Source of the DNA: a virus
Taxonomy: Duplodnaviria > Caudoviricetes
Reading direction: 5' to 3' (one strand)
Length of the DNA stretch: 61,916 nucleotides
IMG/VR virus record: IMGVR_UViG_3300043639_000021
Location: 1 to 61,916 of that record
Shown: one piece after another, positions 1-61,916 of the stretch
Position numbering within the stretch: the first letter of the stretch is position 1
How the letters are laid out: each line of letters opens with the position of its first letter
Position numbers and translations under genes: made by a program
The notes under the pieces: model-generated
What the model was told of the DNA's origin: nothing
Databases searched by the model: none
The model's input: the letters and a program-made list of their open reading frames with translations, nothing else

Positions 1-795
1 GATCAGGTTCATCGGATCGGTGAACAGCCCGCTGGTCCCCAGCATCAGGGCAACCGGGGTCACCTTGCTGCCGTAGACGTAGACCGGGAGCAGCCCCTGC
101 ACCTGTGCGTCACCGAGTGCGGTCTGCCGTGCGCCGTACTGGTCACGGATCTCCGTCTCGTTGTCCACGGACACGAAGTGCGACATGGCACTGCGGTTCC
201 GCAGGTAGCGGGTGGGCATGGTCTTGAGCGCCTGCTTCACCGCCGCCTTGTCGAAGGCTCCGCCGACGTTCACCACGTTCGCGGTGGACATCTTCAGGTA
301 GCCGTCCTGCAACGCGAGATAGGGATCACCGATGTTCGTGGTGTCACCCTGAATCGCCAGTTCCTCCAAGTCGAGGGCGGCGCGTTCCGCGATCAGGTCC
401 ACGATGGTCTGGTGCAACCCACCCGCGCCGGTCTGGAGCGGCACGTTGACGTTGCCCTTCTCGATGTTGTCTTCCAGCACGTCGTAGGGGATGTTGACTT
501 CCGCGATGACTTCCTTCGTCTCCAACTGCACCTGACCGAGATCAGGCTTGGCCCGCAGTTCCGGCGGCAGGGCGATGGCGCTGACGGCAGGATGGAGGAT
601 GCGCGATCCGAAGCCGATCTTGTTGATCTTCATCTGCGGTGCGCCCATCGCCACGGTACGCACCGACGCCAAGAGCGTGGGCTGGTCAATGAGGGTCCGG
701 ATGAAGCGGTCGGTCTGCTCGGGATTCAGCTTGCCTGCGATCTCCAGATCACTCAGCGCCAGATCCGCTTTCTGGATGATGGCCTCGTTCGTCAT
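1..795 (-). CDS. Major capsid protein (PBSX XkdG / P2-like, HK97 fold); 3' end runs off the window
   Basis: Not in the ORF track (no stop in window). Manual translation from ATG at 795: MTNEAIIQKADLALSDLEIAGKLNPEQTDRFIRTLIDQPTLL...EVNIPYDVLEDNIE...ERAALDLEELAIQGD, typical of this capsid family. Follows protease and scaffold, with a GGAG RBS. Confidence 0.9.
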   Translation of the reverse strand, partial: MTNEAIIQKADLALSDLEIAGKLNPEQTDRFIRTLIDQPTLLASVRTVAMGAPQMKINKIGFGSRILHPAVSAIALPPELRAKPDLGQVQLETKEVIAEVNIPYDVLEDNIEKGNVNVPLQTGAGGLHQTIVDLIAERAALDLEELAIQGDTTNIGDPYLALQDGYLKMSTANVVNVGGAFDKAAVKQALKTMPTRYLRNRSAMSHFVSVDNETEIRDQYGARQTALGDAQVQGLLPVYVYGSKVTPVALMLGTSGLFTDPMNLI

Positions 796-847
796 TGGGT
801 GTCTCCTGCCTTGAATTCAAAAACAACGGTTCAGAGCGATCTGGGTG

Positions 848-1975
848 TTACCGATTGCGCCGACGCAAGTACGCCGTGTCGAACGTGCCCGTGCGGGGAT
901 CGTCGTCCTTCTGGACCCGCATCCGCGTGCTGCCCGCCGGTCGATCTTCGGCCAGTGGCGGAGCCGTCACGGTGGCGTTCAGCTTCTGGGCCACAGTGTC
1001 AGCCTTCTGGACCACGTCGTCAAGGACTTTCTTCTGCATAACTTGTTCAGCAGCAACGGTTTCGAGCTTGGTGCTCAACCCCGTCAACTGCGTCGTGACG
1101 CCCTTGAGTGCGTCGAGGATCTCCGACTTGTACGCCTCATCCGGCGGCGGCTTCTGGTCGTCTTCCTCGTCCACGGGAGCCATCTCGGCGGGCGGATGGT
1201 TCTTGAGCCGCTTCGTCTTCTCGGCCTCCGTCTCGCCACTCTTGGTGGCACCGTTCTTCACCTTGTCGGAGTGGAGCTTCGTCTCCTTGTACGGGCTGTC
1301 GGCCTTCGCCACCGGCTCCTCGTCATCCTCGTCGTCCTTCTTCTCGTCGTCGCAGTCGCACTTCGCCACGATCTCCTTGATCGCCTCGTCCAGCTTGAAG
1401 CAATTGGTCGGCAGCACCGCCAACTGGTTCAGGTACTCGGCGTAGCTGACCAACGCGGCCTCGGCTTCGGCCTGCGGCGTCTCAGACTTGGTGACCGTGT
1501 GCTGCAACCGGTTGTGAAGAAGGGTGGTGGCCGTCTGAAGATCAGGCAGGAACCCATGCTCCTCGACCATTTCCCCGATCCACCCGGAGGGAATCTGGAG
1601 CCCACCCACGGTGACCAGCATCTGATCGCTCAGACGGACCACGTGCGTGTCACCCTTCGCCGGGTTCTGGACGAACACCAGCGTCTCGTCGTCCGACTTC
1701 TGCACCGTATTGGTGATGAAGCCGTGGTCGGTGATCGCCTGCTGCACTTGAGTGCCAGCCGCCTCGTTCTTCTGGGCAAAGACCACGAGTGCCGACACGT
1801 AGGGCTTCGCTGAGGCGTCCGACTTGAACACCGTGGTCAAATCAATGCCCATCATGCTCTCCTTATCACGTTTCAAGACCCGAAAAGGAATACGAGTCGC
1901 TGCGCGGTCCACCAGCGAGATGAAGCGGACATCCGCATCCCGCAACTGCTTCAAGTTGGTTCGGATCGTTGCCAT
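848..1975 (-). CDS. Capsid scaffold / head assembly protein with XkdF-like N-terminal motif
   Basis: N-terminal LRDADVRFISLVDRAATRIPFRVLK resembles the XkdF N-terminal segment. Acidic, coiled-coil C-terminal half with many V/I-x-K-[ASD] sites. Lies between protease and capsid genes. Confidence 0.7.
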   Translation of the reverse strand: MATIRTNLKQLRDADVRFISLVDRAATRIPFRVLKRDKESMMGIDLTTVFKSDASAKPYVSALVVFAQKNEAAGTQVQQAITDHGFITNTVQKSDDETLVFVQNPAKGDTHVVRLSDQMLVTVGGLQIPSGWIGEMVEEHGFLPDLQTATTLLHNRLQHTVTKSETPQAEAEAALVSYAEYLNQLAVLPTNCFKLDEAIKEIVAKCDCDDEKKDDEDDEEPVAKADSPYKETKLHSDKVKNGATKSGETEAEKTKRLKNHPPAEMAPVDEEDDQKPPPDEAYKSEILDALKGVTTQLTGLSTKLETVAAEQVMQKKVLDDVVQKADTVAQKLNATVTAPPLAEDRPAGSTRMRVQKDDDPRTGTFDTAYLRRRNR

Positions 1976-1980
1976 GAACG

Positions 1981-2568
1981 TTACCCCAAAATACGGACAG
2001 TATCAACCGAAGAAAAGCGGTGCCGGTGGCCTGCTGCATCTTGGGTGTGGGTGCCCGCAACAATCGAATGAGAATGACCGTTCACAACATCCGTCATGCC
2101 GCCTTTGAACTGGCCTCGCTCGTCATACGACACAAAGAACGTGTGCCAATGACCATCGTCCGACTTGCTGGTCAAGCCGGTGACCACCGGAGGGATCTCG
2201 ACATCAACCTCCATGTCGTGTCGCGTGACCAGTGCCTCCATGCTGAAGCCATTGATCTCCCCCTTCTTGATCGCGCCCCACAACACGGGATCAGGCACAT
2301 GGACTCCAACCACCCATGAACCGGGAAGAAAACGGGTGTCAGCAGCATCAGCAACAAAGGACTCCACGACGCTGGCACCGGTAATCAGCTTATTCCCGTG
2401 CATCACGTCGATCTGACCCATCTTGCCAGAACGCAGGAACGCATGGGCCATCTTCTGAATCTCGACGGCGGTCATGTACTCGCCCTGCGCGTCAGGACGG
2501 TTGGGGGCATAGACTTCCCCCAGAATCACCTGAAGCTCCTCGCTTTTGACGACCAGTGATTTTGTCAT
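1981..2568 (-). CDS. XkdF-like prohead serine protease with His-rich C-terminal repeats
   Basis: GEVYAPNRPDAQGEYMTAVEIQKMAHAF...IDVMH...VVESF...GSWVVG...WGAIKKGEINGFSME matches the XkdF-type peptidase pattern. The tail has three GHxHx[FI] repeats. Confidence 0.88.
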   Translation of the reverse strand: MTKSLVVKSEELQVILGEVYAPNRPDAQGEYMTAVEIQKMAHAFLRSGKMGQIDVMHGNKLITGASVVESFVADAADTRFLPGSWVVGVHVPDPVLWGAIKKGEINGFSMEALVTRHDMEVDVEIPPVVTGLTSKSDDGHWHTFFVSYDERGQFKGGMTDVVNGHSHSIVAGTHTQDAAGHRHRFSSVDTVRILG

Positions 2569-5066
2569 GCCAGCACCATCTCACGCTTCTTCACCCCAGC
2601 GGCGGGGAGGCCGAAGGCTTGCGTCCACTTCTTGGCGACGTGGTACACCTCGGACATCGTCAAATCCACCGTCACGACATCCATCTCCAAATCGTTGTCG
2701 AGATCGCCGTCCTCGGCATCCCGGCCCACGGCTGCGGCCCACGTGTGATGCCCGTCAATGACGTAGCCATCACTCGACACCGTGATTCGGGCCTTCTTTG
2801 GATCGCGTCCGGGGTGAATCATCATCCCGGCGACTTTCGCGCCTTCCATCTCCGCCTGACTGGCCTTGAGCTTCCGGGCAAGGATCTTGTCGTAGGAGTT
2901 GGTCTTGACGCCTGCCTGATCGAGATGCTTCAGGAACGCATCCGTCGCGTCCACTTCCCCATCGACCACCGGGAGCTTGGAGGCTTCGCTTCCGGGCACA
3001 GGATTCTTGGACTTGAACTGCGGCATCTCGATGCGAGGAATACCGTGGGGGAACTCCGCCGTCCGAATCTTCTCGGTGCAAAACAGACTGACGCCCTTGA
3101 CCGTCATGTTGCACACGTCAAAATTCGGAGCGTCCTTCCCCTGTTTCTTAGCCGCCAACGCAAACTCGCCCAATAACTTCAACACCGTATGCACGTCTTT
3201 GGTGTCTTGAATCTCGACGTTCTGCCCACGGAGTAACCGGACAGCGGCTTCCTCCGCCGTCTTACAGGAATGCACGGGCTGGCTGTTCCGCTTCTTCAAC
3301 TCCTTCTGCATTTCCTGTTGGGCAGGCGTTCCCGTTCCATGCGGCGTTCCCGTCGTCTCGGCGTCCGTGAACTGCCCGCCCTTCGGGCCGTCCTTCACCC
3401 GTGGATGCTGGCTCTCGTTCCACTTCAGCACTGACAGGTAATCCGGACTCTCTTCAGATTCATCAGACTCGGGTTCCACGGTCTGGCCGTACCACGGGTT
3501 GTCGAGATCCAACTGCAAGAGTCCATCGTATAGCTGAAAGACCTCGGCCTGCATCTCAGCCTTCCGCTGACGAGCGTCCTTCCAGTGTGGATCATCCGCT
3601 TTGGTAGCCGCCGTCATCTCCTGCTCTAACTCCGCCAGATGTTCGAAGTAGGCGTAGGTGTTTCGCACCGCAATGGCAGCATCTCCTACCGCTGCGGTGA
3701 TACGTCCGTTGCTCCCCGACTGAGTTTTCTTCCGCTTCTTGGCTCCGGGTTGCTTTTTCTCCGATTCCCCGGAGGACCGGATATCCCCGACCGCGAACAC
3801 TCCCGGCATCGAGGTTTCCAAATCACGATCTACCTCAAGAAACCCACCCTTCGGGCCAGTCTCGGATCGGCCCGTGCGGGCAATGCTGTCAGGGAGCCAT
3901 TCCGTGTTGGGGAGCCCACCCAGAAACAGGCCGACTTCATCAGCGGGAATCCGATCACCGCTTTTGAGCAGGAGAGAGGTGGCTTCGCCCTTGTCATTCG
4001 TCTCAAGGGTACCAATCTCATCGTGAATGACACGAATCTTGGGATTGCTCCGAATCTGACTACGCTGATAGTCGCTCATCCCCTTTTCCAAGGGAGAACG
4101 TGACAATACCGTGACTCGCTTGGCACCGGCATCAGCAGCCGCGAGTGCAGCCTGCGCGGCTCCGTTCGAACCGCCGACCACCACCACTTCCCCATCGACG
4201 CCTTCCGCCGCCAAGGTCTTCCCGTTGAGCACGTGAACGTCTTGAGAGTCCTCTCCGGGGAACCCTGCCCGACGTGGTCGGAGCCCTCCCGCCAAGATGA
4301 CCGTCCTCGACTGGATCACCTGTCCGTTGGACAGCGTCAAGGTCTTGATTTCCGTCTCGGGATCGTAGGTGATGTTGGATACCCGTACACCCAACAGCGT
4401 GTCAGCACGGCTCCGTTTCACCCCCGCGAACATCCCGTTGGCCATCTGTTCGCCGGACACACCTGCGGGGTACCCCGCTTGGGGATCGTTCTCAATCCGG
4501 GCAGAGAACTTGGCCTGTCCCCCCACCTCCGTACTGGCATCGATCAACAGCGTGTCATACCCTTCAACTCCGCCATGGATGGCCGCATTCATGCCACCCG
4601 GCCCTGCCCCGATCACCACGATGTCTCGGAGTCCACCGGGCTTGCCAATCCCCTCCAAGGCTACATTGCCGGGATCGACGTCCATCGAGTAGATCTCTTT
4701 GGTGATGGCAATCTGCTCGGTGACCAGTTCCTTCGCTCGGGGATGATCCGGCCTGTCCTTGTAGGACAGTAGCTCGTTGTTGAGAGTGGCCCAACGTTCT
4801 TTGATCTGCTCAAATCGCTTGGTCTGGGTGGCCTCAACGTCTTGGCTTCCGCCGACACCCACCAATTTCGGCTGCACAGGCGTGTCGCCACCCGCACCAC
4901 CAGCCTTCGCGAATTCCCCGCCATGCCCACCGGGGGAGCCGGTGGGTTGGCGCACGTAATCCCGCTTCAGCATGTGGGTCAGGGGAGGCAGGACTCGCCG
5001 CTCGGTGGGAAGCGGACGCTCCTGCTTCACCGCTGTGCGACTGGTAAAACCACTCGTGAAGGGCAT
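2565..5066 (-). CDS. Tagged polyprotein: TrxB-like FAD/NAD(P) oxidoreductase (no CxxC) + ParB/sulfiredoxin-like domain
   Basis: VVIGAGPGG, VVVVGGSNGA and ETSMPGVFAVGD motifs; second domain LKASQAEM...VSSDGYVIDGHHTWAAA. Tags KRDYVRQPTGSPGGHGGEF and LKWNESQHPRVKDGPKGGQF precede the two domains. Confidence 0.8.
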   Translation of the reverse strand: MPFTSGFTSRTAVKQERPLPTERRVLPPLTHMLKRDYVRQPTGSPGGHGGEFAKAGGAGGDTPVQPKLVGVGGSQDVEATQTKRFEQIKERWATLNNELLSYKDRPDHPRAKELVTEQIAITKEIYSMDVDPGNVALEGIGKPGGLRDIVVIGAGPGGMNAAIHGGVEGYDTLLIDASTEVGGQAKFSARIENDPQAGYPAGVSGEQMANGMFAGVKRSRADTLLGVRVSNITYDPETEIKTLTLSNGQVIQSRTVILAGGLRPRRAGFPGEDSQDVHVLNGKTLAAEGVDGEVVVVGGSNGAAQAALAAADAGAKRVTVLSRSPLEKGMSDYQRSQIRSNPKIRVIHDEIGTLETNDKGEATSLLLKSGDRIPADEVGLFLGGLPNTEWLPDSIARTGRSETGPKGGFLEVDRDLETSMPGVFAVGDIRSSGESEKKQPGAKKRKKTQSGSNGRITAAVGDAAIAVRNTYAYFEHLAELEQEMTAATKADDPHWKDARQRKAEMQAEVFQLYDGLLQLDLDNPWYGQTVEPESDESEESPDYLSVLKWNESQHPRVKDGPKGGQFTDAETTGTPHGTGTPAQQEMQKELKKRNSQPVHSCKTAEEAAVRLLRGQNVEIQDTKDVHTVLKLLGEFALAAKKQGKDAPNFDVCNMTVKGVSLFCTEKIRTAEFPHGIPRIEMPQFKSKNPVPGSEASKLPVVDGEVDATDAFLKHLDQAGVKTNSYDKILARKLKASQAEMEGAKVAGMMIHPGRDPKKARITVSSDGYVIDGHHTWAAAVGRDAEDGDLDNDLEMDVVTVDLTMSEVYHVAKKWTQAFGLPAAGVKKREMVLA

Positions 5067-5717
5067 CTACGTGGATTTGGCCCGCTGCTGTTTTGCAAAC
5101 GACTCTTTGCTGATCCCGAAGGCACCCGTCGCCAGAAGATCATCCATGGACCCACGGTCCAGCATGTCACTCAGCAGACTGCGCCCTCCGCCTTTGGACT
5201 CTGTGGGCTTCGCCTCTGCGGCCTTGCGCTTCTGGTACGCCTCGTGTGCCTGTCGCGTTTCTTCGCGTTGCTTTCGATACGTCTCTTCATACGCCTGCTG
5301 AAGGGCCGCTTCCTTTTGCTTCTTCACGTCCGCTGGAGATTTCGGCGTATCAACGCCAGCCACGAACAGTCCACCGGGAGTCGCCACCGATTGCAGACTC
5401 TCCACCCACTTCCCGAATTTATCGCGCATCTGCTTCGGATCAAACTTCAACACCTCAGCGTACGACCGCTTCTCCGCCTGCTGCCGTTCCTTCCGTCGTT
5501 TGAAGCGACGGGTATCACGGGAGGAGTGTGGTCCCGGTGTCTGGTGTTCAGGGTTGACGGACTCGTTGTAGCCGATGCTGAAGGTGCAAACGGCATGCGG
5601 CTCGTAGCCGCCGCCCTTGGCCTTCACCTTCTCCACACACCTATGCCATTTAGCACTGTGGATGTGGCCCTCACCCTTGAGAGCCGCACGCGTCGTGAAT
5701 CCCGTAGACAGGGGCAT
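5067..5717 (-). CDS. Tagged basic/coiled-coil protein with small two-Cys N-terminal module
   Basis: KWHRCVEKVKAKGGGYEPHAVCT module; tag YAEVLKFDPKQMRDKFGKW. Leader MPLSTGFTTRAALK resembles MPFTSGFTSRTAVK of the next gene. Confidence 0.65.
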   Translation of the reverse strand: MPLSTGFTTRAALKGEGHIHSAKWHRCVEKVKAKGGGYEPHAVCTFSIGYNESVNPEHQTPGPHSSRDTRRFKRRKERQQAEKRSYAEVLKFDPKQMRDKFGKWVESLQSVATPGGLFVAGVDTPKSPADVKKQKEAALQQAYEETYRKQREETRQAHEAYQKRKAAEAKPTESKGGGRSLLSDMLDRGSMDDLLATGAFGISKESFAKQQRAKST

Positions 5718-5726
5718 CGTCAGCCC

Positions 5727-6305
5727 TTAGCTGAAGGACGACCGGCGGGTGGGATCCTTTGAGCCAAACATCTCACGGGCGTGCCGCCGCCGCTGCTCGT
5801 TGCTGAACTGAAACCCCGGCCCTGCGGGGTTCTCGAAAGGCAAATTCGTGGCCTTTGCTGGTGGACTCCCGGCCTTATAAGGCAACTTCTCCACTCGGGA
5901 CTCGTCCATACCTCTCCTGAAGGGCAGATTCTCGTAAGAATCCACCGTTCGTGCCTTGGCCTTGCGCTCCAATTCAATGAGCGTAGTATTGGTTTCGACT
6001 TCCTTCGTGCGGGCCTTGGCCTTGCGTTCCAACTCAATGAGCGTGGGATTCGTCTCCGTCACCCCGTAGTCGAACCGGCTCAGAAACCCCTTGACCATAC
6101 CTTTGAGCTTCTGGCCAAACGCGCCCGTCGTGGGGGCTCCCATGGTGCCACCCGGACGCCCTCCACCGCTGGGAGCAAATCGGCCATCGGACCCGTGGTT
6201 GGGGTTGTACTTCAGCACCCGTTCATAAGGAAGGGTAGCAACAGGCTTCTCGTCCGGGTGTTCCAGCGCGTGGCGTGACATCACGGCTGAGGTATGAATG
6301 GGCAT
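5727..6305 (-). CDS. Tagged basic protein with internal duplication
   Basis: Likely ATG at 6305 after GGAG. Tag YERVLKYNPNHGSDGRF; two copies of ETNxTLIELERKAKART. Confidence 0.6.
   Translation of the reverse strand: MPIHTSAVMSRHALEHPDEKPVATLPYERVLKYNPNHGSDGRFAPSGGGRPGGTMGAPTTGAFGQKLKGMVKGFLSRFDYGVTETNPTLIELERKAKARTKEVETNTTLIELERKAKARTVDSYENLPFRRGMDESRVEKLPYKAGSPPAKATNLPFENPAGPGFQFSNEQRRRHAREMFGSKDPTRRSSFS
5945..6060. repeat. Imperfect 60-bp tandem duplication within a CDS
   Basis: gccttggccttgcg[c/t]tccaa[t/c]tcaatgagcgt occurs twice, 60 bp apart. Confidence 0.8.
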
Positions 6306-6368
6306 GAGGCTCCTGCACTTGATTGCAACCGGTGTGCGTAGTGTACAGGAGGGGGGAGGATGCAACAA

Positions 6369-6530
6369 CTATTTTCTGGGCACCCACAGGGTGGGGACCA
6401 GTAGCTCCTTGGCCCGCTCCGGATGCACGTTCATCGTGGTCACCAGATGCCGGTAGGCTCGTGGTTTCGCCACTGGTTTCGCCATCAACGGTGCAAGGGA
6501 CCGAGTGATCGGCTTGGTCGTAATCGTCAT
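6369..6530 (-). CDS. Small basic hypothetical protein (53 aa)
   Basis: Manual translation MTITTKPITRSLAPLMAKPVAKPRAYRHLV...; start overlaps the upstream stop (ATGA). Below the ORF track cutoff. Confidence 0.45.
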   Translation of the reverse strand: MTITTKPITRSLAPLMAKPVAKPRAYRHLVTTMNVHPERAKELLVPTLWVPRK

Positions 6531-9310
6531 ACCAGATACCCCTTGGCCTGTGCCACCAGTAGATCATCCGTCAAGTCCAGCCCCCACGTGCCCACCGCAT
6601 CCCCGAAGAGCCATTCCCCGATGGTCACCCCCTCGTAGGTGAAAGGAAGCTCCACAAGGGCCGACAGGGCGTCCACCGACCGGTCTTGGAGCAGATGTTC
6701 CACCAACAGACGGTCCCCCGGCTGAAGGGACGCCAGCATCGGCTCGGCAATGGTCAGCGCATGGGTGCGGAGGCTGTCCCACTCCAATTCATCGGGGAGA
6801 AATCCCAGACGGGCGTAGTAGGCCGCATTGCCTGCGACTCCTACGGCGACTTCCGTCGCGGTGGACTTGAGCCCCATGTCAATCAGGGCGCTGAACATCT
6901 GCTTCATGAACGCCAGTTCCCCTTTGGGGTTCCCGGCCTCCAGATCCGCACGGGTCAGGTAGTAGGTGCCGGTGAAGGGGTCCAACAGGGCTCCCAGCTT
7001 GAACTCGATGCCCTGCGGGCTCGATCCTCGGACGTTGAACCCGATGTTGCCAGATTCCTCAAAGCGGATCGGATTAGCCCCAACGCCTTGGCCCTTGGTC
7101 ATCACCTCCTGTGGGGGAAGCCCGGAGAACTTCGACAGCAACTCCACGGGCGTCATGCCGACGTGCTCGTTCCACTGGTCCACCTGTTCGGGGGTGGCGT
7201 CGATGCCCAGTTCCTTCAGATCATCAGCCGTCACCGCATGGAAGGCTTCGGCCTCAGCGGGAACGGTAGGCGTCACCTCCGTGCTCTCCCCAGCGGAGAA
7301 TTGAATCGCTCGGAGGATGGTGCGGCAGTGTGGATGGTACGGGGGGATGTGGAGCCCACGCTCCGTCAATTCCTCGGCACTCATCTGGGCAAACTCTGCC
7401 AGCGCGGCCTTCGTCTGCTTGGGCCATGGCTGCACCACCCGTAGGTCGTTCGGATCCTGTACTTCCAAGACCTCGATGACCTTCCGGCGGGCATCTGGGA
7501 CGTTGAACACCTTGCCGTTGATCAGGCGACAGAATCGACTCGTGCGCCCGTCAAGGATGGCGGTGAGGCGATACCGGGCCATGCCCAGCACTTCGGCCTC
7601 GGCAGTGAACCCCCACGTCGCCAGTCGGCTGCTGTTCAGGCTGGCGATCATCCGGAGGGATTCATCCCCCTGCTTGTCGAAAGACACGAACGGAGTGACA
7701 TATCGCCCGGATACCGGATCTTTCTTCTGCACCGCCGTCCCGAGATGCACAATCTCCTGCCGGTGGTCCTTGTGGCTAATGATGATAGCCGACACCACGA
7801 AAGAACCATCCACGTACAGGTCCGCATACGGTTCGGCCTTCTCCGGTTTACAGTACGCCAAGGTACAGTGGGGTTTGTAAACCGGGAACGACTTCTCCTT
7901 GAAGTCTGCGTGCTTGCCGATCTCTTTCTCGATCTGGCGTAGCTCGGGACTGGCAATCAGGGCCACGACGGGCACGGCTCCGTCACTGTGCTCACTGGCT
8001 GGGAATAGCTCCACCCGGAGGACACGGGCTTCGAAGGGTGCAAGGGTGGAGAGGTAGGCCCGCAGGCCATCGAGATCGTCGTTCTCCAAGCCGTAGCGGA
8101 CGGTCACATGATTAGGGTCTACGTCCTTGCCATCAGCCATGCAGTCCGCATCGGCTATGGTGGCACGGGCAGCATTCAGGGAGGCGGCGGCGGAACTGGC
8201 TGGGTCAATCTGAATCTGGGTGTTGCCGTACGAGTGCTCGGACTTCTGCGCGTGCTTCTCCTTGAACTTCCGGATGGCTGGTCCGTAGTCCGGAGTATCC
8301 AGCAACGCATCGTGCTCACCGGCTAGAATCTCCGCCTGTAATTGGGCATTCGACGCTTTGGCGATATACCGATACTTCTCATGCCACGGACGGGAGGTAG
8401 TGACGAACCGGCTCGGAGGGATCTCCTGCACATTGGACATGTAATCATGATCGCCACGGTTGAACTCCGCAATCCGTGCAAGAGCGTCTGGGCTGGTCTT
8501 GTCCTCCCGGCTGAACAACGGCCCTCGCCCGGAGATTTCATCTGGATCGAGAAAGACCTCGACATAATCCTTGAAATCGTGCGGCTTCGCCGTGGAGAAC
8601 CAGATAGCGTTCGGCTCTCCGTACCCGGCCCCCTTGGCTTTGGTGATAGACAACCCCTCCTTCTCGACGGCATCCATGTCCCCGGTGTAGTGGTAGCCGC
8701 GAATCTTGCCCGGTGGAATGGGGGTGGTACCGGGTTCAGCGGGTACATCAGAGAACTGACCGTGCGTGTCACGGGGATGCTGGCTCTCATCCCACGCCAG
8801 TTTCACCGCTGCGAGATAGCCGTGCTTCTTGGCATTCTTGACGGATTCTGGATCCATCGACACGGGGATCGACGTGAGCCCCTGATCCCGCAACCACGCA
8901 TACCGGTGTCGCCCGTTGGTGAACCCAACCTTGCCGTCCTCATTCACCGTGACTTCAGACGCCTCCATGGAGTCGTTCTCAGCAATGAATTCTCCGAAGG
9001 CAGGGTAGCGGTCATGGATGGCATTGGGACCACCCCCTACACCAAGATAGAACCCGGTTTCCCGCTGGAAGGCGGTATCAAACGCGACGACATTGAGGGG
9101 GACGAGCTTATCCCCGGCGCGAACGGCTCTCAGTGGCTTGACCACCTCAATTCGCCGCTCACCGACCGTGATGAAAGCTTTCTCAAGGAATCGGCCTTTG
9201 GCATCCCGTCGATGCTCCGACTCCTCCCACGCCAGCTTATGCTCGACACGTATCCGCGTGACTCGCTTGATCCAATCCGAATTCTCGGGGCGCTCGTCAA
9301 GATTGATCAC
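6527..9310 (-). CDS. Polyprotein: ParB-like + ART-like + 2H phosphoesterase (Acb1-like) + MuF C-terminal domain + C-terminal extension
   Basis: Tags KLAWEESEHRRDAKGRF and KLAWDESQHPRDTHGQF. FTNGRHRYAWL (ParB-like); GYHYT...AIWFST (ART-like); HVTV...HCTL (2H); LDGRTSRFCRLING...PPYHPHCRT (MuF/SPP1 gp7); YYARLGF (possibly GNAT-like). Confidence 0.8.
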   Translation of the reverse strand: MINLDERPENSDWIKRVTRIRVEHKLAWEESEHRRDAKGRFLEKAFITVGERRIEVVKPLRAVRAGDKLVPLNVVAFDTAFQRETGFYLGVGGGPNAIHDRYPAFGEFIAENDSMEASEVTVNEDGKVGFTNGRHRYAWLRDQGLTSIPVSMDPESVKNAKKHGYLAAVKLAWDESQHPRDTHGQFSDVPAEPGTTPIPPGKIRGYHYTGDMDAVEKEGLSITKAKGAGYGEPNAIWFSTAKPHDFKDYVEVFLDPDEISGRGPLFSREDKTSPDALARIAEFNRGDHDYMSNVQEIPPSRFVTTSRPWHEKYRYIAKASNAQLQAEILAGEHDALLDTPDYGPAIRKFKEKHAQKSEHSYGNTQIQIDPASSAAASLNAARATIADADCMADGKDVDPNHVTVRYGLENDDLDGLRAYLSTLAPFEARVLRVELFPASEHSDGAVPVVALIASPELRQIEKEIGKHADFKEKSFPVYKPHCTLAYCKPEKAEPYADLYVDGSFVVSAIIISHKDHRQEIVHLGTAVQKKDPVSGRYVTPFVSFDKQGDESLRMIASLNSSRLATWGFTAEAEVLGMARYRLTAILDGRTSRFCRLINGKVFNVPDARRKVIEVLEVQDPNDLRVVQPWPKQTKAALAEFAQMSAEELTERGLHIPPYHPHCRTILRAIQFSAGESTEVTPTVPAEAEAFHAVTADDLKELGIDATPEQVDQWNEHVGMTPVELLSKFSGLPPQEVMTKGQGVGANPIRFEESGNIGFNVRGSSPQGIEFKLGALLDPFTGTYYLTRADLEAGNPKGELAFMKQMFSALIDMGLKSTATEVAVGVAGNAAYYARLGFLPDELEWDSLRTHALTIAEPMLASLQPGDRLLVEHLLQDRSVDALSALVELPFTYEGVTIGEWLFGDAVGTWGLDLTDDLLVAQAKGYLV

Positions 9311-10278
9311 GCCAGTAGCTCCTGAATCTTCCGCTTCGCGGTATGCTCACGGCTGGCGTCAAACACCCACGCCTGCCGGGGCTTCCCCAGCATGATTAGT
9401 TCCCGCTCGTGCAGCGCCCCTCGCCCGGTCAGTGCCGTACTCAGGATCTCCGACACCGGCACACGGGTAGTAATCACAGACGGCTCGGGGGTGTCATATG
9501 TATCTTCGCCGGGGATCTGGTCAAACGACTGATTGGACGTGAATTGAAACGCCACGTCCTCATCCGATGTCCACGACGACGCAGGCTGCATCGTCACCGT
9601 GCCCACCCCTAAGCCTAGCTCCCCACGGCCCTGTAGCCCGCCGTGTCCACGCAGCACGGACACGTGCGTAATCCCTTGCTTCGCGAACCACGCTTGCGTA
9701 TTTTCATACTCGGCTCGGACAAACGCCATTGCTCGTGATCGCTCGGGCTCTTTAAGCGTGGGATGGAATCTCAGGTGATCCGTAGCGGCATCCAACCCAA
9801 ATTCCAATCGAACCGCCTCCTGCATCTTGACGGCATCCACACTGTTCGCCGCCGTATCCGCCCACAGATCAATCTTCTCTTGAATCCACCCGGCTATCTT
9901 CGGCCCCGTCATACCAGCAAAGGCCGGGTGTTTCAACAGGCGCTCCGTCAACTCCATTTGAACCCGACGTTTCACGACGCCCCGTACCTCAGATGCCCGC
10001 AACGGATCGAACCCCGGAAAGCTGTCTCGTATGGCTCCCTCCACCTGTTTAGGAGCCACCAGCCGCGTGTGATCCTGAAACGCCCGCTGCATTTGATCGA
10101 CTTCAGCCTGCCGGGGATGGTAGGACGACACCCAGCGCCCCCCACCAGAAGTGCCCTCAGGATTCCGTGGCTGATTGGGATCGAACTTCTGTACTGGCCC
10201 GTAGAGGGGGACCAGAAATTCCCGGTCGTCAATGAGCAGTTCAGGAGTCATGGGGTTCAAAGGTATAGGTGAAGCCAC
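9307..10278 (-). CDS. Tagged ADP-ribosyltransferase (R-S-E type)
   Basis: Tag KFDPNQPRNPEGTSGGGRW; VLRG...SSWTS...ERELIML catalytic pattern. Confidence 0.72.
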   Translation of the reverse strand: MASPIPLNPMTPELLIDDREFLVPLYGPVQKFDPNQPRNPEGTSGGGRWVSSYHPRQAEVDQMQRAFQDHTRLVAPKQVEGAIRDSFPGFDPLRASEVRGVVKRRVQMELTERLLKHPAFAGMTGPKIAGWIQEKIDLWADTAANSVDAVKMQEAVRLEFGLDAATDHLRFHPTLKEPERSRAMAFVRAEYENTQAWFAKQGITHVSVLRGHGGLQGRGELGLGVGTVTMQPASSWTSDEDVAFQFTSNQSFDQIPGEDTYDTPEPSVITTRVPVSEILSTALTGRGALHERELIMLGKPRQAWVFDASREHTAKRKIQELLA

Positions 10279-10864
10279 CGAGTTGCCTCTGCAACCGGGA
10301 GTACAGCAACTTGTGGTGCATCGCGTTCGCTTCGGCTATCGAAATGTCAGAGTGAACAATTCGCTGCTCCAAGTCGGCTTTCACCGCTTCGTGCATCGCC
10401 CGCACGGCTTGATAGAAATTCGGGGGCCACGTCGCACCCGTGCGTCGAATGCTGTGCGTACCGGTAGCAATCACCGCCCGCACTTCCAACACATTCCGTT
10501 TCGCGGCGGTAAACGCATCCTGCTGACTCGGACCCATCCCTGAGGGATGATTGTGCGTCAACACCGCCCCCGTAAGATCGGCATCCGTGGCGTTCCCCAA
10601 CTGCACCGCATGAGGATCGTCATTCCCCAGCACCTTGAAGGGCTTGCCATCCCGAATCAGGAAGACATGCTCATTCATCTCGTGACGAATGCGATGCTCC
10701 GCTGCCGCCAGCGTAGGTGGCAGGGGCTCCGCCCGCATCTCCGCTGCCGTCGTCTGTCCTCCCACCCCAGCCCAGCGCCCATCGTCATCACGGGGCTGGT
10801 TCGGGTTGAACTTCAGCACCGGAATTGCACTTGATTGCACGGGGCGTAGCTGGAGGTAGAGCAT
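10241..10864 (-). CDS. Tagged JAB/MPN metallopeptidase-like protein
   Basis: Tag LKFNPNQPRDDDGRW; E...LTHNHPSGMGPSQQD JAMM-like motif. Confidence 0.72.
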   Translation of the reverse strand: MLYLQLRPVQSSAIPVLKFNPNQPRDDDGRWAGVGGQTTAAEMRAEPLPPTLAAAEHRIRHEMNEHVFLIRDGKPFKVLGNDDPHAVQLGNATDADLTGAVLTHNHPSGMGPSQQDAFTAAKRNVLEVRAVIATGTHSIRRTGATWPPNFYQAVRAMHEAVKADLEQRIVHSDISIAEANAMHHKLLYSRLQRQLGGFTYTFEPHDS

Positions 10865-10866
10865 GG

Positions 10867-11097
10867 TCAGTCGGAGATGAACTTCGCCCGGTAGTAGGAA
10901 CCGGAGAACTCGATTTCCAACGACTTCAAGAACTCCGCGTCATCGGTCTTGCGCCCGCGTTGCATCTCGATATCTCGTAGAATCGGCGGCGGTACCGGTT
11001 CGTTGGTCTGAATCTGCACCCCCCCGTTCTCGGCCCGGATGGTACACATCACCCGTGCCCCCTGATTCCCCGTCATGGCCCACAATTCCACGTGCAT
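10867..11097 (-). CDS. Small untagged protein, candidate immunity partner of the upstream kinase
   Basis: GGAGGT RBS before ATG 11097; own consensus promoter; directly downstream of the kinase gene; no tag. Function inferred from context only. Confidence 0.55.
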   Translation of the reverse strand: MHVELWAMTGNQGARVMCTIRAENGGVQIQTNEPVPPPILRDIEMQRGRKTDDAEFLKSLEIEFSGSYYRAKFISD

Positions 11098-11114
11098 CAC
11101 ACACCTCCAGTCAC

Positions 11115-11143
11115 AGTGTATCACTAGGATGACAGTTTGTCAA
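11115..11143 (-). promoter_or_regulatory. Sigma70-type promoter inside the head operon
   Basis: TTGACA-17 bp-TACACT on the minus strand, just after the kinase stop codon. Confidence 0.75.
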
Positions 11144-12871
11144 TCACCATGACATGAGTTGCTGATCGTTCCACAGATCGACCAGTCCTTCGGGGGTTTG
11201 CAGGGCGGTTTTGATGTTGTCCACCCGCCCCAAGAAAGCGGCACGTTCCTTGGCGTTCATGTTCGGGTGGCGATCCACCAGTGCCTGCCAATCGGTCTTC
11301 GATACCGCCCCCTGAAGCGTCTGACGTAAATCTTCGGAGATTTCCGAGTTGTTGCTTTTCCACTCTCCGACCACGCCGGATCGAAACTGAAACGAATCCG
11401 GCTCCCGAGACGCGGGCATGCTGTAGCCGTTGTCGATGGCCACGAGCTTCCCATTCTCGTAGAGGATGTTCTGGCTGTGTCGATCCATCGTGCCGATCAC
11501 GTAGTCCAGCACCGCCAGCTTGGCCTTCTCGTCATCGCTCGTAGTTCCCCAGCTTTCCGCGTTTCCACGGAACTGCTGAATGGATCCCCCCTCGGGGTGT
11601 GGGGCGTCTGCATTCCCCTCTCCACCCCTTCCGCCGCTCCCAAATCCTTGGCTCCGCCGCCAATCCGTGAAGGACGGGAACTGCTCGTCCATCAACCGGT
11701 TCTCGGTGTCGGAGTGGTCCTGTATCCACTCATCGCGATCCAGATGCTCAAACGCCTCTGTGCGGGTGGGATCTTCCAGTTCTCGGTAGCCTTCCTCCAG
11801 CCGCTTCCGGAGCAGTTCTCGGACGCGATCTTCCTCATACGTCCGCAACGACCGGCCTGCGTCGATACCCGCCCCGTCGATGACCTCTAGCAAGGGGAGC
11901 GGCCCGACGTCTCGGCGCTCAAACCCCTCAGCCGATCCCAGCGGCAAGGCCGCATGTTCACGCAGCGCAGACGGAGAACCATGGGTGTGGTCACTGGGAT
12001 AGGCTTTCTTCTCGTCCTCCCAGATTTCACGAATTTCCTCGGCCCGGTTCTCAATGTCATCGGCGTGTTCCTTCTGCGCTTCTTCGAACTTCTCGTTCAT
12101 CGCCTCCGCGACGTTCTCGTAGGCTTGATCCTGCCCGCGTTCCTTGTAGCTCTCGTAGCGGCTCCGTAATTCATCGGAGTCGTAGCCCCCGCCGCCTTCA
12201 CCACCCACTTCACTGAGATCCACATCATCCACTCGTTCTCGGAGCACCGTGGCAGGCACCAACCCGAGATTCAGTGCAGAATCGACCTCGTAGGCGAAGG
12301 CTTCCCGTTCTGCGAGAGAAAAGTCTTTGTTCTTGAGGAACCGATTGATGTCCCCATTGGTAAAGCTCATATCCCATGCTTCACCCACCTCGGGTTTGTA
12401 AAAGCCCTTGGTGCCATCTTCGAACGTCACTTTAAAGGCGGCATTTGAACCGCCTCCATAGTTATCACTGTCCGTGATCTCCCCGTTCGCCAGCGTCTCC
12501 AGCACCTCCGCTTGCGCGGCAGACGCCTTGGCATGCGCCTCTGCGGCCTCTGTGGCCTTCGCCTGCGCCACGAGAGCTTGTACTCCGGTGGTTCCTCGGG
12601 GATTGTTTTCAAACCCTGTCCCACTGGGGCCATTCATGATGTCCGCATACCCGGCGTTCCCCTGTTGACGGGACATACCCTTGGGAGTCGAGAAGTCTCC
12701 CGGCATGCTCCCCGTCCCGGCGCTCACTCCCTTGACCCACCGTCCACCAGTCGGTGTGCCTTTCTGGCCACGAGGCTGATTGCGATCCCACTTCAGTACA
12801 TCCGGAAACGTGGGCTCCATCTTGAGGATGCGCCGAATCTCTGCAATCAAGTGCCGGGTGACGGTGATCAT
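11144..12871 (-). CDS. Tagged PI3/4-kinase-like (HipA-related) kinase with large acidic insertion
   Basis: Tag LKWDRNQPRGQKGTPTGGRW; GFYKP, EREAFAYEVDSALNLGLVPATV, GSIQQF, LDYVIGTMDRHSQN and IDNG kinase motifs. Confidence 0.8.
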   Translation of the reverse strand: MITVTRHLIAEIRRILKMEPTFPDVLKWDRNQPRGQKGTPTGGRWVKGVSAGTGSMPGDFSTPKGMSRQQGNAGYADIMNGPSGTGFENNPRGTTGVQALVAQAKATEAAEAHAKASAAQAEVLETLANGEITDSDNYGGGSNAAFKVTFEDGTKGFYKPEVGEAWDMSFTNGDINRFLKNKDFSLAEREAFAYEVDSALNLGLVPATVLRERVDDVDLSEVGGEGGGGYDSDELRSRYESYKERGQDQAYENVAEAMNEKFEEAQKEHADDIENRAEEIREIWEDEKKAYPSDHTHGSPSALREHAALPLGSAEGFERRDVGPLPLLEVIDGAGIDAGRSLRTYEEDRVRELLRKRLEEGYRELEDPTRTEAFEHLDRDEWIQDHSDTENRLMDEQFPSFTDWRRSQGFGSGGRGGEGNADAPHPEGGSIQQFRGNAESWGTTSDDEKAKLAVLDYVIGTMDRHSQNILYENGKLVAIDNGYSMPASREPDSFQFRSGVVGEWKSNNSEISEDLRQTLQGAVSKTDWQALVDRHPNMNAKERAAFLGRVDNIKTALQTPEGLVDLWNDQQLMSW

Positions 12872-12873
12872 CC

Positions 12874-15039
12874 TTAGCTCACTTTCGACCAGTCTACGGT
12901 GCTCATCCAGTGGGGCTTGCCACGGTCCTCGGCTTGGAGATCGATCACCAGCGTCTGGGACTCGGCCTTCTTCACCGGTTGTACGATGGGCACCTCATCG
13001 AAGGATGGGGCTCGGTTGCGCCACGCATCCCACAACCACTTGTCTTTGGTACCCACAATGACCACCTCGTGCTCGGAAGTATTATTCGCCCCGTAGATCG
13101 GCAGTGAAAGCACCGACGTAGGAGGCGTCTCGATGCGAAGGACGACTCGGATGGGATCCGGAGGCAGATTGCCGACACCACCCCACTCGTTCGCCACATC
13201 ACGAGTGCCGGTCGTAGACGCGGCTCCAGACCGTTGCAGTTGAATATCAGGCAGTTTGATAGACAAACCCACAGAAGTATTCAAATACATCGCGATTCGC
13301 CGCTGAATCGCCACCTCATTACTCTCGTAGGGAGTCTGACCGACGTCCGTGATAGTGGTGGCCTCGACGCGCTTCTTCGGAACCACAAAATGCTGGCCGT
13401 TGAAATCAAAGGCCACATGAGGGAACGGAGAATACGTACTCGTCACCTCTTTAATATTCGTGGCTGCGGGTTCGGGTTGTCCCGTTTTATCCACGATCAA
13501 ATTCGTCGTGCCCCTCACCACGTCACCGGGCATCTGCAACCCCCGATACACGGGAACTGTCGTCTCCCCGGCCCGCTGTAACACCAGTTGGTTCACTTCC
13601 CACTGGGCACGGACGTAGGCTTGCAACGTGGCGATACCGCCATAATCCTCGGCATCCGCCGTCGCGTCCTCTACCTCTTCCTTCGTCAGCCGATGGTGAC
13701 CTCCCAGTTCCAGTGCCGCCGCCAACTGCAACGACAGAGACAACCCTTCACTAGACGAAGCAATCCACTGTCCCCAAACATCGCTAATCAATTTCTGCGA
13801 CGTGGTCGGAAGAGATGCTTGTTTTTGCCAGTACGTCGCCCACTTTTCTCCGAATTCCTTAGCCAGTTCTTCTGTCTCCGCCCCGCCTACCACACTCCCC
13901 GTATCATCCTTCACCACGAACTTGCCAGCTTTAACCAGCAACGGATGATTCGCTTCAACCGTATACGCAGGTCGTTCGACAGCATGTTCCCCCGCAAACC
14001 CCCGCTCTTTCCGCAACTCATCCGTCCGTAGTTCGGTCAGACGCTTGGCAATCGTCGCTGTGCGGGCGTAGTCATCATCCTCGTGGGTGCCTTCTTTGAT
14101 GCCTGATACCCAGTGTGTCGGCTCATGACGGCCTGCGGTCCCATAGGGATTGTCCACCCCGGAGAATTCTCCGCCTGCGATCATCTCGGGAATGACGGCG
14201 GCTCGTTGCTCGGGGGACATCCGATCCCACTGCTTCTGAACTTCCGCCGTGACCAACTCCCCCCGCTCCTCCAAATACTTGTCGGTGTTCTGAACCCGCT
14301 CGATTTCATCGTCCAGCACCCGCTTGTATTCGTGGGACCACCACCCACTCACATGGGTTTTTTCGAGGGGTGTCAACTCCGTGCCATCCGTGTGTCGCAG
14401 TGCATTGGTATCCAACACCGGCACCCCGGTATCGTCCACGCGCTTCGGGTCAGGCACGCTTAACGTCTTGAAGTCCAGTGGTTTGCCCTGCGACACGCTC
14501 TTATCGAGCGCATACCCGTCCATGGGCTTGTCACCGATTCGACCTTCTACCCAGACCTTGGTCTTCTCGGCCAGTTCGGGAGCGTGGTTCTCGATCAAAT
14601 CCCACCGGACATCCACCACCATGTCAGCGTCGATGGCCTGCACGTCCACGTTGTCGTACTGAGACTCTGCGTAGTAGGCGGCAACCTTTTGCTTGGTGCT
14701 CTCAGGAAGATCCCCCCACTCCCCTTTCACCTCCGACATATCCATCGTGTCGATGGCTTCCGGTAGGAGCCTCTCGACGGCAGCGATCCCGGCCTTGGCT
14801 TGCACCGCTAACAGAGGATCGGACGTAGGGACGCCTGAACGACCGGACTCCGTGAACCGCCCGCCCTCTCGCGTGCCTTCGGGGTTGCGGGGGTGCTCAG
14901 ACTCGTCAAAGGCGTCCTTGGCCTGCTTCGGTGGGGGATGACGTTTCTCCAGCAACACCCGGATCTTGTGGACAAGCTCCTGCCCACGGATTAAGGCGTC
15001 CTCTCGGAGTATTGTTTTCTCGATGGTGTCGTGGCTCAT
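12874..15039 (-). CDS. Tagged large protein with C-terminal R-S-E ADP-ribosyltransferase domain
   Basis: Tag KDAFDESEHPRNPEGTREGGRF; VYRG...STT...EHEVVIVG. Similar to 9307..10278 (YVRAQWEVNQ vs FVRAEYENTQ). Confidence 0.68.
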   Translation of the reverse strand: MSHDTIEKTILREDALIRGQELVHKIRVLLEKRHPPPKQAKDAFDESEHPRNPEGTREGGRFTESGRSGVPTSDPLLAVQAKAGIAAVERLLPEAIDTMDMSEVKGEWGDLPESTKQKVAAYYAESQYDNVDVQAIDADMVVDVRWDLIENHAPELAEKTKVWVEGRIGDKPMDGYALDKSVSQGKPLDFKTLSVPDPKRVDDTGVPVLDTNALRHTDGTELTPLEKTHVSGWWSHEYKRVLDDEIERVQNTDKYLEERGELVTAEVQKQWDRMSPEQRAAVIPEMIAGGEFSGVDNPYGTAGRHEPTHWVSGIKEGTHEDDDYARTATIAKRLTELRTDELRKERGFAGEHAVERPAYTVEANHPLLVKAGKFVVKDDTGSVVGGAETEELAKEFGEKWATYWQKQASLPTTSQKLISDVWGQWIASSSEGLSLSLQLAAALELGGHHRLTKEEVEDATADAEDYGGIATLQAYVRAQWEVNQLVLQRAGETTVPVYRGLQMPGDVVRGTTNLIVDKTGQPEPAATNIKEVTSTYSPFPHVAFDFNGQHFVVPKKRVEATTITDVGQTPYESNEVAIQRRIAMYLNTSVGLSIKLPDIQLQRSGAASTTGTRDVANEWGGVGNLPPDPIRVVLRIETPPTSVLSLPIYGANNTSEHEVVIVGTKDKWLWDAWRNRAPSFDEVPIVQPVKKAESQTLVIDLQAEDRGKPHWMSTVDWSKVS

Positions 15040-17177
15040 AGGATAGACACACCTTCATGGGACTCTTTGAACCGGTCGAGAGCGTCTTCATCCCACATGC
15101 CCGATGACTGGATGGCCTTCAACTGATCGTAGAGGAATTGCCGCTTCTCAGGACCGTAGTTTTCGTCAATATACAGCACCCTGTCCCGCATTCCCCTACG
15201 TGCCAGTTTATCAGATAATCGCTGTGCGGCCTCGTAATCTCCTTCGACCACGAACCCTTTGACCGCTGACTTGGGCACCTGTGGCACTTTTACTTCGAAT
15301 AGTTGCTCACGGGACCGGTGCAACAGAGCTTCAGGGGATCCCGCTCGTGCCGCCGCCACGGCATAGTAGTCATCCCCCTTCACGATCATCGACCGGTACT
15401 TCTCTACCCGCCGGGGGTTGTACGTCTCCCGCATACCGGTATCATCAAACTCGGCCCCTCCCGGCACCACAACAATATCCTTCTCCGTGGCCCATCCCCC
15501 GTCCTGAAGAACTTCGTTGTCGATGATGACCGCCACGTTGCCGTAGTCTTGATGCTTCTCCCCATGGGTCATGAACACAAACCGATCCAACCCCAGCTTC
15601 TTATCAGCAGGATTGGTGGTCCCTGTGATCACCTTTTCAATGTCTTGCAATTCCTGCACGTAGCCTAAGAGCGCCTCCGCGTCACTGCGATCCAATCCCA
15701 GTCCCTCAATATCATCAGCAGTCCAGAAGGGAATGTTGCCCCAGTCCGCATCTTCACCCACGATGTTATTGATGCTGTCCTTCAGATCCTCAATGTCCTC
15801 AGTCAAATCTTTGATTTCGCCTTCCATATCTGCGTGCGAAAGCAAACCCTTCTCCACGGCTCCAAGTGCTCCGGCCACGGTCGTTCCGTGAACCAAAGGC
15901 AGGGCACGTAACTCTTGTTCTGCTGCATGCTCCTTGGCTAGATCCGGCTCTGTTCCGGACAAGAACGTCCGCACCCGCCGAAACTCAGTAATCTGCGCTT
16001 CGGCATTGGCTTTCGAATCCACGCCCTGCAAAACCTTTGCTGACGATGCAAATTGCCCGCCTTCACTAGTGCCTTTCGGCTCTCGGACGTACTCTCGTGC
16101 CACCTTCTTGCGCTTCCGGGGCACATCGGCATAGACCCGCACTTCGTGCAGGAACTTGTCGGAGCCCGTCGTCACGAGCGCATCAGCGGGAATGTCCTCA
16201 GCGGCGGTTTCCAGAATCTGCACGTGTTCGGGATTCAACTTGGCAAGGAGCTTCTGGTCCCCAAACAGGATGGGGTTCTTCAGACTCTCCACGGGATGGC
16301 CTGCGGCCTGCTCCGCTTCTCGCTCTCGCAACTGGAGATAGGCTTTGTGGGCATCCGACACGTGACTGCGGTAAATCTGTTCCCGCTCCTCCGGAGGTGG
16401 GGGTGGACCCACCCACCCACGCTTGTCCTCGGGGAGATCCTTGTCCCACACGAACGTGCGCTCCAGCGATTGATCACTCCAGTTGTGCAGGGCGAAATCC
16501 ACCGCCCCTTGGAGCGATCCCTCTGGTAACCCAGCCGCCTGCTCGTCCTCCCGTGCCCACCGCTCAATCGTGTCCTTCCGGGCTTCGCCTCGGGCTATCT
16601 GTATGGCCCGGACCAACTCTCGCTGAATGACCGTGGCATCCACAGGGCTGGACGTGAACGACACCCCTAGTGCCTGCCCACCACCCAGCCCACCGCTCTC
16701 CTTCAAGCCCAGTAGGACGCCAGAGGACTCCACCGCCGGAGCATTGGTGGTGACGTGGTAGAGCGTCGATGGAATCTGCTCACGGGGGATGGGCTCACCG
16801 GTCAGCAGATGCCCTCCGGGCTTGCCCGTCTCCTTGTCGATCCACGCCCACCGCTGTTCGTTCCCCCAACTGGAATACTGACCTACATCAGAGGGACGGT
16901 TGAAGATGCGGGGCTGGCTGGCCTCGATGAACCGGCCATCATCGCCTCGTGGGTGTGCTGCCGCATCGAACTTCCGGGTGATGCCCCCGATACCGGGAGC
17001 TTTTGCACTTGAGTGCGCGGTAAAGAAGGCGGTGCTGCCGTCGTCAAAGAGCACACGGGCAGCGGTGGCCTTCTCAGCGGGCACAGGGTGCCAGTGGGCA
17101 TCCAGATACACCACGGTGCCGGTCTTGCTGCCGATGGTGATCAGAGTAGGGGTCACGCTCGATACCACTTGTGCCAC
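15036..17177 (-). CDS. Tagged polyprotein: small N-terminal domain + two His-type ART-like domains
   Basis: Tags KFDAAAHPRGDDGRF and REYVREPKGTSEGGQF. Domain 1 LYHVT...GVSFTS...HEVRVY; domain 2 LVHGTT...GLLSH...FVFMT...FEVKV (DarT-like pattern). Confidence 0.62.
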   Translation of the reverse strand: MAQVVSSVTPTLITIGSKTGTVVYLDAHWHPVPAEKATAARVLFDDGSTAFFTAHSSAKAPGIGGITRKFDAAAHPRGDDGRFIEASQPRIFNRPSDVGQYSSWGNEQRWAWIDKETGKPGGHLLTGEPIPREQIPSTLYHVTTNAPAVESSGVLLGLKESGGLGGGQALGVSFTSSPVDATVIQRELVRAIQIARGEARKDTIERWAREDEQAAGLPEGSLQGAVDFALHNWSDQSLERTFVWDKDLPEDKRGWVGPPPPPEEREQIYRSHVSDAHKAYLQLREREAEQAAGHPVESLKNPILFGDQKLLAKLNPEHVQILETAAEDIPADALVTTGSDKFLHEVRVYADVPRKRKKVAREYVREPKGTSEGGQFASSAKVLQGVDSKANAEAQITEFRRVRTFLSGTEPDLAKEHAAEQELRALPLVHGTTVAGALGAVEKGLLSHADMEGEIKDLTEDIEDLKDSINNIVGEDADWGNIPFWTADDIEGLGLDRSDAEALLGYVQELQDIEKVITGTTNPADKKLGLDRFVFMTHGEKHQDYGNVAVIIDNEVLQDGGWATEKDIVVVPGGAEFDDTGMRETYNPRRVEKYRSMIVKGDDYYAVAAARAGSPEALLHRSREQLFEVKVPQVPKSAVKGFVVEGDYEAAQRLSDKLARRGMRDRVLYIDENYGPEKRQFLYDQLKAIQSSGMWDEDALDRFKESHEGVSIL

Positions 17178-18820
17178 TCGTACATCATTTCAGTCAGCAT
17201 CACCCACTGAGAGTCCGGATCCGGCTTTTCTTTCTCATCCCACGACTGAGGAGTAGTCATAAACCGGGTGATCTCCGCTATCGTCTCAGTGATGGCATGA
17301 TCGTACGGGTGCCAGCGGCTATCCTTCTTCTGTTCGGCAATGGCCTCCGGAGTCCAATAGGACTCCGCGTACGTGCTGTGCCCATCCTCTTGGATCATTT
17401 GCTTGGTAATACCCAGCGATCCCCTGAAGTACTCGCCGCCCGCAAGCCTCGCCACCACCGTAGAGGCTGGATAGTCTCGGGCAAACTCCTCCGCATACTC
17501 GGGTTTCAACTGTCGCCCAGTACGCCCACTCGGTCCAGTCTGCATCGAAAATCGTTCCAGAAACCACTCCGAGTACTGATCCGTGGGAGTGAACGCCTTC
17601 TTCTTATAGGCTTCTTCCTCCCGCTCGGAGGCTTGTTTCAATGCGTGGAAGATGGCGTGGGAAATCTCATGGGACACTACCCCTTGGATGTCAATCCTGT
17701 CTCCATAGGAAAGAGTAGGATCCCCGTAGGTAGACCCAATGTTTGCGGCATTCAATTGAATACGCCCCGTGGTGGGATCAAAATGCCCAGCTTCCGTAAA
17801 CTGCTTCGCGCCAACCGAAAATCCCTTGGCCTCCTCATGCACTATGTCAATGCGCGACGGATCAAACCCCATTTTCTGGGCCATCTCGTTCGCCAAAACG
17901 CGAACGGCCTCCGCCCGGATCTTGGCCCGCTCCGGGCTTACGGCCTCCAGCGTGATGTCCAGCATCGCGTCCGATCCGGCTGAACTTTCCGTGAACTTCC
18001 CGGCCCTGTCACGGGGGTGCTCGGACTCGTCCCACTTCGTGACCGTCACAAACTTGGCGGGAATAGGCTCACGACTCCACACCGAATCCGGGCCGCTGTT
18101 CCGCTTGAGTCCTTCGTACAGCAATCGCGGGAGGCGCACCGTTACCACAGCGGGTTGGGCGTGCATCTCAGAATACGATTTCGCTGACGCCATCCGTTTG
18201 GCCAACCAGATATAGTCCCGGTGTCCCTCTGGATCTCCGCCCATCGTCTGCTTGGCGACGGCGCGGATTCTGAACCCTTCCTTTAGAATCTTGTTGGCCC
18301 GTCTCCGGCTGGTGCCGTGGTATAGCTCCACAAACTCCCCGACGTGGGTGACGCCTTCGGCATCCACCCATCGACCGTGCTCATCCCGTGGTTGGGCAGG
18401 ATCGAACTTCAGCGCCTTGGTATTGGCCTCATCCGTGGCAATCAAGTGCAGGGCATCTTCTTGGATCTTGGCGGTGGCGGTGAACTCCAAGTACTGGATG
18501 ATGTTGTTGGTGACTTGCTTCAGGAAGGTGTCGAAGGTGCCGACGCCGACGAAGCTGGGCTTCTTCTTGGCTACTGTTTGGGCACCGAAGGTGGCGAACG
18601 ACAGCAGCATGTAGGTGATCCACTCCCTGTTGCTCGTACCGACCTCGGTCATGTCAAGGAAGGTCACCAGACGGCGGGCTTCATCCCACTTGTGGTCAAG
18701 ACACGCTTGGGTGATGCGGGCGTACAGGGGGGCAGACTGGATGCGCCACGCCCGTTGCAGGCGACGGACAAACGCCCGCTCTAGCAGGAGATACGTGCGA
18801 AGGTCAACGGTCTTGGCCAC
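17153..18820 (-). CDS. Polyprotein: helical N-terminal region (putative MuF N-half) + ART-like domain + zincin metallopeptidase
   Basis: Tags LKFDPAQPRDEHGRW and KWDESEHPRDRAGKF; LYHGTS...ILKEGF...YIWLA; HEISH...ETIAE zincin motif. Confidence 0.7.
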   Translation of the reverse strand: MAKTVDLRTYLLLERAFVRRLQRAWRIQSAPLYARITQACLDHKWDEARRLVTFLDMTEVGTSNREWITYMLLSFATFGAQTVAKKKPSFVGVGTFDTFLKQVTNNIIQYLEFTATAKIQEDALHLIATDEANTKALKFDPAQPRDEHGRWVDAEGVTHVGEFVELYHGTSRRRANKILKEGFRIRAVAKQTMGGDPEGHRDYIWLAKRMASAKSYSEMHAQPAVVTVRLPRLLYEGLKRNSGPDSVWSREPIPAKFVTVTKWDESEHPRDRAGKFTESSAGSDAMLDITLEAVSPERAKIRAEAVRVLANEMAQKMGFDPSRIDIVHEEAKGFSVGAKQFTEAGHFDPTTGRIQLNAANIGSTYGDPTLSYGDRIDIQGVVSHEISHAIFHALKQASEREEEAYKKKAFTPTDQYSEWFLERFSMQTGPSGRTGRQLKPEYAEEFARDYPASTVVARLAGGEYFRGSLGITKQMIQEDGHSTYAESYWTPEAIAEQKKDSRWHPYDHAITETIAEITRFMTTPQSWDEKEKPDPDSQWVMLTEMMYEWHKWYRA

Positions 18821-19064
18821 TCTGTTTCCCGGCCTCCTCCACGATTTGCGTCACAGCTTCCTTCTTGACCGCTTTCGCGTCCCGCTCCCCACGTTCCTTG
18901 GCGTGAGCCGTCATCCAATTGTTAATGTCGGTGCTGAAATTCGACCACCACGACAAGAACACCAGATAGCGCACCGACTCCTGCCACGAGGTGAGCGTGG
19001 GATAGAGCAACAACACCCACACCACCACCGTCAGCGAATAGAAGTACGAGAGTTTGAACCTCAC
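18804..19064 (-). CDS. Small membrane protein
   Basis: Two hydrophobic N-terminal segments and a charged C-terminal tail; overlaps both neighbours. Confidence 0.55.
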   Translation of the reverse strand: MRFKLSYFYSLTVVVWVLLLYPTLTSWQESVRYLVFLSWWSNFSTDINNWMTAHAKERGERDAKAVKKEAVTQIVEEAGKQSGQDR

Positions 19065-19471
19065 TCCTGTTCCCGTGCGGCTCGGAAGGCTTTCTGCTTC
19101 GCTCGGCCTTGGGCCATGCGATAGTCCAGATCCCGCTGCTTCTCCGCCACGATGCCCCCACGGTCCAGCCGTGCCTCGCGCATCCTCCCGGCCTTGGCCT
19201 TGTGCTCCTTGTTCTTCTCGACCACCCGTGCCCGTGCCGCTACATAACGATCCAGTTGCGTGACCGCATAATCACGAAACTGCGCCGGATCCACCCCTGC
19301 ACGCTCCGCGTGAATCGCGGCTTCCGCCACCACATGCTGGCGGGCCTTCAACGGCGTGTGTCCCGCCTCCAACCCCTCAATCACCCCGGCGTCGAACACC
19401 TCGGTGAATCGGCCATTCGGTCCTCGGGGATGCGCGGCCTCATCGAACTTCAGGATGTCGGCATACGTCAT
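19061..19471 (-). CDS. Tagged small basic helical protein
   Basis: Starts MTYADILKFDEAAHPRGPNGRF; coupled to the portal stop. Confidence 0.65.
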   Translation of the reverse strand: MTYADILKFDEAAHPRGPNGRFTEVFDAGVIEGLEAGHTPLKARQHVVAEAAIHAERAGVDPAQFRDYAVTQLDRYVAARARVVEKNKEHKAKAGRMREARLDRGGIVAEKQRDLDYRMAQGRAKQKAFRAAREQE

Positions 19472-21345
19472 CGCAGCACCCCCACCACCGCTGACAGGTC
19501 CGCATCATCAGAGCCGTAGACCAGCATCGCCAGCAAGCTGTTGAACGCTCGGGCATCATCGGGATCCAACGTCTCAATCTCGGCGTTGATCTCGGTGGCC
19601 CGCTCGGGTGTCAACTCCTGCTTGATGGCCAGTTGTGGCAGGAGCCCTTGGTAGACGGCGTAATCCTGCACCAGTGACAGGAGATCGCCTGCGGCCTTCC
19701 GGTACTTGGCCTTGGCCTTCTCCCGTGCCATCGCCTTGGCTTCTTCCTTCGCGCCGATCTCATCTGGGGTTTCGACCTTCGGCTCGGGCTGTTTCTGCGG
19801 AGCCGTCATCGGGGGATGCACCGTGGACGCCGGAAGCTCACCAGACGGGATCTCGTCCATCGTAGGCGTGTTCGGCAGCGGCGTCTCGCCGGGGGCAACG
19901 TTGGGAGCCGGAGCTTCCGACATCTCCAGATTCATCTGGCCCAGCGTGTTCATCTCTTGGAGGAAGCTCTCACGGGTGGCGACAGGCATCGCCAGTTCCA
20001 ACCCCTTCAACTGCGTGGCCACATCCTTCAGGGTGATGGGCTTGGACTTGTAGATGAGGGTCTTGAGCTTCATCTCTTTGAGAATGGTCTTGTTGATCAT
20101 CTCATCGAATTCGGTGCGCTCGGGCAGGAACACCTGTGCCTCGGCCACCATATAGCTCGTTTGTGCGGTGGCGAAGTTGTAGTCAGCGGCGTAGCCAAGG
20201 AAGAGGGGCGGCAGACGGAAGCCGATCCGGACGTGCTCCTTCGTCTGCTCATCGTAGTTGGTGAACATGGCGTCTTGACTCTGAGCAGAGCCGAAGCGTT
20301 CCACCTTCACGTCCACCTTACCCGCCGCATCCAGTGACCCGCTGGAGGACTGCACTTCTACGACCACCGCCCGGTTCTTGTTCTTGTTCAGACCGCTTAG
20401 GTACATCCGCAACTGGTCGGACGTGTCCTTGATCAGCGTGCCTCCCTGAATGAACACGATGGCGGGCGGGAGGCCACCGGCATCGAGGAATTGCAGGTTC
20501 TGTTCTTCCGCCGCACGGGAACCGATCACCGATGGCAACTGGTTGATCCACCGGGGCAGGTAATAGGGCGTCGTAATATCAGGGTTGATGCCCAGCATCA
20601 GCAACTCGGAGCCGCGCTTCTCCGCCGGAACTTTCTCGGTGTCCGTCTCCCACTTCCCCGTCTCCCGATGAATCTCACGGGTGGTCCCAAACTCCCGGTA
20701 GTAGACTTGGGTTTTCAGGCCCACCGACTGCGCGAACCGTCGCTCCCGATCCCACAGGACCAGTTCGACTTCTTTGCCGTTCCGGGTGATCTTCTTCTTG
20801 ACCTGAATGGGGGCATCGAGCTTCACCAGCCGGATGTGGGAGGTTTCCACACTTCGAAGTCCGACGATATCGCCTCCGATATTCCGGAGCACCTCCATAA
20901 AGCCGTAGCCCACGGACTCCATCTGCCGCCGCAGCTTGCGACGAATGCCGGTCATCGACGTATTGGGGTAGGGCTCATCAAAGAACCCGGTGGCGATCTT
21001 CTCTTCCTCCTTGTCGATATCCTTGCCTTCCTCAACGGGCACCAACTCGTAGCCCGTGCCGTCGATGTTGACTTCCATCGCCTCGATGCACTGGTTCAGG
21101 ACGTTGTTGGTTTGGACAAGGTTCAGGAGGACGTTCGGTTCGAAGGGCGGCATCAGGTAGAGGTTATCCTGCTGCCCCGCCGTGTAATAGAGGTTGGCAA
21201 ACTCGTCCTCTAGTTCGACGGTCGTCTGCGCCATCACCAGCCACGTCTCGTTCTTGATCACCTTCTGGATGAAGTGGATCTTGGACTCGGGACTCTTGAC
21301 TGGCTTTGAGGGAACGACTCCCTCTGTGAGCTTCAGCATTGCCAA
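19468..21345 (-). CDS. Portal protein (PBSX XkdE-like)
   Basis: CIEAMEVNIDGTGY, GYGFMEVLRN, YYLPRW, FLDAGGLPPAIVFIQGG and FRLPPLFLGYAADYNFATA are portal-typical segments; first gene of the head operon. Confidence 0.9.
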   Translation of the reverse strand: MAMLKLTEGVVPSKPVKSPESKIHFIQKVIKNETWLVMAQTTVELEDEFANLYYTAGQQDNLYLMPPFEPNVLLNLVQTNNVLNQCIEAMEVNIDGTGYELVPVEEGKDIDKEEEKIATGFFDEPYPNTSMTGIRRKLRRQMESVGYGFMEVLRNIGGDIVGLRSVETSHIRLVKLDAPIQVKKKITRNGKEVELVLWDRERRFAQSVGLKTQVYYREFGTTREIHRETGKWETDTEKVPAEKRGSELLMLGINPDITTPYYLPRWINQLPSVIGSRAAEEQNLQFLDAGGLPPAIVFIQGGTLIKDTSDQLRMYLSGLNKNKNRAVVVEVQSSSGSLDAAGKVDVKVERFGSAQSQDAMFTNYDEQTKEHVRIGFRLPPLFLGYAADYNFATAQTSYMVAEAQVFLPERTEFDEMINKTILKEMKLKTLIYKSKPITLKDVATQLKGLELAMPVATRESFLQEMNTLGQMNLEMSEAPAPNVAPGETPLPNTPTMDEIPSGELPASTVHPPMTAPQKQPEPKVETPDEIGAKEEAKAMAREKAKAKYRKAAGDLLSLVQDYAVYQGLLPQLAIKQELTPERATEINAEIETLDPDDARAFNSLLAMLVYGSDDADLSAVVGVLR

Positions 21346-21386
21346 ATCCTTAACAAAGCGGAGTGTCGAGGGTTTAGATGCTGATC

Positions 21387-21415
21387 AGTCTACTGGCGTC
21401 TGCACTCAATTGCAA
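21387..21415 (-). promoter_or_regulatory. Putative head-operon promoter overlapped by the 14-bp palindrome
   Basis: TTGCAA-17 bp-TAGACT upstream of portal; TGCACTCAATTGCA (21401-21414) covers the -35 and spacer. Confidence 0.65.
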
Positions 21416-21468
21416 GACGGATTATTCGGGAGACAGGACGTCACATCCTGCCTCCCTTTCTACCGCCC

Positions 21469-23040
21469 TTACGGCTTCGGTGGCTTATCGGGCTTCGGTG
21501 GCTTATCGGGCTTCGGTGGCTTTCCCCCGCCTCCCTCTGGTGGGGGCTCAGTCGGCGGTGGTTCAGTCGGCGGTGGCTCGATGGGCACCGTGCCCTCCCC
21601 CGCGATCTGGTACACCGACAAGTGCGGGAGCCGATTCCCTCCCGAGTCCGTCACGAAGTCGTACGCAGAGAGGAGATACAAACGGCGATCTCGTCCGTCC
21701 ACCCAACTGGTGCCTCCGATGAAGATCACCCCCTGCACGTCATTGGCACGCTTCGGGGGAGAGACTTTGAACAGGGGATCGACATCGCCCCAGTCCTTCA
21801 GTTCATCAGCGGTCGGCACACACTCATGTGGTTGCTTGCTGCCACTCAGAACCGCTGCCAGTTCATCCGGGGAGTAGATGGAGGCACACGGCATGTGGAA
21901 GGCAGAAAACGGGCCTACCGATCCCCAGTCCGGATCGAAGCCGCCCTCGCCCTCCACGGCGTGGCAGCACCCCTTACTCAGTGCTCCTGACCCCGACTGC
22001 TCTCCGTGCAAGCAATTGCCGTAACCTGCGTGGACGTAGCCATTCGGATCATTGGGAGCGTGAAACCCCTCCGGGGTGGCGGTGATCTTGTAAAAGAACA
22101 GGATCCCCTGCTTGTCAGGCAGATCCACCCAGTTACACCCCACTTGGGTGTCGTTCTCCTCGACACCGATGTTCCCCCCATTGGGCGTGCCACCAAACAG
22201 CGGCTGCACCGGCTGGATGCTGTGGCCCAATCGGCAATCGTAGGGTGGATCAGATGTGTCCCACCCGCAGAGTGCGAAGTTGGCGGGCCTCCGCATCTTG
22301 GTATCCGGCCCGTGGTGGATCAGATACTTTGACTTCACGTTGGGGGGATCGGTGGTGTTCGTGGACGGGGGCTTGGTGGTCGGATCGAAATCCTCAAACG
22401 CAATCAGCGACGAACCGAAAGGAGAGCCGAGACTACCGGACCCCTGCTGACCGATAGCGGCATAGGAGTAGCCGGGGCAGTAGGCGTCTCGGAATGCCGT
22501 TGGCAGCTTGACGATTTGACTGCTGATATGCCGATGGCCTCCCACCTCGATACGGAAGGGTCCGTAGCTCGTGAACGCTCCGGTGGCATAGTCCAGATCA
22601 GTGACCCCGTGTTGCGGGTAACCGGTGCCTCCGGTGTAGCCATCCGAGTAGGTCCACCGGAAGCGGAGCTTGCCGTTCGGCAGTTCCTCGACCGGTGCCC
22701 AGCCTCCGGTGATCCAGTTCTCCTGCCGACCACTCCCTGCGATGATGTGCCCATTGAAGAAGTCCCCCACCGTCCGCACGTACTTCATGCGGGGCGCGGT
22801 GGCCATGTCTTTGCCGGGTACGACAGACCGATCAATCTCCCACTCGATGATCGGCCACCCAGAGGGGAACCACTCCGGGGCGTATTGACCGATGTGAAAG
22901 AACGCCACCTTTCCATCCGGCCTCGGCCAGAAACAGCCATTGCCCGTAATGGTCAGATTACCCGTGCCGCCGCCGCTGAGTACCTGCTCCACACGCAGAA
23001 TGCCCAGCGGCTGGATATCGGAGAGTGCCAGTTGGGCCAT
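21469..23040 (-). CDS. Hypothetical Gly/Pro/aromatic-rich protein with Pro-rich repeat tail
   Basis: 523-aa ORF ending PPTEPPPTEPPPEGGGGKPPKPDKPPKPDKPPKP (18-bp tandem repeats at ~21472-21520). Confidence 0.6.
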   Translation of the reverse strand: MAQLALSDIQPLGILRVEQVLSGGGTGNLTITGNGCFWPRPDGKVAFFHIGQYAPEWFPSGWPIIEWEIDRSVVPGKDMATAPRMKYVRTVGDFFNGHIIAGSGRQENWITGGWAPVEELPNGKLRFRWTYSDGYTGGTGYPQHGVTDLDYATGAFTSYGPFRIEVGGHRHISSQIVKLPTAFRDAYCPGYSYAAIGQQGSGSLGSPFGSSLIAFEDFDPTTKPPSTNTTDPPNVKSKYLIHHGPDTKMRRPANFALCGWDTSDPPYDCRLGHSIQPVQPLFGGTPNGGNIGVEENDTQVGCNWVDLPDKQGILFFYKITATPEGFHAPNDPNGYVHAGYGNCLHGEQSGSGALSKGCCHAVEGEGGFDPDWGSVGPFSAFHMPCASIYSPDELAAVLSGSKQPHECVPTADELKDWGDVDPLFKVSPPKRANDVQGVIFIGGTSWVDGRDRRLYLLSAYDFVTDSGGNRLPHLSVYQIAGEGTVPIEPPPTEPPPTEPPPEGGGGKPPKPDKPPKPDKPPKP

Positions 23041-23354
23041 CAGATCACACTCGTTTCACCGGCTCCGGTGCCTGTCCCGGTGCCTTCGGCTGCGGGTTCG
23101 GTGCATACGGATTGGAGGGCAGGTTGTTCGGTGTCGTGGGGGCGGGCTGGGGTGGTGGATTGCGCTGGTCTTCGGGCATAGTCAATTCCTCCAACTGCGG
23201 CCTGTGCCGTCATGGGGTTTGCCCACCGTCGCAAGGCCGCATTCTGCTTGCCAAACAACAACGTTTGCTTCTCCATCACCTGTTTGTGATGGGCCGCTTC
23301 ATCCTGCCGTTGTGCGAGACGTCGCTGTTGGGGTGGTGACAGTTCTCGTGGCAT
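23040..23354 (-). CDS. Hypothetical protein
   Basis: 104-aa ORF coupled to the downstream gene. Confidence 0.45.
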   Translation of the reverse strand: MPRELSPPQQRRLAQRQDEAAHHKQVMEKQTLLFGKQNAALRRWANPMTAQAAVGGIDYARRPAQSTTPARPHDTEQPALQSVCTEPAAEGTGTGTGAGETSVI

Positions 23355-23371
23355 CCCAGTAGTCTACCACC

Positions 23372-24199
23372 TTACTCTTTGTTGTGCTCACCCTCCAAAA
23401 ACTCTGCCAACACCTCACGGAACCAAATCTCGTTCGGCTGTAGATGCGGGATGCCACCATACCGATGCACCTCCGCGATCAACATCTCATCGAACGCCTT
23501 ACGGAGCTTCTTCGTGGCGGCGTCTGTCGTGCGCCGGAGCCGTTCCGCCGTCGCCGCCCGCTCGTCCAGATGACGGTCCTTCTCGATCAGGGCGTCCTCC
23601 GCTTCACAGAGCAACCCAAAAGGCGACTCCATGCCGCCTTCACCCCAGCATGGGCCTCTCCCCTCACGCCATGCCTTGATCCGTGCCATGAGAGAGGGTG
23701 AGGCTGGCACTGTCCCTAGACATTCAGAACGGCAGTCCGGGCGACGAATCACGCAATCGCCTTCACAGGGCGCTGGAGACGCGGCTTCCTTCGCTTTGGC
23801 CTCAACCTCGCGCCACTCCGCATCGAGTAGTGGGCGGGCGATGGTGCCCAGTAGCGTGTAGAGCGACAAGAAGCCGTCGCGGGCTGTCTCGTGGGCCGAA
23901 CGCCGCAATGACTCCGGGGCACTCGTGAAACAGAAGCACTGAGCCGACCAGTTCTCCATCGCCTCGTGATACGCCTTCACGATGATTTCGGCCTCTGCTG
24001 GCGCGGGAGACGCGGTGGAGAGGGCAGTAATGGCATCCGTCAGCGCACTGCGTACTTCAAGCGAGTCGTATTCGTGCCGCCCGATGGATTCAAAACAAGC
24101 TCGAATCCTCTCTAGCCGCTCCACGAGTGCCGCCTGTCCTGACGCCTCCGGGCTGGAGTATTTAGTTGTGTCGTAGATCGTCCTGCTCGTCTCACTCAT
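23372..24199 (-). CDS. Hypothetical helical protein
   Basis: Likely ATG at 24199 after GGAGG; no motif recognised. Confidence 0.5.
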   Translation of the reverse strand: MSETSRTIYDTTKYSSPEASGQAALVERLERIRACFESIGRHEYDSLEVRSALTDAITALSTASPAPAEAEIIVKAYHEAMENWSAQCFCFTSAPESLRRSAHETARDGFLSLYTLLGTIARPLLDAEWREVEAKAKEAASPAPCEGDCVIRRPDCRSECLGTVPASPSLMARIKAWREGRGPCWGEGGMESPFGLLCEAEDALIEKDRHLDERAATAERLRRTTDAATKKLRKAFDEMLIAEVHRYGGIPHLQPNEIWFREVLAEFLEGEHNKE

Positions 24200-24407
24200 G
24201 GACTTCCTCCCACAAACCACCGGGGGGCATAAAGGCCCGGTCCTTCTCCGCTTCAGTGTAGGTCGTGGCGTAGTCCTTCCACGTCCAGCCCACCTGTTGG
24301 GACCAGTAGAGGATGACAGTAGGCCGACGAGCATTGAGGCTCGTGGTCACCTCTGGCCGTGCGCGAATTCTCCACATCAGTCTTTCCCTTCCACACAGAC
24401 CTTGCAC
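24192..24407 (-). CDS. Small hypothetical protein
   Basis: YWSQQVGWTWKDYATTYTEAEK...PPGGLW, typical small phage ORF; start uncertain. Confidence 0.4.
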   Translation of the reverse strand: MQGLCGRERLMWRIRARPEVTTSLNARRPTVILYWSQQVGWTWKDYATTYTEAEKDRAFMPPGGLWEEVHE

Positions 24408-24815
24408 AGCAACAGACTACGGGCATGCTCCGGCTGCTCGATGTAGTGACGGAGACTGATCGAGCCACCATTCTTTCCACCGCAAAAGTTCTGCGTGTTA
24501 TCTGGCGTGCGAATGTGGGTGAGGGTTTGTTCACTCACTACCACCTCCGGGCCGACGCTAGAGCTTCGCGAATACGGGCCTGTTGATCGGGGAACAGATC
24601 CACGGACACGTCCTCCACCACATTGGCGAAATCCCGCAGCCGGTCCTCCAGATCCTCGATGTGACTGGCGGCATCCTCCAGCACCGGGACTTGAAGCGAT
24701 GACAGCCGCTTCCCCTTGGCAATCTCCCGTAGCGCACGGCTCAAGGGTGACGCACGAGGGTAAAGCCGTTTGTTCGGACGGTCATCCACGATATCGAGCG
24801 GATCAGGTTTCGGCA

Positions 24816-25064
24816 TCATGCCTTCGCCAGTTCCACATCGACAGTGGACGCATCGAGATCGGACATCGGATCTCCCAGCACATCCGGGTTGTAGCCGCCG
24901 CCGTCCACCCCATGCGGCTGGAGATTCCCAGCCCAATGCTGAACCGCCGCCGACACGTAGTCGATGGCCATGGCCTCCGTCGCTCCGGGCGGAAGCCTGA
25001 AGGTCACATGCAACGTAATGTATTTCGCTCGTGCCACATCACCCTCCTTGGCAATTGAGTGCAA
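24816..25064 (-). CDS. Small hypothetical protein
   Basis: ORF after the polymerase with GGAGG RBS; palindrome at 25050 lies at its 5' end. Confidence 0.45.
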   Translation of the reverse strand: MHSIAKEGDVARAKYITLHVTFRLPPGATEAMAIDYVSAAVQHWAGNLQPHGVDGGGYNPDVLGDPMSDLDASTVDVELAKA

Positions 25065-25073
25065 TATACCATA

Positions 25074-27434
25074 TCAACGCTTGTACTTCTTAAGTTCGCC
25101 CCAATTAGGTCCAACTTTAGCATCAGCTAAAAAGCGAAGTTGAGGTTGCCAGCCCACCTTGTGAAATGGGAGGTTCTCCATCTGGTCCAGCATCCGGGGC
25201 ACCAGCACATCCACCTGATCCTCGGGCACGTAATTCAAGATGCTGTCATGGCAGGCTCCCCAGCAGGGCGCGGTCTGCGACAGGCCGCTCTTGTGCTCCT
25301 CGGCTATCGTCCACAAGCCCATGTCCGTCAGCGTGCCTTGCACGGGGCTATTGATGGCCTGACGTTCGGCTTTGGAGGACACATCACGGTTGGGCGACGT
25401 GATAAGGGGGAGGTGCCGCTTCCGGCCCAGTGGCGTGCGGACAAACTTGTCCTTGCGGGCCATCCGCTTATACTGCTCATGGTAGACCGGGAGATTAGGG
25501 TAGCGTTCGAAGAAGCTCTCGCGAAACTCGTGCGCCTGATCCCACGTCAACTCGATGCCGTAGTTGCTCCGGGCATAGGCAATGAACCCGTCCTCGTACA
25601 TCCCGAAGACCAATCCGAAGTTCCCGGCCTTCCCAAGCTGCCGTGTCTCCTCAAAGCGGTGGGTGTCCGTCAGTTCCAGCGCCACGAGCGACTCGTAGGT
25701 AAACCCAGCGAACGGAGCCGCCGTCTCAATGTGCAAGTCCCGGCCCGCCTTGTAGGCGGCGATCATGTTCGACTCGTAGGCAATGCACGCGATGACCCGC
25801 AATTCTCCTTGGCTGTAGTCCCGCTCCATGATCACGTAGCCGGGAGGCGCAGGGTAGCACCGTCGTATCCGTGCCGCCCAGAAGGTGTGCTTGGGAACCG
25901 TTTGGAAGGCTGGATCCTTGCACGACAGCCGCCCGGTGCGGGCTCCGCCTTCCCCCTCATCCTTGTTGCCGACGAACAGGTAGTACGTGGGGTGCAGCCG
26001 TCCATCCGACCGAAGGTGCTCCAGAAACCCGACGACATACGTACCGTGGGTCTTTTGCACGCTACTATCCTGCCGGATGAGATCGATGAACGCCTTGGCC
26101 TCCGGCACCGTGGCGAACATCTCCAGATGCTCCAGTGCCGTGCTGGGCCGCTTGATGCCATCCTTATCGGGCTTGGGCGTCCACATCTTGGGCTTCAGGT
26201 TCAGGCCCATCGGGCTGAACATGAAATCACAGAGCAGGCTGGCCTTAGTGAGATTCACTCTCCCCGGTCGAGAGGCATCCCAATGCTTGGCCACGATGCG
26301 GCCACCCATGATCTTGCTGGCCTCTTTCACCAGCCGTACATGTTCGGTTTCGAGATCGGCCTGTAACTCCTTGAAGGCCGGGAGATCGACCACCACGCCC
26401 CCCTGCTCCACCCATTCGAAGGCACGTGCCGCTGGATGCAGGATGTTGACGTAGAATGCGGTGAGCTTTGAGTCTTGCAACAACTCACGTTTCATCGCCG
26501 TGGCGACTTGCAGGCCACCATCCACGTCACCACCCGCGTAGGGCAGAAGCTGGGCTGGAGGCACCTTGTCCATCCGGCTCTTATCCACGGCGGCGTTGAA
26601 GGCATCATCGTAACCCCCCAACGCGGGGGCGTAGATTTTGGTGTGAACGTTCAGGGCGTTACTGCGGTTCTCATCCAGCAGACTGCCGACGATAGTGGTG
26701 TCAAAGGAGAACGTGCTACAGGTGAACCCTCCACGCCGCCAGAGCCAATGCAGATCGAACTTGAAGTTCGCCCCTTTCAGTCGCACGTATGGACACCGAA
26801 GGAGAAACTCAATCTGCTCTCGGAAGGCAGGGGTGCTCAGACGTTCATGCTCGTGCGAACGGTCGGAGAATCGCACCACATCTGCCTGACCGGCGCGACA
26901 GGTGGCCTGCATGGTCACGATGTACGCACCGGGGTGGGTAAGCGTGGGCTCGGCGTAGGGATCCAGCCCCAGCGTCTCCAAATCCTTGCACACGTCCACC
27001 GGCTCTTGGGTCACCGTGTGATCCGCCTCGATGGTAGTGCAGAGCGTGGTGAAGTCAGGAACGTAGTGGTAAACGCCGTAGGTGGGGAGCCATGAACCAC
27101 TCAAGTAATAACGGAGCGCCAGCGTCACGTCCGTCAGGAGATCCACATAGTAGCCGTGGTCTACCTCCCCAATGGACGGGTCATAGCTGATCAAGACCGG
27201 AATCCCGGCCCATTTCACCGGGAGCTTACGGCACGACGTGATGGTGGTGTTCTTAGCGACAATCTTCTCGGCTTGCAGCCTCTTGAGGGCGTCTCCTCCG
27301 AGTGCCAGAATCACCTTGGTGCCTTCGGGCACGGACTGATCGTTGACGACCGTGACGACAACGGAAGCATGCAGCACCGGAGCCAAGATCGCTTTGACCT
27401 TGCCCGGTGCCGCCTTTGTCCAGACGACGACCAT
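25074..27434 (-). CDS. polA: DNA polymerase family A with 3'-5' exonuclease and degenerate UDG-like N-terminal region
   Basis: Exo DLETLG, GANFKFD, YAGGD; RTGRLSCKDPAFQTVP; motif A DYSQGELR; motif B KAGNFGLVFGM; AERQAINSPVQGT; motif C CHDSI. Confidence 0.93.
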   Translation of the reverse strand: MVVVWTKAAPGKVKAILAPVLHASVVVTVVNDQSVPEGTKVILALGGDALKRLQAEKIVAKNTTITSCRKLPVKWAGIPVLISYDPSIGEVDHGYYVDLLTDVTLALRYYLSGSWLPTYGVYHYVPDFTTLCTTIEADHTVTQEPVDVCKDLETLGLDPYAEPTLTHPGAYIVTMQATCRAGQADVVRFSDRSHEHERLSTPAFREQIEFLLRCPYVRLKGANFKFDLHWLWRRGGFTCSTFSFDTTIVGSLLDENRSNALNVHTKIYAPALGGYDDAFNAAVDKSRMDKVPPAQLLPYAGGDVDGGLQVATAMKRELLQDSKLTAFYVNILHPAARAFEWVEQGGVVVDLPAFKELQADLETEHVRLVKEASKIMGGRIVAKHWDASRPGRVNLTKASLLCDFMFSPMGLNLKPKMWTPKPDKDGIKRPSTALEHLEMFATVPEAKAFIDLIRQDSSVQKTHGTYVVGFLEHLRSDGRLHPTYYLFVGNKDEGEGGARTGRLSCKDPAFQTVPKHTFWAARIRRCYPAPPGYVIMERDYSQGELRVIACIAYESNMIAAYKAGRDLHIETAAPFAGFTYESLVALELTDTHRFEETRQLGKAGNFGLVFGMYEDGFIAYARSNYGIELTWDQAHEFRESFFERYPNLPVYHEQYKRMARKDKFVRTPLGRKRHLPLITSPNRDVSSKAERQAINSPVQGTLTDMGLWTIAEEHKSGLSQTAPCWGACHDSILNYVPEDQVDVLVPRMLDQMENLPFHKVGWQPQLRFLADAKVGPNWGELKKYKR

Positions 27435-27842
27435 CTACCCTCCTGTGGCGGCGGTAGCTCCATCATACGCGATCCGGTTCCATTCGGAGCCAGACCATTT
27501 GAAGACCCCCACGATGGCCGGTTTGCACTCGGCAATCCGGGCCTTGGTCGTGATGCCCAGAAACCCACTGGCCTCTCCACAGGCCCGGAGCTTGTCCGCA
27601 TCGAACGCGAGGAGCCAATTCTCCTTGTCCCGCACGATGACATACAGCCGGAGGGTCTTGTTGAGCGTCACCCAGAAACTGGCTTCGGTGCCCGTCACGA
27701 TATCGGAGATCACCTCCACCGGGAGATCCACCTCCCACGGTCCCATCCGAATCTGGTGGACCTCGGAGGCTTTGAGCGTGGACCCCACCCGGTAGAGGGT
27801 GAGGCCCAACGTATCAGCAGCAAAATATCCGAGATCCATCAA
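27435..27842 (-). CDS. Hypothetical protein
   Basis: 135-aa ORF abutting polA. Confidence 0.55.
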   Translation of the reverse strand: MMDLGYFAADTLGLTLYRVGSTLKASEVHQIRMGPWEVDLPVEVISDIVTGTEASFWVTLNKTLRLYVIVRDKENWLLAFDADKLRACGEASGFLGITTKARIAECKPAIVGVFKWSGSEWNRIAYDGATAATGG

Positions 27843-28624
27843 GCACCATCCAACACTTTCTTGAAGGCAGTGATCCGCTGCTTCAGCCGCGAGTTTTCAT
27901 CCACCGTCGCCACGAGAAATTCCCGCATGTCGCGCATGCCTTGGATCAGATTGTCGAACATCTCCACGGAGGCATCGATCTCCTGCGAGGGCACCTCGGG
28001 CCGCTCGACCTTCGGAACCTGCGGCTGTCGCACCACCGGCTCTGTCGGTCGTGGGCCTCCGGCCTTCCGCCGCTGCACGATCACCATCTGTGTGACCGAT
28101 GCCAGCGTGGTGTCGATGCCCAGTTCCTTGGCCTTCACCAGTAGCCGTCTGCCGTTCTCAGCAGAGCCGACCGTCAAGTCGATGAAGGGCAACAGGGCTA
28201 CCAGCTTCCCGCGACTCGGCTTCACCGGCTCAGGCTCCGGTGTGGGCGCTGACACGGGTACCTCCACGGGCTCTGCCACCACCGGCTCCGAGTACGCGTT
28301 AGCGGGCTTGGTCGGCGGCATCCCGAGTAACTCCCGCACCTGTTTGGCGATCATGCCGGTGCCGTTGCTGTTGAAGATGACGATGCGCCGTTTGCGGGCC
28401 TCCGCGATGATCTTGCTGGCCGATTTGTGCCCAAGGAACCGCCCGAGAAACACCGCCTTGGTGTTGGCCGGGAGATCCTTGTCCGTCCAGTGCTCTTTCC
28501 CCTCGCTCCACAAGACCACCCGTGGGTGGGTGCGAACCTGCTCATCGAAGCCGTTCGGGACGCCGATGATGACAATGTGCCCGCTCGACATGGGTTGCAG
28601 CGGTTTGGGTTCACTCACGATCAT
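27839..28624 (-). CDS. Hypothetical protein (small alpha/beta domain, Pro linker, coiled-coil end)
   Basis: 261-aa ORF with overlapping start/stop coupling. Confidence 0.6.
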   Translation of the reverse strand: MIVSEPKPLQPMSSGHIVIIGVPNGFDEQVRTHPRVVLWSEGKEHWTDKDLPANTKAVFLGRFLGHKSASKIIAEARKRRIVIFNSNGTGMIAKQVRELLGMPPTKPANAYSEPVVAEPVEVPVSAPTPEPEPVKPSRGKLVALLPFIDLTVGSAENGRRLLVKAKELGIDTTLASVTQMVIVQRRKAGGPRPTEPVVRQPQVPKVERPEVPSQEIDASVEMFDNLIQGMRDMREFLVATVDENSRLKQRITAFKKVLDGA

Positions 28625-28640
28625 TCCTCCATGAATACTG

Positions 28641-28946
28641 TCACGACGACAGCACTTCTAATGTCAGCATACCAGCATTGACGCCGATCTTCACGGTGTA
28701 GAGGTACTGGCCGAGAAACCGGCCCGCAAACTCCCAGCACCCGTGCTCCGTCGAGGTGCAGGCCCACTCGATGGGCACATCGAGGGCAGGGAACAGCAGA
28801 CTCTGCCGCGTGTCCCCCACCTTCGTCTCCAGCAGGAGCTTCCACTCCGCCTGCGCGGCGGGGGACTCCAACTTGAGTGCATCCCGTGCGATAACACTCA
28901 CGCGCCCACCACCAGTTCCGCGCCGTTCATCACAGCGGCATTCCAC
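28641..28946 (-). CDS. Hypothetical protein
   Basis: Fills the gap between coupled genes; start uncertain. Confidence 0.45.
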   Translation of the reverse strand: MECRCDERRGTGGGRVSVIARDALKLESPAAQAEWKLLLETKVGDTRQSLLFPALDVPIEWACTSTEHGCWEFAGRFLGQYLYTVKIGVNAGMLTLEVLSS

Positions 28947-29881
28947 TTGATGTTGGTGCCGATCAGGAACGCCCCGATGACGCGTGATAGCGGCACGTCC
29001 TGTGGGTCCACGTGGATGGAGGCATACTCAACCTTCACCGAGACTCCGGACTCCGCCAGCCGCTTCAGATCCTCCGTAGGGTGGCCCTGCCACTCCGCCC
29101 GGATGGAGATGAGCCCGCCGGGGATGATGCGTGCCGCCACTCGGACGGCATCCCCGATGGCAATCGTGTGGTAGACGGACCCGGCACTCGTGCCGTGGAC
29201 CTTTTGCCCCAGTGCCTTGGCATCCTTCAGGGCAACCACTTCCGGCACCGGCTTGGGAGCCTCGACCGTCAGCGGACCCACGATACCCTTGTCGTAGACC
29301 TCACCCGCCTGTAAGTCCACGTCCACGCCCACCGCCGTCAGCAGCAACCCGTGGGCCTTGGCGATTTCCAGCGAGGGGAACACCCCCAGCGAGATCGACG
29401 TGCCCGCCAGAATGGCCTCGGCCTTGACCTTGGCTTCTGCCAACCCGTCACCCGTGACCGTGCGGATGGCCTTGACCACCGGGATGATGTTCGGCTTGAA
29501 CCCACCGTGCCAGCCCTTCACCACCACCGCTGTCGGCGTGGCCTTGAGTGTCGGCAACGGAATCGGAGCGGGCTTCGCGAGAGGCGCACCCTGCGCCTTC
29601 CACAGCTTGGCCACCCACTCCGAGATCAGGTGCTTGTTCTGCGCCACGACCGGATCCGGTGCCGTGCCCTTGATCAGCGCCGTTGTGCTGTAGGTCACCT
29701 TGACCGACTCCAGCGGCTTCTCGTTCAGGAACGCCCGGATGCTCAGGAACGCGACTTCGAACGTCACGCCGACGCCGATCAGACCCTTGACCCGGTTCGT
29801 GACTTGATGCCCCGGACCAAACACCTTATTGAAAAACACCGTCTGCCCGTCTGCGCTAACCTGCAATGCCATGTAGCCCAC
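28898..29881 (-). CDS. Protein with internal ribosomal L7/L12 C-terminal-like domain
   Basis: IIPVVKAIRTVTGDGLAEAKVKAE...EIAKAHGLLLTAVGVDVDL resembles the bL12 CTD; own promoter upstream. Confidence 0.6.
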   Translation of the reverse strand: MGYMALQVSADGQTVFFNKVFGPGHQVTNRVKGLIGVGVTFEVAFLSIRAFLNEKPLESVKVTYSTTALIKGTAPDPVVAQNKHLISEWVAKLWKAQGAPLAKPAPIPLPTLKATPTAVVVKGWHGGFKPNIIPVVKAIRTVTGDGLAEAKVKAEAILAGTSISLGVFPSLEIAKAHGLLLTAVGVDVDLQAGEVYDKGIVGPLTVEAPKPVPEVVALKDAKALGQKVHGTSAGSVYHTIAIGDAVRVAARIIPGGLISIRAEWQGHPTEDLKRLAESGVSVKVEYASIHVDPQDVPLSRVIGAFLIGTNIKWNAAVMNGAELVVGA

Positions 29882-29911
29882 TCCTTGAGCGAAGCGATTG
29901 AAACTGGAACC

Positions 29912-29940
29912 AGTGTAGCATCACCCAGCCCCAGTGTCAA
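29912..29940 (-). promoter_or_regulatory. Sigma70-type promoter
   Basis: TTGACA-17-TACACT with TG extended -10. Confidence 0.75.
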
Positions 29941-29952
29941 CCCCCCCGTTTG

Positions 29953-30720
29953 TCAACCCCGCTTCGCCTTGTCCTTCCACAGACTCCGGGCGGAGGCAAT
30001 CGGGCTGTAGGACTTCGACGCGTTGGACGCGCCTTCCGGCAGTGGGAGGCTCCGCTGCTTCACCACCTTCTGGCTCACGAAGCCTGCGCTGTTCCCCTGC
30101 CACTCCGCGTCACTGCGGCCCCGCACCGTGACCACCACCGGCTTCTTCGCCGGTTCGACCGCAGACACACCGTAGTGCTTCCGCAGGAACGCCACCTGTG
30201 CGTCACTCTCCACGGCCTTTTTGCAGTAGTGCTTCCGCACCCACTGGATGGCGTCCTTGTCACCCAGTTCCGCCACGATGGCCGAGAGCACCGTCCCTGT
30301 GCGCCCATGCCCGCCGATGCAACCGACGTGGACCGTCTTGCCTGCCTGCAATTGAGTGCAGAGCCACGTGATCAGCTTCTTGAATCGTGGGACGTTCTGG
30401 GGGATCCCCATGTCCTGAATCATGTAGCCGATTTCCACGACCTTCTGCTTCTCCCATGGGTCCGATTGCAGGCCATTCATGTCCCCGGACTGGAGCACCA
30501 CGTAGACGTCTGCGTTCTTGACCGGGAAGCGGCCACTCCCCCCGTAGAGTGTGCCGCCTCCCACCTTCAGCGCCGGATGCGACTCGTAGCACCGGAGTGC
30601 GAACTCCGTCCCCGCGAACGCGTCCTGACCCTTCTTCTTCCATCCGTCCACAAAACTTGACACGTTCACTGCTCCAATCGCTGATATACGGTAACCGTCT
30701 GACCCGGATAGACGGCCCAC
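29953..30720 (-). CDS. Cys-based (dual-specificity/PTP-like) phosphatase
   Basis: IQDMGIP acid loop, HVGCIGGHGRTG (CX5R), AVESDAQ; start probably near 30663. Confidence 0.85.
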   Translation of the reverse strand: MGRLSGSDGYRISAIGAVNVSSFVDGWKKKGQDAFAGTEFALRCYESHPALKVGGGTLYGGSGRFPVKNADVYVVLQSGDMNGLQSDPWEKQKVVEIGYMIQDMGIPQNVPRFKKLITWLCTQLQAGKTVHVGCIGGHGRTGTVLSAIVAELGDKDAIQWVRKHYCKKAVESDAQVAFLRKHYGVSAVEPAKKPVVVTVRGRSDAEWQGNSAGFVSQKVVKQRSLPLPEGASNASKSYSPIASARSLWKDKAKRG

Positions 30721-31760
30721 TGGCCTGTCTCTTCCGCCTTCGTCGCTCCAAACGTCGCAGCCACTGGCTTGGCCTTGACCACCTTGGCCTTGACCGTCTT
30801 GACCGGCTTCGCTTCCGCGATCACCTTGGTGTACTTCGCCGGAAACTTGTCCTTGAGCGTCTGGGGACGCAGTTCCTCGACCAGCTTCCAGTCGATAGAC
30901 CCCTTGAACAACGGCTGGCCGTCCACCACCGGACTGTGCGCCTTCAGGAGCTTCGCCGCCTCAATGGCCAGCGGCGTCTTCTTGATGCCCAGCGTCTGAG
31001 TTTCGAACATCAGATCGAGCATCTGACCAGATCGCTGCACGTCCAACACCGTCAGGAGATTCGCGTCGTGATGCCCGTAGAGGAACCCCTTGTCGAAGAT
31101 CGGCCCGCCGTTGTGTGCCAGCGTGTAGCCGGTGTCCACCAGCAGTTCCAGACTCGTGACCCCATGAATCATGTTCACGAGCGCATCCGTCGTATCACCC
31201 CACGGCTTGCCGCCGTACCCACCGGACCACCCGGCGTGACCGGCCTTGTGGAACCCGTAGGACAGCGTTTTCACATACTGCCCGATGGTCATGTTGGGTG
31301 GCGTGTCCAGATACTTGTTCATCGCCGTATCCTCGCCGCCATTGCTGGAGATGTGCTTCAGGATGTCCACCGACGCCTGCCCGAGCTTCTTCTCCACGTC
31401 CTTCCAGAACACGTCCGTGCAGGACTTCAGGTGCCGCATCTCCCGTGTGGTGATGAGCAGCAGGTAATGGAGCAGCCGCTCCCCCTGTGCGATGGTCACC
31501 TCGGTGTACCGCTCCATGATCTGCTGTGCCCACAGCGGCAGCGGCTCATTCAACGTGAACGACTTCCGCACGATGGACGCCGCATGGTTCAGCGTGTAGA
31601 ACGTGGTGGCCTCATCATTGGGGTGCGTGATCCCACAGGACTTTTTGTAGTCCTTCGTCGCCGCCGCCAGCACCGACACCGGCAGATCCGACAGATCATG
31701 CAGATGCGTCTGGGGCGCAGCGTTAAAATGAGCGAGTGTGTTATCCGGTCTGTACTTCAC
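30666..31760 (-). CDS. Conserved-looking hypothetical protein, possible partner of the truncated dikinase
   Basis: 364 aa with GYGGKPW, VDTGYTLAHNGGPIFDKG and LDVQRSGQ segments; family not recognised. Confidence 0.6.
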   Translation of the reverse strand: MKYRPDNTLAHFNAAPQTHLHDLSDLPVSVLAAATKDYKKSCGITHPNDEATTFYTLNHAASIVRKSFTLNEPLPLWAQQIMERYTEVTIAQGERLLHYLLLITTREMRHLKSCTDVFWKDVEKKLGQASVDILKHISSNGGEDTAMNKYLDTPPNMTIGQYVKTLSYGFHKAGHAGWSGGYGGKPWGDTTDALVNMIHGVTSLELLVDTGYTLAHNGGPIFDKGFLYGHHDANLLTVLDVQRSGQMLDLMFETQTLGIKKTPLAIEAAKLLKAHSPVVDGQPLFKGSIDWKLVEELRPQTLKDKFPAKYTKVIAEAKPVKTVKAKVVKAKPVAATFGATKAEETGQWAVYPGQTVTVYQRLEQ

Positions 31761-31792
31761 GAGTGCTTCCCTCCATGGCTCCCGACAAACCC

Positions 31793-31821
31793 AGTCTACG
31801 CGAACCCGAAGCGTTTGTCAA
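31793..31821 (-). promoter_or_regulatory. Sigma70-type promoter
   Basis: TTGACA-17-TAGACT. Confidence 0.75.
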
Positions 31822-32300
31822 GGAAGCCGGGTGAGATTCCGCCGCCAGAACCAGACCCACGCCCACCGCCGGTAGCTCTTGATCATCTCCCGCTGGGTGA
31901 GCGTGATCGGGAAATCCATCACGTACTCGTACTGGTCCGGTGTCTCAACGGCATGCCGGTAGTAGTGGCTCCGCACGTACTCGACCGGGCGCTCGACGCC
32001 AAAGGCTTTCGCCAGCACCGCCAAGAACAGCCCTGTACGCCCCTTGCCGCCCATGCAGCCGACGTAGAGGGGTTCCCCTGCCAGCAGCAGGTCGAGTGCC
32101 TCTGTGAGGCCACGAGAGAGCACCTCACGGTGTGGCGTCTGGAAATCAACCGTGGGGATATCGACGGCGCATGGCTTGCGGATCTCCTTGGCCATCTTCA
32201 CCCCCTTGAACGTGGGAGGGCACTCGGGAAACGGCCCGCCGGTCACCGTGAAAAACTGCCGTCCGTTGACGGGAATCCGAAGCTGACCCAATGCCATCAC
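31818..32300 (-). CDS. Second Cys-based phosphatase
   Basis: IPTVDFQTP, YVGCMGGKGRTG (CX5R), AVETPDQ. Confidence 0.85.
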   Translation of the reverse strand: MMALGQLRIPVNGRQFFTVTGGPFPECPPTFKGVKMAKEIRKPCAVDIPTVDFQTPHREVLSRGLTEALDLLLAGEPLYVGCMGGKGRTGLFLAVLAKAFGVERPVEYVRSHYYRHAVETPDQYEYVMDFPITLTQREMIKSYRRWAWVWFWRRNLTRLP

Positions 32301-32332
32301 TCACTCCTTGAGAAAATTCTAGTGTAACACAC

Positions 32333-32656
32333 TCACCGGGCGGCGTTCATCGCATGCGCTGTCGTATCCTCAATGGCCCGCGAGACATGGCCTGCCCAGC
32401 CACAGGACCGACAGCCTTCACCGTTGCAGGACTCGTGCTCCTCCAGCATGCGATTCTCGCCGCGCCCGACCTCGACCAGATCAAGTCGCTGCATATCGTG
32501 GATCACGTTGTCCTTGACGAGGAACAGCCACTGGAAGAAGCGACGGTTGCACCCCCGGATGGAGGTGAATGCCGCCTTGTCCAGCATGTGCTTCAGTTCA
32601 TCGGCGGAGATGGCCTCCGTTTTGAGCACCCGCAGTACCTTGTTGTTGATCTGCAC
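32333..32656 (-). CDS. Hypothetical protein with C-terminal Cys cluster
   Basis: HESCNGEGCRSCGWAG, possible Zn ribbon. Confidence 0.55.
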   Translation of the reverse strand: MQINNKVLRVLKTEAISADELKHMLDKAAFTSIRGCNRRFFQWLFLVKDNVIHDMQRLDLVEVGRGENRMLEEHESCNGEGCRSCGWAGHVSRAIEDTTAHAMNAAR

Positions 32657-32925
32657 TATCGTCGCTCCCCTTTGGACGCCGCTTCCCCGATCCGCGAGAT
32701 GCGGATCGACTTCGGCGCGTGGAAGGCCAGTCGGTTCCCGCCGAGCCCAGACTGGACCTTCACCCCCGGCAGAATCTCGACCACTTGTCCCTCACTGATC
32801 ACCACCTCCGCACCACGGTCCACCGTGATGACCACGACGTTGGGGTGGACCAGTGATTTGACTTGCACCACATGGCCCCCCACGTCGATTCTGCTTCCGA
32901 CTCCCACACCGATGGATAAGGCCAC
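32656..32925 (-). CDS. CsrA/RsmA-like protein (divergent, extended)
   Basis: ALSIGVGVGSRIDVGG...NRLAFHAPKSIRISR resembles the CsrA pattern; likely GTG start at 32925. Confidence 0.5.
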   Translation of the reverse strand: MALSIGVGVGSRIDVGGHVVQVKSLVHPNVVVITVDRGAEVVISEGQVVEILPGVKVQSGLGGNRLAFHAPKSIRISRIGEAASKGERR

Positions 32926-32926
32926 T

Positions 32927-34879
32927 TCACACCCCCAAAAGCTGAAACGCCTGCGCGTGTGACACTGCCGACTTCGCCGCTGGCACATACGCGCCGAGCG
33001 ACACCACCGTGAGCCCTTCAGCTTGCTTCCATGCGAGTACCCGCTGGATGGCCGGATCCGTCACGTCAGAGGCATCAAGGGCCACTTCATCCGCAAGGAT
33101 CAACGACCGGAGATCCGTTCCGGTCGTCAACCGCTGCAAGCTCGTCACGTAGAGATCCGGTACCACCACCACCAGCTTGCCGTAATGCTCGTGGCTGGAC
33201 AACGCAGCTTCCAGCAGCGCCAGCACCCGTGCCGTGTGGTCGTGTGTGGCGAAGATCTTCAGGAACTTCGCGTCCCCCTCACCGGGCACCAGATCCAGAT
33301 ACAGCCGGTCCACCTTGTGGAGCGCCAGCAGTACCGTCTGTGCCGCCTTCAGCGGGTTGAGGATTTGATCCCCCAAGTAGAGCACCGCTTCCGGCAGCTT
33401 GTGGCTGGGTGCATCGAACAGCACCGGCACCACACCCAGAGCCTTGCAGACCATCGCTTGAAACGCGTGAATGGTCCCGTTCGACTCCGCCTTCGTGACC
33501 GGAATCTCCTCCGCCCAGATGCGCCCCGTGGCCCCGTCCATGCTCAGGATGGCCGCACCCTTGAAGGACTCCAGCGAAGCGCCCACACCCACGATGCAGG
33601 GCCGATTCATCGGTCGTGCCACCACCGCTGCATGGCACGTCATGCCCCCGTGCATCGTGATGATGCCCACCGCCGCCTTCATCCCCGTGATGTCCTCGGG
33701 CGTGGTTTCCTCGGTCACGAGGATGCAGGGTTCCTTGCACTCGATTGCAGCCTCTTTCGAGAACACCGGCTTGCCACTCACCACTCCGGAGCAGGCCGCG
33801 ATCCCCGTGAACAAGGCGGGCTTGACCCACGAGGGATCCAGCGACACCGTCTGCGCCAGATCCAACAGCTTGGCCGGAACCCGCTTGACCGCTTCCTTCG
33901 CGTCAATCACTCCCTGCGCCACGAAATCTGTCGCGATCTTGACCGCCGCAATCGGCGTCCGCTTGCCCGTGCGAACCTGAAGCAGATACAGACTACCGTC
34001 CTGAATCGTGAACTCGATATCGAGCATCTCCCGCTTCAGGTTCTCCAGCGAGATGACTTGCGCCACCAACTGTTGGTGGACCGCCGGGTTCCATGCCTGC
34101 ATCGTATCGAGCGACTGTGGCGTCCGAATCCCGGCGACGATATCCTCCCCCTGTGCCTTCGGCAACCACTCGCCGGTCACAAAAGAAGCGCCCGTGTTGG
34201 GATTCCGCGTGAACAACACGCCGGACCCACTCTGCTCGTTCAGGTTCCCGAAGACCATCGCCTGCACCGTGACTGCGGTACCCCATGCCCGGTCGTACCC
34301 GTGCTCCAGCCGATAGAAGTCAGCCCGGTCATTATCCCATGACTGGAACACCGCTTCGATGGCTCCCAGCAACTGGGCCGCTGCCTCGGGGAACGGCTCA
34401 CCCGTTTTCTCCTGATACACGTCCAATGCCTCGGCCAGCGTGCCTTCCAGCGATTCCTTGCGGATGCCATGCACGACGCTCCCGTACATCACCACCAGCC
34501 GCTTGAAGGAGTCCGCGAAGCAGGCCGGTCCCAGCCGATTGGTCCACTCACCCACGTTCGACGGCTCGATGCCGACGTTGAGGATCGTGTCCATCATGCC
34601 GGGGCACGAGACACGAGCACCCGAGCGCACCGACAGCAGCGGCAGATACCCGAAGTGGGCCTCCAGCTTCTCCAGATACGCAGGCAGCGCCTTCGCGATG
34701 GCCTTCAGCGTGGTCTTGGGCTTCTTGTCGTACTCCGCCCAGACCGACGTGGGGATCACGAAGCCGGGTGGCACCGGGACACCTTCATTGGCCAGCCACA
34801 GCAGGCCCGCGCCCTTGCCACCCAGTTCCTCGACCGTGCCGGTGGAGGCTTCCTTGAGTCCGAATGTGATGAATTCCAT
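32927..34879 (-). CDS. PPDK-like dikinase (ATP-grasp + phospho-His domain) lacking the PEP-binding barrel
   Basis: LGGKGAGL, PVPPGF, LLSVRSGARVSCPGMMDTILNVG, VQAMVFGN, AQGEDIVAGIRTP, DIEFTI, GGMTCHAAVVAR. Only ~190 aa of unrelated sequence follow the His domain. Confidence 0.88.
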   Translation of the reverse strand: MEFITFGLKEASTGTVEELGGKGAGLLWLANEGVPVPPGFVIPTSVWAEYDKKPKTTLKAIAKALPAYLEKLEAHFGYLPLLSVRSGARVSCPGMMDTILNVGIEPSNVGEWTNRLGPACFADSFKRLVVMYGSVVHGIRKESLEGTLAEALDVYQEKTGEPFPEAAAQLLGAIEAVFQSWDNDRADFYRLEHGYDRAWGTAVTVQAMVFGNLNEQSGSGVLFTRNPNTGASFVTGEWLPKAQGEDIVAGIRTPQSLDTMQAWNPAVHQQLVAQVISLENLKREMLDIEFTIQDGSLYLLQVRTGKRTPIAAVKIATDFVAQGVIDAKEAVKRVPAKLLDLAQTVSLDPSWVKPALFTGIAACSGVVSGKPVFSKEAAIECKEPCILVTEETTPEDITGMKAAVGIITMHGGMTCHAAVVARPMNRPCIVGVGASLESFKGAAILSMDGATGRIWAEEIPVTKAESNGTIHAFQAMVCKALGVVPVLFDAPSHKLPEAVLYLGDQILNPLKAAQTVLLALHKVDRLYLDLVPGEGDAKFLKIFATHDHTARVLALLEAALSSHEHYGKLVVVVPDLYVTSLQRLTTGTDLRSLILADEVALDASDVTDPAIQRVLAWKQAEGLTVVSLGAYVPAAKSAVSHAQAFQLLGV

Positions 34880-34917
34880 ATGTGCTTCCCACTCCATTGG
34901 TCAGACTTGACTTCATC

Positions 34918-35021
34918 AGTGTAACGAATACGCTGGCGTTTGTCAAGTGGTGCTGACTGGTTCGTTTGCACCGGAGTCAGCACTCACCAAATACGGTAAC
35001 ACGTCCGTAGCTATTTGTCAA
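34918..35021 (-). promoter_or_regulatory. Two tandem sigma70-type promoters
   Basis: TTGACA-17-TACACT (34918-34946) and TTGACA-17-TACCGT (34993-35021). Confidence 0.7.
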
Positions 35022-35877
35022 CCGGCTTCTTGTACTCCCCCTTCAGGATGGCCGCGTAATCCAGTGCGCTGGCTTCAGCCGCTTCCTGTAGCTTCGGGGA
35101 CACCTCGGGCAGCGGCTTGGGATCCGCCTTGATCAGCATCTTCAACGCCATTACTGTACCCCCTTGAGAACCTGCTTCGCCTGCTCGATCTCCTCGGGCG
35201 TGGGATCGCGGCCCGTCAACGACTTGGACAGGGCGATCAGATCCGCCAGCGTGGGCGGGCCTTCGCGTGGCCCCGTGAGATGGAGAATCGGCTTTTGCGG
35301 CATGTCGTGTTCCTATCTTAATCGACTGGCCTTTTACCAGATCGAAATATGCGATTTGGTCGGCGGCTCTGGCCAGACGGTCAGCTTCCTCGGCTGTCTC
35401 CACCACCGTGGACACGTCAAGATACACCTTACCATCGTCTGGATTGTGCCAACCCCCGATGAAGTTGCCTGACTCCTTCAGCAGACCCCAGTTCTTCGCC
35501 GCGTACCGGGCCAACGCTACCACCGTGGCCTGCGAATCGTCCATGACCGCTTCACGATCCCGATGGATCGAGAGGGCGAAGCCCGTGGTGGGCTGTTCCC
35601 CCGTCACCGCATGATACGTGAACCCACCATCGGGCCTACCAATGGCGTCGAGAATTCCCTCGACCTTCGGCAGCGTGGGGAGCCCAGTGCCCGTCCACTG
35701 CCCCTGATCGTCACGAGGCTGGGCAGGGTTGTACTTTACCACGGAAGCGCGTGAGCGTGCAATCAAGTGCAACGGGGGCGTCAGGAGCTTCAGATCGTCA
35801 TCCGTTCGATGTGAGTGCCCCGTCTGGTGCGGTGCTTCCCGATGGGACTGTGCGACTTCTCGGGTAAGATCAGCCAC
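35011..35877 (-). CDS. Tagged protein with conserved phage domain of unknown function
   Basis: Tag VKYNPAQPRDDQGQW; GGFT...PTTGFALS...IGGWHNPDDGKVYLDVS...DQIAYFDL; likely GTG start at 35877. Confidence 0.65.
   Translation of the reverse strand: MADLTREVAQSHREAPHQTGHSHRTDDDLKLLTPPLHLIARSRASVVKYNPAQPRDDQGQWTGTGLPTLPKVEGILDAIGRPDGGFTYHAVTGEQPTTGFALSIHRDREAVMDDSQATVVALARYAAKNWGLLKESGNFIGGWHNPDDGKVYLDVSTVVETAEEADRLARAADQIAYFDLVKGQSIKIGTRHAAKADSPSHGATRRPAHAGGSDRPVQVVDGPRSHARGDRAGEAGSQGGTVMALKMLIKADPKPLPEVSPKLQEAAEASALDYAAILKGEYKKPVDK
35151..35303 (-). CDS. Nested 50-aa ORF in an alternative frame
   Basis: MPQKPILHLTGPREGPPTLADLIALSKSLTGRDPTPEEIEQAKQVLKGVQ; overlaps a low-complexity stretch of the host ORF. 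Confidence 0.5.
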   Translation of the reverse strand: MPQKPILHLTGPREGPPTLADLIALSKSLTGRDPTPEEIEQAKQVLKGVQ

Positions 35878-36754
35878 GAGACACCCACTTCCCCGTCGCG
35901 GGGTTGAACATCTCCAGCGGCTCCAGATGCACCACCTGTCCGTAGAGTTGCGGCACATCTTCCATGGCAATGGGCTTATCGCTGTGCTGAGAACTCATGT
36001 ACACCGTTTCCACCTTCACCACTCGGAATTTCCCAGCGATGATAGCCTCGTTCCAGATGTGACCGAATTCCTTGTACATCTCCTCCACGGTCTTATGACC
36101 CAGATCCTTGGCATCCGCCAGCCCATACTTGCTGTAACCCACCATCGGAGTGCCCGTGGGGAACGCGAACACCGTGGGTGCGCCTTGTTGGTCTTCCCAC
36201 CGTGATCGGACACCATAGCCGACTTCCGCTTGTCCTGCTGACGCCAGCAGAGGCAACTGCATCGTATCACCGGGCGTGAACACCGTGCCGCGTGTGTTTT
36301 CGAAGCTATGGTACAACGGTTCCTCAGAACCCGTCACGTCATCGGCAATCGCTTGCAGCATCCGAGTGGCAAGGATCGTGGCATTCTTGGTGGCATCGTG
36401 CTTCTTCCACCCCTCAAGACCCATCAGAGCAGCGGCTTCCCCGGTGACCACCGTACTTCCATAGTGCGATCCACCCCACATCCCAGCGTCATTCCCACGT
36501 ATCACCGTGTGGGTAACTTTGGGGGGCACGTAAGTCGGATCGTCGTGCGACTTTTCATACCGAAGGGCTGACACCCCCTCCGGGTCCACGTGCCATTCTC
36601 CACCCTTCCGATACCACGTCTCTTTCTTGGCCGGATCAAAAGCGTTGAGGAAGGCGTCTCGGGGTGTGGCAGATGCGGCTCCGCCCTTGACCCACTGCCC
36701 CTTGGCGTCCCGTGGTTCGGACGGATCGAACTTCAGCAGAGCCGCGTACATCAA
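35870..36754 (-). CDS. Tagged protein, possible degenerate ART fold
   Basis: Starts MYAALLKFDPSEPRDAKGQW; PLYHS...LLAS...NEAIIAGKFRVVKVE. Confidence 0.55.
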   Translation of the reverse strand: MMYAALLKFDPSEPRDAKGQWVKGGAASATPRDAFLNAFDPAKKETWYRKGGEWHVDPEGVSALRYEKSHDDPTYVPPKVTHTVIRGNDAGMWGGSHYGSTVVTGEAAALMGLEGWKKHDATKNATILATRMLQAIADDVTGSEEPLYHSFENTRGTVFTPGDTMQLPLLASAGQAEVGYGVRSRWEDQQGAPTVFAFPTGTPMVGYSKYGLADAKDLGHKTVEEMYKEFGHIWNEAIIAGKFRVVKVETVYMSSQHSDKPIAMEDVPQLYGQVVHLEPLEMFNPATGKWVSRG

Positions 36755-37110
36755 AAGACCTTGGCGGTCACCTTCACGGCATTGGTCAACGACACCATCT
36801 TGAGGCGCATGTACTTGGAAATGCTGGTCATCTCCGTGCGGCTCACGAAGGCTCCACTCACGGTGCTGATCGCAGGCGTCTTGGAGATATAGAACTTGTC
36901 CTGATCCGTATCAGCCGTCTGCACCTCGACGGAGAACGTACCGGGGTTCGCGGCGAACGACAACTCAATCGAGTAGTAATTCGGCAAGTTGGGGTTCCGA
37001 CGCATCGAAATACACACGCTGCACCCATTGGCGGCGACGGTTTCATCGTTCCACAGCGTGGAGGCGTACCCGGCTGAAAGTCCGAGCGGTGGCTGTCCAT
37101 ACGCAGGCAT
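36751..37110 (-). CDS. Small beta-rich virion protein
   Basis: 119 aa, beta-strand pattern, end of the fibre block. Confidence 0.55.
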   Translation of the reverse strand: MPAYGQPPLGLSAGYASTLWNDETVAANGCSVCISMRRNPNLPNYYSIELSFAANPGTFSVEVQTADTDQDKFYISKTPAISTVSGAFVSRTEMTSISKYMRLKMVSLTNAVKVTAKVF

Positions 37111-37112
37111 GA

Positions 37113-37241
37113 CTACTCCTTCGGTTTCTGCGTGGCCTCAAACGAGGCATTGATTTTGTCAAGATCCATCGGGACTTCCTGATAGCCCTTCAGCATACTT
37201 GCATACGTGCGCTTCTTCTTTTTCTTGGGAGGAGGCGTCAT
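37113..37241 (-). CDS. 42-aa basic peptide
   Basis: MTPPPKKKKKRTYASMLKGYQEVPMDLDKINASFEATQKPKE; fills the gap exactly and overlaps the upstream stop. Confidence 0.45.
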   Translation of the reverse strand: MTPPPKKKKKRTYASMLKGYQEVPMDLDKINASFEATQKPKE

Positions 37242-37555
37242 CCCACGTCTCCATCAATGATGCTCACGGGATGCACCACTCGGTAGTTGGTGCCCGCCTG
37301 ATCGGCGGCGATCTCCAGCGAATAGGACACGCCCTTCGGGAGCATCATGGTCAGCCCTTCGACCGGCCACTCGTAGTTGCCTTGGCTATCGGGGACGTAC
37401 CGCATGGGAACGTTGGTGAACGCCGGGAGCGGCTGTTCTTTGTGATCCCGTAGGGTGGCTTTGACCACGGCTGCATTCAGGTAGGTGCCGGTCATTAGAC
37501 GTAAGCCTTCCAACGTCACCACCTGATCGTTCCCTCGCCGCAGGATGACTCTCAT
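37238..37555 (-). CDS. Small Ig-like structural/adaptor protein
   Basis: ATG 37555 after GGAGG; MRVILRRGNDQVVTLEGL..., beta-sandwich pattern. Confidence 0.55.
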   Translation of the reverse strand: MRVILRRGNDQVVTLEGLRLMTGTYLNAAVVKATLRDHKEQPLPAFTNVPMRYVPDSQGNYEWPVEGLTMMLPKGVSYSLEIAADQAGTNYRVVHPVSIIDGDVG

Positions 37556-40500
37556 GGCCTCCACCCTTCGATATCTGTGCTCGTGACCAGTTGACGCACC
37601 CGCACCGTGGTGCCGTCGCTCAGGACCGACTGCGTGCAAGTGATGGCCAACGCCTGCACCGATTGCCGCACCACACACGTGCCCGTGACGGAGAGGGCGC
37701 TCGTGACCGCCGACGCAATGACCAGTTGTCTGACGGTAACGCCACTGGCAATCGCCGGGGGCAATGCCCCGGTCCAAATCTCGACCTCCAGTGTAGGCGG
37801 AAAGAGGACCGCCGTCGAGGCGATTGTTGCGCCCTCGACCACGAGCCCGTGGGCTACCAGCGGAGCGTGTATCTGAGTGGTGGAGGCTATCGTCACCCCG
37901 CCAACCGTGACCGCTCCGGAGGCGACGGCGGGGGCGTTCAAAAACACCCCTGAGGCAATCGTGCCCGTGCCCACCCCAGTCACCAGCGCGGCTACCGTAG
38001 GGGCGTTCAGGACCGCTGTGGTGGCCCGGAAGGGCGTGGTGAGGGTGACAGGGCCGGGACTGACACTTGGGGCCGTCAGGGCCAGCGTGGTGGCCCTGTG
38101 AGCCGTCGTGACTGCCTGCCCCACGAGCAGCGTGGGGGCGAACAACCCGCTACCGCTGGGAATCGTCACCCCGGTCAACAGGGCGGTGACGGTGGGGGCG
38201 AAGATCAGAGCCGTAGACGGACGAGTCGCACCCGTGACACTCGCTGGGCCTACGATGACCGTAGGCGCACGCAGGACCGAGGTAGGGGCAAGGGTGCCCC
38301 CCAGCACCGATGTCGCGCCCACGGTCACGCTAGGCGGTCTGGTGAGGCTTGTAGACGCGATGGCCGGAGGGAGGATGGTAGCCAGCCCCCCCACGACACT
38401 TGGAGCATTCACCACCACGGTCGAAGCCACTGTGCCTGCCCCCACCCCTCCGGGGGCGACAGACGTCAGTGTGGGGGCAAACAGCACCAGTGTGGCGGCG
38501 ATGGTGGCTCCCACCACCGTGACCGCACCCGTGGTGATGGCAGCAGCGAAACACTGCACCGTCGAGGCAAGGGTGGGTCCACCGACACCCACCGGGCCGG
38601 GAGCCACGGTCGGTGCATTCAATTGCAGCGTGGTGGGCCGCGTGGCTGTCGTGATGCCGACCGGGCCTGCGGCGACTGATGCTGTGAACATCTGCGCCGT
38701 CGAGGCCCGGAAAACCGTGGTGACGTTCTGCGTCAGCGTGGGCGCAAACGTCTGGGCTGTCGTCGCTCGATGCGCGGCCACCACCGTCTGGGCCACAGAC
38801 GGAGCAAACGCTCCACTGCCACTCGTGATCGTGGCTCCCGTCAGAAGCGCCGTCACCGTAGGGGCGTTCACCTGAATCGTAGTGGCTCGATGAACACCTG
38901 TAATCGTGACTGCGCCGGGAGCTACTGTGGGCGCAAAGACTTGAATCGTCGTCGCTCGATGGACTCCGGTAACGGCTACCGGGCCTGCGGCTATCGAAGG
39001 AACATTGACGACTGCCGTCGAGGCGAGGGTGACTCCCGTGACTGACTGCGGAGCACCCGTTTGTGCGACTCCGGGGGCGAAGACCTGTGCGAGTCCGACA
39101 CCCCCTTCCAACAGAAGCGCACTGCCGTCCTCTTGCAACAGACCGAAGCCATCCTCCAGCAGCACATCCCCCGCAGACCCCACGATGATCGGAACGCTGA
39201 TGGCCAGTGTGCCACCCGCGACGGTGGCTGGGTTCAGGACCGCTGTCGAAAGGCGATGCGATGTGGTGACGCCCTGATCGGCTGGCCCACCTCCCCCAAT
39301 AAGGTCTGCGTAGGACCGCCCACTGCCAGCGTTATACAACCATGCGACTTCCGTCGAGGTGAGGGCGCGTTGCCAGAAGCCGATCTCGTCAATCAACCCA
39401 TCAAAATAACGACCGCTTGCGAATAGATAGATCTCCTTTCCCACATTGAAAGGAACAGAATTATTATCTGAAAATCCGGGGGATGCCACGGTATCCTCCA
39501 CGGACCCATTGATATAACCCACCAGCCCCACGCCACTGGTGTCGAACGTCACCACGAGGTGGTACCAGTTCCCCACGCTCAACACGGTCACGCCCGGATC
39601 GAAATGCACATTGCCCGGATCGACGTACACCGCCATCTTGCCAGCGGGTGTGAGGTAGATCGTGGACTGGTGCCGGAGAGGTGCCCCCGCACTATCGTCT
39701 CTGGAGAAGACGGCTTGATAATCCGCAGGTAGTGTCTCCGGCTTCAACCACAGACTGATCGTCCACGTCCCTGTCACCACAATTCCTGAGGTGTTGCTCA
39801 GAAATTCTGAATTGTCAGCCTCAAAATCTGCCGCTGTGCCAATTTTGCCGGTGGCGCTGCCCACCGTGTTGTTGTCCGTAAGATTGTAGGTGCCGCTCAC
39901 GGCATCCACACGCGTACCAGACGCTTCCTCGCACGCCCAATACGCCAGCAAATTAACCGCGATCCCACCCGTAGATGGAAAGGCGACGGTCGGCGTACGA
40001 AGGATGGCTCCTGACGTGATCGTGGTGCCGGTGACACTCTGCGCGACACCGGGGAGTACCACGAGGTGACCAGTGCCGGTGTACAGTTGAAACGCGAGAT
40101 CAGCCCCCGAAATGTGTGTACCACCGGACCCGTTCTTCAGTTCACCAGAGCCATAGAGATTGCCCGTCGAGTACTGGACGTAGGCGTAGTTGGGCACCTC
40201 CGTCGCCGTGCGAGTCGCACCGATCCCGATCCAGTAGGTCGTGCCACCGACCATCGCGATGCCACCGGGGAGCGGAAAATTCAACCACGAATTGAACGCC
40301 GTAGGAACACTCGTCCCCGGCATCGCCAGAGACGTTCCGAGCAACGTCCCGGTCATCGTGCTGTCGCGGATCTCTAGATACAGCGCGTCCCGTGGAGTCA
40401 GCGCCCCATTCTGTTCCGTCACCGCCAGCAACGAGATGGACGTGATCGTCAGCCCACCGGACGATCCAAGGATCGTCTGCCAGAAGTTGATACCCGGCAC

Positions 40501-41448
40501 GGTGATGCCGAGCAACCCCCCGAGGCCCGTGGGGTTCTCTATCAGCAAGGTTTCGGTATAACGTGCGGCCCGTGCTGTCGAATAGATCAACGGGAGAGCC
40601 ACAACCTGTGTGGCGAGAACAACGGTGTGCCCTGTTTGGGCAATCGCTGTAGATGAAACGGTCTGCCCACTCAGCGTGCGGTCGCCAACCATCGCCACCG
40701 CTGGCGCACTGACACTCGTCCCTGAGGCGATAGGGGACGTGGTGATCGGATCAAGCCACGACAGCACCACGATGCCTGAGGCACCATTTCCGCCCGCTTG
40801 ATCGGCACCGCTATTCGCTTTACCGCCAGAACCACCGCCACCGTAATTACCTCCACCTCCGGTGGCTCCCGGTGTGCTATTGCCAACGCCAGCCGCACCA
40901 CCGCCGCTATGGAAAAGACCGGTCGCCCACACGCCGCCGCCAGTGACACCTGCCGTATTGCCACTAGCCGCGCCACCTACTCCAGCAGGGCCAGCGGCAC
41001 CGCCGCCTGCACCTGAACCACCAACGCCGCTGGTAAAATTCCCTGTGCCGCCGTTGCCTCCGGCAAACAGCGTCGTACCGACTGCCGTGCCGTTCTGCGT
41101 CGTACCGCCCGCGCCATTGGCGCTGTTGGTTGCCTGAGAGGCTCCCGCCGCTCCGCCGGGAGCGAGTACCAGCGTCACGACCGTGCCTGTGGTTTCAACG
41201 TAGGAGGGATTACTGGCGGTGGGTGACGAAAATACGCCACCGGGCCGGACATTCAGACCCGTCTCTGCACCCTTGTTCACCAGAGCGGAGGCGTAGCTAC
41301 CCCCTTTGCCGCCGCCGCCCGTCGCAGGATTACCCGAGGCCGTCCCGCCGGACCCTCCCGCCCCGAGAGCTTGTACAAACACCGACGTGACCCCGGCTGG
41401 CCACGTCCAGAGTTGTACGGAGACAGCGGTAAAGGTCTGAGTAGGCAT
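37552..41448 (-). CDS. Large tail fibre/adhesin: Gly-rich domain + LamG-like domain + Thr/Ala/Val repeats
   Basis: GAGGSGG/GGGGSGG domain; TISLWLKP...WYHLVVTFD...YING...FDGLIDEIGFWQRALT; more than 20 repeats like T-I-A-S-T-x4-A-P-T-V. Confidence 0.8.
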   Translation of the reverse strand: MPTQTFTAVSVQLWTWPAGVTSVFVQALGAGGSGGTASGNPATGGGGKGGSYASALVNKGAETGLNVRPGGVFSSPTASNPSYVETTGTVVTLVLAPGGAAGASQATNSANGAGGTTQNGTAVGTTLFAGGNGGTGNFTSGVGGSGAGGGAAGPAGVGGAASGNTAGVTGGGVWATGLFHSGGGAAGVGNSTPGATGGGGNYGGGGSGGKANSGADQAGGNGASGIVVLSWLDPITTSPIASGTSVSAPAVAMVGDRTLSGQTVSSTAIAQTGHTVVLATQVVALPLIYSTARAARYTETLLIENPTGLGGLLGITVPGINFWQTILGSSGGLTITSISLLAVTEQNGALTPRDALYLEIRDSTMTGTLLGTSLAMPGTSVPTAFNSWLNFPLPGGIAMVGGTTYWIGIGATRTATEVPNYAYVQYSTGNLYGSGELKNGSGGTHISGADLAFQLYTGTGHLVVLPGVAQSVTGTTITSGAILRTPTVAFPSTGGIAVNLLAYWACEEASGTRVDAVSGTYNLTDNNTVGSATGKIGTAADFEADNSEFLSNTSGIVVTGTWTISLWLKPETLPADYQAVFSRDDSAGAPLRHQSTIYLTPAGKMAVYVDPGNVHFDPGVTVLSVGNWYHLVVTFDTSGVGLVGYINGSVEDTVASPGFSDNNSVPFNVGKEIYLFASGRYFDGLIDEIGFWQRALTSTEVAWLYNAGSGRSYADLIGGGGPADQGVTTSHRLSTAVLNPATVAGGTLAISVPIIVGSAGDVLLEDGFGLLQEDGSALLLEGGVGLAQVFAPGVAQTGAPQSVTGVTLASTAVVNVPSIAAGPVAVTGVHRATTIQVFAPTVAPGAVTITGVHRATTIQVNAPTVTALLTGATITSGSGAFAPSVAQTVVAAHRATTAQTFAPTLTQNVTTVFRASTAQMFTASVAAGPVGITTATRPTTLQLNAPTVAPGPVGVGGPTLASTVQCFAAAITTGAVTVVGATIAATLVLFAPTLTSVAPGGVGAGTVASTVVVNAPSVVGGLATILPPAIASTSLTRPPSVTVGATSVLGGTLAPTSVLRAPTVIVGPASVTGATRPSTALIFAPTVTALLTGVTIPSGSGLFAPTLLVGQAVTTAHRATTLALTAPSVSPGPVTLTTPFRATTAVLNAPTVAALVTGVGTGTIASGVFLNAPAVASGAVTVGGVTIASTTQIHAPLVAHGLVVEGATIASTAVLFPPTLEVEIWTGALPPAIASGVTVRQLVIASAVTSALSVTGTCVVRQSVQALAITCTQSVLSDGTTVRVRQLVTSTDIEGWRP

Positions 41449-41481
41449 CGGGACATCTACAAAAGCCCTAGCTTCAACACC

Positions 41482-41832
41482 TCACTCTACCACCGCATCA
41501 GGCGTGCCCTGCACCGTACCGGGCAGGAAGCCATCGGCGGAAAGCTTCTCCAGAATCCGCTTCTGCATCGACTTCGTGGTGAGGTTGGCGGTGTTCAACT
41601 GTTTGATCATCGCCGTCGCAGAGGTTCCGGTGTACTGGTAGGTGCTGAACTCCTTCGCATCGGATACCAGTTTGATCGTCACCAATCCCGGTGCCGGAGT
41701 GGGCGCAGGGGGTGGCAACAACGGCGCTGCTACCGTGTCGATATCCATCGTGAACGAGGACACCCGGTACTTCGTGGTGGGTGTCGGCGCTGGCGGCGTC
41801 ACCGGAGTCGTCAGAATCAGTTCTTCAGCCAT
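41482..41832 (-). CDS. Small tail-associated protein
   Basis: 116-aa ORF between fibre genes. Confidence 0.55.
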   Translation of the reverse strand: MAEELILTTPVTPPAPTPTTKYRVSSFTMDIDTVAAPLLPPPAPTPAPGLVTIKLVSDAKEFSTYQYTGTSATAMIKQLNTANLTTKSMQKRILEKLSADGFLPGTVQGTPDAVVE

Positions 41833-41833
41833 G

Positions 41834-43357
41834 TCACTGCACCTGTATCATCAGATTCATCCAGACGTTATTCGCCCCCGCTCCCGCACCCCACGCGAAA
41901 CTGGGCAGCGGATAGACGCCAATGTAATTACCGCCCACGTTTGAATTGACAAGGAACGGCTTCCAGCCACCACCGTTCACGTCGCAGTTATGCACGCCGG
42001 GATTGGCAATCCATTGCGTCGTCCCACAAATCAGGCCAGCAGGCAACGTGATCTGCATAGGACCACCGACTCCGGCAATGCTAAATCCATCCAGATTCAT
42101 CTGCCAAAACAGCGTCTTCCCGAGAAGCATGTAGCGATTGCTCCCCACCTGTCCTGCACTAACCGTGACCAGCATCCCCCCCACGCCGCCCACGAAATTA
42201 CTGGCACTGAAAGACACATCCTGCCAGTAGCCCATCGGCACGGTCTTCCCGCTCTCGACAAACGAGGGGGCCGTCACATTCCCATTGACCGTCAGGGTTT
42301 GATAAATGCTCATTCCGGCGGAACCGATCAGGAACGAAGTGTAACTGACCGCCGCGAAACCATCTGTCAACCCCTCCAGCCGCAAATTGCCGTCACCGTA
42401 CATGAGCCAGCGCCAGCACTTGCCATTGACCGGCCCCGCTCCGTTGAACGACAAGACGCTGTTTGAGCCGTTGATTGTCAGTCCTTGCACCGTCTGTGGC
42501 TGCGGAAACGTATTCGTCACGTCCGTGCGGGCCACCGTCGCTGGCAGCGCGGCAACGGGCACCGTGCCTGCCGTCAACTGGTCAGCGTTGAGCGGGGTTG
42601 TGCCAAGCCCCTGCGTAGCACTCACCACCCGCACAGTCAGTGTCCCAGTGACGCGATTGAATTGCAGAGATGCCTGCGAATTCAACGCATCCGTGAGGCC
42701 CGTGATGAAGATATTGTTGCCCTCACCGGAGAATTGCCACAGCCGCGCATCAGCCGATTGACTAGGATCATTCAAAATGATGCTGGGGTAGGAGGAGTTC
42801 TTGACAATCAGTGCGCCTGCCACGACTTTCCCCACACCGGGATCGACCGAGTGGTCAGTACCAATTGTCACGCCACCAGACGGATGCACCCGCAAATGCT
42901 CCGTGATGGCAGGGGTAACACCTGTTTGCACCCGCAGGGACTCCGCCTGCACAATGAGCCGCTGATAGACCTGCGTGTTGTAATTGCCTGCGGTGATGCG
43001 TCCTTCCCCCGCGACTTCATCATGGCGCACCGACAGCCCGGAGATGAGGGACTTCGATAAGAGGGTCCGACTGCCCGAAGCATCACCCGCCGCCCGTCCT
43101 TCGAACGCATCGACCTTGGCCATCTGCTCCGCACGCACCACGGGATTGATCTCGCCAGTGACCACGAGATCCCCGTCGATGGTCTGATCCCCAGTGAACG
43201 TGTTACTGGTGTTCGTCTTGGCGGTGTTCACCAGCACTTGGGTGACAGTGGCCTTCTTACTGACGGCTGACCCCGCAGGGTCATCGACCACCATCACCAG
43301 ATCGGTGCTAGTGACCACATCAATGGCCGTCAGTTCCGTCGTGCGCTTGTCAGGCAT
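41834..43357 (-). CDS. Tail fibre / receptor-binding protein
   Basis: MPDKRTTELTA...KKATV N-terminus; NTFTGDQTI shaft repeats; C-terminal RYMLLGKTLFW...ITLP head-like domain. Confidence 0.75.
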   Translation of the reverse strand: MPDKRTTELTAIDVVTSTDLVMVVDDPAGSAVSKKATVTQVLVNTAKTNTSNTFTGDQTIDGDLVVTGEINPVVRAEQMAKVDAFEGRAAGDASGSRTLLSKSLISGLSVRHDEVAGEGRITAGNYNTQVYQRLIVQAESLRVQTGVTPAITEHLRVHPSGGVTIGTDHSVDPGVGKVVAGALIVKNSSYPSIILNDPSQSADARLWQFSGEGNNIFITGLTDALNSQASLQFNRVTGTLTVRVVSATQGLGTTPLNADQLTAGTVPVAALPATVARTDVTNTFPQPQTVQGLTINGSNSVLSFNGAGPVNGKCWRWLMYGDGNLRLEGLTDGFAAVSYTSFLIGSAGMSIYQTLTVNGNVTAPSFVESGKTVPMGYWQDVSFSASNFVGGVGGMLVTVSAGQVGSNRYMLLGKTLFWQMNLDGFSIAGVGGPMQITLPAGLICGTTQWIANPGVHNCDVNGGGWKPFLVNSNVGGNYIGVYPLPSFAWGAGAGANNVWMNLMIQVQ

Positions 43358-43459
43358 CGGCTACTTCTTCTTCCTGAGATCCTTGGCCGCAAGCAGGATG
43401 AGTGCGACGACGCCGATGAGAGCTACCAGAGTCGCCACCACGCTCATGTCAACCTCGTT

Positions 43460-43789
43460 TCACCGTCGTTTGACAGTACCCCAGCGAATCGTGGCTACCA
43501 CCGCCTTACTCCGTGGACTGATCTGCGGAGCCACGTTGACATGCCGGAGTCCGATCCACGTCATCGTCACCCCACCAGCGACAACGGCCACCCCGCCCAC
43601 CACCCACGCCGGATCAGAGCCGCCCCGATCCGTATCGTGATGCAGGATGATGCCGTAGCCTGCGGCGGTCAGTACCACCCCCGACATCGCGACGACCAGT
43701 GCCAGCGCGTCGTGGTCTTTCTTTTTTTGTGTCTGCGCCGACGCCGGAACCGCGATTAACAGACACAACACCAGCAGAAAGGGGCGCAT
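43460..43789 (-). CDS. Signal-peptide membrane protein
   Basis: Signal ending PASAQ, two TM segments, C-terminus VNVAPQISPRSKAVVATIRW. Confidence 0.6.
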   Translation of the reverse strand: MRPFLLVLCLLIAVPASAQTQKKKDHDALALVVAMSGVVLTAAGYGIILHHDTDRGGSDPAWVVGGVAVVAGGVTMTWIGLRHVNVAPQISPRSKAVVATIRWGTVKRR

Positions 43790-44197
43790 TTACAGCGCCC
43801 ACCACCCTGATGCGTGAACAGTAACATTGATGTTGCCACCATTCGGGGTGACGGGCATCCCGGTCATGCCGGTATCGTAGAAGGCGCACAGAGGGTCTGC
43901 CGTGGGCGTGGTGGGGGAGTCGTTCCAGATGATGATCGCTTCGCTCTGGACACCGGAGACGGCGGTCCACGAGAAGTCGGCGGTGTCGAACACGCCGTCC
44001 GTGATCGTGGGCGAGGTCAACTGCGGAGACACCGCGATTTTCGATCCCGCCGCCACATCAGTGGCGTAGGCGTAGTGCGTGCCCGCGTAGGTGTAGGCAC
44101 CGGTATCAATCAAGGTGGCCTTGATGATGTCGGTGTCCAGATCGTGCTCTTTGTTCTGCAATCCCTGCTTGAACTTCGGATAAAGGACGTTTGCCAT
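43790..44197 (-). CDS. Virion structural protein (fibre-associated)
   Basis: MANVLYPKFK...DLDTDIIKATLID...FDTADFSW...PVTPNGGNINVT, a common small phage structural pattern. Confidence 0.7.
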   Translation of the reverse strand: MANVLYPKFKQGLQNKEHDLDTDIIKATLIDTGAYTYAGTHYAYATDVAAGSKIAVSPQLTSPTITDGVFDTADFSWTAVSGVQSEAIIIWNDSPTTPTADPLCAFYDTGMTGMPVTPNGGNINVTVHASGWWAL

Positions 44198-44245
44198 TGC
44201 TAATGTGCCTCTTGACGGAATGCAAGTTACGAGTTAGACTGCCGC

Positions 44246-44836
44246 ATGCGAACCAGTGACCGAAGCGGAGTCTGTGAACACTGCCAACAACCGTTTATCC
44301 GCAAGTGCTACGCCGCCAATCGTCCGACGCCACGCTTCTGCTCTTACAAGTGCCGTGGTGAAGGCACACGCAAACCTCTGGACCAGCGCAAACAGTCCTA
44401 CGAGTTTCGATGGATCATGGTAGGTCACCCACTGAATTACCGTGACGTGCTCACCAAGATTCCCCTGCATCGGCTCGTCCTCTATAACAAAATCGGTCCC
44501 GGCCCGCATCCTTGCCATTGGTGCCACAAACCCGTGAACTGGCTTCCCGGTAAAAGTACTGGTTCCGGTGCCCTTGTAGCCGATCACCTTGACCAGAACA
44601 AGACCAACAACGCACCTGACAACCTAGTGCCTTCGTGCCACGGGTGCAACGCCTATCGTGATCACCCCAACAAAATACTCGACCACGAGCCGTTCATCAC
44701 CGACAAGAAAGGATACCGACATCGAGCGGTCGTCCGTATCTGCCAACACTGCCACAAGCTATTCCAGCACCTCGCCGCTGAGGCACGTCCCAATCGTGGG
44801 CTGTTCTGCTCTCAGAAGTGCGCCCGCTCTAAGTAG
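44246..44836 (+). CDS. HNH endonuclease with flanking Cys-rich Zn modules (likely homing endonuclease)
   Basis: HRLVLY...CHWC...ADHLDQNKTNNAPDNLVPSCHGCN; FCSYKC and FCSQKC; antisense to neighbours. Confidence 0.85.
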   Translation: MRTSDRSGVCEHCQQPFIRKCYAANRPTPRFCSYKCRGEGTRKPLDQRKQSYEFRWIMVGHPLNYRDVLTKIPLHRLVLYNKIGPGPHPCHWCHKPVNWLPGKSTGSGALVADHLDQNKTNNAPDNLVPSCHGCNAYRDHPNKILDHEPFITDKKGYRHRAVVRICQHCHKLFQHLAAEARPNRGLFCSQKCARSK

Positions 44837-44852
44837 GACGTTTGCCGTAGAG

Positions 44853-45260
44853 CTACCCTCTTTCTAAATCTGCGGTGGAAGACAACGGGGGAAGCAGAAT
44901 GAGTTGATCAGCCGGAGTGCCGTCTTGACGATCACCGGCCTCTAATCGCGCATGGGCGTGGATCTCACAACCGATCCCGAAGCCATTCCGGAGGAAGGTG
45001 GACCACTGGGTGTGCATCCACTCGACATAGCGGGGATCGTGGACAGGGTGCCCCTCGGTCAAGACGGCGATCTCCCAGTAGAGGCGTCCCACGCCATCCG
45101 TGGCACAGCGCAGGCGCATCTGCGAGGCACTACCGAAGGCGAGTCGCCCGAAGCGGGAGGCGTTCTCCTTCACCAGTTCGTAGGTGGGCCGTGCCGTGCG
45201 ATCCGGGTACACCCGGTATTGCCACAGGCTCCACCGCTGGTTACCGCTATTAGGATCCAC
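44853..45260 (-). CDS. Hypothetical protein
   Basis: 135-aa ORF. Confidence 0.5.
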   Translation of the reverse strand: MDPNSGNQRWSLWQYRVYPDRTARPTYELVKENASRFGRLAFGSASQMRLRCATDGVGRLYWEIAVLTEGHPVHDPRYVEWMHTQWSTFLRNGFGIGCEIHAHARLEAGDRQDGTPADQLILLPPLSSTADLERG

Positions 45261-45486
45261 GAGGCGGGTCCACCATGATGTTGAGTTCCGCTGCCTGCAC
45301 TGCCGTGGGGGCGTTGTGGGCCTCGTGGAAGTGCATCTTCAGCTTCGTCTGCCGGTGGGAGGGGTCAGCCCAGCACTCGTAGCAAATCGGGTAGGCGGTC
45401 ATCAGGTTCGTCTCCTGATCGCGGGTGACGCCCACGTACGGGTGCGAGGGAGCCACCGCACCACACCCGGAACACATGGATTCCAT
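45250..45486 (-). CDS. Small CxxC-CxxC Zn-binding protein
   Basis: CSGC...CYEC; GGAGG RBS. Confidence 0.5.
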   Translation of the reverse strand: MESMCSGCGAVAPSHPYVGVTRDQETNLMTAYPICYECWADPSHRQTKLKMHFHEAHNAPTAVQAAELNIMVDPPRGS

Positions 45487-45531
45487 TCACGCCTCCACTG
45501 GGAAGGGTCTAGTATACTCTGACCGCTGCAA

Positions 45532-45753
45532 TCAAGTGCAATTTTTTGTGACGTGTCCGACGTGCCATGTCTGGCAGTCGCGACAGAGATATGTCCGCAA
45601 TTCCTCTGCCCCCTTGACGTAAGATGCTCTCACGAGCGCCCGTAGCTGGGCCTCTGCGGCCCCTTGGGACTTGTTCTTCTGCTTCCGCCAGCAGGGGGCC
45701 AGCGTGACCCCCTGCAACCGTGCGACGTCTCCGAGTCTCATCATGCCCTCCAT
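45532..45753 (-). CDS. Small Zn-finger-like phage protein
   Basis: C...YLCRDCQTWHVGH. Confidence 0.55.
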   Translation of the reverse strand: MEGMMRLGDVARLQGVTLAPCWRKQKNKSQGAAEAQLRALVRASYVKGAEELRTYLCRDCQTWHVGHVTKNCT

Positions 45754-45762
45754 GGCCTCTCT

Positions 45763-47316
45763 TCAGGCGTTCAGTTCCTTGATGCAGGACTCGCACACCG
45801 TGTAGCCGTGCAGTTCCTTGGAGGCTACCGCAGACTGTTCACAGAGATAGCACGTCTTGACTTCCGGACACGCCAGCAGGTAGTCCGGTCCCAGTTCAGC
45901 CTGTTGCTCGTCCGGATTGATCTCCGGCAGCGGCTGCACCGACTCCCCACCTGTGTCAGCCCATTCGATGCTGCCCGTCTGGTAGGCATCCACGGGCACC
46001 TTTTGCCATTGCTCCACCAGCGAATCTGTCGCTGCTTCCGCGTGTGCGGCTTTTTCTCCCAGTGCGGCTATCGCCGGAATCACCGCCGTCGTGTTGAACA
46101 GCAGTGACTTGGAGAGTACCTCCAGCTTCGCTGCCTGTGCCGCTTCGGCTGCAAGAAGCACTTCCGCCATCGGCTTCACCACGTAGTCATTCAGAGCTTC
46201 CAGCTTCGCCGCCTGCTGTGCATCACTCGCCTGTGCCGCTGACTCTCCGAGCGCCTCGATAGACGTGCCCACCGCCGACCAGAAGGACTCGTCCTTGAGC
46301 TTCGCCTCGTACGCCGCTTCGTGCTGGGCCTCTGCCGCCAGCACCGTATCCGCCTGCGACGGGTAGCTGGCGAACACCGTAAACTTCGGCTGTTCCGCCA
46401 ACCCTGCCTCGTTCGCCGCTTGCACCAGCGACTCGATCACCTCGTCCTGCACCGAGGGCTTCGGGAGCCCGCCAGACCCGATCCACGGACCCTCCAGCTT
46501 CAGGGGAGCCGACACCGGAACCTGCTGACTCGCCGCTCCGAATGCCTCGACCACCACCGCGACTTCCGTCTCGGTGAGCGGTGCGGGCTTCGCCGCGCTG
46601 ATCCACTCCCCCAGCGGGGAGACGGAAGCCTTGGCCTCCGCCTTCTCCGCCGCTGCCAGCCACTGGCCCTTCAGGCCGTAGTGCTCCGCACAATCCGGGC
46701 CGAAGCCCACGAGCACCGACCGCTGTTCCTTGCCCTTGCCGATGTCCTTGCCGCAGAAGCAGCAGTTACCGGTGAGCTTCCCGTAGTCCTTCGCCACCCG
46801 CGCCGGGTTCTCCGCCAGTTCACTCAGGAGCGCCGTCAACGCCTGCGTGAAGGGGTTGACCGTCTTATACGTGGGGGTGAACACCCCTTCCGGCGAGACG
46901 CTGCCGTAGAAGGTGCGGTTCGGATACGTGCCCTCACCGAGCACACTCACATGACCCGCCTTGAGCGACTTCGGGCCGTTCAGGGCGAGGATGACCTTGC
47001 GGCCCTCGACCTGCAACCGGATCTTCGGGAACTTCAGGTGCGCCTTGGCCTCCGCGAACAGCTTGATGACCCCACCAAACCCGCCGACGTGGACCGGCTC
47101 CTGAATCACCGCCGCCGGATACGACGCGAGAACTTGGAACGCCGGAACCTCGACGCGGGCGATGAGCTTTTCCACCCACGGCTCCTGCTTGGGGGTGAGC
47201 CCGCCGTATTTCTTGAAGCTGGCGATCAGGTTGGACGCGAACTGCGCGTCTGACGCCTTGAACTTCGGGAGCAGCGACTGCAATTTTTCGACGTTGAGTT
47301 TCAGATTTTGGTTCAT
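45763..47316 (-). CDS. DUF6011-containing protein with acidic Ala-rich tail
   Basis: YGKLTGNCCFCGKDI...SVLVGFGPDCA; terminal CxxC pair; promoter and GGAGG upstream. Confidence 0.7.
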   Translation of the reverse strand: MNQNLKLNVEKLQSLLPKFKASDAQFASNLIASFKKYGGLTPKQEPWVEKLIARVEVPAFQVLASYPAAVIQEPVHVGGFGGVIKLFAEAKAHLKFPKIRLQVEGRKVILALNGPKSLKAGHVSVLGEGTYPNRTFYGSVSPEGVFTPTYKTVNPFTQALTALLSELAENPARVAKDYGKLTGNCCFCGKDIGKGKEQRSVLVGFGPDCAEHYGLKGQWLAAAEKAEAKASVSPLGEWISAAKPAPLTETEVAVVVEAFGAASQQVPVSAPLKLEGPWIGSGGLPKPSVQDEVIESLVQAANEAGLAEQPKFTVFASYPSQADTVLAAEAQHEAAYEAKLKDESFWSAVGTSIEALGESAAQASDAQQAAKLEALNDYVVKPMAEVLLAAEAAQAAKLEVLSKSLLFNTTAVIPAIAALGEKAAHAEAATDSLVEQWQKVPVDAYQTGSIEWADTGGESVQPLPEINPDEQQAELGPDYLLACPEVKTCYLCEQSAVASKELHGYTVCESCIKELNA

Positions 47317-47364
47317 TGGGGTGCCCCTCCTGTGGGCGGTTGCTCAGTTCCGACTGACAAGAAC

Positions 47365-47393
47365 AGTATAGCACCCATGAAACCGTTTGTCAA
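47365..47393 (-). promoter_or_regulatory. Strong sigma70-type promoter
   Basis: TTGACA-17-TATACT with TG extended -10. Confidence 0.8.
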
Positions 47394-47737
47394 CTCACCT
47401 GAATGTCTCGATGGATCACCGGCACGCCCAACTCGTGCCCGAGCCGCTCCGCCAGCACCACGCTCCGATGACGCCCCCCGGTACACCCGATATACACCGT
47501 GTCCGTACCCGGTACGGTGGCCTGCGCCTTCAGGTAGGCGTACTTGGAGGCGAAGTTGGGATCCTTCAGCACGAACGCCACCACCGCCGGGTCCAGCCCG
47601 TTCTTGGGGCGGAGAGTCTGGTCCCGGTAGGGGTTGCGGAAGAGGCTCCGCACGTCTACCACCACCGTGCCGGGGATGGATTCCTCCGGGGGATTGGGGT
47701 GCTTGAACCCGAAGCTGATCACTCGCTGTATCGCCAT
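47390..47737 (-). CDS. Stand-alone RapZ C-terminal-domain-like protein
   Basis: VISFGFKH...VVDVRSLFRNPY...GLDPAV...VYIGCTGGRHRSVVLAERL. Confidence 0.85.
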   Translation of the reverse strand: MAIQRVISFGFKHPNPPEESIPGTVVVDVRSLFRNPYRDQTLRPKNGLDPAVVAFVLKDPNFASKYAYLKAQATVPGTDTVYIGCTGGRHRSVVLAERLGHELGVPVIHRDIQVS

Positions 47738-48136
47738 TCACCGCACTCCTTGCGCCTCTAAGACGGGCCGTCCCGTCCAGAATCTCACGCCGTATCGTAG
47801 GCCCAACACATGCCCCTGCCAGAAAGACACATACACCTTCGAACCAATGGGATAACCTACGTAGGTTTTCTCGTCCACCGTCTCACTGTGCGGTCCCTCG
47901 GCGTCGAAGTACTCCAGACTCCACGACGGCGATACCCACACCGGGTGGCACGTGGTGTGGCCCTTGTCATCGCTATCACAAGACGTGGTGTAGTGCCCCG
48001 GCGTATAGGAGCCGCCGACGATCACGCTCTCAATGGTTTCTTGGGTGGCACCCCGATAGTCCCGCACACACTGCGTAAAGAGGCACACGAGAAACGCCAT
48101 CGCACAGACCACAAGTGCCCGCTGGGTATGCGTCAA
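47738..48136 (-). CDS. Membrane-anchored hypothetical protein
   Basis: N-terminal TM helix then beta-rich domain. Confidence 0.55.
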   Translation of the reverse strand: MTHTQRALVVCAMAFLVCLFTQCVRDYRGATQETIESVIVGGSYTPGHYTTSCDSDDKGHTTCHPVWVSPSWSLEYFDAEGPHSETVDEKTYVGYPIGSKVYVSFWQGHVLGLRYGVRFWTGRPVLEAQGVR

Positions 48137-48173
48137 AAGGTGCCTCCTTGCACTTGATTGCAGAGCTATTCTA

Positions 48174-48716
48174 TCACCACCGGATGCGGGCTGTCACCCC
48201 CTTCTGGGTCTTGTTGATGGAGGGTGACACCGACACATGCTTCGTTCGCAGACCCACCCACGCCATCAGAATCCCGCCGCCGATCATGCCCAGCCCGATC
48301 TGGGTTTCCAGCGGAGAGCCACACCCACCGTCGTTCACGTAGTAGTCACCCACGCAGTACGAATCGCCCAGTATGTGGTACGTGTTCTCACTCGGATGGA
48401 ACGCCACCCCGAAACCTGCGGCGGCGATCAGGATGCCTGCAACTGCCAGCTTCGCACTGACCATGTCCCCCTTGGAAGGTGCCCACGGGTCATACCCCAT
48501 CTTGCAGGCGATCTCCCGCTTCTCCGGCGTATAGCTGTTCCACCGCTGCGCCGACATACCCATGGGCGGGATGCTACACGGAGGTACCCACGTCGAAAGG
48601 TCACGCGGCACTACCACCGCATCCTGCGCCCACACCGGCACACTCACCGCCACCTGACACACCACCACCAACACCGCCATCAGTCGTCTCACTTCTTCTT
48701 CTCCTTCACTGCACAA
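48174..48716 (-). CDS. Signal-peptide membrane protein, paralogue of 43460..43789
   Basis: Signal ending PVWAQ, two TM segments, C-terminus VSVSPSINKTQKGVTARIRW. Confidence 0.6.
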   Translation of the reverse strand: MCSEGEEEVRRLMAVLVVVCQVAVSVPVWAQDAVVVPRDLSTWVPPCSIPPMGMSAQRWNSYTPEKREIACKMGYDPWAPSKGDMVSAKLAVAGILIAAAGFGVAFHPSENTYHILGDSYCVGDYYVNDGGCGSPLETQIGLGMIGGGILMAWVGLRTKHVSVSPSINKTQKGVTARIRW

Positions 48717-49200
48717 CGATCTGTTTCACGCCACCGTAGGCGCTCTGCTTGCGCTTTCGATATGCCTCGGCTTTGGCCTCGGTCGAGAACAACTGAATGC
48801 TGTAATACCCAGAATCGCCGTCTGTCTCGTAGTACATCCACACAGTCATTTCTTCCCACACAGTCATTTCTTCTTCTCCTCGACGGGTTTGACCCAGCGG
48901 AAGGCGATCACGGGGTAGTACTGCTTGAACTTCTGCCGCGCCTCCTCGGCATCCACACATCCGGCGATGTTGGTCGTGACTTCCCGGTCCTTGGGGGTGC
49001 CCTTGATCAGGGCTTTGATGGTAAAGATCATCGTTCCACCACTTCAAGGCGATGTTGAAGCACAACACGAATAAGGTTCTCACGTTCCATCTCGTGGTAC
49101 ATCACACCGAGCGCCTCACTCACAAGACGCACCACCGTTTCTGCCGACTCGCAACTGTGGACTGTCAACTCGACCGCGACTGTGTAGGTCTTTCGCGTGA

Positions 49201-49491
49201 TCACTCCCGTGTCACCAACACCCCGGCATGCACCAGCGTGACATCCCGCACCACCGTCTCCTTGTGAACGGCTGATCGTGGCCGCACCTCCAGCCGCATG
49301 GCCCGCGCCATCTCGACGGCTTCCAGAAAATCGTTGGCGATCAGGAGCCGTTCCTCGCTAGGCTGATCATCCACCCGCGTCTCGTTGTCCACCACCAGAT
49401 CGAACGTCGCTCGATAGACATTGCACTCCCCAAATCCTTCCATTACGCTGCCTCCTGTGCCGTCACAATGGCCGACTTCTCTCCGCACCAC
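49201..49491 (-). CDS. Hypothetical protein
   Basis: Short coupled ORF; start probably near 49443. Confidence 0.4.
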   Translation of the reverse strand: MVRREVGHCDGTGGSVMEGFGECNVYRATFDLVVDNETRVDDQPSEERLLIANDFLEAVEMARAMRLEVRPRSAVHKETVVRDVTLVHAGVLVTRE

Positions 49492-49748
49492 TCACACCGC
49501 ATGCAGGCCCAGAACGTAGCGGGGCGCACCTTGCGCGGGGACTTGGTCACGTCCGGGGACCAGATGATCTCCGACACCGCTCCGCCGTCCTCGACACCGA
49601 CGCGATCCGCGATGCTGCTGCACTGCGGACAGATGACGAACGGGTGATCGAGTGTTCCACCGACGAATTGGACGAGCGGCATGTGTTCACTCCTTGAACG
49701 CAAAATTGAATGCAAAGCCAGTGTAACACCGACTCTGCCGTGTGTCAA
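49443..49748 (-). CDS. Small CxxC-CxxC protein
   Basis: CPQC...CMRC; real start probably near 49682, downstream of the promoter. Confidence 0.45.
   Translation of the reverse strand: MTHGRVGVTLALHSILRSRSEHMPLVQFVGGTLDHPFVICPQCSSIADRVGVEDGGAVSEIIWSPDVTKSPRKVRPATFWACMRCEWCGEKSAIVTAQEAA
49720..49748 (-). promoter_or_regulatory. Sigma70-type promoter
   Basis: TTGACA-17-TACACT. Confidence 0.75.
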
Positions 49749-50135
49749 TTACCGATTGCGGTAAAACTCTTGTTCACTCTTCAACTGACCGCCCATCGTG
49801 CATTTGTCTTCATCCCAGTCCATGGCCACCCAGTCCACCCCTTTCTGGGCTGACCACGACGAATGTTTCCGAGCAAGCGTCTCCATGTTCTCGATGCAGG
49901 ACGGTGTTCTCAACGCCTTGTCTTTCAACAAGGCCAGATACTCGGGTGACTTCATCCACGTATGAAGTTGATCCTGCTCAACCTGTGTTACCGCCTGCTT
50001 CACTACCTGCTTCGCGGTCTGACTGGCTTTTTCTCGTTCAATAAGACCGGGTACCACCATTTGCAGAAACACCGTGAACGCTGCCGCCACGCTCCCGACC
50101 ACCACGAACACAACCTTCCACTTGATCATCATCAA
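49749..50135 (-). CDS. Membrane-anchored hypothetical protein
   Basis: N-terminal TM helix. Confidence 0.5.
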   Translation of the reverse strand: MMMIKWKVVFVVVGSVAAAFTVFLQMVVPGLIEREKASQTAKQVVKQAVTQVEQDQLHTWMKSPEYLALLKDKALRTPSCIENMETLARKHSSWSAQKGVDWVAMDWDEDKCTMGGQLKSEQEFYRNR

Positions 50136-50488
50136 TCTTCGTGCTTGTTATCGAATTTCCGAGCCTCTGCCGCCGGGATGCCGAGCGACGTGTGCAGACC
50201 AGTCACCCGCGTGAACACGGCCTGTAGCGCGTCATTGTAGACGTCGCTCACCGTCGCTACGGTCTTCAGCTTGCCTGCCCGGAGGTAACTGGCCGTCACC
50301 GTGTAGGTGTCTAACGGGTCCAGCGTGACCTTGACCACATTGACCCGCTTGCCGTCGTAGTTCACGGAATTGATCCGGAGCGTCAGGCTGTCGGCGGAGC
50401 CGATCAGGTTCTTGGCCCCGGTCATCACGAGGAACCGCTGCCCGCCGAGTTGCTGCAAAATCGTCTGTGCGACGTGTAAATCTGCCAT
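50132..50488 (-). CDS. Conserved phage hypothetical protein
   Basis: VAQTILQQLGGQRFLVMTGAKN...DTYTV...DVYNDALQAVFTRVTGLHTSL, a recurrent phage early-gene pattern. Confidence 0.7.
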   Translation of the reverse strand: MADLHVAQTILQQLGGQRFLVMTGAKNLIGSADSLTLRINSVNYDGKRVNVVKVTLDPLDTYTVTASYLRAGKLKTVATVSDVYNDALQAVFTRVTGLHTSLGIPAAEARKFDNKHED

Positions 50489-50542
50489 GTGGTGCCCACT
50501 CCTTTGAGGCACCCCCATCATCGCACACTCAACAGACGTTTG

Positions 50543-51046
50543 TCAAGCTGCTGCAACTGATTGCCGGGAGTACACCGGTCCAGTCGTCAACAGCGCCGTT
50601 GCCTGCCGGATGTTCTCGGGCGTCACGCCCTTCATGGGATCCGTCTCCACGAACCACGGACGTACCACATCCATGTTGAAACGACCGTGGTGATTGTCAT
50701 CGAGGATGGCCACCCGCACAGGCTGTGGCTGACGCGCCAGCCAATCTGCGATCTCCTGCCCTCGGATGCCGTCACCCTGCTCCTTCGGGATGTGCGTCGT
50801 GCCGAGCACCCGGCGTGGGGGGATCGAGCCGTAGAAGAACAGGATCTTCCGCAGATCCCCGAGCGAGTGATGGTGCCGCCAGTCGGAACTGATCACGATG
50901 TGGGCGTTGAGCCGCTGCACCATGTCTCCCACCCGATGCACCAGTGTGCGGTCGAGGGGATCTTTGTGGTAGTAGGTATTGAATTTATTCATGACGCCAT
51001 CAAAGTCGAGCATCACGATGCGACGGGTCACATCAGCGTGGTTCAC
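50543..51046 (-). CDS. HAD-superfamily phosphatase (RNA-repair-associated type)
   Basis: MLDFDGVMN, IVISSDWR, RGQEIADWL, AILDD. Confidence 0.85.
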   Translation of the reverse strand: MNHADVTRRIVMLDFDGVMNKFNTYYHKDPLDRTLVHRVGDMVQRLNAHIVISSDWRHHHSLGDLRKILFFYGSIPPRRVLGTTHIPKEQGDGIRGQEIADWLARQPQPVRVAILDDNHHGRFNMDVVRPWFVETDPMKGVTPENIRQATALLTTGPVYSRQSVAAA

Positions 51047-51240
51047 ACATCTCTCTTTTCTGCACTCAAGTGCAAGTCTGGCCGGTCCACCGTCGCCACC
51101 ACATCTTCCAGCGTATCGTACGCGAGATGCACGGCTTGCGCCTCGGTTAACTCTGGCACCAGTTCCATCAAAATCTTGGCGAGTCGAGCGACGATCTCCG
51201 AGTCGGTCCTCACTTTTTGCTCCACAACGCCAACGGCCAC
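51043..51240 (-). CDS. Small hypothetical protein
   Basis: 65-aa ORF coupled to the HAD gene. Confidence 0.4.
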   Translation of the reverse strand: MAVGVVEQKVRTDSEIVARLAKILMELVPELTEAQAVHLAYDTLEDVVATVDRPDLHLSAEKRDV

Positions 51241-51388
51241 CGTTCAGTGCAGGAGTTGTCCTTCTTTCGAGGACTACTCACAAACCATGATTGCCGCTTC
51301 CCATTGGGAGTCGTTCCCGAATGAGGGGAACGATAGCACTTCGTCTTGTGCGGACACTGGTAGTCACTACACATAGTGATGTCAGGCA

Positions 51389-51775
51389 TTATCGTTCCCA
51401 GCGATCTCGCATGGCTGTGATCACTGTCGCGGGCACATCATGAACGTTTGGATGCAGCGGCCCGCTCAAGGTGATCTCCACTACCCGATAGCCGTATTGA
51501 AGGGCCATATCAAGGTAGGGCTGCATCTCCCACCGCTGCGTGAACGTGTTCGACACCGACAGGTCCAACCCTGCCGACATCGCCTCATTCACGCGCACCC
51601 GGCAGTACGCATGGGCCTCTCCCCTCTTTTCCGGATCAAACCGGTACTGATAGACGCCATCCACGTACGCCTCGAAAAACTGATCCGCTTCAAACACCCT
51701 CTCTGGCGTCAGCGTTTTGGCCAGTGTCGTCTTGCCGCTCCCCGGCAGACCCCGAATGAGATACAACGTCTTCAT
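51389..51775 (-). CDS. P-loop kinase (polynucleotide-kinase-like)
   Basis: LYLIRGLPGSGKTT, EADQFF, VSNTFTQRWEM, NVHDVP. Confidence 0.85.
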   Translation of the reverse strand: MKTLYLIRGLPGSGKTTLAKTLTPERVFEADQFFEAYVDGVYQYRFDPEKRGEAHAYCRVRVNEAMSAGLDLSVSNTFTQRWEMQPYLDMALQYGYRVVEITLSGPLHPNVHDVPATVITAMRDRWER

Positions 51776-51863
51776 CGCTTCTTTCTGTCCTTCCACCACG
51801 CCCAGAAAAACACTGTGGGGATGCAGATCACCCAGAACGCCACCACTGCCCACGCATCAGGAT

Positions 51864-52208
51864 TCATTGTGGCAACGTCTCCTCAAACGTCTCGTGCTGC
51901 TCTCCGATGGTGCGAACCGTCTCCGCATTCTCGCAGGACAGCATCTGGATCCGCACCGCAATGTTGTTGCCCGGTCCCCACTGGTTCACGAGCCACCCGA
52001 TGCAGTGGGCGTCCTGCGTCTCGTGGCAGGCCATGACGTGCTGCTCCGATGCGGACAGGGGAGCCAGATCCCCCGGCGCTGCAATCGTGCGCTTCAACGC
52101 ACAGTGCTTGTCCCGGCTGTAGCCGTTCGGAATGTCGTAGGGATCCACGTCCTTCCGCCACGGGCACTTCGCACATTGCACCGTGCGCTTCAGCTTCCAT
52201 GCACTCAC
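51864..52208 (-). CDS. Cys/His-rich protein (DUF6283-like)
   Basis: CAKCPWR...MACH...CIGWL. Confidence 0.65.
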   Translation of the reverse strand: MSAWKLKRTVQCAKCPWRKDVDPYDIPNGYSRDKHCALKRTIAAPGDLAPLSASEQHVMACHETQDAHCIGWLVNQWGPGNNIAVRIQMLSCENAETVRTIGEQHETFEETLPQ

Positions 52209-52510
52209 TTCGGAAGCTCGCTATCTGCGGCCTTCCAAATATCTCCATCGGGGAACGTGTAAGCGTGATCCTCCAGCCGTCCGTTGAGATCCATTTCGTC
52301 CACCAGATGTTGGATCTTGGCAGTCAGTTCCTCCACCACGTGCTGGAGTGCCGCCACGGTCATCTCCGGACTGGCTGGTTCCCGAGCCGCTGAGAGCACC
52401 CAGCCGCACCCCGGACAGGGCCGAGAGCCTTCGCCCGATTGCAGCAGATACTGCCGCTGACTGTCGTGGTTCAGGGCGCACTTGGGTTCACGTCTGATTG
52501 GTTCGGTCAT
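52205..52510 (-). CDS. Hypothetical protein
   Basis: Coupled ORF with CPGC. Confidence 0.45.
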   Translation of the reverse strand: MTEPIRREPKCALNHDSQRQYLLQSGEGSRPCPGCGWVLSAAREPASPEMTVAALQHVVEELTAKIQHLVDEMDLNGRLEDHAYTFPDGDIWKAADSELPK

Positions 52511-52868
52511 AGCTTCTCCGTTCGTAGTTCATGACTGCCGCACAGCAGGCACAGGTGATGGTCGTACTTCCGGGCGTTGACCTCCGCCAGCGGGTAGATG
52601 TGCCCACACTTCCCGCAGACGAGCACGTCAATCGTGCCCGGTTTCGTGTTCACCCACTCCCGAAGCGTGTTGTGCATGTCCATCGCATCGACGGCTTCAT
52701 CGAGGATGCGGGTGACTTCTTCTTTACAGGTGCAGGACACTGGTGCGCCAGCCACGAGAACGTCCCGGTGATCCTCTGCCCGCACGACGGGCACTTGTAC
52801 TCGGGCATTATTGGGTTCCTTCTCGGGCAGTCGTGCCCGGTACCGTCGTTTGATGTGGCTCTGCCGTC

Positions 52869-53312
52869 TCACTGGAAAATCTCCAACAGCCCTTGGGCCA
52901 CGGTGAACACCTCGGCATAGCCATAGGCGTGCCCTTCCTCCCATGCCCGGTGCGCCACCTTGGCCGCGTACTGCTGGGGAACACCTTGCTCCGTCAGCCA
53001 CGCCGTGAGATCCGTCATGAACTGGCCGGTCTGGTTCTTGTAGCCGTCGTCTCGCACGCGCTGTTCGAAATCGAAATCTTGACCTTCACCGGGGTAGTAG
53101 CCGATGCACCGAGGACACCCACTACCACATTGACAACTCATCTCAGGTGCTCCGTGTTGAACCCGTGCTTCTTGGCGTCCGCGATCATCTTCTCTCGGGG
53201 CGTTACAATCTTGGTCATCAGTTCCCCCTGCTGCCGTCTCATTCACTTCGTGTGCCCGCGTAGCCGTCCACGCCGGAGCACCCCCTTCAATGTCGCCCAC
53301 GGGATCTGACAC
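52869..53312 (-). CDS. Hypothetical protein
   Basis: C-terminal AWEEGHAYGYAEV; real start probably internal (~53141). Confidence 0.5.
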   Translation of the reverse strand: MSDPVGDIEGGAPAWTATRAHEVNETAAGGTDDQDCNAPREDDRGRQEARVQHGAPEMSCQCGSGCPRCIGYYPGEGQDFDFEQRVRDDGYKNQTGQFMTDLTAWLTEQGVPQQYAAKVAHRAWEEGHAYGYAEVFTVAQGLLEIFQ

Positions 53313-53424
53313 CCGTGCTGGGCGAATCGCCGCTGCACGTAGATGCCCTTCGGGTTCTCATAGACCTCGACTGCATACCACGTGCGGCCCTCCGGGTAGA
53401 CCGTACGGGGTTTCCGTCGCCGCA

Positions 53425-53652
53425 TCAGTTCCCCTTCGCCGCATCATAGGCGAGATCACCCTCAAGGTCACACTTGCCGCACGACTCTTTCAGGGGCGTC
53501 CCGTGCTTGCACGATTTCATCGCATTGCAGTCCTTGCAGACCGCGTACGGCCAGCGATTATCCCAGAGCGCCTTGTGGCAGATCTGGCAGTGATGCGTGG
53601 GCGGTGTCGGTTTGAATGGCATCGTGGCTCCTCCGTGAGCGGTCACCCCCAT
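53425..53652 (-). CDS. Small Cys-rich protein
   Basis: CQIC, CKDC, CKH, CGKC. Confidence 0.45.
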   Translation of the reverse strand: MGVTAHGGATMPFKPTPPTHHCQICHKALWDNRWPYAVCKDCNAMKSCKHGTPLKESCGKCDLEGDLAYDAAKGN

Positions 53653-54025
53653 GTGACTCAGCTAGTGTAGCACAACTTCGACGTATATCTACTGCAAAAT
53701 GCGTGAATGCCCCGACTCCGGAATCTTCCGGGCCTCGGTCACCACCTGTTCCAGCAGCGCCAGCTTCTCAGCGGGCGGTGCCTTCCGCATACCGTGGAAC
53801 ACAATGGTCACCTTGTGGGACCGATGAACCATATCATCCACGTGCAAATTTCCCACCTCAGTCCAGAAAATCAGCATTCCTACCCTCGCTCCACAATCTG
53901 CGCCAGTGCCTCACCCATCGTGTGCCACGAGGATCGTCTGTAGGGCGTCCAGCGCCCCGCCACGCGACGATACTCGCTCAGGACATAGTGGCGGGTGGGG
54001 GCGTCGTAACGGAGCGCCCAGCGGG

Positions 54026-54517
54026 TCACAGGGCCACCGCCTTCTGCACCATCAACGCCCGCCACGCCTCGGCTGTGGTCACTCCGGGGACGCCCTCGAC
54101 GGTGGATGTGCCATCCGGATAGAGGATGCACAGCGGCTTCCCCTCATACCGCGCATAGCGCACCGTGGTCCACGTGCCGGAGCGTATGGATTCCTTCATC
54201 TGCTTGGGCGTGGCGATCATCACATCCGACTCCCGCACGATATCGCCGTTCCGCATGAGCATCGGCTTCTCGGGCATGACCAGATCACAGGTCACCTCCG
54301 CCCGCAGGTAGGGCTGATCGTGATGCGTGCCGGGGCACCCCACGATGAAGTAGCCGAGCGCCTTGGCCATCTCGTGGAACTGCACATCCGATCCCACGCA
54401 CATGCCGTGGCTCACCTGTGTGGCCTCCAGCCACCGCAAATCTCCGAGCAGCATGTGGACGTGGAGCACCTGTGCGTTGGTCATCCCCTCACGGGAGCCA
54501 GTAAACCCGATTCTCAT
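54026..54517 (-). CDS. SLOG-superfamily protein
   Basis: MRIGFTGSREG, HGMCVGSD, RNGDIV, SGTWTTVRYA. Confidence 0.8.
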   Translation of the reverse strand: MRIGFTGSREGMTNAQVLHVHMLLGDLRWLEATQVSHGMCVGSDVQFHEMAKALGYFIVGCPGTHHDQPYLRAEVTCDLVMPEKPMLMRNGDIVRESDVMIATPKQMKESIRSGTWTTVRYARYEGKPLCILYPDGTSTVEGVPGVTTAEAWRALMVQKAVAL

Positions 54518-54693
54518 GCCCGTTCCTCCTCAACGGTATCGACCACCTCATCACGCGTAGCGTCTGGATGCTCCTGAAACACGATTTCCACGGCTGTCTC
54601 AAAATCGCCCTCGTCCAAGGCAGTTTGCACGGCCTCTCGTACGCCATCCGGTAGTGGGAGACTCATTGGGACCACTCCATTGTCACGTCAAAC

Positions 54694-54722
54694 ACGGTAA
54701 CACGGACCTGCTTATTTGTCAA
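54694..54722 (-). promoter_or_regulatory. Sigma70-type promoter
   Basis: TTGACA-17-TACCGT; closely similar to 34993-35021. Confidence 0.65.
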
Positions 54723-54972
54723 CCGCCCAATTGGGAGGACGGCCCGGTCCACCCGGACGCCACGGCAAGCTGCCGATCCGCTTCCGATTGCGTTCCCGGT
54801 TGCCGTCCTGACACCCCTCGCAGAATGCCGTCGAGTGCTCCGACCTCGGATTCACCCCACACTGCTGGCATAGCCCCTGTGCCGTGCGCTGCAACTGCCA
54901 CACCCGTTGACGAGATATTCCTAGTTTCCGGCCTTGCTCCGCCAGCGTCACCGGATACTTCTGGCCACCCAT
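54712..54972 (-). CDS. Small HTH (sigma region-4-like) + Zn-ribbon DNA-binding protein
   Basis: TLAEQGRKLGISRQRVWQL; CQQC...CEGC; exact palindrome just upstream. Confidence 0.65.
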   Translation of the reverse strand: MGGQKYPVTLAEQGRKLGISRQRVWQLQRTAQGLCQQCGVNPRSEHSTAFCEGCQDGNRERNRKRIGSLPWRPGGPGRPPNWAVDK

Positions 54973-55398
54973 TCACATCTCCTCTGCACTTGAGTGCAAT
55001 TCACTCGCACGATCTTCAGCGGCACGCGCACGACCTTCAGCTATTCGCGCCACGTGCTCCGCCTTTGCAGCGGCTTGCCGATAATCGACAGCCATACGCT
55101 CATAGCTCTCAGCCTGCCTCCTCACATCATCCGCACGCCGCCGAGCCGCTTGCGCGGCCAACGTAAGATGCAACACCCCACTATTCGGACCCTTGTGGCG
55201 GGCTCTCTTCGGCAACTCCTCCAGTGACAGACCACGAAGGGGTGAGGCGAAGTCTCGCGTTCTCGCGGCTACCAACGCCGCATCTGCATCTTCGCGGAGC
55301 AGTCGTACGGCGGCGGTAGGGATACGCGTGAGCCCGCCTCGTATCCCCACAAACTCACCATGTGTCGTCCTGAGTCTAAACAGTCGTGGGAACTTCAT
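54973..55398 (-). CDS. Hypothetical basic coiled-coil protein
   Basis: 141-aa coupled ORF. Confidence 0.5.
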   Translation of the reverse strand: MKFPRLFRLRTTHGEFVGIRGGLTRIPTAAVRLLREDADAALVAARTRDFASPLRGLSLEELPKRARHKGPNSGVLHLTLAAQAARRRADDVRRQAESYERMAVDYRQAAAKAEHVARIAEGRARAAEDRASELHSSAEEM

Positions 55399-56252
55399 GC
55401 CCCAACCTGTGCGGCCTCAGCCTTCACCACGCTCACCAGCGAGGGCCGTGACCCGAAGGCGAAGCTCTTGTCGTCCTGACTCACCGTGAAGGTGGCCGCG
55501 ACGGTCAGCGTGTCGCCCCGCTCCGCTCCTGACTTGCTGGGGACCGTCAGCCACACCTTGCTGTTGTTCGCCAGCTTGAGCAACCCCTTGCGGGCCGTCC
55601 CGTAGGCACCCTCGACCAGCTTGACGCTCACGAGCACTCCGGTGACCGTCTGCCGCCCCTCGGGGGCCGGTCCCTTGACCTCCTCGACCACCGGCTGTGC
55701 CGCCTTCTGGGTGTCCCGTGCGATGGCCGCGACAACCGCTGCCACCTGACGCTCACTCAGGCTCCCGTAGAGCCCCAGCTTGCCGACCACGTCCTTCACG
55801 AAGGTGTTGGAGCCCGCGTAGTCGGCAATCGCCGCCGCGAACACCGGATTGGCCTTCAGGAACGCCTCGCGCTGGTTCCAGACCTTGATGCGAACCTTGT
55901 TCGCCGCATCCCGCGCCTGCAACTGGGCCAGCTTGAAGGTCTTCTGGTCCGCGAAGTCCAGCCGCTTGGTGCAGTCCGCGCCGAAGACCACCACGTCGCC
56001 CGTCAGGAGGTGCTTCACGACCGTGAGCCACCGGAGCGGGTTGTGCCCGCAGTGGACGCACTTGTGAACCGACTTGGAGCGCCAGTCCGCGCCGAAGTAC
56101 TGCACGAAATCGGCCTCCCAGAGCTTCACTTCGGCGTCGTGCGCCTCGCTGCCCTGCCCGAAGTAGGCGGGGCGCTTGCCATCGAGGTAGTCGAGAACGT
56201 CGTACTGCTGCGGATCGAAATTTGTCGGATTGTGAACGGTGGGTTGTGCCAT
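55395..56252 (-). CDS. Hypothetical protein with Zn motif and OB-fold-like C-terminus
   Basis: CVHCG...GADC; GSLSERQV; beta-rich end FGSRPS; promoter and GGAGG upstream. Confidence 0.65.
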   Translation of the reverse strand: MAQPTVHNPTNFDPQQYDVLDYLDGKRPAYFGQGSEAHDAEVKLWEADFVQYFGADWRSKSVHKCVHCGHNPLRWLTVVKHLLTGDVVVFGADCTKRLDFADQKTFKLAQLQARDAANKVRIKVWNQREAFLKANPVFAAAIADYAGSNTFVKDVVGKLGLYGSLSERQVAAVVAAIARDTQKAAQPVVEEVKGPAPEGRQTVTGVLVSVKLVEGAYGTARKGLLKLANNSKVWLTVPSKSGAERGDTLTVAATFTVSQDDKSFAFGSRPSLVSVVKAEAAQVGA

Positions 56253-56296
56253 TTTTTCTGCCCCCTCCTTGGGGTGTATCGCTGACTGACAAGACC

Positions 56297-56325
56297 AGTA
56301 TGACAGGTGCCGAGCGTTCTGTCAA
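56297..56325 (-). promoter_or_regulatory. Sigma70-type promoter
   Basis: TTGACA-17-CATACT. Confidence 0.6.
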
Positions 56326-56986
56326 GCGGTAATTGCGGTAGATGTTTGGTGTGCCGTTCGCACCTCCGACCGGCGGCATCGCTCACACCGCCACAGGAGC
56401 CCGCCCAAGGACTGCACCTCGGGCAGGCACACATGCGTTGTGGCATAGCCACAGAACCGACACCAGAGCTTCACTCGCGTGATCACTGCACCTCCTTCGG
56501 CAACGTCACCGATGCCCCTACACGCCACTCCGGATGGCCCTCCCGGTCCCGGTACCCCGGCCATGACGTGACCACACGCAAGCCCTTGTCGAGCGCATGC
56601 TTACGCGAGACGGCCCGCAGGCCGTGCTGGGCCTCGTGGACGTGCCACGCCTCTGTGGGCACGTGATACGCCTCCAGCTTGAGTGTAACGGTATAGAGCA
56701 TTACTGGACCCTCACAGAGACGCCTGCGGCCAACAGGGCGCTGACGTATTTCCGACCGGACTTCTTCTTGAGCCACTTGCGGGGGACTTCGACGGTTTTC
56801 ATGCGGATGCTCCTCCATGAGCGTGCGGTTACGGGTAATCATCCGGGGTGGCCCTTCCCGCCAAGGATTCTGCCACCCGTCGAGTCCGCGCTCGTTTGCC
56901 GCTTCAGAGGGGACCACGGTACTTGTCGCCCACCCCCTACTCACCGGCTCGTGTCTATCGCATCTGCTCACCCCCTCAACACAATC

Positions 56987-57015
56987 AGTATCCCACAATC
57001 CTCAGGGTTTGTCAA
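56987..57015 (-). promoter_or_regulatory. Sigma70-type promoter
   Basis: TTGACA-17-GATACT. Confidence 0.6.
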
Positions 57016-57025
57016 CACCCTATCC

Positions 57026-57421
57026 TCAGATTTCCTCGGGCAGTTCCTCCAGCGCCTCCGCCACCGGCTCGATGTCAATGGCGATCTCCTCGATCTCGGG
57101 CACGTCCAGATCATCGAAGCTGGTGTGCTCGTACTGCTCGATGAACTCGTTCACCTCCTGCCCCTTCTCGCCCTCCTGCCACTTCTCGGACTTGTCATCG
57201 AACTGCCCTCGGAAGTCGGTGGCGATATCCTCGACCAGTTCCCGCGCCTCCCCGAGCACCTCGTTGTACCGCTCGACCTCCACCACCACCGTGGCGAGTG
57301 CCGCCGCAATCGTCTCGTTCGCCGTGGCCTGCGTGGCCTCGACCGCCGTCGCCTGATCCACGAGCTTCTGCACCAGTGCCTTGATCTGGGCGCTCTGTTC
57401 CTTCGTCACCTTAAATGCCAT
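57026..57421 (-). CDS. Highly acidic helical protein
   Basis: 131 aa, E/D-rich, SEKWQEGEKGQ; GGAGG RBS. Confidence 0.65.
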   Translation of the reverse strand: MAFKVTKEQSAQIKALVQKLVDQATAVEATQATANETIAAALATVVVEVERYNEVLGEARELVEDIATDFRGQFDDKSEKWQEGEKGQEVNEFIEQYEHTSFDDLDVPEIEEIAIDIEPVAEALEELPEEI

Positions 57422-57449
57422 ACGTGACTACCCTCCTTGGCAGTGCTAC

Positions 57450-57587
57450 CAGTCTCTCACACAAATGTGCCATGTGTCAATCTTCCCAGCCTTGGGCGCG
57501 TGCCCGCTCGTAGTCGGCAGTCTCTCACACAAATGTGCCATGTGTCAATCTTCCCAGCCTTGGGCGCGTGCCCGCTCGTAGTCGGCA
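57450..57587. repeat. Exact 68-bp tandem duplication containing a promoter
   Basis: Unit cagtctctcacacaaatgtgccatgtgtcaatc...gtagtcgg starts at 57450 and 57518; each copy has minus-strand TTGACA-18-GAGACT. Confidence 0.9.
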
Positions 57588-57817
57588 TTCTCGTCCTCGT
57601 ACTTCGCCCGCTCCCGGCACGTGCGGCACCACACTTCCTCGTCGTACTCCGCCGGAGAGGAAAACGTGGCCTTGGCCGTCTCCACGGTGATCGTCTCCGT
57701 CACACCGGCTGGCACGATCTGCCAGCACCGGTCACACAGCACCGGGGTGATGTCGAGGATCTCGTCGTTCTCGTCGTGGGTCAGCGGTGTCGTCATGTGC
57801 CCTCCTTGGCTACACAC
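57545..57817 (-). CDS. Small acidic CxxC-CxxC protein
   Basis: CDRC...CRTC; promoter TTGACA-17-TAAGCT at 57820-57848. Confidence 0.55.
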   Translation of the reverse strand: MCSQGGHMTTPLTHDENDEILDITPVLCDRCWQIVPAGVTETITVETAKATFSSPAEYDEEVWCRTCRERAKYEDENADYERARAQGWED

Positions 57818-57970
57818 TGAGCTTACTACCCTACCTGTGGTTTGTCAAGAGCTATTCGCGGGTGGCCCGCTGTTCACGCAACCACGCCTCGGACATGACG
57901 GTAGGGGGAGCGCCTCTCCGCGCCACCCCCCACACCACCACGCCTGCCAGCACCAGCAACAGCGTAGCGA

Positions 57971-60772
57971 TCATCGCATCCCGTGGATGATGTAGGCCAC
58001 CATGGCGTCTTGACCACCACCGGGGAGATCGAGCACATCCCCGGCGTTGAACGAACGGTTGGTGACACCGGGGACCGGCTGTCTGGTCAGCGGGTTGTAG
58101 GCCGTGACGTTGTAGAGGTTGTAGCTGGCCCTGAGCGCCACGTGGCCTCGGACGCCGCACGGCATCTGGATCACCCGGCCATCGCCTGCAAGGGCGCTGT
58201 ACGCCTTGTTGACCCCATCCCCGTGGTCCCCCTCCCAGTAGCCGTGCGGCTGGAAGGGAGCCACCGGGTTGGGCGGCGTCCACTGGGTGTTGGCGACTTG
58301 CCAGTTCTCCACGCCCTCGGGCAGCAGTTCATCGATCCCTCTGACCGCATCCACGATGGCGTCGATGTTCGAAATCTCCCAGAAGTTGGCTGGCCGTGGC
58401 CCTGCGGTGGGGTGCGCCTTGCCATCGCCGTAGACCCCTGTGCCCGTGTGGAGCACCCAACCTGCACCGGAGCACATGACGCCCACCGCCCGCATCATCG
58501 CCAACTGGAGGGGATTGTCGTTCGTCCTGACGCTACTGGCGGGGCCAGCCGGTTCGTTGTCCCAGACCACGAAGGGCTTGTAGTCCTTGAAGTCGTAGCC
58601 TTGGCGCACCTGACGCCACTTGTAGTCGCCGTCTCCCCTATCGGGGTGGGCGGTGAAGCCTTGCAGGCCGCTCGACCGGGCGGCGGCGAGAAGATCCTCG
58701 GTGTTGCCGGGTGACGACAGGCACACGATGTTCGGGCAGCGGGCCTTGACCTCTGCGGCCATACGCCTCATCGTCTCGATGCTTGGCCCTCCGAGATCCG
58801 CCTCATTGGCCATCTCGAAATCCATGACCATGTGCTGCTGCCCATGCTGTGCAATTGATTGCGAGACTTCCCGAGCCAACCAGATGGGATCCGTGGACGT
58901 GCCCTTGCCGATGAGCGTCAACTCGACACGCATCCCGGCGGCGTAGATGGCATCGACCACTTCGCGGAGCACCGTGCTCCAGTCGTTCCACTGGGGCTTG
59001 GTGGGATCGATGTCTCGACCATCCCAACCCACCTCGGTCAGGATCCGGAGATAGTCGAAGCCCTTCTCTGCGGCCCAGCGCAGGTTGGCAAGGAAGTGCT
59101 CCCGTTCGGACTTCCAGCCCTGCATGGCCCAGAAGAACGTCAGGCCCAGTGGGTGGAAGAGCCCGCCCTCGTCCTGTACGGCTCGACCAGCGGGGATCAC
59201 GATGCCCGTGCGGGCCACGCCTCCACCGGTCGTGGGCGCAGTCTTGGTGAACGTCTCCCACTCCCCGGCGGCGTCTCGATTGGCGAACACGTCATGGCTC
59301 AGACGTTCAGCGGCCACGAACTTTCCGTTCCGCACCGACTTGAGGTGGATCTGGTTGGCCTCGCCTTCGGTGACGACGTACTCCTCCCACGCGGACCCGA
59401 TGCCCGGTCGGTCGGCCTTGAGCCGGGTGTCGTCCTCGACGGCGGTGTAGCCCTCGTTCATCACCATGCCCACCGCACCCTCTTCGCTGGGCACGAACTT
59501 CACGAGTGCCCTGCGGCCCTCGCCGTGGCGCACGAATGCCTCCCCGTCGAGGCTCAGATACGTGCCGTGGAAGGTCTTGAGCCAGAACTCATCGCCCACA
59601 GGACCGGGATCAGGTCCGGGGCCGGGATCAGGACCGGGTCCGGGTCCGGGGTCTGGGGGGCCAATCACCGGAGGACACGGCTTGATGGGGCGGGGCATGC
59701 CTGTGGAGGCGGTGCCCTTCGCGTTGGTGATCTCCGCGTACATGCTGCCGTCGCGGATATGCACCCGCGCCTTGTAGCCATGCTGCGGGTTGTTCGTATC
59801 CTCGAAAATGAACTCCCGGCCATCGAGTAGCTCGTTGAGGGTCCACTTCTGCACGTTGACAATGGGCTCTTTCACAGGCGGATCCTCCGGGTCAGGGCCG
59901 GGACCGGGTCCGGGGCCGGGATCAACGGGAAGGGGCGGAGTACGAATGTCTGCACGAGGCGCAGGACGCCAGAGGTTATCGCCCCATGGATCCCGTACGA
60001 AGTTGCGGGTCACGTCGTAGTCGCGGACCCACACATCACCGGGTTGCTCACCCTCCCCTCGGGCCATGGCCAGCCGGATGATGTCCGGGGAGAGCGCCCG
60101 CAGGGTGTGCCATGCGTTACCTGTGGTGACCACGTAGCCCACGAAGGACTCAAAGGGGTGGAACACCAGCCCGTAGGTGCCGTTGTAGTAGGCTCCCCAC
60201 CATGTGCCTCCGGCATGGGCGGCTTCGAAGCGCCACACACCACCCTCGGGCGCGTAGTGCGGCTGGGGGATATCGTTGACGGCCACCACCTGACCAGCGT
60301 AGGTCGTCATCATCGCCCGCCGACCACCCAGTAGCTGCACCCACTGTGGAGAGCCACCCGTCAACTGCCAGTCCTCGCCGTTCAACTCACGGACGTGGGT
60401 GGGACCGTTGCTCTGGTAGTCAGGCTTGTAACAGATGGCCGCGAGTGGACCCATGGCCAGTAGACCGGCATCCGGCAGGCGAAGCCCTGTGGTGGAGTGG
60501 AGCCCTCGGTCAGGGTAGCTCGTGGCTTGGAACCACGTCAGATGACCGCCGCCCGCGTAGCCCTGATTGCCGAAGGCATCCCCGACGCTCACGCTCACTC
60601 CAGTCGTGATGTCGTGCATGCGAGGGAGCCCATCCGGGCCTGCCAGATAGCCGACGCGATCCTCGTCTACCCAGCCACACACGGCTCCTGCTGAAAAGGG
60701 CACGTTGTTGACGGACGCTTGTCCACCACCGACTCCGTGACAGACATCACCTCGACCGTTCAGATAGGGCAT
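57971..60772 (-). CDS. Multidomain protein: beta-rich N-terminus, PGPGPD linkers, fascin-like beta-trefoil, GH-A-like glycoside hydrolase barrel
   Basis: Likely ATG 60772. IHLKSVRNGKFVAAE...ANRDAAGEWETF (fascin-like); GFDYLRIL, FEMANE and WDNEP (clan GH-A-like). Confidence 0.7.
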   Translation of the reverse strand: MPYLNGRGDVCHGVGGGQASVNNVPFSAGAVCGWVDEDRVGYLAGPDGLPRMHDITTGVSVSVGDAFGNQGYAGGGHLTWFQATSYPDRGLHSTTGLRLPDAGLLAMGPLAAICYKPDYQSNGPTHVRELNGEDWQLTGGSPQWVQLLGGRRAMMTTYAGQVVAVNDIPQPHYAPEGGVWRFEAAHAGGTWWGAYYNGTYGLVFHPFESFVGYVVTTGNAWHTLRALSPDIIRLAMARGEGEQPGDVWVRDYDVTRNFVRDPWGDNLWRPAPRADIRTPPLPVDPGPGPGPGPDPEDPPVKEPIVNVQKWTLNELLDGREFIFEDTNNPQHGYKARVHIRDGSMYAEITNAKGTASTGMPRPIKPCPPVIGPPDPGPGPGPDPGPGPDPGPVGDEFWLKTFHGTYLSLDGEAFVRHGEGRRALVKFVPSEEGAVGMVMNEGYTAVEDDTRLKADRPGIGSAWEEYVVTEGEANQIHLKSVRNGKFVAAERLSHDVFANRDAAGEWETFTKTAPTTGGGVARTGIVIPAGRAVQDEGGLFHPLGLTFFWAMQGWKSEREHFLANLRWAAEKGFDYLRILTEVGWDGRDIDPTKPQWNDWSTVLREVVDAIYAAGMRVELTLIGKGTSTDPIWLAREVSQSIAQHGQQHMVMDFEMANEADLGGPSIETMRRMAAEVKARCPNIVCLSSPGNTEDLLAAARSSGLQGFTAHPDRGDGDYKWRQVRQGYDFKDYKPFVVWDNEPAGPASSVRTNDNPLQLAMMRAVGVMCSGAGWVLHTGTGVYGDGKAHPTAGPRPANFWEISNIDAIVDAVRGIDELLPEGVENWQVANTQWTPPNPVAPFQPHGYWEGDHGDGVNKAYSALAGDGRVIQMPCGVRGHVALRASYNLYNVTAYNPLTRQPVPGVTNRSFNAGDVLDLPGGGQDAMVAYIIHGMR

Positions 60773-61142
60773 GGCACTCCGTTGGGAAAATCTGATCCTA
60801 CTGCACTGGTGCAACTGAGTGCAAGGGGCACAACCAGTATCGTTCACCGGCAAGTATGATCTCGGTCCACCCACGTGCCAGCACCACCTTGCGGGGTGCG
60901 AAGATCTCTCGGGTGCAATGCAGACACTGCACAGTAATGAGCCTCAGCATAGAAAACGATAGGCACAATAGATCACGCCCATGACGCCGATGACGCCAAT
61001 GACCACAGAAGAAATCAAGAGTGGCACCGCGCCGTCGCCAAGTGATAAGTCAGGTTCGTATTCATGATACGGGAGACTCAATCGGCATCCACTCCTTGCC
61101 CCGGTGAAAGAAGGGAGCGTGGTTGCCCACGCCCCCTGCACC

Positions 61143-61448
61143 TCAGTGCGTCACCGCGAACAGCGGACCCAACTCGGCGTCCACGTAGTCCCTCGACGGC
61201 TCACGGCCACAGGCCATCCCGTCGAAATACCCGCCGTTGTAGGTGATGCCACGTTTGGTGACCCAGTCACCATACGCCTTGGCCTCAGCCTCCGTCGCGA
61301 AGAACACAATCCCAAAGCAGATCCGGCTGTCGTACTTCACCGCTGTCTTGGTGAAGTCGAACAACGCCGGAGCCACCACCTTCTTGGCCATGCTGACTCC
61401 TGTCTGAGAGGTACACTCCATTGCGGCCTCTCTCAACGCTGGATCCAT
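61143..61448 (-). CDS. Hypothetical protein
   Basis: First gene of the leftward arm; YNGGYFDGMACGR. Confidence 0.55.
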   Translation of the reverse strand: MDPALREAAMECTSQTGVSMAKKVVAPALFDFTKTAVKYDSRICFGIVFFATEAEAKAYGDWVTKRGITYNGGYFDGMACGREPSRDYVDAELGPLFAVTH

Positions 61449-61542
61449 TGTCTCATACCTCGATAGGGTTTGTCAACAACTATTTTTCCCAAGGAAATTG
61501 ATTGCATTTGACAAACGAGGAATTGTGTGAGACAATGGATCT
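61441..61542. promoter_or_regulatory. Symmetric divergent promoter pair
   Basis: Minus: TTGACAAAC...TGAGACAATGGATC (61476 leftward). Plus: TTGACAAAC...TGAGACAATGGATC (61508 rightward). Degenerate palindrome at 61493-61506 lies between them. Confidence 0.75.
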
Positions 61543-61565
61543 AGGTTCAAGGAGGAACCCACAGC

Positions 61566-61751
61566 ATGACGTATCTCGTAGAAGTCTGGAGCGACGGCAC
61601 GAACGGCACCGACTACCGATGGGAGTTGGAGCAGGCCACGCAAGATCTAGAAGACGCCCGCAAGACATTCACCCGGTTCCGCGAGATGGGACGGCGCGTG
61701 CGTCTGACGCAAGTCCTCGACATGGCCTTTGAACCCGCGAAGGGAGTCTGA
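61566..61751 (+). CDS. Small hypothetical protein
   Basis: AGGAGG RBS; first gene of the rightward arm. Confidence 0.55.
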   Translation: MTYLVEVWSDGTNGTDYRWELEQATQDLEDARKTFTRFREMGRRVRLTQVLDMAFEPAKGV

Positions 61752-61916
61752 ATGGCATTGAAGTTCGTGAAGGCGGCACCCAAGGCCACACCCAAGCGTG
61801 TGGTGAAGCGTGGTCTGTTGGCTGCGGCCCGCACACCAGCCAAGAAGGTGGTAGTACAGGAGTATGCGGCCATCGACCAGTTCGGGGAGTTACCGGCGCG
61901 GAAGAAGGCGGCGGCG
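61752..61916 (+). CDS. Lys/Ala-rich protein, truncated by the window edge
   Basis: MALKFVKAAPKATPKRVVKR... after GGAG; open to the end. Confidence 0.5.
   Translation, partial: MALKFVKAAPKATPKRVVKRGLLAAARTPAKKVVVQEYAAIDQFGELPARKKAAA

Follow-up and report, generated by a model that had tools for sequence, protein, structure and literature searches.

The use of one head protease and one cleavage motif for both structural and internal proteins is textbook knowledge for T4 and phiKZ-like phages. For HK97-type maturation (Peptidase_S78) and the herpesvirus assemblin, a Ser/His protease that is incorporated during procapsid assembly degrades the scaffold and shortens the capsid protein, and in encapsulins a short terminal cargo-loading peptide on a flexible linker directs unrelated enzymes into an HK97-fold shell. 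As given in the part of the T4 account available to us, the L/I-x-E motif of the gp21 protease is common to scaffold/core, capsid and internal injected proteins, including IPI-III and Alt, and processing takes off N-terminal leaders of ~10 residues and breaks the scaffold into numerous fragments (PMC9026906). The head protease of phiKZ, 201phi2-1 and SPN3US (gp175/gp245, A/S/G-x-E) acts on numerous packaged proteins, ejection and inner-body proteins among them, as well as on the portal and on itself, and it cuts propeptides internally at several points; the available part of that account reports no conserved post-cut tag or module cassettes (PMC10052503). Polyvalent proteins, according to the available part of the source, are predicted to be packaged and injected, and their processing has been proposed to occur via in-built MPTase or assemblin-like domains (PMC5512222).

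The window analyzed here, 61,916 nucleotides of an IMG/VR phage contig, carries its head genes on the minus strand: portal, ~17 kb of cargo genes, XkdF-type protease, scaffold and capsid gene. The phage is uncultured and siphovirus-like, and is kin to Stenotrophomonas phages DLP5/Summit and Rhodobacter phage RcZahn. Its protease gene lies between the portal/cargo genes and the scaffold/capsid genes, an order identical in Summit and RcZahn, and the MuF-protein slot in the portal-protease interval is expanded into an array of 11 tagged cargo ORFs and one small untagged ORF. The structural genes and their sites of the form hydrophobic-x-K (h-x-K; the arrow marks the predicted cut) are:

1..795, minus strand: major capsid protein, N-terminal 265 aa, gene truncated at the window end (phrog_1623, E 1.4e-75); nine-residue leader ending IIQK↓AD (K9 codon, 769-771)
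848..1975, minus strand: scaffold-position protein, 375 aa, between the protease and capsid gene (phrog_27672); ten h-x-K↓x-[DE] sites at K35, 51, 69, 93, 163, 205, 224, 283, 324 and 356
1981..2568, minus strand: XkdF-type prohead serine protease, 195 aa (PF14550, E 6.4e-22; phrog_15223, E 4.2e-66); eight-residue leader ending LVVK↓SE (K8 codon, 2545-2547)
19468..21345, minus strand: portal protein (phrog_12, E 2e-24); N-site KVIK↓NE (K31, 21253-21255) and C-site LAIK↓QE (K575, 19621-19623)

The protease scored 78.3 bits against PF14550 (Peptidase_S78_2), for which the gathering cut-off is 24. H57 and S109, the latter within G-[FY]-S, are invariant in 19/19 proteases, including those of L156, Summit and RcZahn, and form a candidate catalytic pair. 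No sequence relative of the XkdF family has a solved structure, and the AF2 model of the protease is of low confidence (pLDDT 53.9).

An earlier note on this DNA had listed h-x-K sites in capsid protein, protease, portal and scaffold, and every site it named is present. The ten scaffold sites read VLK↓RD, VFK↓SD, VQK↓SD, VTK↓SE, VAK↓AD, VQK↓AD, VAK↓CD, VQK↓DD, AQK↓NE and AYK↓SE. Ten matches to [VILFMA]xKx[DE] compare with 1.8 expected in this protein, and eight to VxKx[DE] with 0.45 (0/5000 shuffles for either pattern), an excess of V/I-x-K↓x-[DE] of about 5 to 18 times. When the scaffolds of the window phage, L152, L173, L175, Summit and RcZahn were aligned, ~7 of the sites were column-conserved in all six. 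The portal count is not significant alone (5 versus 2.2 expected; 326/5000 shuffles), and the 11 cargo proteins hold 21 motif sites against 15.0 expected (217/3000 shuffles), an excess that comes mostly from sites at tags, since the number of non-tag cargo sites is what chance would give. Conservation of position in relatives nonetheless speaks for the sites in capsid protein, protease and portal and for those before 2H and MuF. The capsid N-terminal h-x-K-[ASTV]-D is found in 120/120 of the homologues listed (45 by regular expression, 75 by eye) and in Summit and RcZahn, and is kept over leader lengths of 7 to 14; the protease leader [VI]-x-K↓x-[DE] is present in 18/18 aligned proteases, the portal N-site lysine in 8/9 aligned sequences and the C-site lysine in 11/12.

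The cargo genes share a tag, [FWY][DN]xxx[HQ]PRx(2-8)G[RKQ][FW] with degenerate forms, of which the window holds 17 copies; those matching the strict pattern are all in minus-strand coding frames. The typical cargo module consists of a junction ending [V/I/L/A]-x-K, a tag of 11 to 19 residues, a Gly/Ser/Thr-rich linker and an enzyme domain. The tagged genes and their neighbor are:

2565..5066, minus strand: cargo polyprotein, 833 aa, with leader, FAD/NAD disulphide oxidoreductase and ParB-like C-terminal module (Pyr_redox_2, E 1.9e-33; phrog_2859); junctions HMLK↓RD plus degenerate tag, 4911-4958, and YLSVLK↓tag, 3369-3422
5067..5717, minus strand: cargo protein, 216 aa, with conserved 91-aa N-terminal module, YAEVLK↓tag (5406-5444) and C-terminal part
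5727..6368, minus strand: cargo protein, YERVLK↓short tag (6177-6209), junction identical in homologues
6527..9310, minus strand: cargo polyprotein, 927 aa, with ParB/PFIN-like module, a further module, 2H phosphoesterase, and MuF core plus C-terminal domain; tags 9188-9229 (before the ParB/PFIN-like module) and 8753-8794 (after it), both with K at -3; untagged sites AQK↓SE before 2H (K356, 8243-8245) and VQK↓KD before MuF (K529, 7724-7726)
9307..10278, minus strand: cargo protein, 323 aa, YGPVQK↓tag (10132-10185)
10241..10864, minus strand: cargo protein, 207 aa, (A)IPVLK↓tag (10772-10810)
10867..11124, minus strand: small ORF, 85 aa, the sole untagged ORF of the array, with a homologue in L187/L017
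11144..12871, minus strand: cargo protein, 575 aa, FPDVLK↓tag (12737-12790), PI3/PI4-kinase-like domain (PF00454, E 1.8e-10)
12874..15039, minus strand: cargo protein, 721 aa, QAK↓DA and then tag 14854-14910
15036..17177, minus strand: cargo polyprotein, 713 aa, ITRK↓tag (16929-16970) and degenerate tag 16050-16091
17153..18820, minus strand: cargo polyprotein, 555 aa, with MuF-N-like domain (1-138), ART/Tpt1-like module and HExxH zincin-like domain (phrog_5470, E 2e-4); ALK↓tag (18368-18406) before the ART/Tpt1-like module and VTK↓tag (17993-18034) before the HExxH domain
19061..19471, minus strand: small cargo protein, 136 aa, eight-residue leader MTYADILK↓ and then tag 19406-19447
35011..36754, minus strand: two further tagged ORFs outside the head module, with SVVK↓tag (35695-35733) and MMYAALLK↓tag (36692-36730)

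The 11 cargo ORFs range from 136 to 927 aa and have 1 to 4 modules each, and relatives fuse the same modules into proteins of 1236 to 1804 aa. The 2H assignment in 6527..9310 derives from a Pfam match to 2_5_RNA_ligase2 (E 9.9e-10). The Phage_Mu_F match in that protein is under the Pfam cut-off, and its residues 527-665 have 55% identity to the Summit MuF-ParB protein, residues 1-81 of which are resembled by residues 51-131 of 17153..18820 (E 5e-6). Read by eye, 10241..10864 carries an HxHPxG..SxxD motif of the JAB/RadC type, with no Pfam match at E <= 0.01; the tagged ORFs of 35011..36754 match no Pfam family.

A lysine occupies position -1, as h-x-K directly before the tag, in 12/17 window tags and lies within three residues in 16/17; it is at -3 in four (HMLK-RD, EHK-LA, AVK-LA and QAK-DA) and at -5 in one, a degenerate tag. 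The motif h-x-K↓x-[DEN] is thus common to scaffold, capsid protein, protease, portal and 12 to 16 of the 17 tag junctions. All eight pre-tag peptides singled out previously (YAEVLK, YERVLK, YLSVLK, FPDVLK, YADILK, YAALLK, YGPVQK and IPVLK) stand directly before a tag; the range proposed with them, 770-21345, takes in 15 of the 17 tags and misses two, including the one after YAALLK.

Across this lineage K is at -1 in 46/63 tags and within -3 in 60/63, as opposed to 5/105 and 38/105 elsewhere. For 75 distinct WDESxHPRD tags from an unbiased IMG/VR sample, residue -1 was varied (E 20, K 16, A 13, D 8), and the idea that K is an intrinsic part of the tag was dropped on these two grounds. By these comparisons the lysine before the tag is lineage-specific and no part of the tag. 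The tag itself, HPR..G[KR]F, is not lineage-specific and is therefore an element separate from the lysine junction; it occurs in 4109 clusters (50% identity), with up to 20 copies in one 7334-aa protein, and most likely is an address or handling signal for capsid cargo. Multi-tag proteins elsewhere contain ART-PolyVal in 9/30 cases and MuF in 4/30. Sixty tags gave 0 meaningful Pfam matches, a PDB profile search gave 0 matches at E <= 10, and just three matches (E 4 to 9, not informative) came from a tblastn search of 50,697 phage records using a 36-aa tag piece. Our literature search retrieved no publication that describes the HPR..G[KR]F tag or the cleavage sites of XkdF: neither the tag nor a Lys junction code is named in the available part of the polyvalent/MuF-effector literature (PMC5512222), and the text of PMC5576092 does not mention cleavage, linker, conserved motif, proteolysis or HPR.

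The lysine is kept while its distance from the tag shifts by 0 to 4 residues, as in QAK-DA, VAK-DANA, VAK-KEAA and IAK-KD; relatives of 12874..15039 retain [VI]AK with a spacer of 2 to 4 residues, and the variants after the MuF-N domain are LK, QK, LKAA and LKVA. Joints without a tag show the same motif. The untagged borders reported earlier, AQK-SE and VQK-KD, were found at K356 and K529 of 6527..9310, and the 2H module always begins h-Q-K↓[SQ]-E-H and the MuF module h-x-K↓[KA]-D-P, regardless of the upstream sequence. In a relative with 98% identity, additional K↓tag modules are inserted precisely at K356 and K529. ORFs of relatives stop two residues after ...ILK or begin 7 to 13 residues before h-x-K: the N-terminal module of 5067..5717 is a separate ORF in L008/L174 and L208, ending two residues past ...ILK, and the C-terminal module of 2565..5066 is its own ORF in relatives, starting seven residues before K↓tag. 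V-x-K is also found at ORF ends with no tag following. In relatives, genes thus start and end, and modules are inserted, where the cuts are predicted.

Our best reading, to which we give a probability of roughly 60%, is that the head protease cleaves after these lysines and that the cargo enzymes are probably cut apart inside the capsid. We favor cleavage because the motif is common to scaffold, capsid and protease leaders and position-fixed in relatives, because the pre-tag lysine is lineage-specific and kept despite the spacing shifts, and because gene borders and module insertions in relatives match the predicted cuts. Cargo proteins would be built into the procapsid as precursors, after which the XkdF-type serine protease would be activated and would cut after Lys in h-x-K↓x-[D/E/N]. 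It would trim leaders of 8-9 residues off the capsid protein, itself and small cargo proteins, cut the scaffold at about 7 to 10 sites, trim both portal ends and separate the cargo polyproteins at their joints, so that most mature effectors would start at the tag or 2 to 4 residues before it. The proposal that effectors are released starting with the tag accordingly fits the 12/17 tags with K at -1 and is weakened by the other five, which would not begin exactly at the new N-terminus. Two other XkdF-linked polyproteins also favor cleavage: P0143 has [VM]-x-K↓x-[DE]-W before 4/4 tags, and L156 has K↓[SA][DE] nine residues upstream of 3/6 tags and K↓AL before a fourth, with its own N-terminus in register with those predicted cuts and E at -1. 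Also in its favor, virions of DLP3 contain the MuF-ParB protein and are nearly devoid of scaffold and protease, according to the available part of the report, in which the proteome was made with trypsin, which hides Lys cuts (PMC7326821).

Several observations count against cleavage. The nine-residue distance of the L156 lysine, with E at -1, is one, and the site counts in the portal and in non-tag cargo regions, which are not above chance, are another. P1´ is small or polar at the structural sites and bulky (F/W/Y) at the tags. In P0269, a polyprotein whose XkdF domain is closely related (E 1e-53), the tags are preceded by VACGE, without a lysine. These last two points would suit an account, which we consider unlikely, in which the pre-tag residues (Y-x-x-V-L-K and the like) are an uncut, lineage-specific N-terminal extension of the tag that co-evolves with the tag's partner, the cargo staying whole in the virion and the K-x-[DE] sites of scaffold, capsid protein and protease being real but unrelated. 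Each lineage has its own pre-tag motif, many lacking lysine (AAG, DAE, FSxD, LSLA), as this account would expect. Within multi-tag proteins, excess identity at -4..-1 (+0.18 to +0.23) is equaled by that inside or just after the tag (t1 +0.33, t5 +0.25, +1 +0.17; G-x-F also raised), and upstream uniformity may therefore reflect repeat homogenization or a lineage-specific tag variant. An uncut extension is harder to reconcile with the identical V-x-K at the untagged 2H and MuF joints and at ORF ends, with the constancy of K while the spacing varies, and with the eight-residue cargo leaders, which resemble those of the capsid protein and protease.

Cutting of the cargo joints by another enzyme, either the C-terminal HExxH zincin-like peptidase domain of 17153..18820 or a host protease, with XkdF limited to scaffold, capsid protein and portal, appears less probable still. 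The HExxH is invariant in 9/9 homologues, and autoproteolytic processing by such MPTase domains in polyvalent proteins is predicted in the available part of Iyer et al., 2017 (PMC5512222). The C-terminal domain also gave a fold match to selecase, a minimal metallopeptidase, which is weak and not significant (probability 0.92, E 0.45, TM 0.48 on target), and the AF2 model of the protein, of low confidence (pLDDT 55.5) and with both tags in predicted coil, is poor outside that domain. Against a second enzyme, the junction motif is the scaffold, capsid and protease leader motif, conserved in Summit and RcZahn, and no such peptidase gene was seen in the portal-to-capsid regions of these two phages. 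Chance or composition, given the abundance of Lys, Val, Asp and Glu and the tendency of short motifs to recur, would account for the portal and non-tag cargo counts but is very improbable for the pattern as a whole, in view of the scaffold counts that no shuffle matched, the conserved site positions and the bias of K at -1 to this lineage. Comparative evidence thus favors the earlier proposal that the XkdF-like protease cuts after these lysines, and the uncut extension, the lysine-free P0269 and the HExxH alternative weaken it.

We also examined 13 non-Lys-lineage loci for co-variation between pre-tag residue and protease, and Pfam and PHROGs found the protease in few. VASAG near the N-terminal domain border of the L210 capsid protein resembles the AAG pre-tag motif of that locus but was discounted because such tripeptides occur three times in the protein, and the K-x-[DE] sites of L172, which has an S78 protease, are uninformative because L172 is Lys/Glu-rich.

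An exposed N-terminal F/W/Y is a bacterial N-degron. We tentatively suggest, as a possibility, that HPR..G[KR]F is a near-universal address or handling label of tailed-phage capsid cargo, always paired with a lineage-specific protease joint, and that joint, tag, linker and enzyme make up a plug-in cassette grammar for free effector swapping; after the cut, the N-terminal tag might guide retention or ejection and, here, expose an F/W/Y N-degron that could time effector life in the host. If the code holds, sequence would suffice to delimit the injected effectors of a large set of uncultured phages, from joint-plus-tag to the next joint, the mature units of polyvalent proteins could be predicted, and near-identical phages that differ by whole effector modules would be explained. 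In that case, a Lys-specific XkdF protease, together with its short portable site and the tag, would also be a candidate for packing foreign proteins into capsids, a use to which the T4 capsid targeting sequence (CTS) has already been put.

Like T4, this locus has one short motif across scaffold, capsid protein and cargo, with short leaders at the predicted cuts. Unlike T4, the predicted P1 is Lys rather than Glu, the protease belongs to Peptidase_S78_2 (XkdF) rather than the gp21 family, and the cargo is partly multi-module polyprotein. The T4 address peptide, the CTS, lies before the cut and is discarded, whereas the tag here follows the predicted cut and would remain part of the mature protein. 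What precedes the predicted cut is an eight-residue leader or whole upstream modules. The giant-phage systems, as far as the available part of their description goes, are Glu-specific and remove long propeptides, in contrast to the Lys motif and short leaders here. The MuF, 2H, ART-like, zincin peptidase, RadC/JAB-like and ParB-like domains beside the portal recall polyvalent proteins (Iyer et al., 2017) and MuF-fused effectors and toxins (Jamet et al., 2017) in the available parts of those studies. Polyvalent proteins join 2 to 15 domains in one very long polypeptide, whereas the modules here are spread over 11 ORFs. HK97-type and assemblin systems, unlike this one, are not known to have a cargo array or a tag, and encapsulins are not known to have a protease step; their peptides are unrelated to the tag, and the likeness lies in its putative addressing role. 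The putative head processing described here is a Lys-type variant of the T4/phiKZ style. New to it are the predicted Lys specificity, the family to which the protease belongs, the cassettes of the polyproteins and an undescribed tag retained after the putative cut.

The window, an entire IMG/VR virus record, is linear (61,916 bases, 54% complete according to CheckV) and carries all of its genes on the minus strand, with the head module running, from high to low coordinates, from the portal through the cargo, the protease and the scaffold-position protein to the capsid gene:

19468-21345, minus strand: portal (phrog_12, E 2e-24)
2565-19471, minus strand: cargo array of 11 cargo ORFs and one small untagged ORF
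5025-5066, 5676-5717 and about 6264-6305, minus strand: start peptide shared by three adjacent cargo ORFs
1981-2568, minus strand: XkdF-type protease (PF14550, E 6.4e-22, 78.3 bits against a cut-off of 24; phrog_15223, E 4.2e-66)
848-1975, minus strand: scaffold-position protein
1-795, minus strand: major capsid gene, truncated by the window end (phrog_1623, E 1.4e-75)

The sole ORF of the cargo array without a tag, 10867-11124 (85 aa), has a homologue in L187/L017, and its product might act as a partner of a neighbouring enzyme or inhibit it. A JAB/RadC-type motif, H-x-H-P-x-G..S-x-x-D, was spotted by eye in 10241-10864, and 21469-23040, a 523-aa ORF of no family, has Pro-rich repeats (PPTEPP.., KPPKPD..) at its C-terminal end.

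The earlier note had pointed to a hydrophobic-x-Lys motif (written here as h-x-K/x-[DE], the slash marking the predicted cut) common to the structural proteins and the sites before the cargo tags, and a coordinate check found every structural-protein site that it named. The eight hexapeptides it listed before tags were likewise all confirmed, but one, YAALLK, falls outside 770-21345, the region to which it had assigned them. By pattern scan and coordinate check, the window has 17 tags, 15 inside this region and two outside, at 35695-35733 and 36692-36730. In 12 of them the preceding Lys directly adjoins the tag (-1), in four it sits at -3, and in one, a degenerate tag, at -5. The two tagged ORFs of 35011-36754 have no Pfam family, are remote from the head module and adjoin a pyruvate phosphate dikinase gene (32927-34897). 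The peptide with which the three adjacent cargo ORFs open, M-P-[FLI]-x-x-[GS]-[FA]-[TV]-[ST]-R..A-[VL]-K, is also conserved where the homologous proteins of relatives begin, and it may represent another type of leader.

Motif counts were compared with chance by shuffling residues within each protein. In the scaffold, neither the 10 occurrences of [VILFMA]xKx[DE] (1.8 expected) nor the eight of VxKx[DE] (0.45 expected) were reached in 5000 shuffles. The 11 cargo proteins had 21 against 15.0 expected (217 of 3000 shuffles), a surplus that largely corresponds to the tag sites, and the five in the portal, against 2.2 expected, were not significant by themselves (326 of 5000 shuffles).

The structural sites are also conserved. 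Among the 120 capsid homologues listed of 2284 (E <= 1e-10), all have h-x-K-[A/S/T/V]-D at residues 8-14 (45 scored by regular expression, the other 75 read from the printed sequences), behind a leader of variable length (7-14 residues); the site reads LIKK/AD in the cultured phage Summit and LLQK/AD in RcZahn. The protease N-terminus has [VI]-x-K/x-[DE] in 18 of 18 aligned sequences, and the protease residues H57 and S109 are invariant in 19 of 19. In a scaffold alignment of six sequences (the window, three IMG/VR relatives, Summit and RcZahn), all six have the site that follows R-I-P-F-R-x-x-K, the sites matching VQK/SD, VTK/SE and VVQK/AD as well as the one matching YK/SE are found in five at or next to the same column, and the one matching RVQK/DD is found in four, being displaced by a few columns in Summit and RcZahn. 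At the portal, Lys is present in 8 of 9 sequences aligning at the N-site and in 11 of 12 at the C-site. For virions of phage DLP3, PMC7326821 reports eight peptides of the MuF-ParB protein and only two each of the scaffold and the protease; cuts after Lys would be invisible in this proteome because the digest was tryptic.

Further evidence comes from joints that carry no tag. The homologues of 6527-9310 vary in length (597 to 1804 residues), and among them the 2H module always starts at h-Q-K/[SQ]-E-H-x-Y-G, except in one relative with VLK-GG, and the MuF module always at h-x-K/[KA]-D-P-x-x-G-R-Y, independent of upstream content. In one relative with 98% identity in the MuF part, extra K/tag modules are inserted precisely at K356 and K529. 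Three relatives encode 2H and MuF as an ORF of their own, starting 13 residues before VQK/QE; the 91-residue N-module of 5067-5717 is its own ORF in relatives, ending two residues past ...ILK, as is the ParB-like module of 2565-5066, starting M-F-T-E-V-L-K/tag. Gene borders and insertion points thus coincide with predicted cuts. A contig (L149/L195) whose shared parts are 96-99% identical to the window has extra K/tag modules, with longer homologues of 6527-9310 (1236 vs 927 aa), 15036-17177 (913 vs 713) and 17153-18820 (839 vs 555), so there is turnover of effector cassettes among phages that are otherwise almost identical.

By protease, the nearest cultured relatives are the Stenotrophomonas phages Summit, DLP5 and DLP3 (55-56% identity), together with Vibrio VHS1-like phages, Rhizobium RHph_TM16 and Rhodobacter RcZahn. 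Summit has a single MuF-ParB gene between portal and protease, and RcZahn has no annotated gene there. Residues 51-131 of 17153-18820 match the N-terminal part of the Summit MuF-ParB protein (E 5e-6) and residues 527-665 of 6527-9310 match its MuF core (55% identity, E 8e-54); the MuF slot has therefore grown by ~17 kb of cargo. The Summit-type gene seemingly is split here, its N-part (17153-18820) and core (6527-9310) lying ~8 kb apart with cargo genes between. Similarity among the cargo proteins is confined to 16-67 residues around the tags. Between protease and scaffold, Summit has a 56-aa ORF (3846-4016) with VQK and then the tag-like A-N-P-Y-R-G-A-G-G-K-F; it may represent the minimal form of a tagged peptide, encoded by a phage in culture.

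An IMG/VR search with the tag pattern and no upstream constraint gave 117 stretches; among the 75 distinct tags from the 80 loci listed, residue -1 was E in 20, K in 16, A in 13 and D in 8. When all tags in these loci with 10-kb flanks and in 27 loci reached via the protease were compared, Lys was at -1 in 46 of 63 distinct tags of this lineage versus 5 of 105 in other lineages, and within -3 in 60 of 63 versus 38 of 105 (Fisher test 2e-21, a figure that is no true probability since the rows are related). By these comparisons, the lysine is a trait of the lineage and is not part of the tag. Where this lineage lacks K at -1, a conserved [VI]-A-K or V-K lies 2-4 residues further upstream with a variable spacer, and the joint after the MuF-N domain reads LK, QK, LKAA or LKVA across relatives.

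The tag itself is far more widespread. A profile built from 70 tags matched 4109 cluster representatives at E <= 0.001 and 488 at 1e-10, including a 7334-residue protein with 20 matching stretches; in the best 150 of the 4109, successive tags are spaced by a median of 277 residues (IQR 200-426). A Pfam scan of 30 multi-tag proteins found ART-PolyVal in nine, Phage_Mu_F in four, the XkdF protease in one and no domain in seven. No Pfam model covered any of 60 tags scanned and no PDB chain covered the tag at E <= 10. The tag was not found named in the available parts of PMC5512222, PMC9503650 or the phi24B preprint, and a word search of PMC5576092 gave no occurrence of wording for tag or cleavage. 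In three multi-tag proteins (P0154, P0134, P0160), F-x-D-L-[YMI]-K precedes the tags; one of the three contains a domain of the FtsK/SpoIIIE type, so capsid contexts may not be the only ones in which the tag occurs.

Some results weigh against cleavage at the tags. The pre-tag motif is uniform within each multi-tag protein and protein-specific, with almost no Lys there in 50 of 97. Within-protein excess identity at -4..-1 is +0.18 to +0.23, and variable positions inside and just after the tag show an excess of the same size; uniformity alone is therefore no proof of a protease site. Three XkdF-fused polyproteins were also compared. P0143 has [VM]-x-K/x-[DE] before four of four tags. In the distant relative L156, a 1351-aa polyprotein with six tags (9401-13456) is followed by a 782-aa protein with the XkdF protease as its C-terminus (13489-15837); K/[SA][DE] lies nine residues ahead of three of the six tags and K/AL ahead of a fourth, and the polyprotein N-terminus is in register with its predicted cuts. 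P0269 has VACGE before its tags, with no Lys, and AAIK/AS before its protease module. As to the enzyme, an alternative is the peptidase-like C-terminal domain of 17153-18820, whose HExxH motif is invariant in nine of nine homologues and whose modelled fold weakly matches selecase; in the AF2 model of this protein, of low confidence, both tags are in coil.

In our view, the best explanation is a junction code specific to Lys that the XkdF-type prohead protease reads, with a probability of roughly 0.6 that also covers the proposed processing steps. This enzyme would remove leaders, break down the scaffold and cut the cargo modules apart, and the lineage-independent tag would stay at or near each new N-terminus. 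The system proposed here would work like T4 and phiKZ-type head processing, as described in PMC9026906 and PMC10052503, respectively. It would differ from both in the protease family, in the P1 residue, in keeping the tag after the cut and in its cassette polyproteins.

What the first reader, a model, noticed from the sequence alone, without database searches (positions are those of the whole stretch)
6193..35771. Palindrome sits just 5' of six tag-coding sequences
Seen: copies at 10826, 35758, 18437, 17004, 12842 and 6314 lie roughly 10, 20, 25, 30, 45 and 100 bp upstream of a tag. All five copies I found inside the cargo array are placed this way. Inference: either the palindrome marks cassette boundaries (a recombination or capture site for effector shuffling), or it silences each toxic cassette individually, or these linkers simply tolerate the site.
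Basis: partly seen in the sequence, partly recalled or inferred. Interest (0 to 1): 0.75.

Follow-up and report, generated by a model that had tools for sequence, protein, structure and literature searches.

The report
Genome-wide phage palindrome lattice, not cargo-specific
The palindrome next to the six tags is real, but it is one of about 18 evenly spaced copies of a protein-docking site that this phage family keeps throughout its genome, written in-frame into the flexible stretch ahead of a tag where no non-coding DNA is free.

Summary
Observation confirmed. All six palindrome copies lie 15-104 nt 5' (gene strand = minus) of a tag, far more often than chance. In relatives, 25 of 34 array copies are placed the same way against 10.8% expected.

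The palindrome is not a cargo feature. The window holds 18 copies of TGCA(A/C)T-YR-A(T/G)TGCA against 0.11 expected, and 12 lie outside the cargo genes. Complete relatives hold 18-37 copies. Stenotrophomonas phage DLP5 has no tags and no cargo array, yet holds 35.

Copies are spaced far too evenly for chance (CV 0.39-0.49 against about 0.95). They sit in core promoters and 5'UTRs, and in-frame inside genes using rare codons. Two points indicate a dimeric dsDNA-binding protein: independently varying half-sites and a central YR step. Its identity and role were not shown; I judge a regulator or transcription roadblock most likely.

In the almost gap-free 17-kb cargo array, the leader or linker ahead of a tag is where a copy fits, always in the one cysteine-free frame.

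The recombination-site idea is weak. Breakpoints cluster at tags as well as at the palindrome. No tyrosine or serine recombinase was found in 0 of 5 genomes.

The parts
6314..6327 (.). Palindrome copy TGCAATCAAGTGCA (gene strand) in a 5'UTR. A TACACT -10-like box lies 12 nt upstream. GGAG and the ATG at 6305 follow directly. The tag YNPNHGSDGRF is 104 nt downstream.
10826..10839 (.). Palindrome copy at codons 9-13 of ORF 10241-10864 (reads VQSSA), 15 nt before tag FNPNQPRDDDGRW.
12842..12855 (.). Palindrome copy GGCACTTGATTGCA at codons 6-10 of the kinase-like cargo ORF 11144-12871 (reads RHLIA), 51 nt before its tag. The orthologous copy is kept in relatives (for example L122:9088, L123:15391, L148:18909).
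17004..17017 (.). Palindrome copy between a conserved N-terminal mini-domain and the first tag of ORF 15036-17177 (reads AHSSA). It is the exact right-hand edge of a 534-nt cassette present in relative L122.
18437..18450 (.). Palindrome copy at codon 124 of ORF 17153-18820 (reads LHLIA), between a conserved about 125-aa N-domain and the first tag. The orthologous copy is kept in all relatives and in DLP5 (position 2250), with the centre flipping between CA and TG.
35758..35771 (.). Palindrome copy in the N-terminal leader of ORF 35011-35970 (reads LHLIA), 25 nt before tag YNPAQPRDDQGQW.
2565..19471 (-). Cargo array: ten large or overlapping ORFs between the portal and the XkdF-type protease. 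It holds 13 tags of the form K[FWY][DN]x3-4PRx2-12G[RQK][FW], with aromatic codons at 19447, 18406, 18034, 16970, 14910, 12790, 10810, 10185, 9229, 8794, 6209, 5444 and 3422. Two further tagged ORFs lie at 35011-36754 (tags at 35733 and 36730).
   Evidence: in DLP5 the same interval holds a single 446-aa MuF/ParB-nuclease protein
21387..21415 (-). Conserved portal promoter. Its -35 TTGCAA is formed by the palindrome at 21401-21414 plus one T. An 8-nt variable stretch follows (17-nt spacer in all), then the -10 box TAGACT.
   Evidence: same layout in 19 of 22 distinct portal-upstream regions
1743..1756 (.). Palindrome copy inside scaffold-like ORF 848-1975 (codon 74).
25050..25063 (.). Palindrome copy in an intergenic stretch. 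It overlaps a TATATT box and is directly followed by AAGGAGG and an ATG.
30347..30360 (.). Palindrome copy inside the DSP-phosphatase-like ORF 29953-30720. It is orthologous to DLP5 position 90558.
33736..33749 (.). Palindrome copy inside the PPDK-like ORF 32927-34897 (codon 383, just before the mobile PEP-utilizers domain). It is orthologous to DLP5 position 86707.
38614..38627 (.). Palindrome copy (1 mismatch) inside the 1298-aa tail-fibre-like ORF.
45527..45540 (.). Palindrome copy in an intergenic stretch. TATACT lies 10 nt downstream and a small ORF starts at 45486.
48149..48162 (.). Palindrome copy 5 nt downstream of a tool-predicted promoter (GTGACA-18-TAGAAT, 48197-48168) and directly 5' of AAGGAGG.
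51061..51074 (.). Palindrome copy in an intergenic stretch, 14 nt before the GTG start at 51046.
54985..54998 (.). Palindrome copy in the last codons of ORF 54973-55398, directly 5' of GAGGAG and the ATG of an 86-aa HTH-like ORF (54712-54972).
58850..58863 (.). Palindrome copy (1 mismatch) inside ORF 57971-60874.
60810..60823 (.). Palindrome copy (1 mismatch) upstream of the likely true start of the 967-aa ORF. The layout TTGCAC-18-TAGGAT was read by eye.

Best explanation
The palindrome is one site of a genome-wide lattice. The lattice is a 14-bp two-fold symmetric sequence, TGCA(A/C)T-YR-A(T/G)TGCA. This phage clade spans soil and sediment phages of 116-120 kb and Stenotrophomonas phage DLP5. 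It keeps a copy about every 3 kb, in promoters and 5'UTRs where they exist and otherwise in-frame inside genes.

The sites are most likely docking sites for a dimeric, phage-encoded dsDNA-binding protein. I judge the most likely role to be transcriptional control: an operator at core promoters, and a roadblock ('stoperator-like') inside operons.

The cargo array is 17 kb of long, abutting or overlapping ORFs with almost no non-coding DNA. There the lattice copies sit in the short leader or inter-domain linker just N-terminal to a tag, which is the 5' edge of a cargo gene or cassette. They are always in the one reading frame that avoids cysteine (xTG-CAx-TyA/TTG-AkT-GCA = [LV][QH][SL][IS]A). 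That is why every array copy lies 15-104 nt before a tag.

Shown:
- genome-wide distribution and even spacing;
- selection at the DNA level;
- placement in promoters;
- conservation across the clade.

Inferred:
- that a protein binds the sites;
- that the protein is a regulator or roadblock;
- that cargo genes are thereby gated.
For: (1) Not cargo-specific.
- The window has 18 sites against 0.11 expected, and 12 lie outside cargo ORFs.
- Four complete relatives have 37, 18, 34 and 19 sites, with 0 for the reversed-pattern control.
- DLP5 has 35 sites but no tags and no cargo array.

(2) Even spacing.
- CV of the gaps is 0.39-0.49 against about 0.95 for random placement. None of 20,000 simulations reached it in any of 4 genomes. 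There are no gaps under 676 nt or over 7.2 kb.

(3) DNA-level selection.
- In DLP5, 16 of 20 Q[SL]IA peptides use exactly the rare motif codons. Codon usage predicts 0.00015-0.00084 per peptide.
- At the orthologous site of 18437, the peptide switches between LQSIA, LQLIA and LHLIA while the palindrome is kept.

(4) A dsDNA dimer site rather than an RNA hairpin.
- Half-sites vary independently: 12 of 17 window sites are A/C hybrids (my count on the list).
- The centre is a YR step: CA 33, TG 18, CG 1, TA 1 over the 53 sites of the window and DLP5.
- RNA hairpins would be weak, -1.9 to -4.7 kcal/mol.

(5) Promoter context.
- The portal promoter keeps tTGCAAT...-8 nt-TAnACT in 19 of 22 distinct upstream regions, while the 8 nt between vary.
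- By eye, 8 of 18 window sites lie in promoters or 5'UTRs. Several sit between a -10-like box and the Shine-Dalgarno sequence (48149, 6314, 25050).
- In DLP5, 9 of 35 sites are intergenic against 5.4% intergenic DNA, typically 10-15 nt before the start codon.

(6) Frame.
- All 5 cargo copies that lie inside ORFs use the same offset.
- In DLP5, 16 of 26 coding copies use that frame. The other two frames both encode Cys.

(7) Used by other mobile elements.
- A 6.5-kb satellite-like island in a Comamonas genome carries 9 copies. It has an integrase, a Rep_trans replication initiator, an XRE regulator, and a protein whose N-terminus is 58% identical to this phage's scaffold-like protein.

(8) Candidate binder (a lead only).
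- An orthologous MerR-type HTH protein is present in DLP5 and in 4 of 4 complete relatives.
Against: - No binding protein is identified and no expression data exist. No RNA run was listed.
- The tool's consensus promoter scan places only 1 of its 21 promoter-like hits next to a palindrome (48197-48168). The phage's 9 strongest promoters (perfect TTGACA-17/18-TAnnnT on the gene strand) carry none. Most of my promoter assignments at palindromes therefore rest on eye and on conservation.
- Most copies are deep inside genes (26 of 35 in DLP5 are in CDS). None of the five array copies inside ORFs has a -10-like box at the portal-promoter distance (my reading).
- An even lattice fits a non-transcriptional role equally well.
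- The choice of which 5 of 13 tag linkers carry a copy gives a spacing no more even than 124 of 1287 alternative choices (not significant).
- Alignment breakpoints do cluster at the palindrome. A role in mosaic exchange is therefore not excluded.
Confidence: 0.55

Rival explanations
1. Architectural or self-marking lattice without a primary role in transcription. The sites load or anchor a protein that partitions, compacts, protects or marks the phage chromosome. This would resemble ParB/KorB/Noc-type loading sites, or a two-directional Chi-like protective signal. Cargo-array copies exist only to keep the spacing.
For: - Spacing is strikingly even, with no gap above 7.2 kb, in 4 of 4 genomes.
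- 26 of 35 DLP5 sites are inside CDS, several deep within (tape measure codon 868, tail protein codons 208 and 519).
- Deep intragenic sites are kept at orthologous places from DLP5 to the window (PPDK-like and DSP-like genes).
- A satellite-like island carries the site at about four times the density, also inside ORFs.
- DLP5 is reported to persist as a phagemid (abstract of PMC5834331, seen in the listing). It encodes a ParB_N protein.
- KorB of RK2 is a sliding clamp loaded at dispersed palindromic operators (abstract of PMC11790492).
Against: - ParB_N (PF02195) was found in 0 of 4 complete relatives and not in the window (the search has a loose first filter).
- Many sites are positioned precisely in core promoters or directly 5' of Shine-Dalgarno sequences.
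- In the first 124 stretches of a capped scan of bacterial genomes, the 80 rows shown were single hits except in two genomes. Counts in those two genomes showed clustering in islands. I saw no sign of a host-wide signal such as Chi.
Confidence: 0.22
2. Cassette boundary or recombination hotspot. The palindrome is where cargo cassettes are cut and joined, by a site-specific enzyme or by microhomology.
For: - Of 925 BLASTN alignment ends in 12 arrays, 166 lie within 40 nt of a palindrome against 34.4 expected.
- Enrichment is 4.1-fold at palindrome-plus-tag, 4.6-fold at palindrome alone and 2.5-fold at tag alone.
- Against the closest relative L122, identity jumps from 74.8% to 91.9% exactly at 17017/17016. 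A 534-nt extra cassette (tag variant plus a domain of about 170 aa) is inserted at the palindrome's left edge.
Against: - Alignment ends are not independent events and were not controlled against gene starts in general.
- Their peak lies 20-30 nt past the palindrome, at the tag.
- The clearest swap (one cassette in the window against two in L122) is bounded by tags at 18406 and 18042, with the palindrome staying attached to the conserved N-domain.
- 12 of 18 copies lie outside arrays, and DLP5 has 35 copies and no cassettes.
- Tyrosine recombinase PF00589 and resolvase PF00239 were each found in 0 of 5 genomes, and none among the 60 window ORFs.
- None of the 15 joints shown (6 more not shown) in contigs of 4 other runs lies within 40 nt of a palindrome (contigs only, so weak).
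Confidence: 0.1
3. RNA-level element. Transcribed copies form a small hairpin just 5' of ribosome-binding sites and act in translation control or RNA processing.
For: - In DLP5 and the window, many intergenic copies sit 0-3 nt before AGGAG.
- A palindrome gives the same stem in either orientation.
- Intergenic copies lean to the CA centre on the gene strand: 11 CA to 4 TG, plus 1 TA (my count; not significant).
Against: - Stems are 4-5 bp, at -1.9 to -4.7 kcal/mol.
- 12 of 17 window sites pair an A-type with a C-type half-site, which breaks the fifth base pair, so there is no covariation.
- The portal-promoter copy lies upstream of the predicted transcription start.
Confidence: 0.07
4. Chance, or a peptide motif. 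The 14-mer merely encodes a conserved leader peptide of cargo proteins, or linkers tolerate it without any function.
For: All array copies inside ORFs share one frame and encode [LV][QH][SL][IS]A.
Against: - The same 14-mer occurs in non-coding DNA and in the two other frames in other genes.
- It is encoded with rare codons in 16 of 20 cases.
- Both orientations occur, giving different peptides.
- The window has 18 sites against 0.11 expected.
Confidence: 0.03

Closest known systems
Stoperators of Cluster A mycobacteriophages (immunity repressor sites dispersed over the genome)
   Same: There are many copies of one short site spread across the whole phage genome. According to the abstract of PMC9283540 (listing), the repressor there both down-regulates early lytic promoters and terminates elongation at numerous sites. 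That is the same logic I propose for copies in promoters and inside operons, including ahead of cargo genes.
   Different: Stoperators are asymmetric and bound by a monomer (title and abstract of PMC9283540). Here the site is two-fold symmetric and occurs with both centre orientations (CA 33, TG 18). Most copies are inside genes, in-frame, and evenly spaced. The binder is unknown, and the lysogenic lifestyle is documented only for DLP5 and DLP3, not for the window's phage.
KorB and its OB operators on IncP plasmid RK2
   Same: These are dispersed palindromic sites of similar length on a mobile replicon of about 60 kb. They act both at and far from promoters through a clamp that slides from its loading site (abstract of PMC11790492). 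The number of OB sites and their sequence are recalled, not read.
   Different: No ParB_N-family protein was found in 0 of 4 complete relatives. The sequence is unrelated, and here the sites number 18-37 per genome.
Integron attC sites / cassette arrays
   Same: An array of exchangeable cassettes in which a short imperfect palindrome recurs near cassette edges.
   Different: No integrase is present (0 of 5 genomes). The site is 14 bp, not the longer folded attC (recalled). It lies at the 5' side, inside ORFs, and mostly outside the array. Cassettes here are protein domains fused in-frame and bounded by the peptide tag.
Polyvalent (multi-effector) virion proteins of phages, MuF-associated (Iyer et al. 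2017, PMC5512222)
   Same: The cargo ORFs are strings of unrelated enzyme domains encoded next to portal and MuF. Pfam finds a kinase-like domain, a 2H phosphoesterase, a ParB-like nuclease and an oxidoreductase; the ART-like domains are my reading by eye. The paper raises recombinational cassette variability (passage found).
   Different: A term search of that paper found no 'HPR', 'linker' or 'short motif'. So neither the tag nor the palindrome is described there, as far as those passages show.

Membership tests
Integron-type cassette recombination site (attC) | A site-specific tyrosine recombinase encoded with the array | tested here: not met
   PF00589 was found in 0 of 5 genomes (the window plus 4 complete relatives), while all 14 control genomes matched. 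None was found among the 60 window ORFs.
Integron-type cassette recombination site (attC) | The site is confined to cassette junctions | tested here: not met
   12 of 18 window copies lie outside cargo ORFs. DLP5 has 35 copies and no cassettes.
Serine-recombinase shufflon or invertible system | A resolvase or invertase gene, with sites in inverted pairs around the shuffled segments | tested here: not met
   PF00239 was found in 0 of 5 genomes. None of the 15 joints shown (6 more not shown) lies at a palindrome in contigs of 4 runs (weak).
Stoperator-like dispersed repressor sites | Tens of copies of one site spread over the whole phage genome | tested here: met
   18 copies in the 62-kb window, 18-37 in complete relatives and 35 in DLP5.
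Stoperator-like dispersed repressor sites | An asymmetric site with one orientation relative to transcription | tested here: not met
   The site is dyad-symmetric. The centre is CA 33, TG 18 on the gene strand.
Stoperator-like dispersed repressor sites | Bound by the immunity repressor; blocks elongation | not testable with these tools
   No binding or expression data are available. No RNA run was listed.
ParB/KorB-type loading sites (parS, OB) | A ParB N-terminal (CTPase) domain protein encoded by the replicon | tested here: not met
   PF02195 was found in 0 of 5 genomes, 4 of them complete. DLP5 does encode one.
ParB/KorB-type loading sites (parS, OB) | A palindromic site of 13-16 bp, present in several dispersed copies | tested here: met
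Sigma-54 promoter | GG and GC elements separated by exactly 10 nt (TGGCAC-N5-TTGC; consensus recalled) | tested here: not met
   In GGCACTTGATTGCA the spacing is GG-N9-GC, and most copies start with TG, not GG (one search list).
Sigma-70 promoter -35 element | A TTGACA-like hexamer 16-18 nt upstream of a TAnnnT box | tested here: inconclusive
   Met at the portal promoter in 19 of 22 relatives. By eye it is met at 60810 (18-nt spacer); 45527 has a 19-nt spacer, outside the range. It is not met at the array copies inside ORFs. The tool scan flags only 48197-48168 next to a copy.

The most novel reading that the evidence does not exclude
The lattice is a shared 'grammar' of a phage lineage. One phage-made dimeric protein reads a 14-bp palindrome written every 1-7 kb through the whole chromosome. 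It thereby gates or marks every stretch of it, including each toxic cargo cassette individually. Satellites and genomic islands copy the same word to plug into, or hide behind, that protein. New cargo cassettes can persist only if the array keeps its lattice copies, which would tie effector shuffling to the lattice.
Probability: 0.3. Interest if true: 0.8.

Novelty: new variant of a known kind. Interest (0 to 1): 0.55.

Why it matters
If the lattice is a docking array for one phage protein, that single factor controls or marks an entire 100-kb virus. Known examples are few and differ from this one: stoperators are asymmetric and bound by a monomer, and KorB is a ParB-type clamp.

For this finding in particular, it changes how the cargo array should be read. 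The palindromes are not cassette-shuffling sites. They are lattice copies forced into protein-coding DNA, and they have shaped the leader peptides of virion cargo proteins.

Phage DLP5 carries the same sites, so the binder and its role can be tested directly in a cultured system. The same word occurs in a satellite-like island of Comamonas. This hints that parasites of these phages use the same signal.

Tried and rejected
- **Exact-word scan of viral contigs.** It returned 120 stretches, capped, almost all single hits. It showed only that several contigs later found as relatives share the word.
- **Sequencing runs.** No RNA holder was listed, so there is no evidence on expression. I laid contigs of 4 DNA runs on 2500-21500. 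No places where molecules begin or end were reported. The 15 joints shown (6 more not shown) are at 3223/5583, 5717/6682, 13228/13524, 13756/16141, 18631/19493, 18819/19631 and others, none within 40 nt of a palindrome. Contigs are short and of low depth, so this is weak.
- **Sigma-54 promoter.** Spacing is one base short, so rejected.
- **Fibrobacter-type LexA box (TGCNC-N4-GTGCA).** This was recalled from memory only and not checked. I set it aside because DLP5 infects Stenotrophomonas and uses the TGCAAT half-site.
- **IHF-like core.** It fits only partly, so rejected.
- **86-aa HTH-like ORF at 54712-54972, directly behind a copy.** The Sigma70_r4 match is E = 0.0013, below the cut-off. There was no match in DLP5 or in 4 complete relatives (where an empty answer shows nothing). 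It remains a lead only.
- **The DLP5 'transcriptional repressor' gp140.** It has a 32%-identical homologue at 32333-32656 but no DNA-binding family hit.
- **Choice of tag linkers.** I tested whether the choice of linkers is dictated by even spacing. 124 of 1287 alternative choices are at least as even, so the result is not significant.
- **Literature.** The two exact 14-mers occur in 0 papers. The DLP3 paper has 0 occurrences of palindrom-, promoter or operator (term search only). Supplements were not opened.
- **Earlier notes of this scan.** Place and sequence look-ups gave nothing. A word look-up (after a mis-sized) gave eight notes on similar lattices.
Full report
**What the window is.** The 61,916-bp window is the whole record held. 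CheckV rates it 54% complete (table).

It is a phage fragment with nearly all genes on the minus strand. Pfam and PHROGs scans of 60 ORFs give this order:
- a cut major capsid gene (1-795);
- a scaffold-like ORF (848-1975);
- an XkdF-type protease (1981-2568);
- ten large ORFs (2565-19471);
- a portal (19468-21345);
- DNA polymerase A (25074-27434);
- a PPDK-like kinase with two DSP-phosphatase-like genes (29953-34897);
- tail genes.

The ten large ORFs carry unrelated enzyme domains: an oxidoreductase, a 2H phosphoesterase with MuF, and a PI3/4-kinase-like domain. They also carry a recurring peptide, K[FWY][DN]x3-4PRx2-12G[RQK][FW]. A pattern scan of the gene strand finds 15 of them, 13 in 2565-19471 and 2 in 35011-36754.

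On the gene strand they end 104, 15, 51, 33, 30 and 25 nt before the aromatic codon of a tag.

Between the portal and the last tag, 5 of 5 copies lie within 125 nt 5' of a tag, where 9.5% of positions qualify.

The portal has many relatives in IMG/VR: 47 loci, 33 of them with at least 48% identity. I took 11 of those 33 loci, chosen by eye as non-redundant. In them, 25 of 34 array copies are placed the same way against 10.8% expected (binomial 1.4e-17).

These sites are partly inherited together, so that figure overstates independence.

Conversely, most tags have no palindrome. That is 9 of 15 in the window and 46 of 71 in relatives. In the window, 6 of 11 first tags of an ORF have one, and 0 of 4 internal tags do (my count).

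**The palindrome is not a cargo feature.** Allowing one mismatch to TGCAMTYRAKTGCA, the window has 18 sites against 0.11 expected. Twelve lie outside the cargo ORFs, from 1743 to 60810.

All 141 hits in the 47 portal-related loci fall in the 33 loci with at least 48% portal identity. There are none in the 14 loci with about 30%.

Four complete relatives of 116-120 kb carry 37, 18, 34 and 19 sites. The reversed pattern gives 0 in each (a fifth record was not held).

The closest cultured relatives are Stenotrophomonas phages DLP5, DLP3 and Summit, at 47-49% portal identity. DLP5 has 35 sites, nearly all perfect TGCAATCAATTGCA or TGCAATTGATTGCA.

Yet DLP5 has a single 446-aa MuF/ParB-nuclease protein between portal and protease, and no tags. 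The motif therefore exists in the clade independently of the cargo array and its tags.

**The sites are selected as DNA.** In DLP5, 16 of 20 Q[SL]IA peptides in long open frames are spelled with exactly the motif's rare codons (CAA, TCA or TTG, ATT, GCA). Codon usage gives 0.00015-0.00084 per peptide.

The site after the conserved N-domain (window 18437) is kept in all relatives and in DLP5 (position 2250). Its peptide, however, changes between LQSIA, LQLIA and LHLIA. The central dinucleotide flips between CA and TG, a two-base change that preserves the palindrome class.

Sites in the PPDK-like and DSP-like genes are also orthologous between DLP5 and the window.

Inside ORFs, one frame is preferred. 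All 5 cargo copies that lie inside ORFs share it, and so do 16 of 26 coding copies in DLP5. The two other frames both contain a TGC cysteine codon, which gives a simple reason for the preference.

**What kind of site it is.** The two halves vary independently. In the window, 12 of 17 sites pair a TGCAAT half with a TGCACT half (my count). This breaks the fifth base pair of any hairpin. Predicted RNA stems are weak, -1.9 to -4.7 kcal/mol.

The centre is almost always a pyrimidine-purine step: CA 33, TG 18, CG 1, TA 1. Such steps are typical of sites kinked by a bound dimer (established knowledge).

DLP5 uses A at position 5 in 96% of half-sites. The window uses A in 42% and C in 56%. This is what one expects if sites co-evolve with a phage-encoded reader.

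I therefore read the motif as the docking site of a dimeric dsDNA-binding protein.

**Where the sites sit.** The copy upstream of the portal is part of a conserved promoter. In 19 of 22 distinct portal-upstream regions the layout is t-TGCAAT...(14 bp), 8 variable nt, then TAnACT. That is a -35 TTGCAA, a 17-nt spacer and a -10 box.

Other window copies lie between a -10-like box and the Shine-Dalgarno sequence (48149, 6314, 25050), or just before a start (51061, 54985).

In DLP5, 9 of 35 sites are intergenic although only 5.4% of the genome is. These typically lie 10-15 nt before the start codon.

Against this, the tool's consensus scan found 21 promoter-like sites against about 13.8 expected. 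Nine are perfect TTGACA-17/18-TAnnnT on the gene strand. Only one of the 21 (48197-48168) adjoins a palindrome (60001-61916 was not scanned). So the phage has a palindrome-free class of strong promoters. Most of my promoter calls at palindromes rest on eye and conservation.

**Even spacing.** The gaps between sites have a CV of 0.39 (window), 0.49 and 0.45 (two complete relatives) and 0.43 (DLP5). Random placement gives about 0.95, and none of 20,000 simulations reached the observed value in any genome. There is no gap under 676 nt or over 7.2 kb.

This property explains the finding. The array is 17 kb of abutting or overlapping ORFs, so lattice copies must be written into coding DNA. The tolerant places are the short leaders and inter-domain linkers that precede tags.

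Whether the particular linkers used are those that optimise spacing is not shown. 124 of 1287 alternative choices are at least as even.

**Recombination.** BLASTN ends of homology are enriched near palindromes. Of 925 ends, 166 lie within 40 nt of one against 34.4 expected. Enrichment is 4.1-fold at palindrome plus tag, 4.6-fold at palindrome alone and 2.5-fold at tag alone.

These ends are not independent, and I did not control against gene starts in general.

The closest relative is L122, at 89-92% DNA identity. It shows two events:
- Between the tags at 18406 and 18042, the window has one cassette where L122 has two. The palindrome stays with the conserved N-domain.
- At 17017/17016, identity jumps from 74.8% to 91.9%. 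L122 has an extra 534-nt cassette inserted exactly at the palindrome's left edge.

So tags, and once the palindrome, bound exchanged cassettes.

No tyrosine or serine recombinase was found in the window or in 4 complete relatives. Contig joints in 4 other runs avoid the palindromes (weak).

I rate a dedicated recombination role at about 0.1.

**Who reads the sites.** This is unknown. Four leads were examined:
- ParB_N was not found in 0 of 4 complete relatives, although DLP5 has one.
- A MerR-type HTH protein (DLP5 gp060) is present in 4 of 4 complete relatives. It is clearly orthologous in three of them; for the fourth I extracted the wrong frame. The window fragment lacks it.
- An 86-aa HTH-like ORF sits directly behind the copy at 54985, but no relative of it was found.
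- These are leads, not tests.

**The same word elsewhere.** A capped scan of bacterial genomes returned 124 stretches. The 80 rows shown were single hits in unrelated taxa, except in two genomes.

In a Comamonas testosteroni scaffold, 9 copies lie in the last 6.5 kb. That stretch encodes:
- a P4-type integrase;
- a Rep_trans initiator;
- an XRE regulator;
- a protein whose first 48 residues are 58% identical to the N-terminus of the window's scaffold-like ORF.

This looks like a satellite of a related helper phage.

In Paraburkholderia elongata, a 20-kb island present on two contigs has 17 copies, mostly between genes.

Mobile elements that copy the word argue for a trans-acting reader.

**Comparison and novelty.** The nearest known systems are three:
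- Stoperators of Cluster A mycobacteriophages (abstract of PMC9283540). These sites are asymmetric and bound by a monomer.
- KorB/OB of RK2 (abstract of PMC11790492). That is a ParB-family clamp.
- The dispersed C1 operators of phage P1, which I recall but did not check.

The exact 14-mers occur in no paper of the library. The DLP3 paper does not mention palindromes, promoters or operators (term search).

Earlier notes of this scan describe similar evenly spaced palindrome lattices in other phages. One covers a family that includes Stenotrophomonas phages. They are AI notes, and I treated them as leads. My spacing, codon and DLP5 tests were run independently before I saw them.

**Verdict.** Its best explanation is a genome-wide lattice of docking sites, embedded in the leader or linker ahead of tags. 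It is not a cargo-specific recombination signal.

Noticed in passing
window 1743-60823 (18 sites); G001, G003, DLP5: Palindrome copies are spaced far more evenly than chance. CV of the gaps is 0.39-0.49 against about 0.95, and none of 20,000 simulations reached it. No gap is under 676 nt or over 7.2 kb.
   Followed up: yes
L297 (Comamonas testosteroni scaffold end) 7270-13734: A 6.5-kb satellite-like island lies next to the aspartate kinase gene. It encodes a P4-type integrase, a Rep_trans initiator, an XRE regulator, an HTH_23 protein, and a 235-aa protein whose N-terminus is 58% identical to the window's scaffold-like ORF. It carries 9 copies of the same palindrome, several in the QSIA frame.
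   Followed up: partly
L296 (Paraburkholderia elongata, contig C163 46000-65999; repeated on C293): A genomic island has 17 palindrome copies in 20 kb, mostly between genes and some only 60-150 nt apart. It encodes a 1441-aa NOV_C protein, an ADP-ribosylglycohydrolase, a Sel1-repeat protein and a truncated resolvase. A variant with a CG centre clusters on contig C113.
   Followed up: partly
window 10869-11143: Inside the cargo array there is a consensus promoter (TTGACA-17-TACACT, 11143-11115), then GGAGG and a 75-aa ORF (10869-11094) with no family match. It lies between the kinase-like cargo gene and the next tagged gene, and could be an immunity or helper protein.
   Followed up: no
window 2565-19471 versus DLP5 1892-3232: The interval between portal and protease is 17 kb with 13 tags here. 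In DLP5 it is a single 1.3-kb MuF/ParB-nuclease gene. In relative L121 the conserved N-domain plus palindrome is fused directly to the part homologous to window 8263-7769 (the MuF protein). The array therefore looks like an expansion inside an ancestral MuF gene.
   Followed up: partly
L122 1710-6883 versus window 15036-18820: The closest relative differs by whole tag-plus-domain cassettes. It has two cassettes of about 270 aa where the window has one of about 115 aa, and an extra cassette of about 170 aa with a variant tag (KREYVRDEKGQF).
   Followed up: partly
window 29953-34897: A conserved module holds a PPDK-like kinase, two DSP-phosphatase-like proteins and a phrog_20946 protein. It is syntenic with DLP5 genes annotated as pyruvate phosphate dikinase, tyrosine phosphatase and 'thymidylate synthase'. 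Pfam does not support the thymidylate synthase label here. It may be a nucleotide or DNA modification module.
   Followed up: no
window 11143, 29940, 31821, 34946, 47393, 49748, 50546, 56325, 57015: Nine near-consensus promoters with a perfect TTGACA lie on the gene strand, and none has a palindrome. This suggests two promoter classes in this phage.
   Followed up: partly
window 44246-44836 (+): This is the only clear plus-strand gene. It is an HNH endonuclease (phrog_9443, 3e-22) with its own predicted promoter at 44212-44240.
   Followed up: no
window 54712-54972 (-): An 86-aa ORF has an HTH (Sigma70_r4, E = 0.0013, below the cut-off) and a CxxC...CxxC tail. It starts right after a palindrome copy.
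   Followed up: partly

Follow-up and report, generated by a model that had tools for sequence, protein, structure and literature searches.

The evidence gathered here supports residues 1-138 of the ORF at 17153-18820 and residues ~526-927 of the ORF at 6527-9310 (927 aa) as the halves of a single MuF-type head protein, now encoded by two genes. Both lie in the record IMGVR_UViG_3300043639_000021 of an uncultured phage (Caudoviricetes), rated 54% complete; the window is the whole stretch of this 61.9-kb record that was analysed (61,916 nt), and its minus strand carries all the genes discussed (Table 1). The ALK codon ending the first half and the AVQK codons opening the second are 10,671 nt apart, and this interval contains five clear cassette genes bearing a short shared peptide, hereafter the tag, and one doubtful 85-codon ORF. 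Taken as a whole, we consider it highly probable that an inherited MuF protein received the array at its hinge, that its halves are rebuilt into one fold, that the cargo is packaged and delivered, and that the cassettes are swapped at the tags.

Table 1. Features of the split MuF locus, from the portal gene to the protease gene (window coordinates).
Feature	Position (nt)	Strand	Remarks
Portal gene, upstream landmark	19468..21345	-	TIGR01540 E 8.6e-35 (below curated cut-off); phrog_12 E 2e-24
Small tagged ORF, 136 aa, between portal and N-half	19061..19471	-	tag FDEAAHPRGPNGRF at residue 9
MuF N-half, helical N-module	18407..18820	-	residues 1-138 of ORF 17153-18820, ends ALK
First tag KFDPAQPRDEHGRW	18368..18409	-	directly follows N-module
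Cargo fused to N-half	17153..18367	-	ART/Tpt1-like domain, second tag ~18040, HEISH (HExxH) domain
Cassette ORF D, 713 aa	15036..17177	-	tags at residues 70 and ~358
Cassette ORF E, 721 aa	12874..15039	-	tag at residue 44
Cassette ORF F, 575 aa, PI3/PI4-kinase-like	11144..12871	-	tag at residue 28; PF00454 E 1.8e-10, above cut-off
Cassette ORF G, 207 aa	10241..10864	-	tag at residue 18; HNHPSG motif (RadC/JAB-like lead)
Cassette ORF H, 323 aa	9307..10278	-	tag at residue 32
Cargo fused to core half	7736..9310	-	residues 1-525: tag, PFIN-like stretch, tag, domain, 2H phosphoesterase
2H phosphoesterase	7829..8125	-	residues 396-494 of ORF 6527-9310; PF13563 E 9.9e-10, above cut-off
Hinge remnant AVQKKDPVSGRY	7700..7735	-	directly before core
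MuF core (DGRTSRFC ... PPYHPHCRT)	7277..7699	-	residues 538-678
C-terminal domain, weakly GNAT-like	6527..7276	-	residues 679-927, conserved across family
Three tagged ORFs downstream of core	2565..6368	-	5727-6368, 5067-5717, 2565-5066
XkdF-type prohead serine protease, end of cargo interval	1981..2568	-	PF14550 E 6.4e-22, above cut-off

Homology of the two pieces

The PF04233 (MuF) search gave a single match in the record, which is 54% complete, at residues 552-665 of ORF 6527-9310. This confirms the earlier note, which had described a sole MuF signature beginning abruptly and lacking a helical N-terminal part; a relative that is 100% complete (G005) also contains a single core match. The PF04233 match was below the Pfam cut-off with the whole protein (E 8.7e-4) and with the excised core (E 2.8e-5, 25.2 bits vs. 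29.6), as was that to TIGR01641 (E 1.5e-6, 28.5 bits vs. 39.65). The core also matched phrog_30193 (E 1.6e-21, profile positions 160-279 of 360), phrog_9907 (E 5e-10), and phrog_241 (E 1.9e-8), and all 10 family-invariant columns of the core and C-terminal domain are present in the window. Upstream of the core, where the helical part is absent, the ORF contains two tags, a PFIN-like stretch (PFIN, E 2e-4), and a 2H phosphoesterase, both HxT motifs of which were read in the translation. The core region begins with AVQK-KDPVSGRYVTPFVSF (K529 at nt 7726), and the hinge remnant, of which KKDPVSGRY is identical in the relatives L018, L019, and L020, aligns with the V-x-K-A-[ED]...R-[FY]-V hinge of relatives in which the protein is contiguous. 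The C-terminal domain aligns with these relatives over its full length, and its best Foldseek matches were GNAT acetyltransferases, at E ~0.1 only. The earlier note contrasted this locus with described MuF toxins, which have variable C-terminal extensions; the 250 residues following the core are here a conserved domain of the family and not a variable toxin.

The other piece had been described as a helical, untagged segment of 137 aa ending in ALK and followed by a tag. This description holds, except that the cut stops at L137, while the conserved lysine is residue 138 (nt 18409-18407). When searched alone against Pfam and PHROG with E up to 10, the N-module matched no family except for a tail-protein hit at E 0.1. 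Homologues were found in 133 cluster representatives, every match starting within the first 19 residues; the N-module aligns with residues 1-130 of the contiguous relatives, and its single invariant residue is kept in the window.

Ninety-eight of these 133 homologues also match the window's core strongly (E 1e-20 to 1e-72), in support of the earlier proposal that the two pieces are halves of one ancestral MuF: both segments do occur in one polypeptide. In 62 of the 98 the parts directly adjoin, departing from a perfect join by -14 to +23 residues, and the 36 others contain an in-frame insert at the same junction, small in 19 cases (49-205 residues) and larger in 17. Along their full lengths, the two window pieces align with the contiguous relatives and meet at V-x-K / R-[FY]-V. 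The independent phage profile phrog_30193 spans both parts in one stretch in two of the five contiguous relatives scanned and matches from the core onwards only in the other three. In the AlphaFold2 model of the contiguous protein P0027 (pLDDT 91.6, pTM 0.75), the sole segment below pLDDT 50 was the junction itself (residues 132-144). An Acb1-type 2H domain (PF23474, best E 1.6e-41) was found at the hinge in 17 of the 36 interrupted single-chain relatives; the model of P0036 (pLDDT 88.0, pTM 0.68) places it right after the N-module, followed by a linker of 46 residues, modelled with low confidence, that contains the hinge motif.

This comparison shows that the ancestral form was in all likelihood a MuF-type minor head protein of ~530 residues, composed of the N-module, a short flexible hinge, the core, and the C-terminal domain. 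It also shows a hinge that tolerates the in-frame insertion of one or more enzyme domains in many relatives, most commonly Acb1-type 2H phosphodiesterases, and a window clade in which the hinge insert has probably grown to a multi-gene array, with the gene broken into N-half and core-half genes.

Split relatives and the tagged array

In each of the five related viral contigs examined, the gene is split as in the window, with one core match downstream on the same strand, and the gap between the halves varies (5.6 kb in two, 10.8 kb in two, and 13.0 kb in one). In comparisons with three split relatives, the N-module had a dN/dS of 0.09-0.18 and the core with the C-terminal domain one of 0.07-0.21. 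These low values indicate that both halves are functional and under purifying selection.

The DNA homology blocks shared with the nearest relative, L018, have 10 internal ends, 4 of which fell within 10 nt of a tag start, against ~0.2 expected, as ~1.75% of the sequence lies within 10 nt of a tag. The homology block of the N-module ends at 18401-18407 in three of three relatives, and in two other runs, from soil or sediment, contigs of relatives diverge from the window at 18407 (run X4) and 18042, both of which are tag positions. L018 also contains an extra cassette of 444 nt between window nt 7733 and 7736. The E/F, G/H, and H/I ORF boundaries recur in L018, and relatives differ in which cassettes are fused or separate: the homologues of ORFs D and E, for example, form one 1146-aa ORF in L019. 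ORF E and the small ORF next to the portal gene have homologues in L018 (85% and 82% identity, respectively), and ORF F has homologues in L018, L019, and L020.

Profile searches found no family for the small ORF, and ORF D matched neither a family nor a PDB entry. The HNHPSG motif of ORF G was read in the translation, its RadC match reaching only E 0.05. For the cargo fused to the N-half, the ART/Tpt1-like matches were all below cut-offs (NF002014 E 1.3e-4, phrog_5470 E 2e-4, PARP E 0.0018), and the HEISH motif was read in the translation, with weak Astacin and SprT-like matches (E 0.05-0.09). ORF 2565-5066 is thioredoxin-reductase-like (PF07992 E 1.9e-33), and its C-terminal domain matches phrog_2859 (E 8e-17), the only part over which its L019 homologue aligns.

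The tag-enzyme cassettes had been proposed to have accumulated inside MuF. An array does lie between the halves, but tagged genes also precede the N-half (19061-19471), follow the core (5727-6368, 5067-5717, and 2565-5066), and occur at 35011-36754, so that the array fills the whole portal-to-protease interval and more, and "inserted inside MuF" describes only a part of it. The likeness of KDPVSGRY to the tail of the tag, which the earlier note had pointed out, was a by-eye resemblance. When 63 tags were made into a profile, it detected the hinge in just 3 of the 62 contiguous relatives, so that the idea of the hinge as a worn tag did not pass this test.

Predicted re-association of the halves and direction of the split

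The N-module and the core are predicted to re-associate: co-folding of the halves, which had been suggested as a check, gave scores of 0.78, 0.79, and 0.79 (best control 0.00), with 133-137 confident contacts, at least 64% of contacts shared between runs, and partner pLDDT of at least 80. In the calibration of the tool, 58 of 80 solved complexes and 2 of 110 mismatched pairs attained the same mark, counts that are only roughly valid here because our own alignments were used. As these were built from contiguous relatives, the result is a model score that may mainly reflect the intra-chain contacts of those relatives. Two residues invariant in the contiguous relatives, G79 of the N-module and G48 of the core, sit in the predicted interface and are kept in the window.

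The halves may also share an origin without being rebuilt, the N-module alone leading its own cargo to dock at the portal and the core protein being loaded independently or having another role. The N-module could indeed be a self-sufficient unit, since in 31 of its 133 homologues, found at several places in the tree, the protein lacks a core. However, the large and confident predicted interface, the retention of both glycines, the similarly low dN/dS of the halves, and the presence of both halves in all five split relatives examined make this explanation rather unlikely.

Fusion instead of fission would mean that the N-module and the core were ancestrally separate, that the 62 contiguous forms were fused, and that the window represents the original state. 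Searched alone, the N-module could not be linked to any named MuF family in Pfam and PHROG, and the tree gives no direction: built from 131 columns by a quick search and unrooted, it cannot separate gain from loss. Yet contiguous forms occur in all three of its major groups, and the window belongs to a 17-row, all-split clade nested in an insert-rich group. Moreover, both parts are matched colinearly by the more distant profile phrog_30193, and in every MuF-type profile of PHROG the core lies 160-260 positions from the start, indicating that an N-terminal part is the rule. In the interrupted single-chain forms, an h-x-K motif flanks the insert on both sides, as would result if the hinge predated the insertion. 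We thus consider fusion very improbable. That one giant polyvalent gene was broken by sequencing errors, or is a decaying pseudogene, is hardly credible: several ORFs overlap or abut (25, 4, 38, and 4 nt) and some predicted starts are missing a clear ribosome-binding site, but the same breaks recur in independently assembled contigs, window-identical fragments are found in runs X2 and X3 of other studies (0 differing letters in the listed pieces), both halves are under purifying selection, and the ORFs are in different frames, each with its own tag.

Known systems and proposed delivery of the cargo

The cultured Stenotrophomonas phages Summit, DLP_3, and DLP_5, whose portals are 47-49% identical to that of the window, contain an unsplit gene directly after the portal gene, with both parts in one frame (N-module ~31% identity, core 55-56%, hinge VVKKAATKKRFV). 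As in the window, an XkdF-type serine protease gene follows; unlike in the window, the gene is contiguous and without an array, no tags were found at it, and its C-terminal domain is ParB-like instead of GNAT-like. It is annotated "ParB-like nuclease domain protein" (e.g., QZI85658.1), with a start at nt 1993 that cuts 46 residues from the beginning of the N-module; the frame is open from nt 1855.

SPP1 gp7 and Mu gpF (MuF, PF04233) share with the window the core motifs D-x-R-T-x-x-C and P-P-x-H-P-x-C-R and the location in a head module beside the portal gene. They differ in that the window's core is below the PF04233 cut-off and its fold would come from two genes 10.7 kb apart. Two articles report that SPP1 gp7 is targeted by the portal to the procapsid interior (PMC6316719; PMC5512222), a targeting that C-terminal toxin fusions are thought, in the first of these, to exploit (PMC6316719).

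Effector fusions to MuF are already known. In the MuF polymorphic toxins of temperate phages (Jamet et al. 2017, PMC5576092), an N-terminal MuF domain carries a variable C-terminal toxin. MuF is likewise a carrier of variable effector domains in the window, but there the hinge within the putative MuF fold is where the cargo sits, some of it encoded by genes of its own. Neither "inserted" nor "split" appears in the main text of Jamet et al. Work on phage-type polyvalent proteins (Iyer, Burroughs, Anand, de Souza, Aravind 2017, PMC5512222) likewise describes strings of enzyme domains (ART, 2H, kinase, ParB-like, and metallopeptidase domains) among virion genes, proposed to be packaged and injected, and mentions 2H domains fused to MuF or portal. 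The main text of PMC5512222 does not use "split", "fission", or "linker", and its six uses of "insert" all concern other domains. Our literature search found no paper on cargo inside the MuF fold or on a split MuF gene, and a search pairing "MuF" with "Acb1" found no phage paper.

The 2H domain of the window occupies the same position as the Acb1 domains of interrupted relatives, directly before the hinge remnant, but matches the general family PF13563 and not PF23474. The T4 anti-CBASS phosphodiesterase Acb1 is a free early protein and is not known as part of a head protein. The internal proteins of T4, otherwise unrelated, share a short capsid targeting sequence and are packed into the head. 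The tags resemble these sequences in arrangement, as short peptides shared by unrelated proteins, and their role is putative; unlike them, they also occur between domains within long proteins.

In the mechanism that we propose, the N-module and the core would re-associate without a covalent link, and the rebuilt MuF would enter the procapsid on the portal, as for SPP1 gp7, bringing its attached cargo. The separately encoded cassettes may be recruited and/or trimmed via the shared tag, for which the prohead protease and the HExxH domain of the N-half gene are candidate cutters. We infer that the cargo, once packaged and cleaved, would be injected with the DNA and act early inside the host cell, where nucleotide-based defence signals are one possible target. 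Phages may swap cassettes by recombining at the stretches that encode the tags. A MuF gene that appears to be split by a swappable block of enzyme genes suggests that the flexible hinge of MuF is a natural site for loading proteins that travel in the capsid.

Two gene pieces and the MuF family

A single MuF-like match was found in the whole record, at residues 552-665 of the 927-residue ORF 6527-9310. PF04233 scored 20.5 bits with the whole ORF and 25.2 bits with the excised core, both below the cut-off of 29.6, and TIGR01641 scored 28.5 bits without reaching its cut-off of 39.65, but the E-values (2.8e-5 for the excised core and 1.5e-6, respectively) still indicate a relationship by sequence comparison. 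PHROG families of minor head or head morphogenesis proteins also matched the core (phrog_9907, E 5e-10; phrog_241, E 1.9e-8; phrog_115, E 2.1e-7), the best match being the unnamed phrog_30193 (E 1.6e-21). The core motifs D-x-R-T-x-x-C and P-P-x-H-x-x-C-R are present as DGRTSRFC and PPYHPHCRT, and the window retains each of the 10 columns that are invariant among 57 aligned family members. The matched part begins 160-260 positions into each of the PHROG profiles, and thus relatives normally have a sizeable N-terminal part.

The earlier note had described a MuF signature deep in this ORF without a helical N-terminal part, and an untagged segment of ORF 17153-18820 that ends at ALK and is followed by a tag, a short peptide that recurs on the ORFs of this region. 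Both descriptions were borne out, the tag following ALK directly. The core is preceded by two tags, a PFIN-like stretch, an unassigned domain, and a 2H phosphoesterase domain, and the untagged segment comprises the first 138 residues of its ORF (hereafter the N-module). The distance between the pieces, put at ~10.7 kb, is 10,671 nt from the ALK codon to the AVQK codons before KDPVSGRY. The N-module gene is the second after the portal gene, and the core lies ~11.7 kb downstream of the portal gene.

Head-gene region of the window, from the portal gene to the prohead protease gene
Feature	Coordinates	Strand	Remark
Portal gene	19468-21345	minus	first of the region in transcription order
Small tagged ORF	19061-19471	minus	after the portal gene
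Seven large ORFs	18820 down to 6527	minus	tightly packed
85-codon ORF	10867-11124	minus	of doubtful standing
Three more tagged ORFs	between core ORF and protease gene	minus	
XkdF-type prohead protease gene	1981-2568	minus	end of the region

The 137-residue N-terminal piece was searched against 1.84 billion cluster representatives and matched 133 proteins at E up to 0.001, including 31 at E up to 1e-30; the match started within the first 19 residues in every case. When the window core (residues 520-690) was searched against these 133 proteins, it was present in 98 of them (E 1e-20 to 1e-72), which supports the proposal of the earlier note that the two pieces are halves of one ancestral MuF protein. 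The two segments do share one polypeptide: they abut in 62 homologues (projected gap -14 to +23 residues, mostly -11 to +6), are separated by a small insert in 19 (projected gap 49-205 residues), and by larger inserts, up to ~1,480 residues, in 17. Another 31 homologues carry other domains without the core, and four are short, N-module-only sequences.

The window N-piece covers residues 1 to ~130 of 18 aligned contiguous relatives, and the core piece aligns with the same relatives from V-Q-K to their end, C-terminal domain included. Compared with 56 contiguous relatives, the N-module was 22-54% identical and the core plus C-terminal domain 23-42%. Both halves are thus homologous over their whole length to a contiguous subfamily of ~530 residues composed of N-module, hinge, core, and C-terminal domain. 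The independent phrog_30193 profile spans both parts in one stretch in two of five scanned contiguous relatives (P0027 and P0056) and matches from the core onwards only in the other three. In Pfam and PHROG searches of the N-module alone, with E-values of up to 10 allowed, a tail-protein match at E 0.1 was the only one. No related structure was found in the PDB, neither by sequence with the family profile (a chance match, E 0.56) nor by Foldseek with a model of P0027 at E up to 0.001, where the leads were GNAT folds (E ~0.1) for the C-terminal domain only.

The nearest cultured phages by portal protein (47-49% identity), the Stenotrophomonas phages Summit, DLP_5, and DLP_3, encode N-module and core as a single frame that directly follows the portal gene. 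The Summit CDS (MZ326862.1), annotated as "ParB-like nuclease domain protein", encodes a MuF that is not split and whose C-terminal domain is ParB-like. Its open frame (nt 1855-3195) starts 46 codons upstream of the annotated start at nt 1993; judging from this frame, the annotated start is probably too far downstream and omits part of the N-module. A search of bacterial genomes returned 18 loci, most of them distant Firmicutes MuF genes, with a few from metagenome-assembled genomes, among which no host could be named for the clade of the window. Taken together, the observation of a split MuF is confirmed, and its interpretation as two halves of one protein is supported.

Split and interrupted forms in relatives

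Close relatives of the N-module (76-97% identity) are encoded on ten viral contigs. The core was searched in the five with enough flanking sequence, and each had exactly one match, downstream and on the same strand, at a distance of ~13.0 kb (G001), 10.8 kb (G002 and G003), or 5.6 kb (G004 and G005, the latter with a completeness rating of 100%). KKDPVSGRY was kept before the core in all three relatives examined in full (L018, L019, and L020). Against these three, in that order, the N-module had dN/dS values of 0.09, 0.18, and 0.14, and the core plus C-terminal domain had 0.07, 0.21, and 0.12. As judged from these ratios, selection is maintaining both halves. The comparison of cassette content in related phages that the earlier note called for showed cassettes partly shared and differently arranged: ORFs D and E of the window, two cassette ORFs between the halves, form a single 1146-residue ORF in L019, extra domains occur in L018, and the cassette set of L020 is shorter.

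A tree of 123 N-modules (11 partial ones excluded; 131 columns) was built by a quick method and is unrooted, with many forks left unresolved. The window falls in a 17-row clade (support 94) that consists entirely of split forms and is nested within a 60-row group rich in inserts; the other groups are a 52-row one, with 45 contiguous forms, and a distant, mixed one of 11 rows. At least 16 changes between the contiguous and interrupted states are required on this unrooted tree. The contiguous state is taken as ancestral because an outgroup profile is colinear with it, because it corresponds to the general MuF layout, and because the same motif flanks the inserts on both sides.

The junction between N-module and core is, according to structure prediction, a hinge. 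In an AlphaFold2 model of the contiguous homologue P0027, made with a 56-sequence alignment (mean pLDDT 91.6, pTM 0.75), residues 132-144 are the only segment below pLDDT 50 and lie between the last N-module helix and the first core helix. A conserved pattern stands at this place in the 56 contiguous relatives: V (35/56), any residue, K (54), A (42), E or D (47), one to three variable residues, R (43), F or Y (42), and V or L (51). By eye, many inserts in the 36 interrupted single-chain forms come after the hydrophobic-x-K that closes the N-module, and in most of them a second such motif closes the insert ahead of A-D-x-x-G-R-[FY]-V and the core. In the model of the interrupted homologue P0036 (pLDDT 88.0, pTM 0.68), the N-module is immediately followed by a well-folded Acb1 domain (144-285), and this in turn by a 46-residue low-confidence linker with the hinge motif.

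At E up to 0.001, the domains detected in the inserts of these 36 forms were Acb1 in 17 (best E 1.6e-41), the general 2H family in six, ART-PolyVal in five, an ADP-ribosyltransferase exoenzyme family in two, and topoisomerase IB, located at the hinge, in two (PF01028, E 9.7e-21; PF21338, E 3.5e-13). In the window, a 2H domain with both HxT motifs stands directly ahead of the hinge remnant KDPVSGRY. It matched the general 2H family PF13563 (E 9.9e-10) and gave no match to the Acb1 family PF23474, such matches being found only in the relatives.

Tags and exchange of cassettes

The window, a complete IMG/VR virus record of 61,916 bp, corresponds to a genome with a completeness rating of 54%. The tag occurs in 13 copies in the portal-to-protease interval, in two main flavours, K-[FW]-[DN]-P-x-Q-P-R-x-x-x-G-R-W and W-D-E-S-x-H-P-R-x-x-x-G-x-F, along with weaker variants, KDPVSGRY among them. 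It is not restricted to this interval, since two N-terminal copies were found on the minus-strand ORFs 35011-35970 (VVKYNPAQPRDDQGQW) and 35870-36754 (LLKFDPSEPRDAKGQW), which lie ~15 kb from the head module and adjoin ORF 37552-41448, a repetitive, tail-fibre-like ORF of 1298 residues. All ORFs are given as longest open frames, and their real starts may differ; a clear purine-rich stretch was seen ahead of ORFs 17153-18820 and 6527-9310, the other ORFs being ambiguous in this ribosome-binding-site check.

The earlier note had also likened KDPVSGRY to the tail of the tag. This kinship did not hold at the profile level: a profile of 63 distinct tags had its best match at the hinge in only three of 62 contiguous relatives, with scores near or below zero, so that the idea of the tag as an expanded hinge is not supported by this test. 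The likeness is a by-eye pattern, h-x-K before and G-R-[FYW]-V after. Separately, the hinge of one contiguous homologue, P0084, reads VQKFDPSE (residues 140-147), a tag-like start in an uninterrupted protein; going by these residues, it may be an intermediate between a plain hinge and a tag.

DNA comparison with the nearest relative, L018, delimited six homology blocks. Among the 10 internal block ends, four (18407, 18042, 7736, and 7733) are no more than 10 nt away from a tag start and two more are ~40 nt from one, while ~0.2 ends would be expected by chance within 10 nt, because ~1.75% of the sequence is that close to a tag. In place of the ART-like cassette (18043-18406), L018 contains 1.24 kb of unrelated sequence, and it carries a further cassette, of 444 nt, whose insertion point is exactly ahead of AVQKKDPVSGRY. 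The block containing the N-module ends at 18407 in the comparisons with L018 and L019 and at 18401 with L020; the core block starts at 7733 (L018) and 7729 (L019), and runs on through the 2H domain in L020.

The array was also compared with assembled contigs from four other sequencing runs, each contig counting as a single observation. Runs X2 and X3 contained pieces identical to the window. Runs X4 and X5 contained diverged relatives whose contigs part from the window at places that include 18407 in X4 and 18042 in X5; the departing sequence at these two positions encodes, by eye, a variant tag. No RNA run was listed among the sequencing runs matching the window. A 2,384-nt joint in run X2 (13756 to 16141) was left uncounted, its shorter side having only 26 letters. 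Long DNA repeats among the tags were considered as recombination substrates and rejected: the resemblance among the tag-coding stretches is limited to 60-92% over 24-59 nt, and long exact repeats were not detected.

Subdomain Pfam scans of the cassettes gave sub-threshold leads only, and four array ORFs searched against the PDB by sequence had no match at E up to 0.01. Several other minus-strand ORFs deserve mention. ORF 2565-5066 (833 residues, tagged), which directly precedes the prohead protease gene, encodes a thioredoxin-reductase-like flavoenzyme (PF07992, E 1.9e-33) with a C-terminal phrog_2859 match; a redox enzyme would be an unusual candidate for capsid cargo. The small tagged ORF 5727-6368 contains a tandem 60-nt repeat at 5941-6056 (82% identity) encoding two copies of ...TLIELERKAKART... 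ORF 21469-23040 (523 residues), which lies upstream of the portal gene in a position where one might look for a terminase gene, had no family match and has a proline-rich, repetitive C-terminus (PPTEPPPTEPPP...KPPKPDKPPKP). Finally, ORF 32927-34897 (656 residues) resembles by eye the N-terminal ATP-grasp and phosphohistidine parts of PEP synthase or pyruvate phosphate dikinase, and from this resemblance it may be an auxiliary metabolic or phosphotransferase gene.

Predicted re-association of the halves and a possible role in cargo loading

The window N-module and residues 520-927 of the core ORF were co-folded, as the earlier note had suggested, each with an alignment of the 56 contiguous relatives. 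Scores of 0.78, 0.79, and 0.79 were obtained against 0.00 for all three controls, with 133-137 confident contacts, at least 64% contact agreement among runs, and partner pLDDT of at least 80. In the calibration of the tool, 58 of 80 solved complexes and two of 110 mismatched pairs reached that mark, counts that apply only approximately here because our own alignments were supplied. The sharpest predicted contacts are those between the N-module segment 72-80, which surrounds the invariant G79, and the core segment 40-52, which surrounds the invariant G48. Since the alignments came from contiguous proteins, the co-fold chiefly shows that both parts pack as one unit there; from this prediction and the retained residues, we infer that the separate chains of the window still bind each other.

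MuF polymorphic toxins are defined in the main text of Jamet et al. 2017 (PMC5576092) by an N-terminal MuF domain and a variable C-terminal toxin, in agreement with the variable C-terminal extensions that the earlier note had ascribed to them. The window falls outside this definition: the variable parts lie between N-module and core, whereas the C-terminal domain is conserved across the family. The words "inserted" and "split" are absent from that main text. In PMC6316719, C-terminal toxin fusions to gp7-like proteins are thought to exploit the portal route into the procapsid. The main text on polyvalent proteins (Iyer et al. 2017, PMC5512222) mentions 2H domains fused to MuF or portal proteins and proposes that metallopeptidase domains process polyvalent proteins; it contains no "split", "fission", or "linker" and uses "insert" of other domains, although its supplementary architecture files may include layouts like the present one. 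Polyvalent proteins combine at least two effector-type domains in one polypeptide encoded among virion genes, as do two ORFs of the window, both located between the portal and prohead protease genes: ORF 6527-9310 (PFIN-like stretch, 2H, MuF core, and GNAT-like) and ORF 17153-18820 (ART-like and HExxH), several of these domain calls being below cut-offs. Our literature search found no phage paper joining MuF with Acb1, nor any joining MuF with anti-defense proteins packaged in the capsid.

The mechanism beyond homology is one that we infer. The tag could be a loading signal, a cleavage site, or a recombination scar; candidate cutters would be the XkdF-type protease and the HExxH domain of the N-half gene, a motif read in translation with weak family matches. 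Tentatively, and with rather more doubt than confidence, we propose that the MuF hinge might be a general, exchangeable loading dock for capsid cargo. The mature MuF would then be effectively two-chain, joined by the interface between N-module and core; cargo at the hinge, whether encoded in frame or by a tagged gene of its own, would be carried into the head and freed there by tag cleavage; and cassettes would be traded between phages via recombination at the tag-coding stretches. If this is true, the Acb1-type nuclease, the commonest passenger, would reach the cell ready-made with the DNA, before phage gene expression.

For annotation, the N-half gene carries no recognisable family label, and the unsplit gene of cultured Stenotrophomonas phages takes its name from the ParB-like domain at the C-terminus. 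MuF was known as a carrier of C-terminally fused effectors; what is new is cargo inside the fold, at the hinge, and a carrier gene split in two, the cargo ranging from one domain to a 13-kb multi-gene array. The hinge points to a permissive site for engineered phage protein delivery. These results also suggest a way for a phage to fill its capsid with a variable set of enzymes, among them likely anti-defence nucleases, which could thereby act ahead of any phage gene expression.
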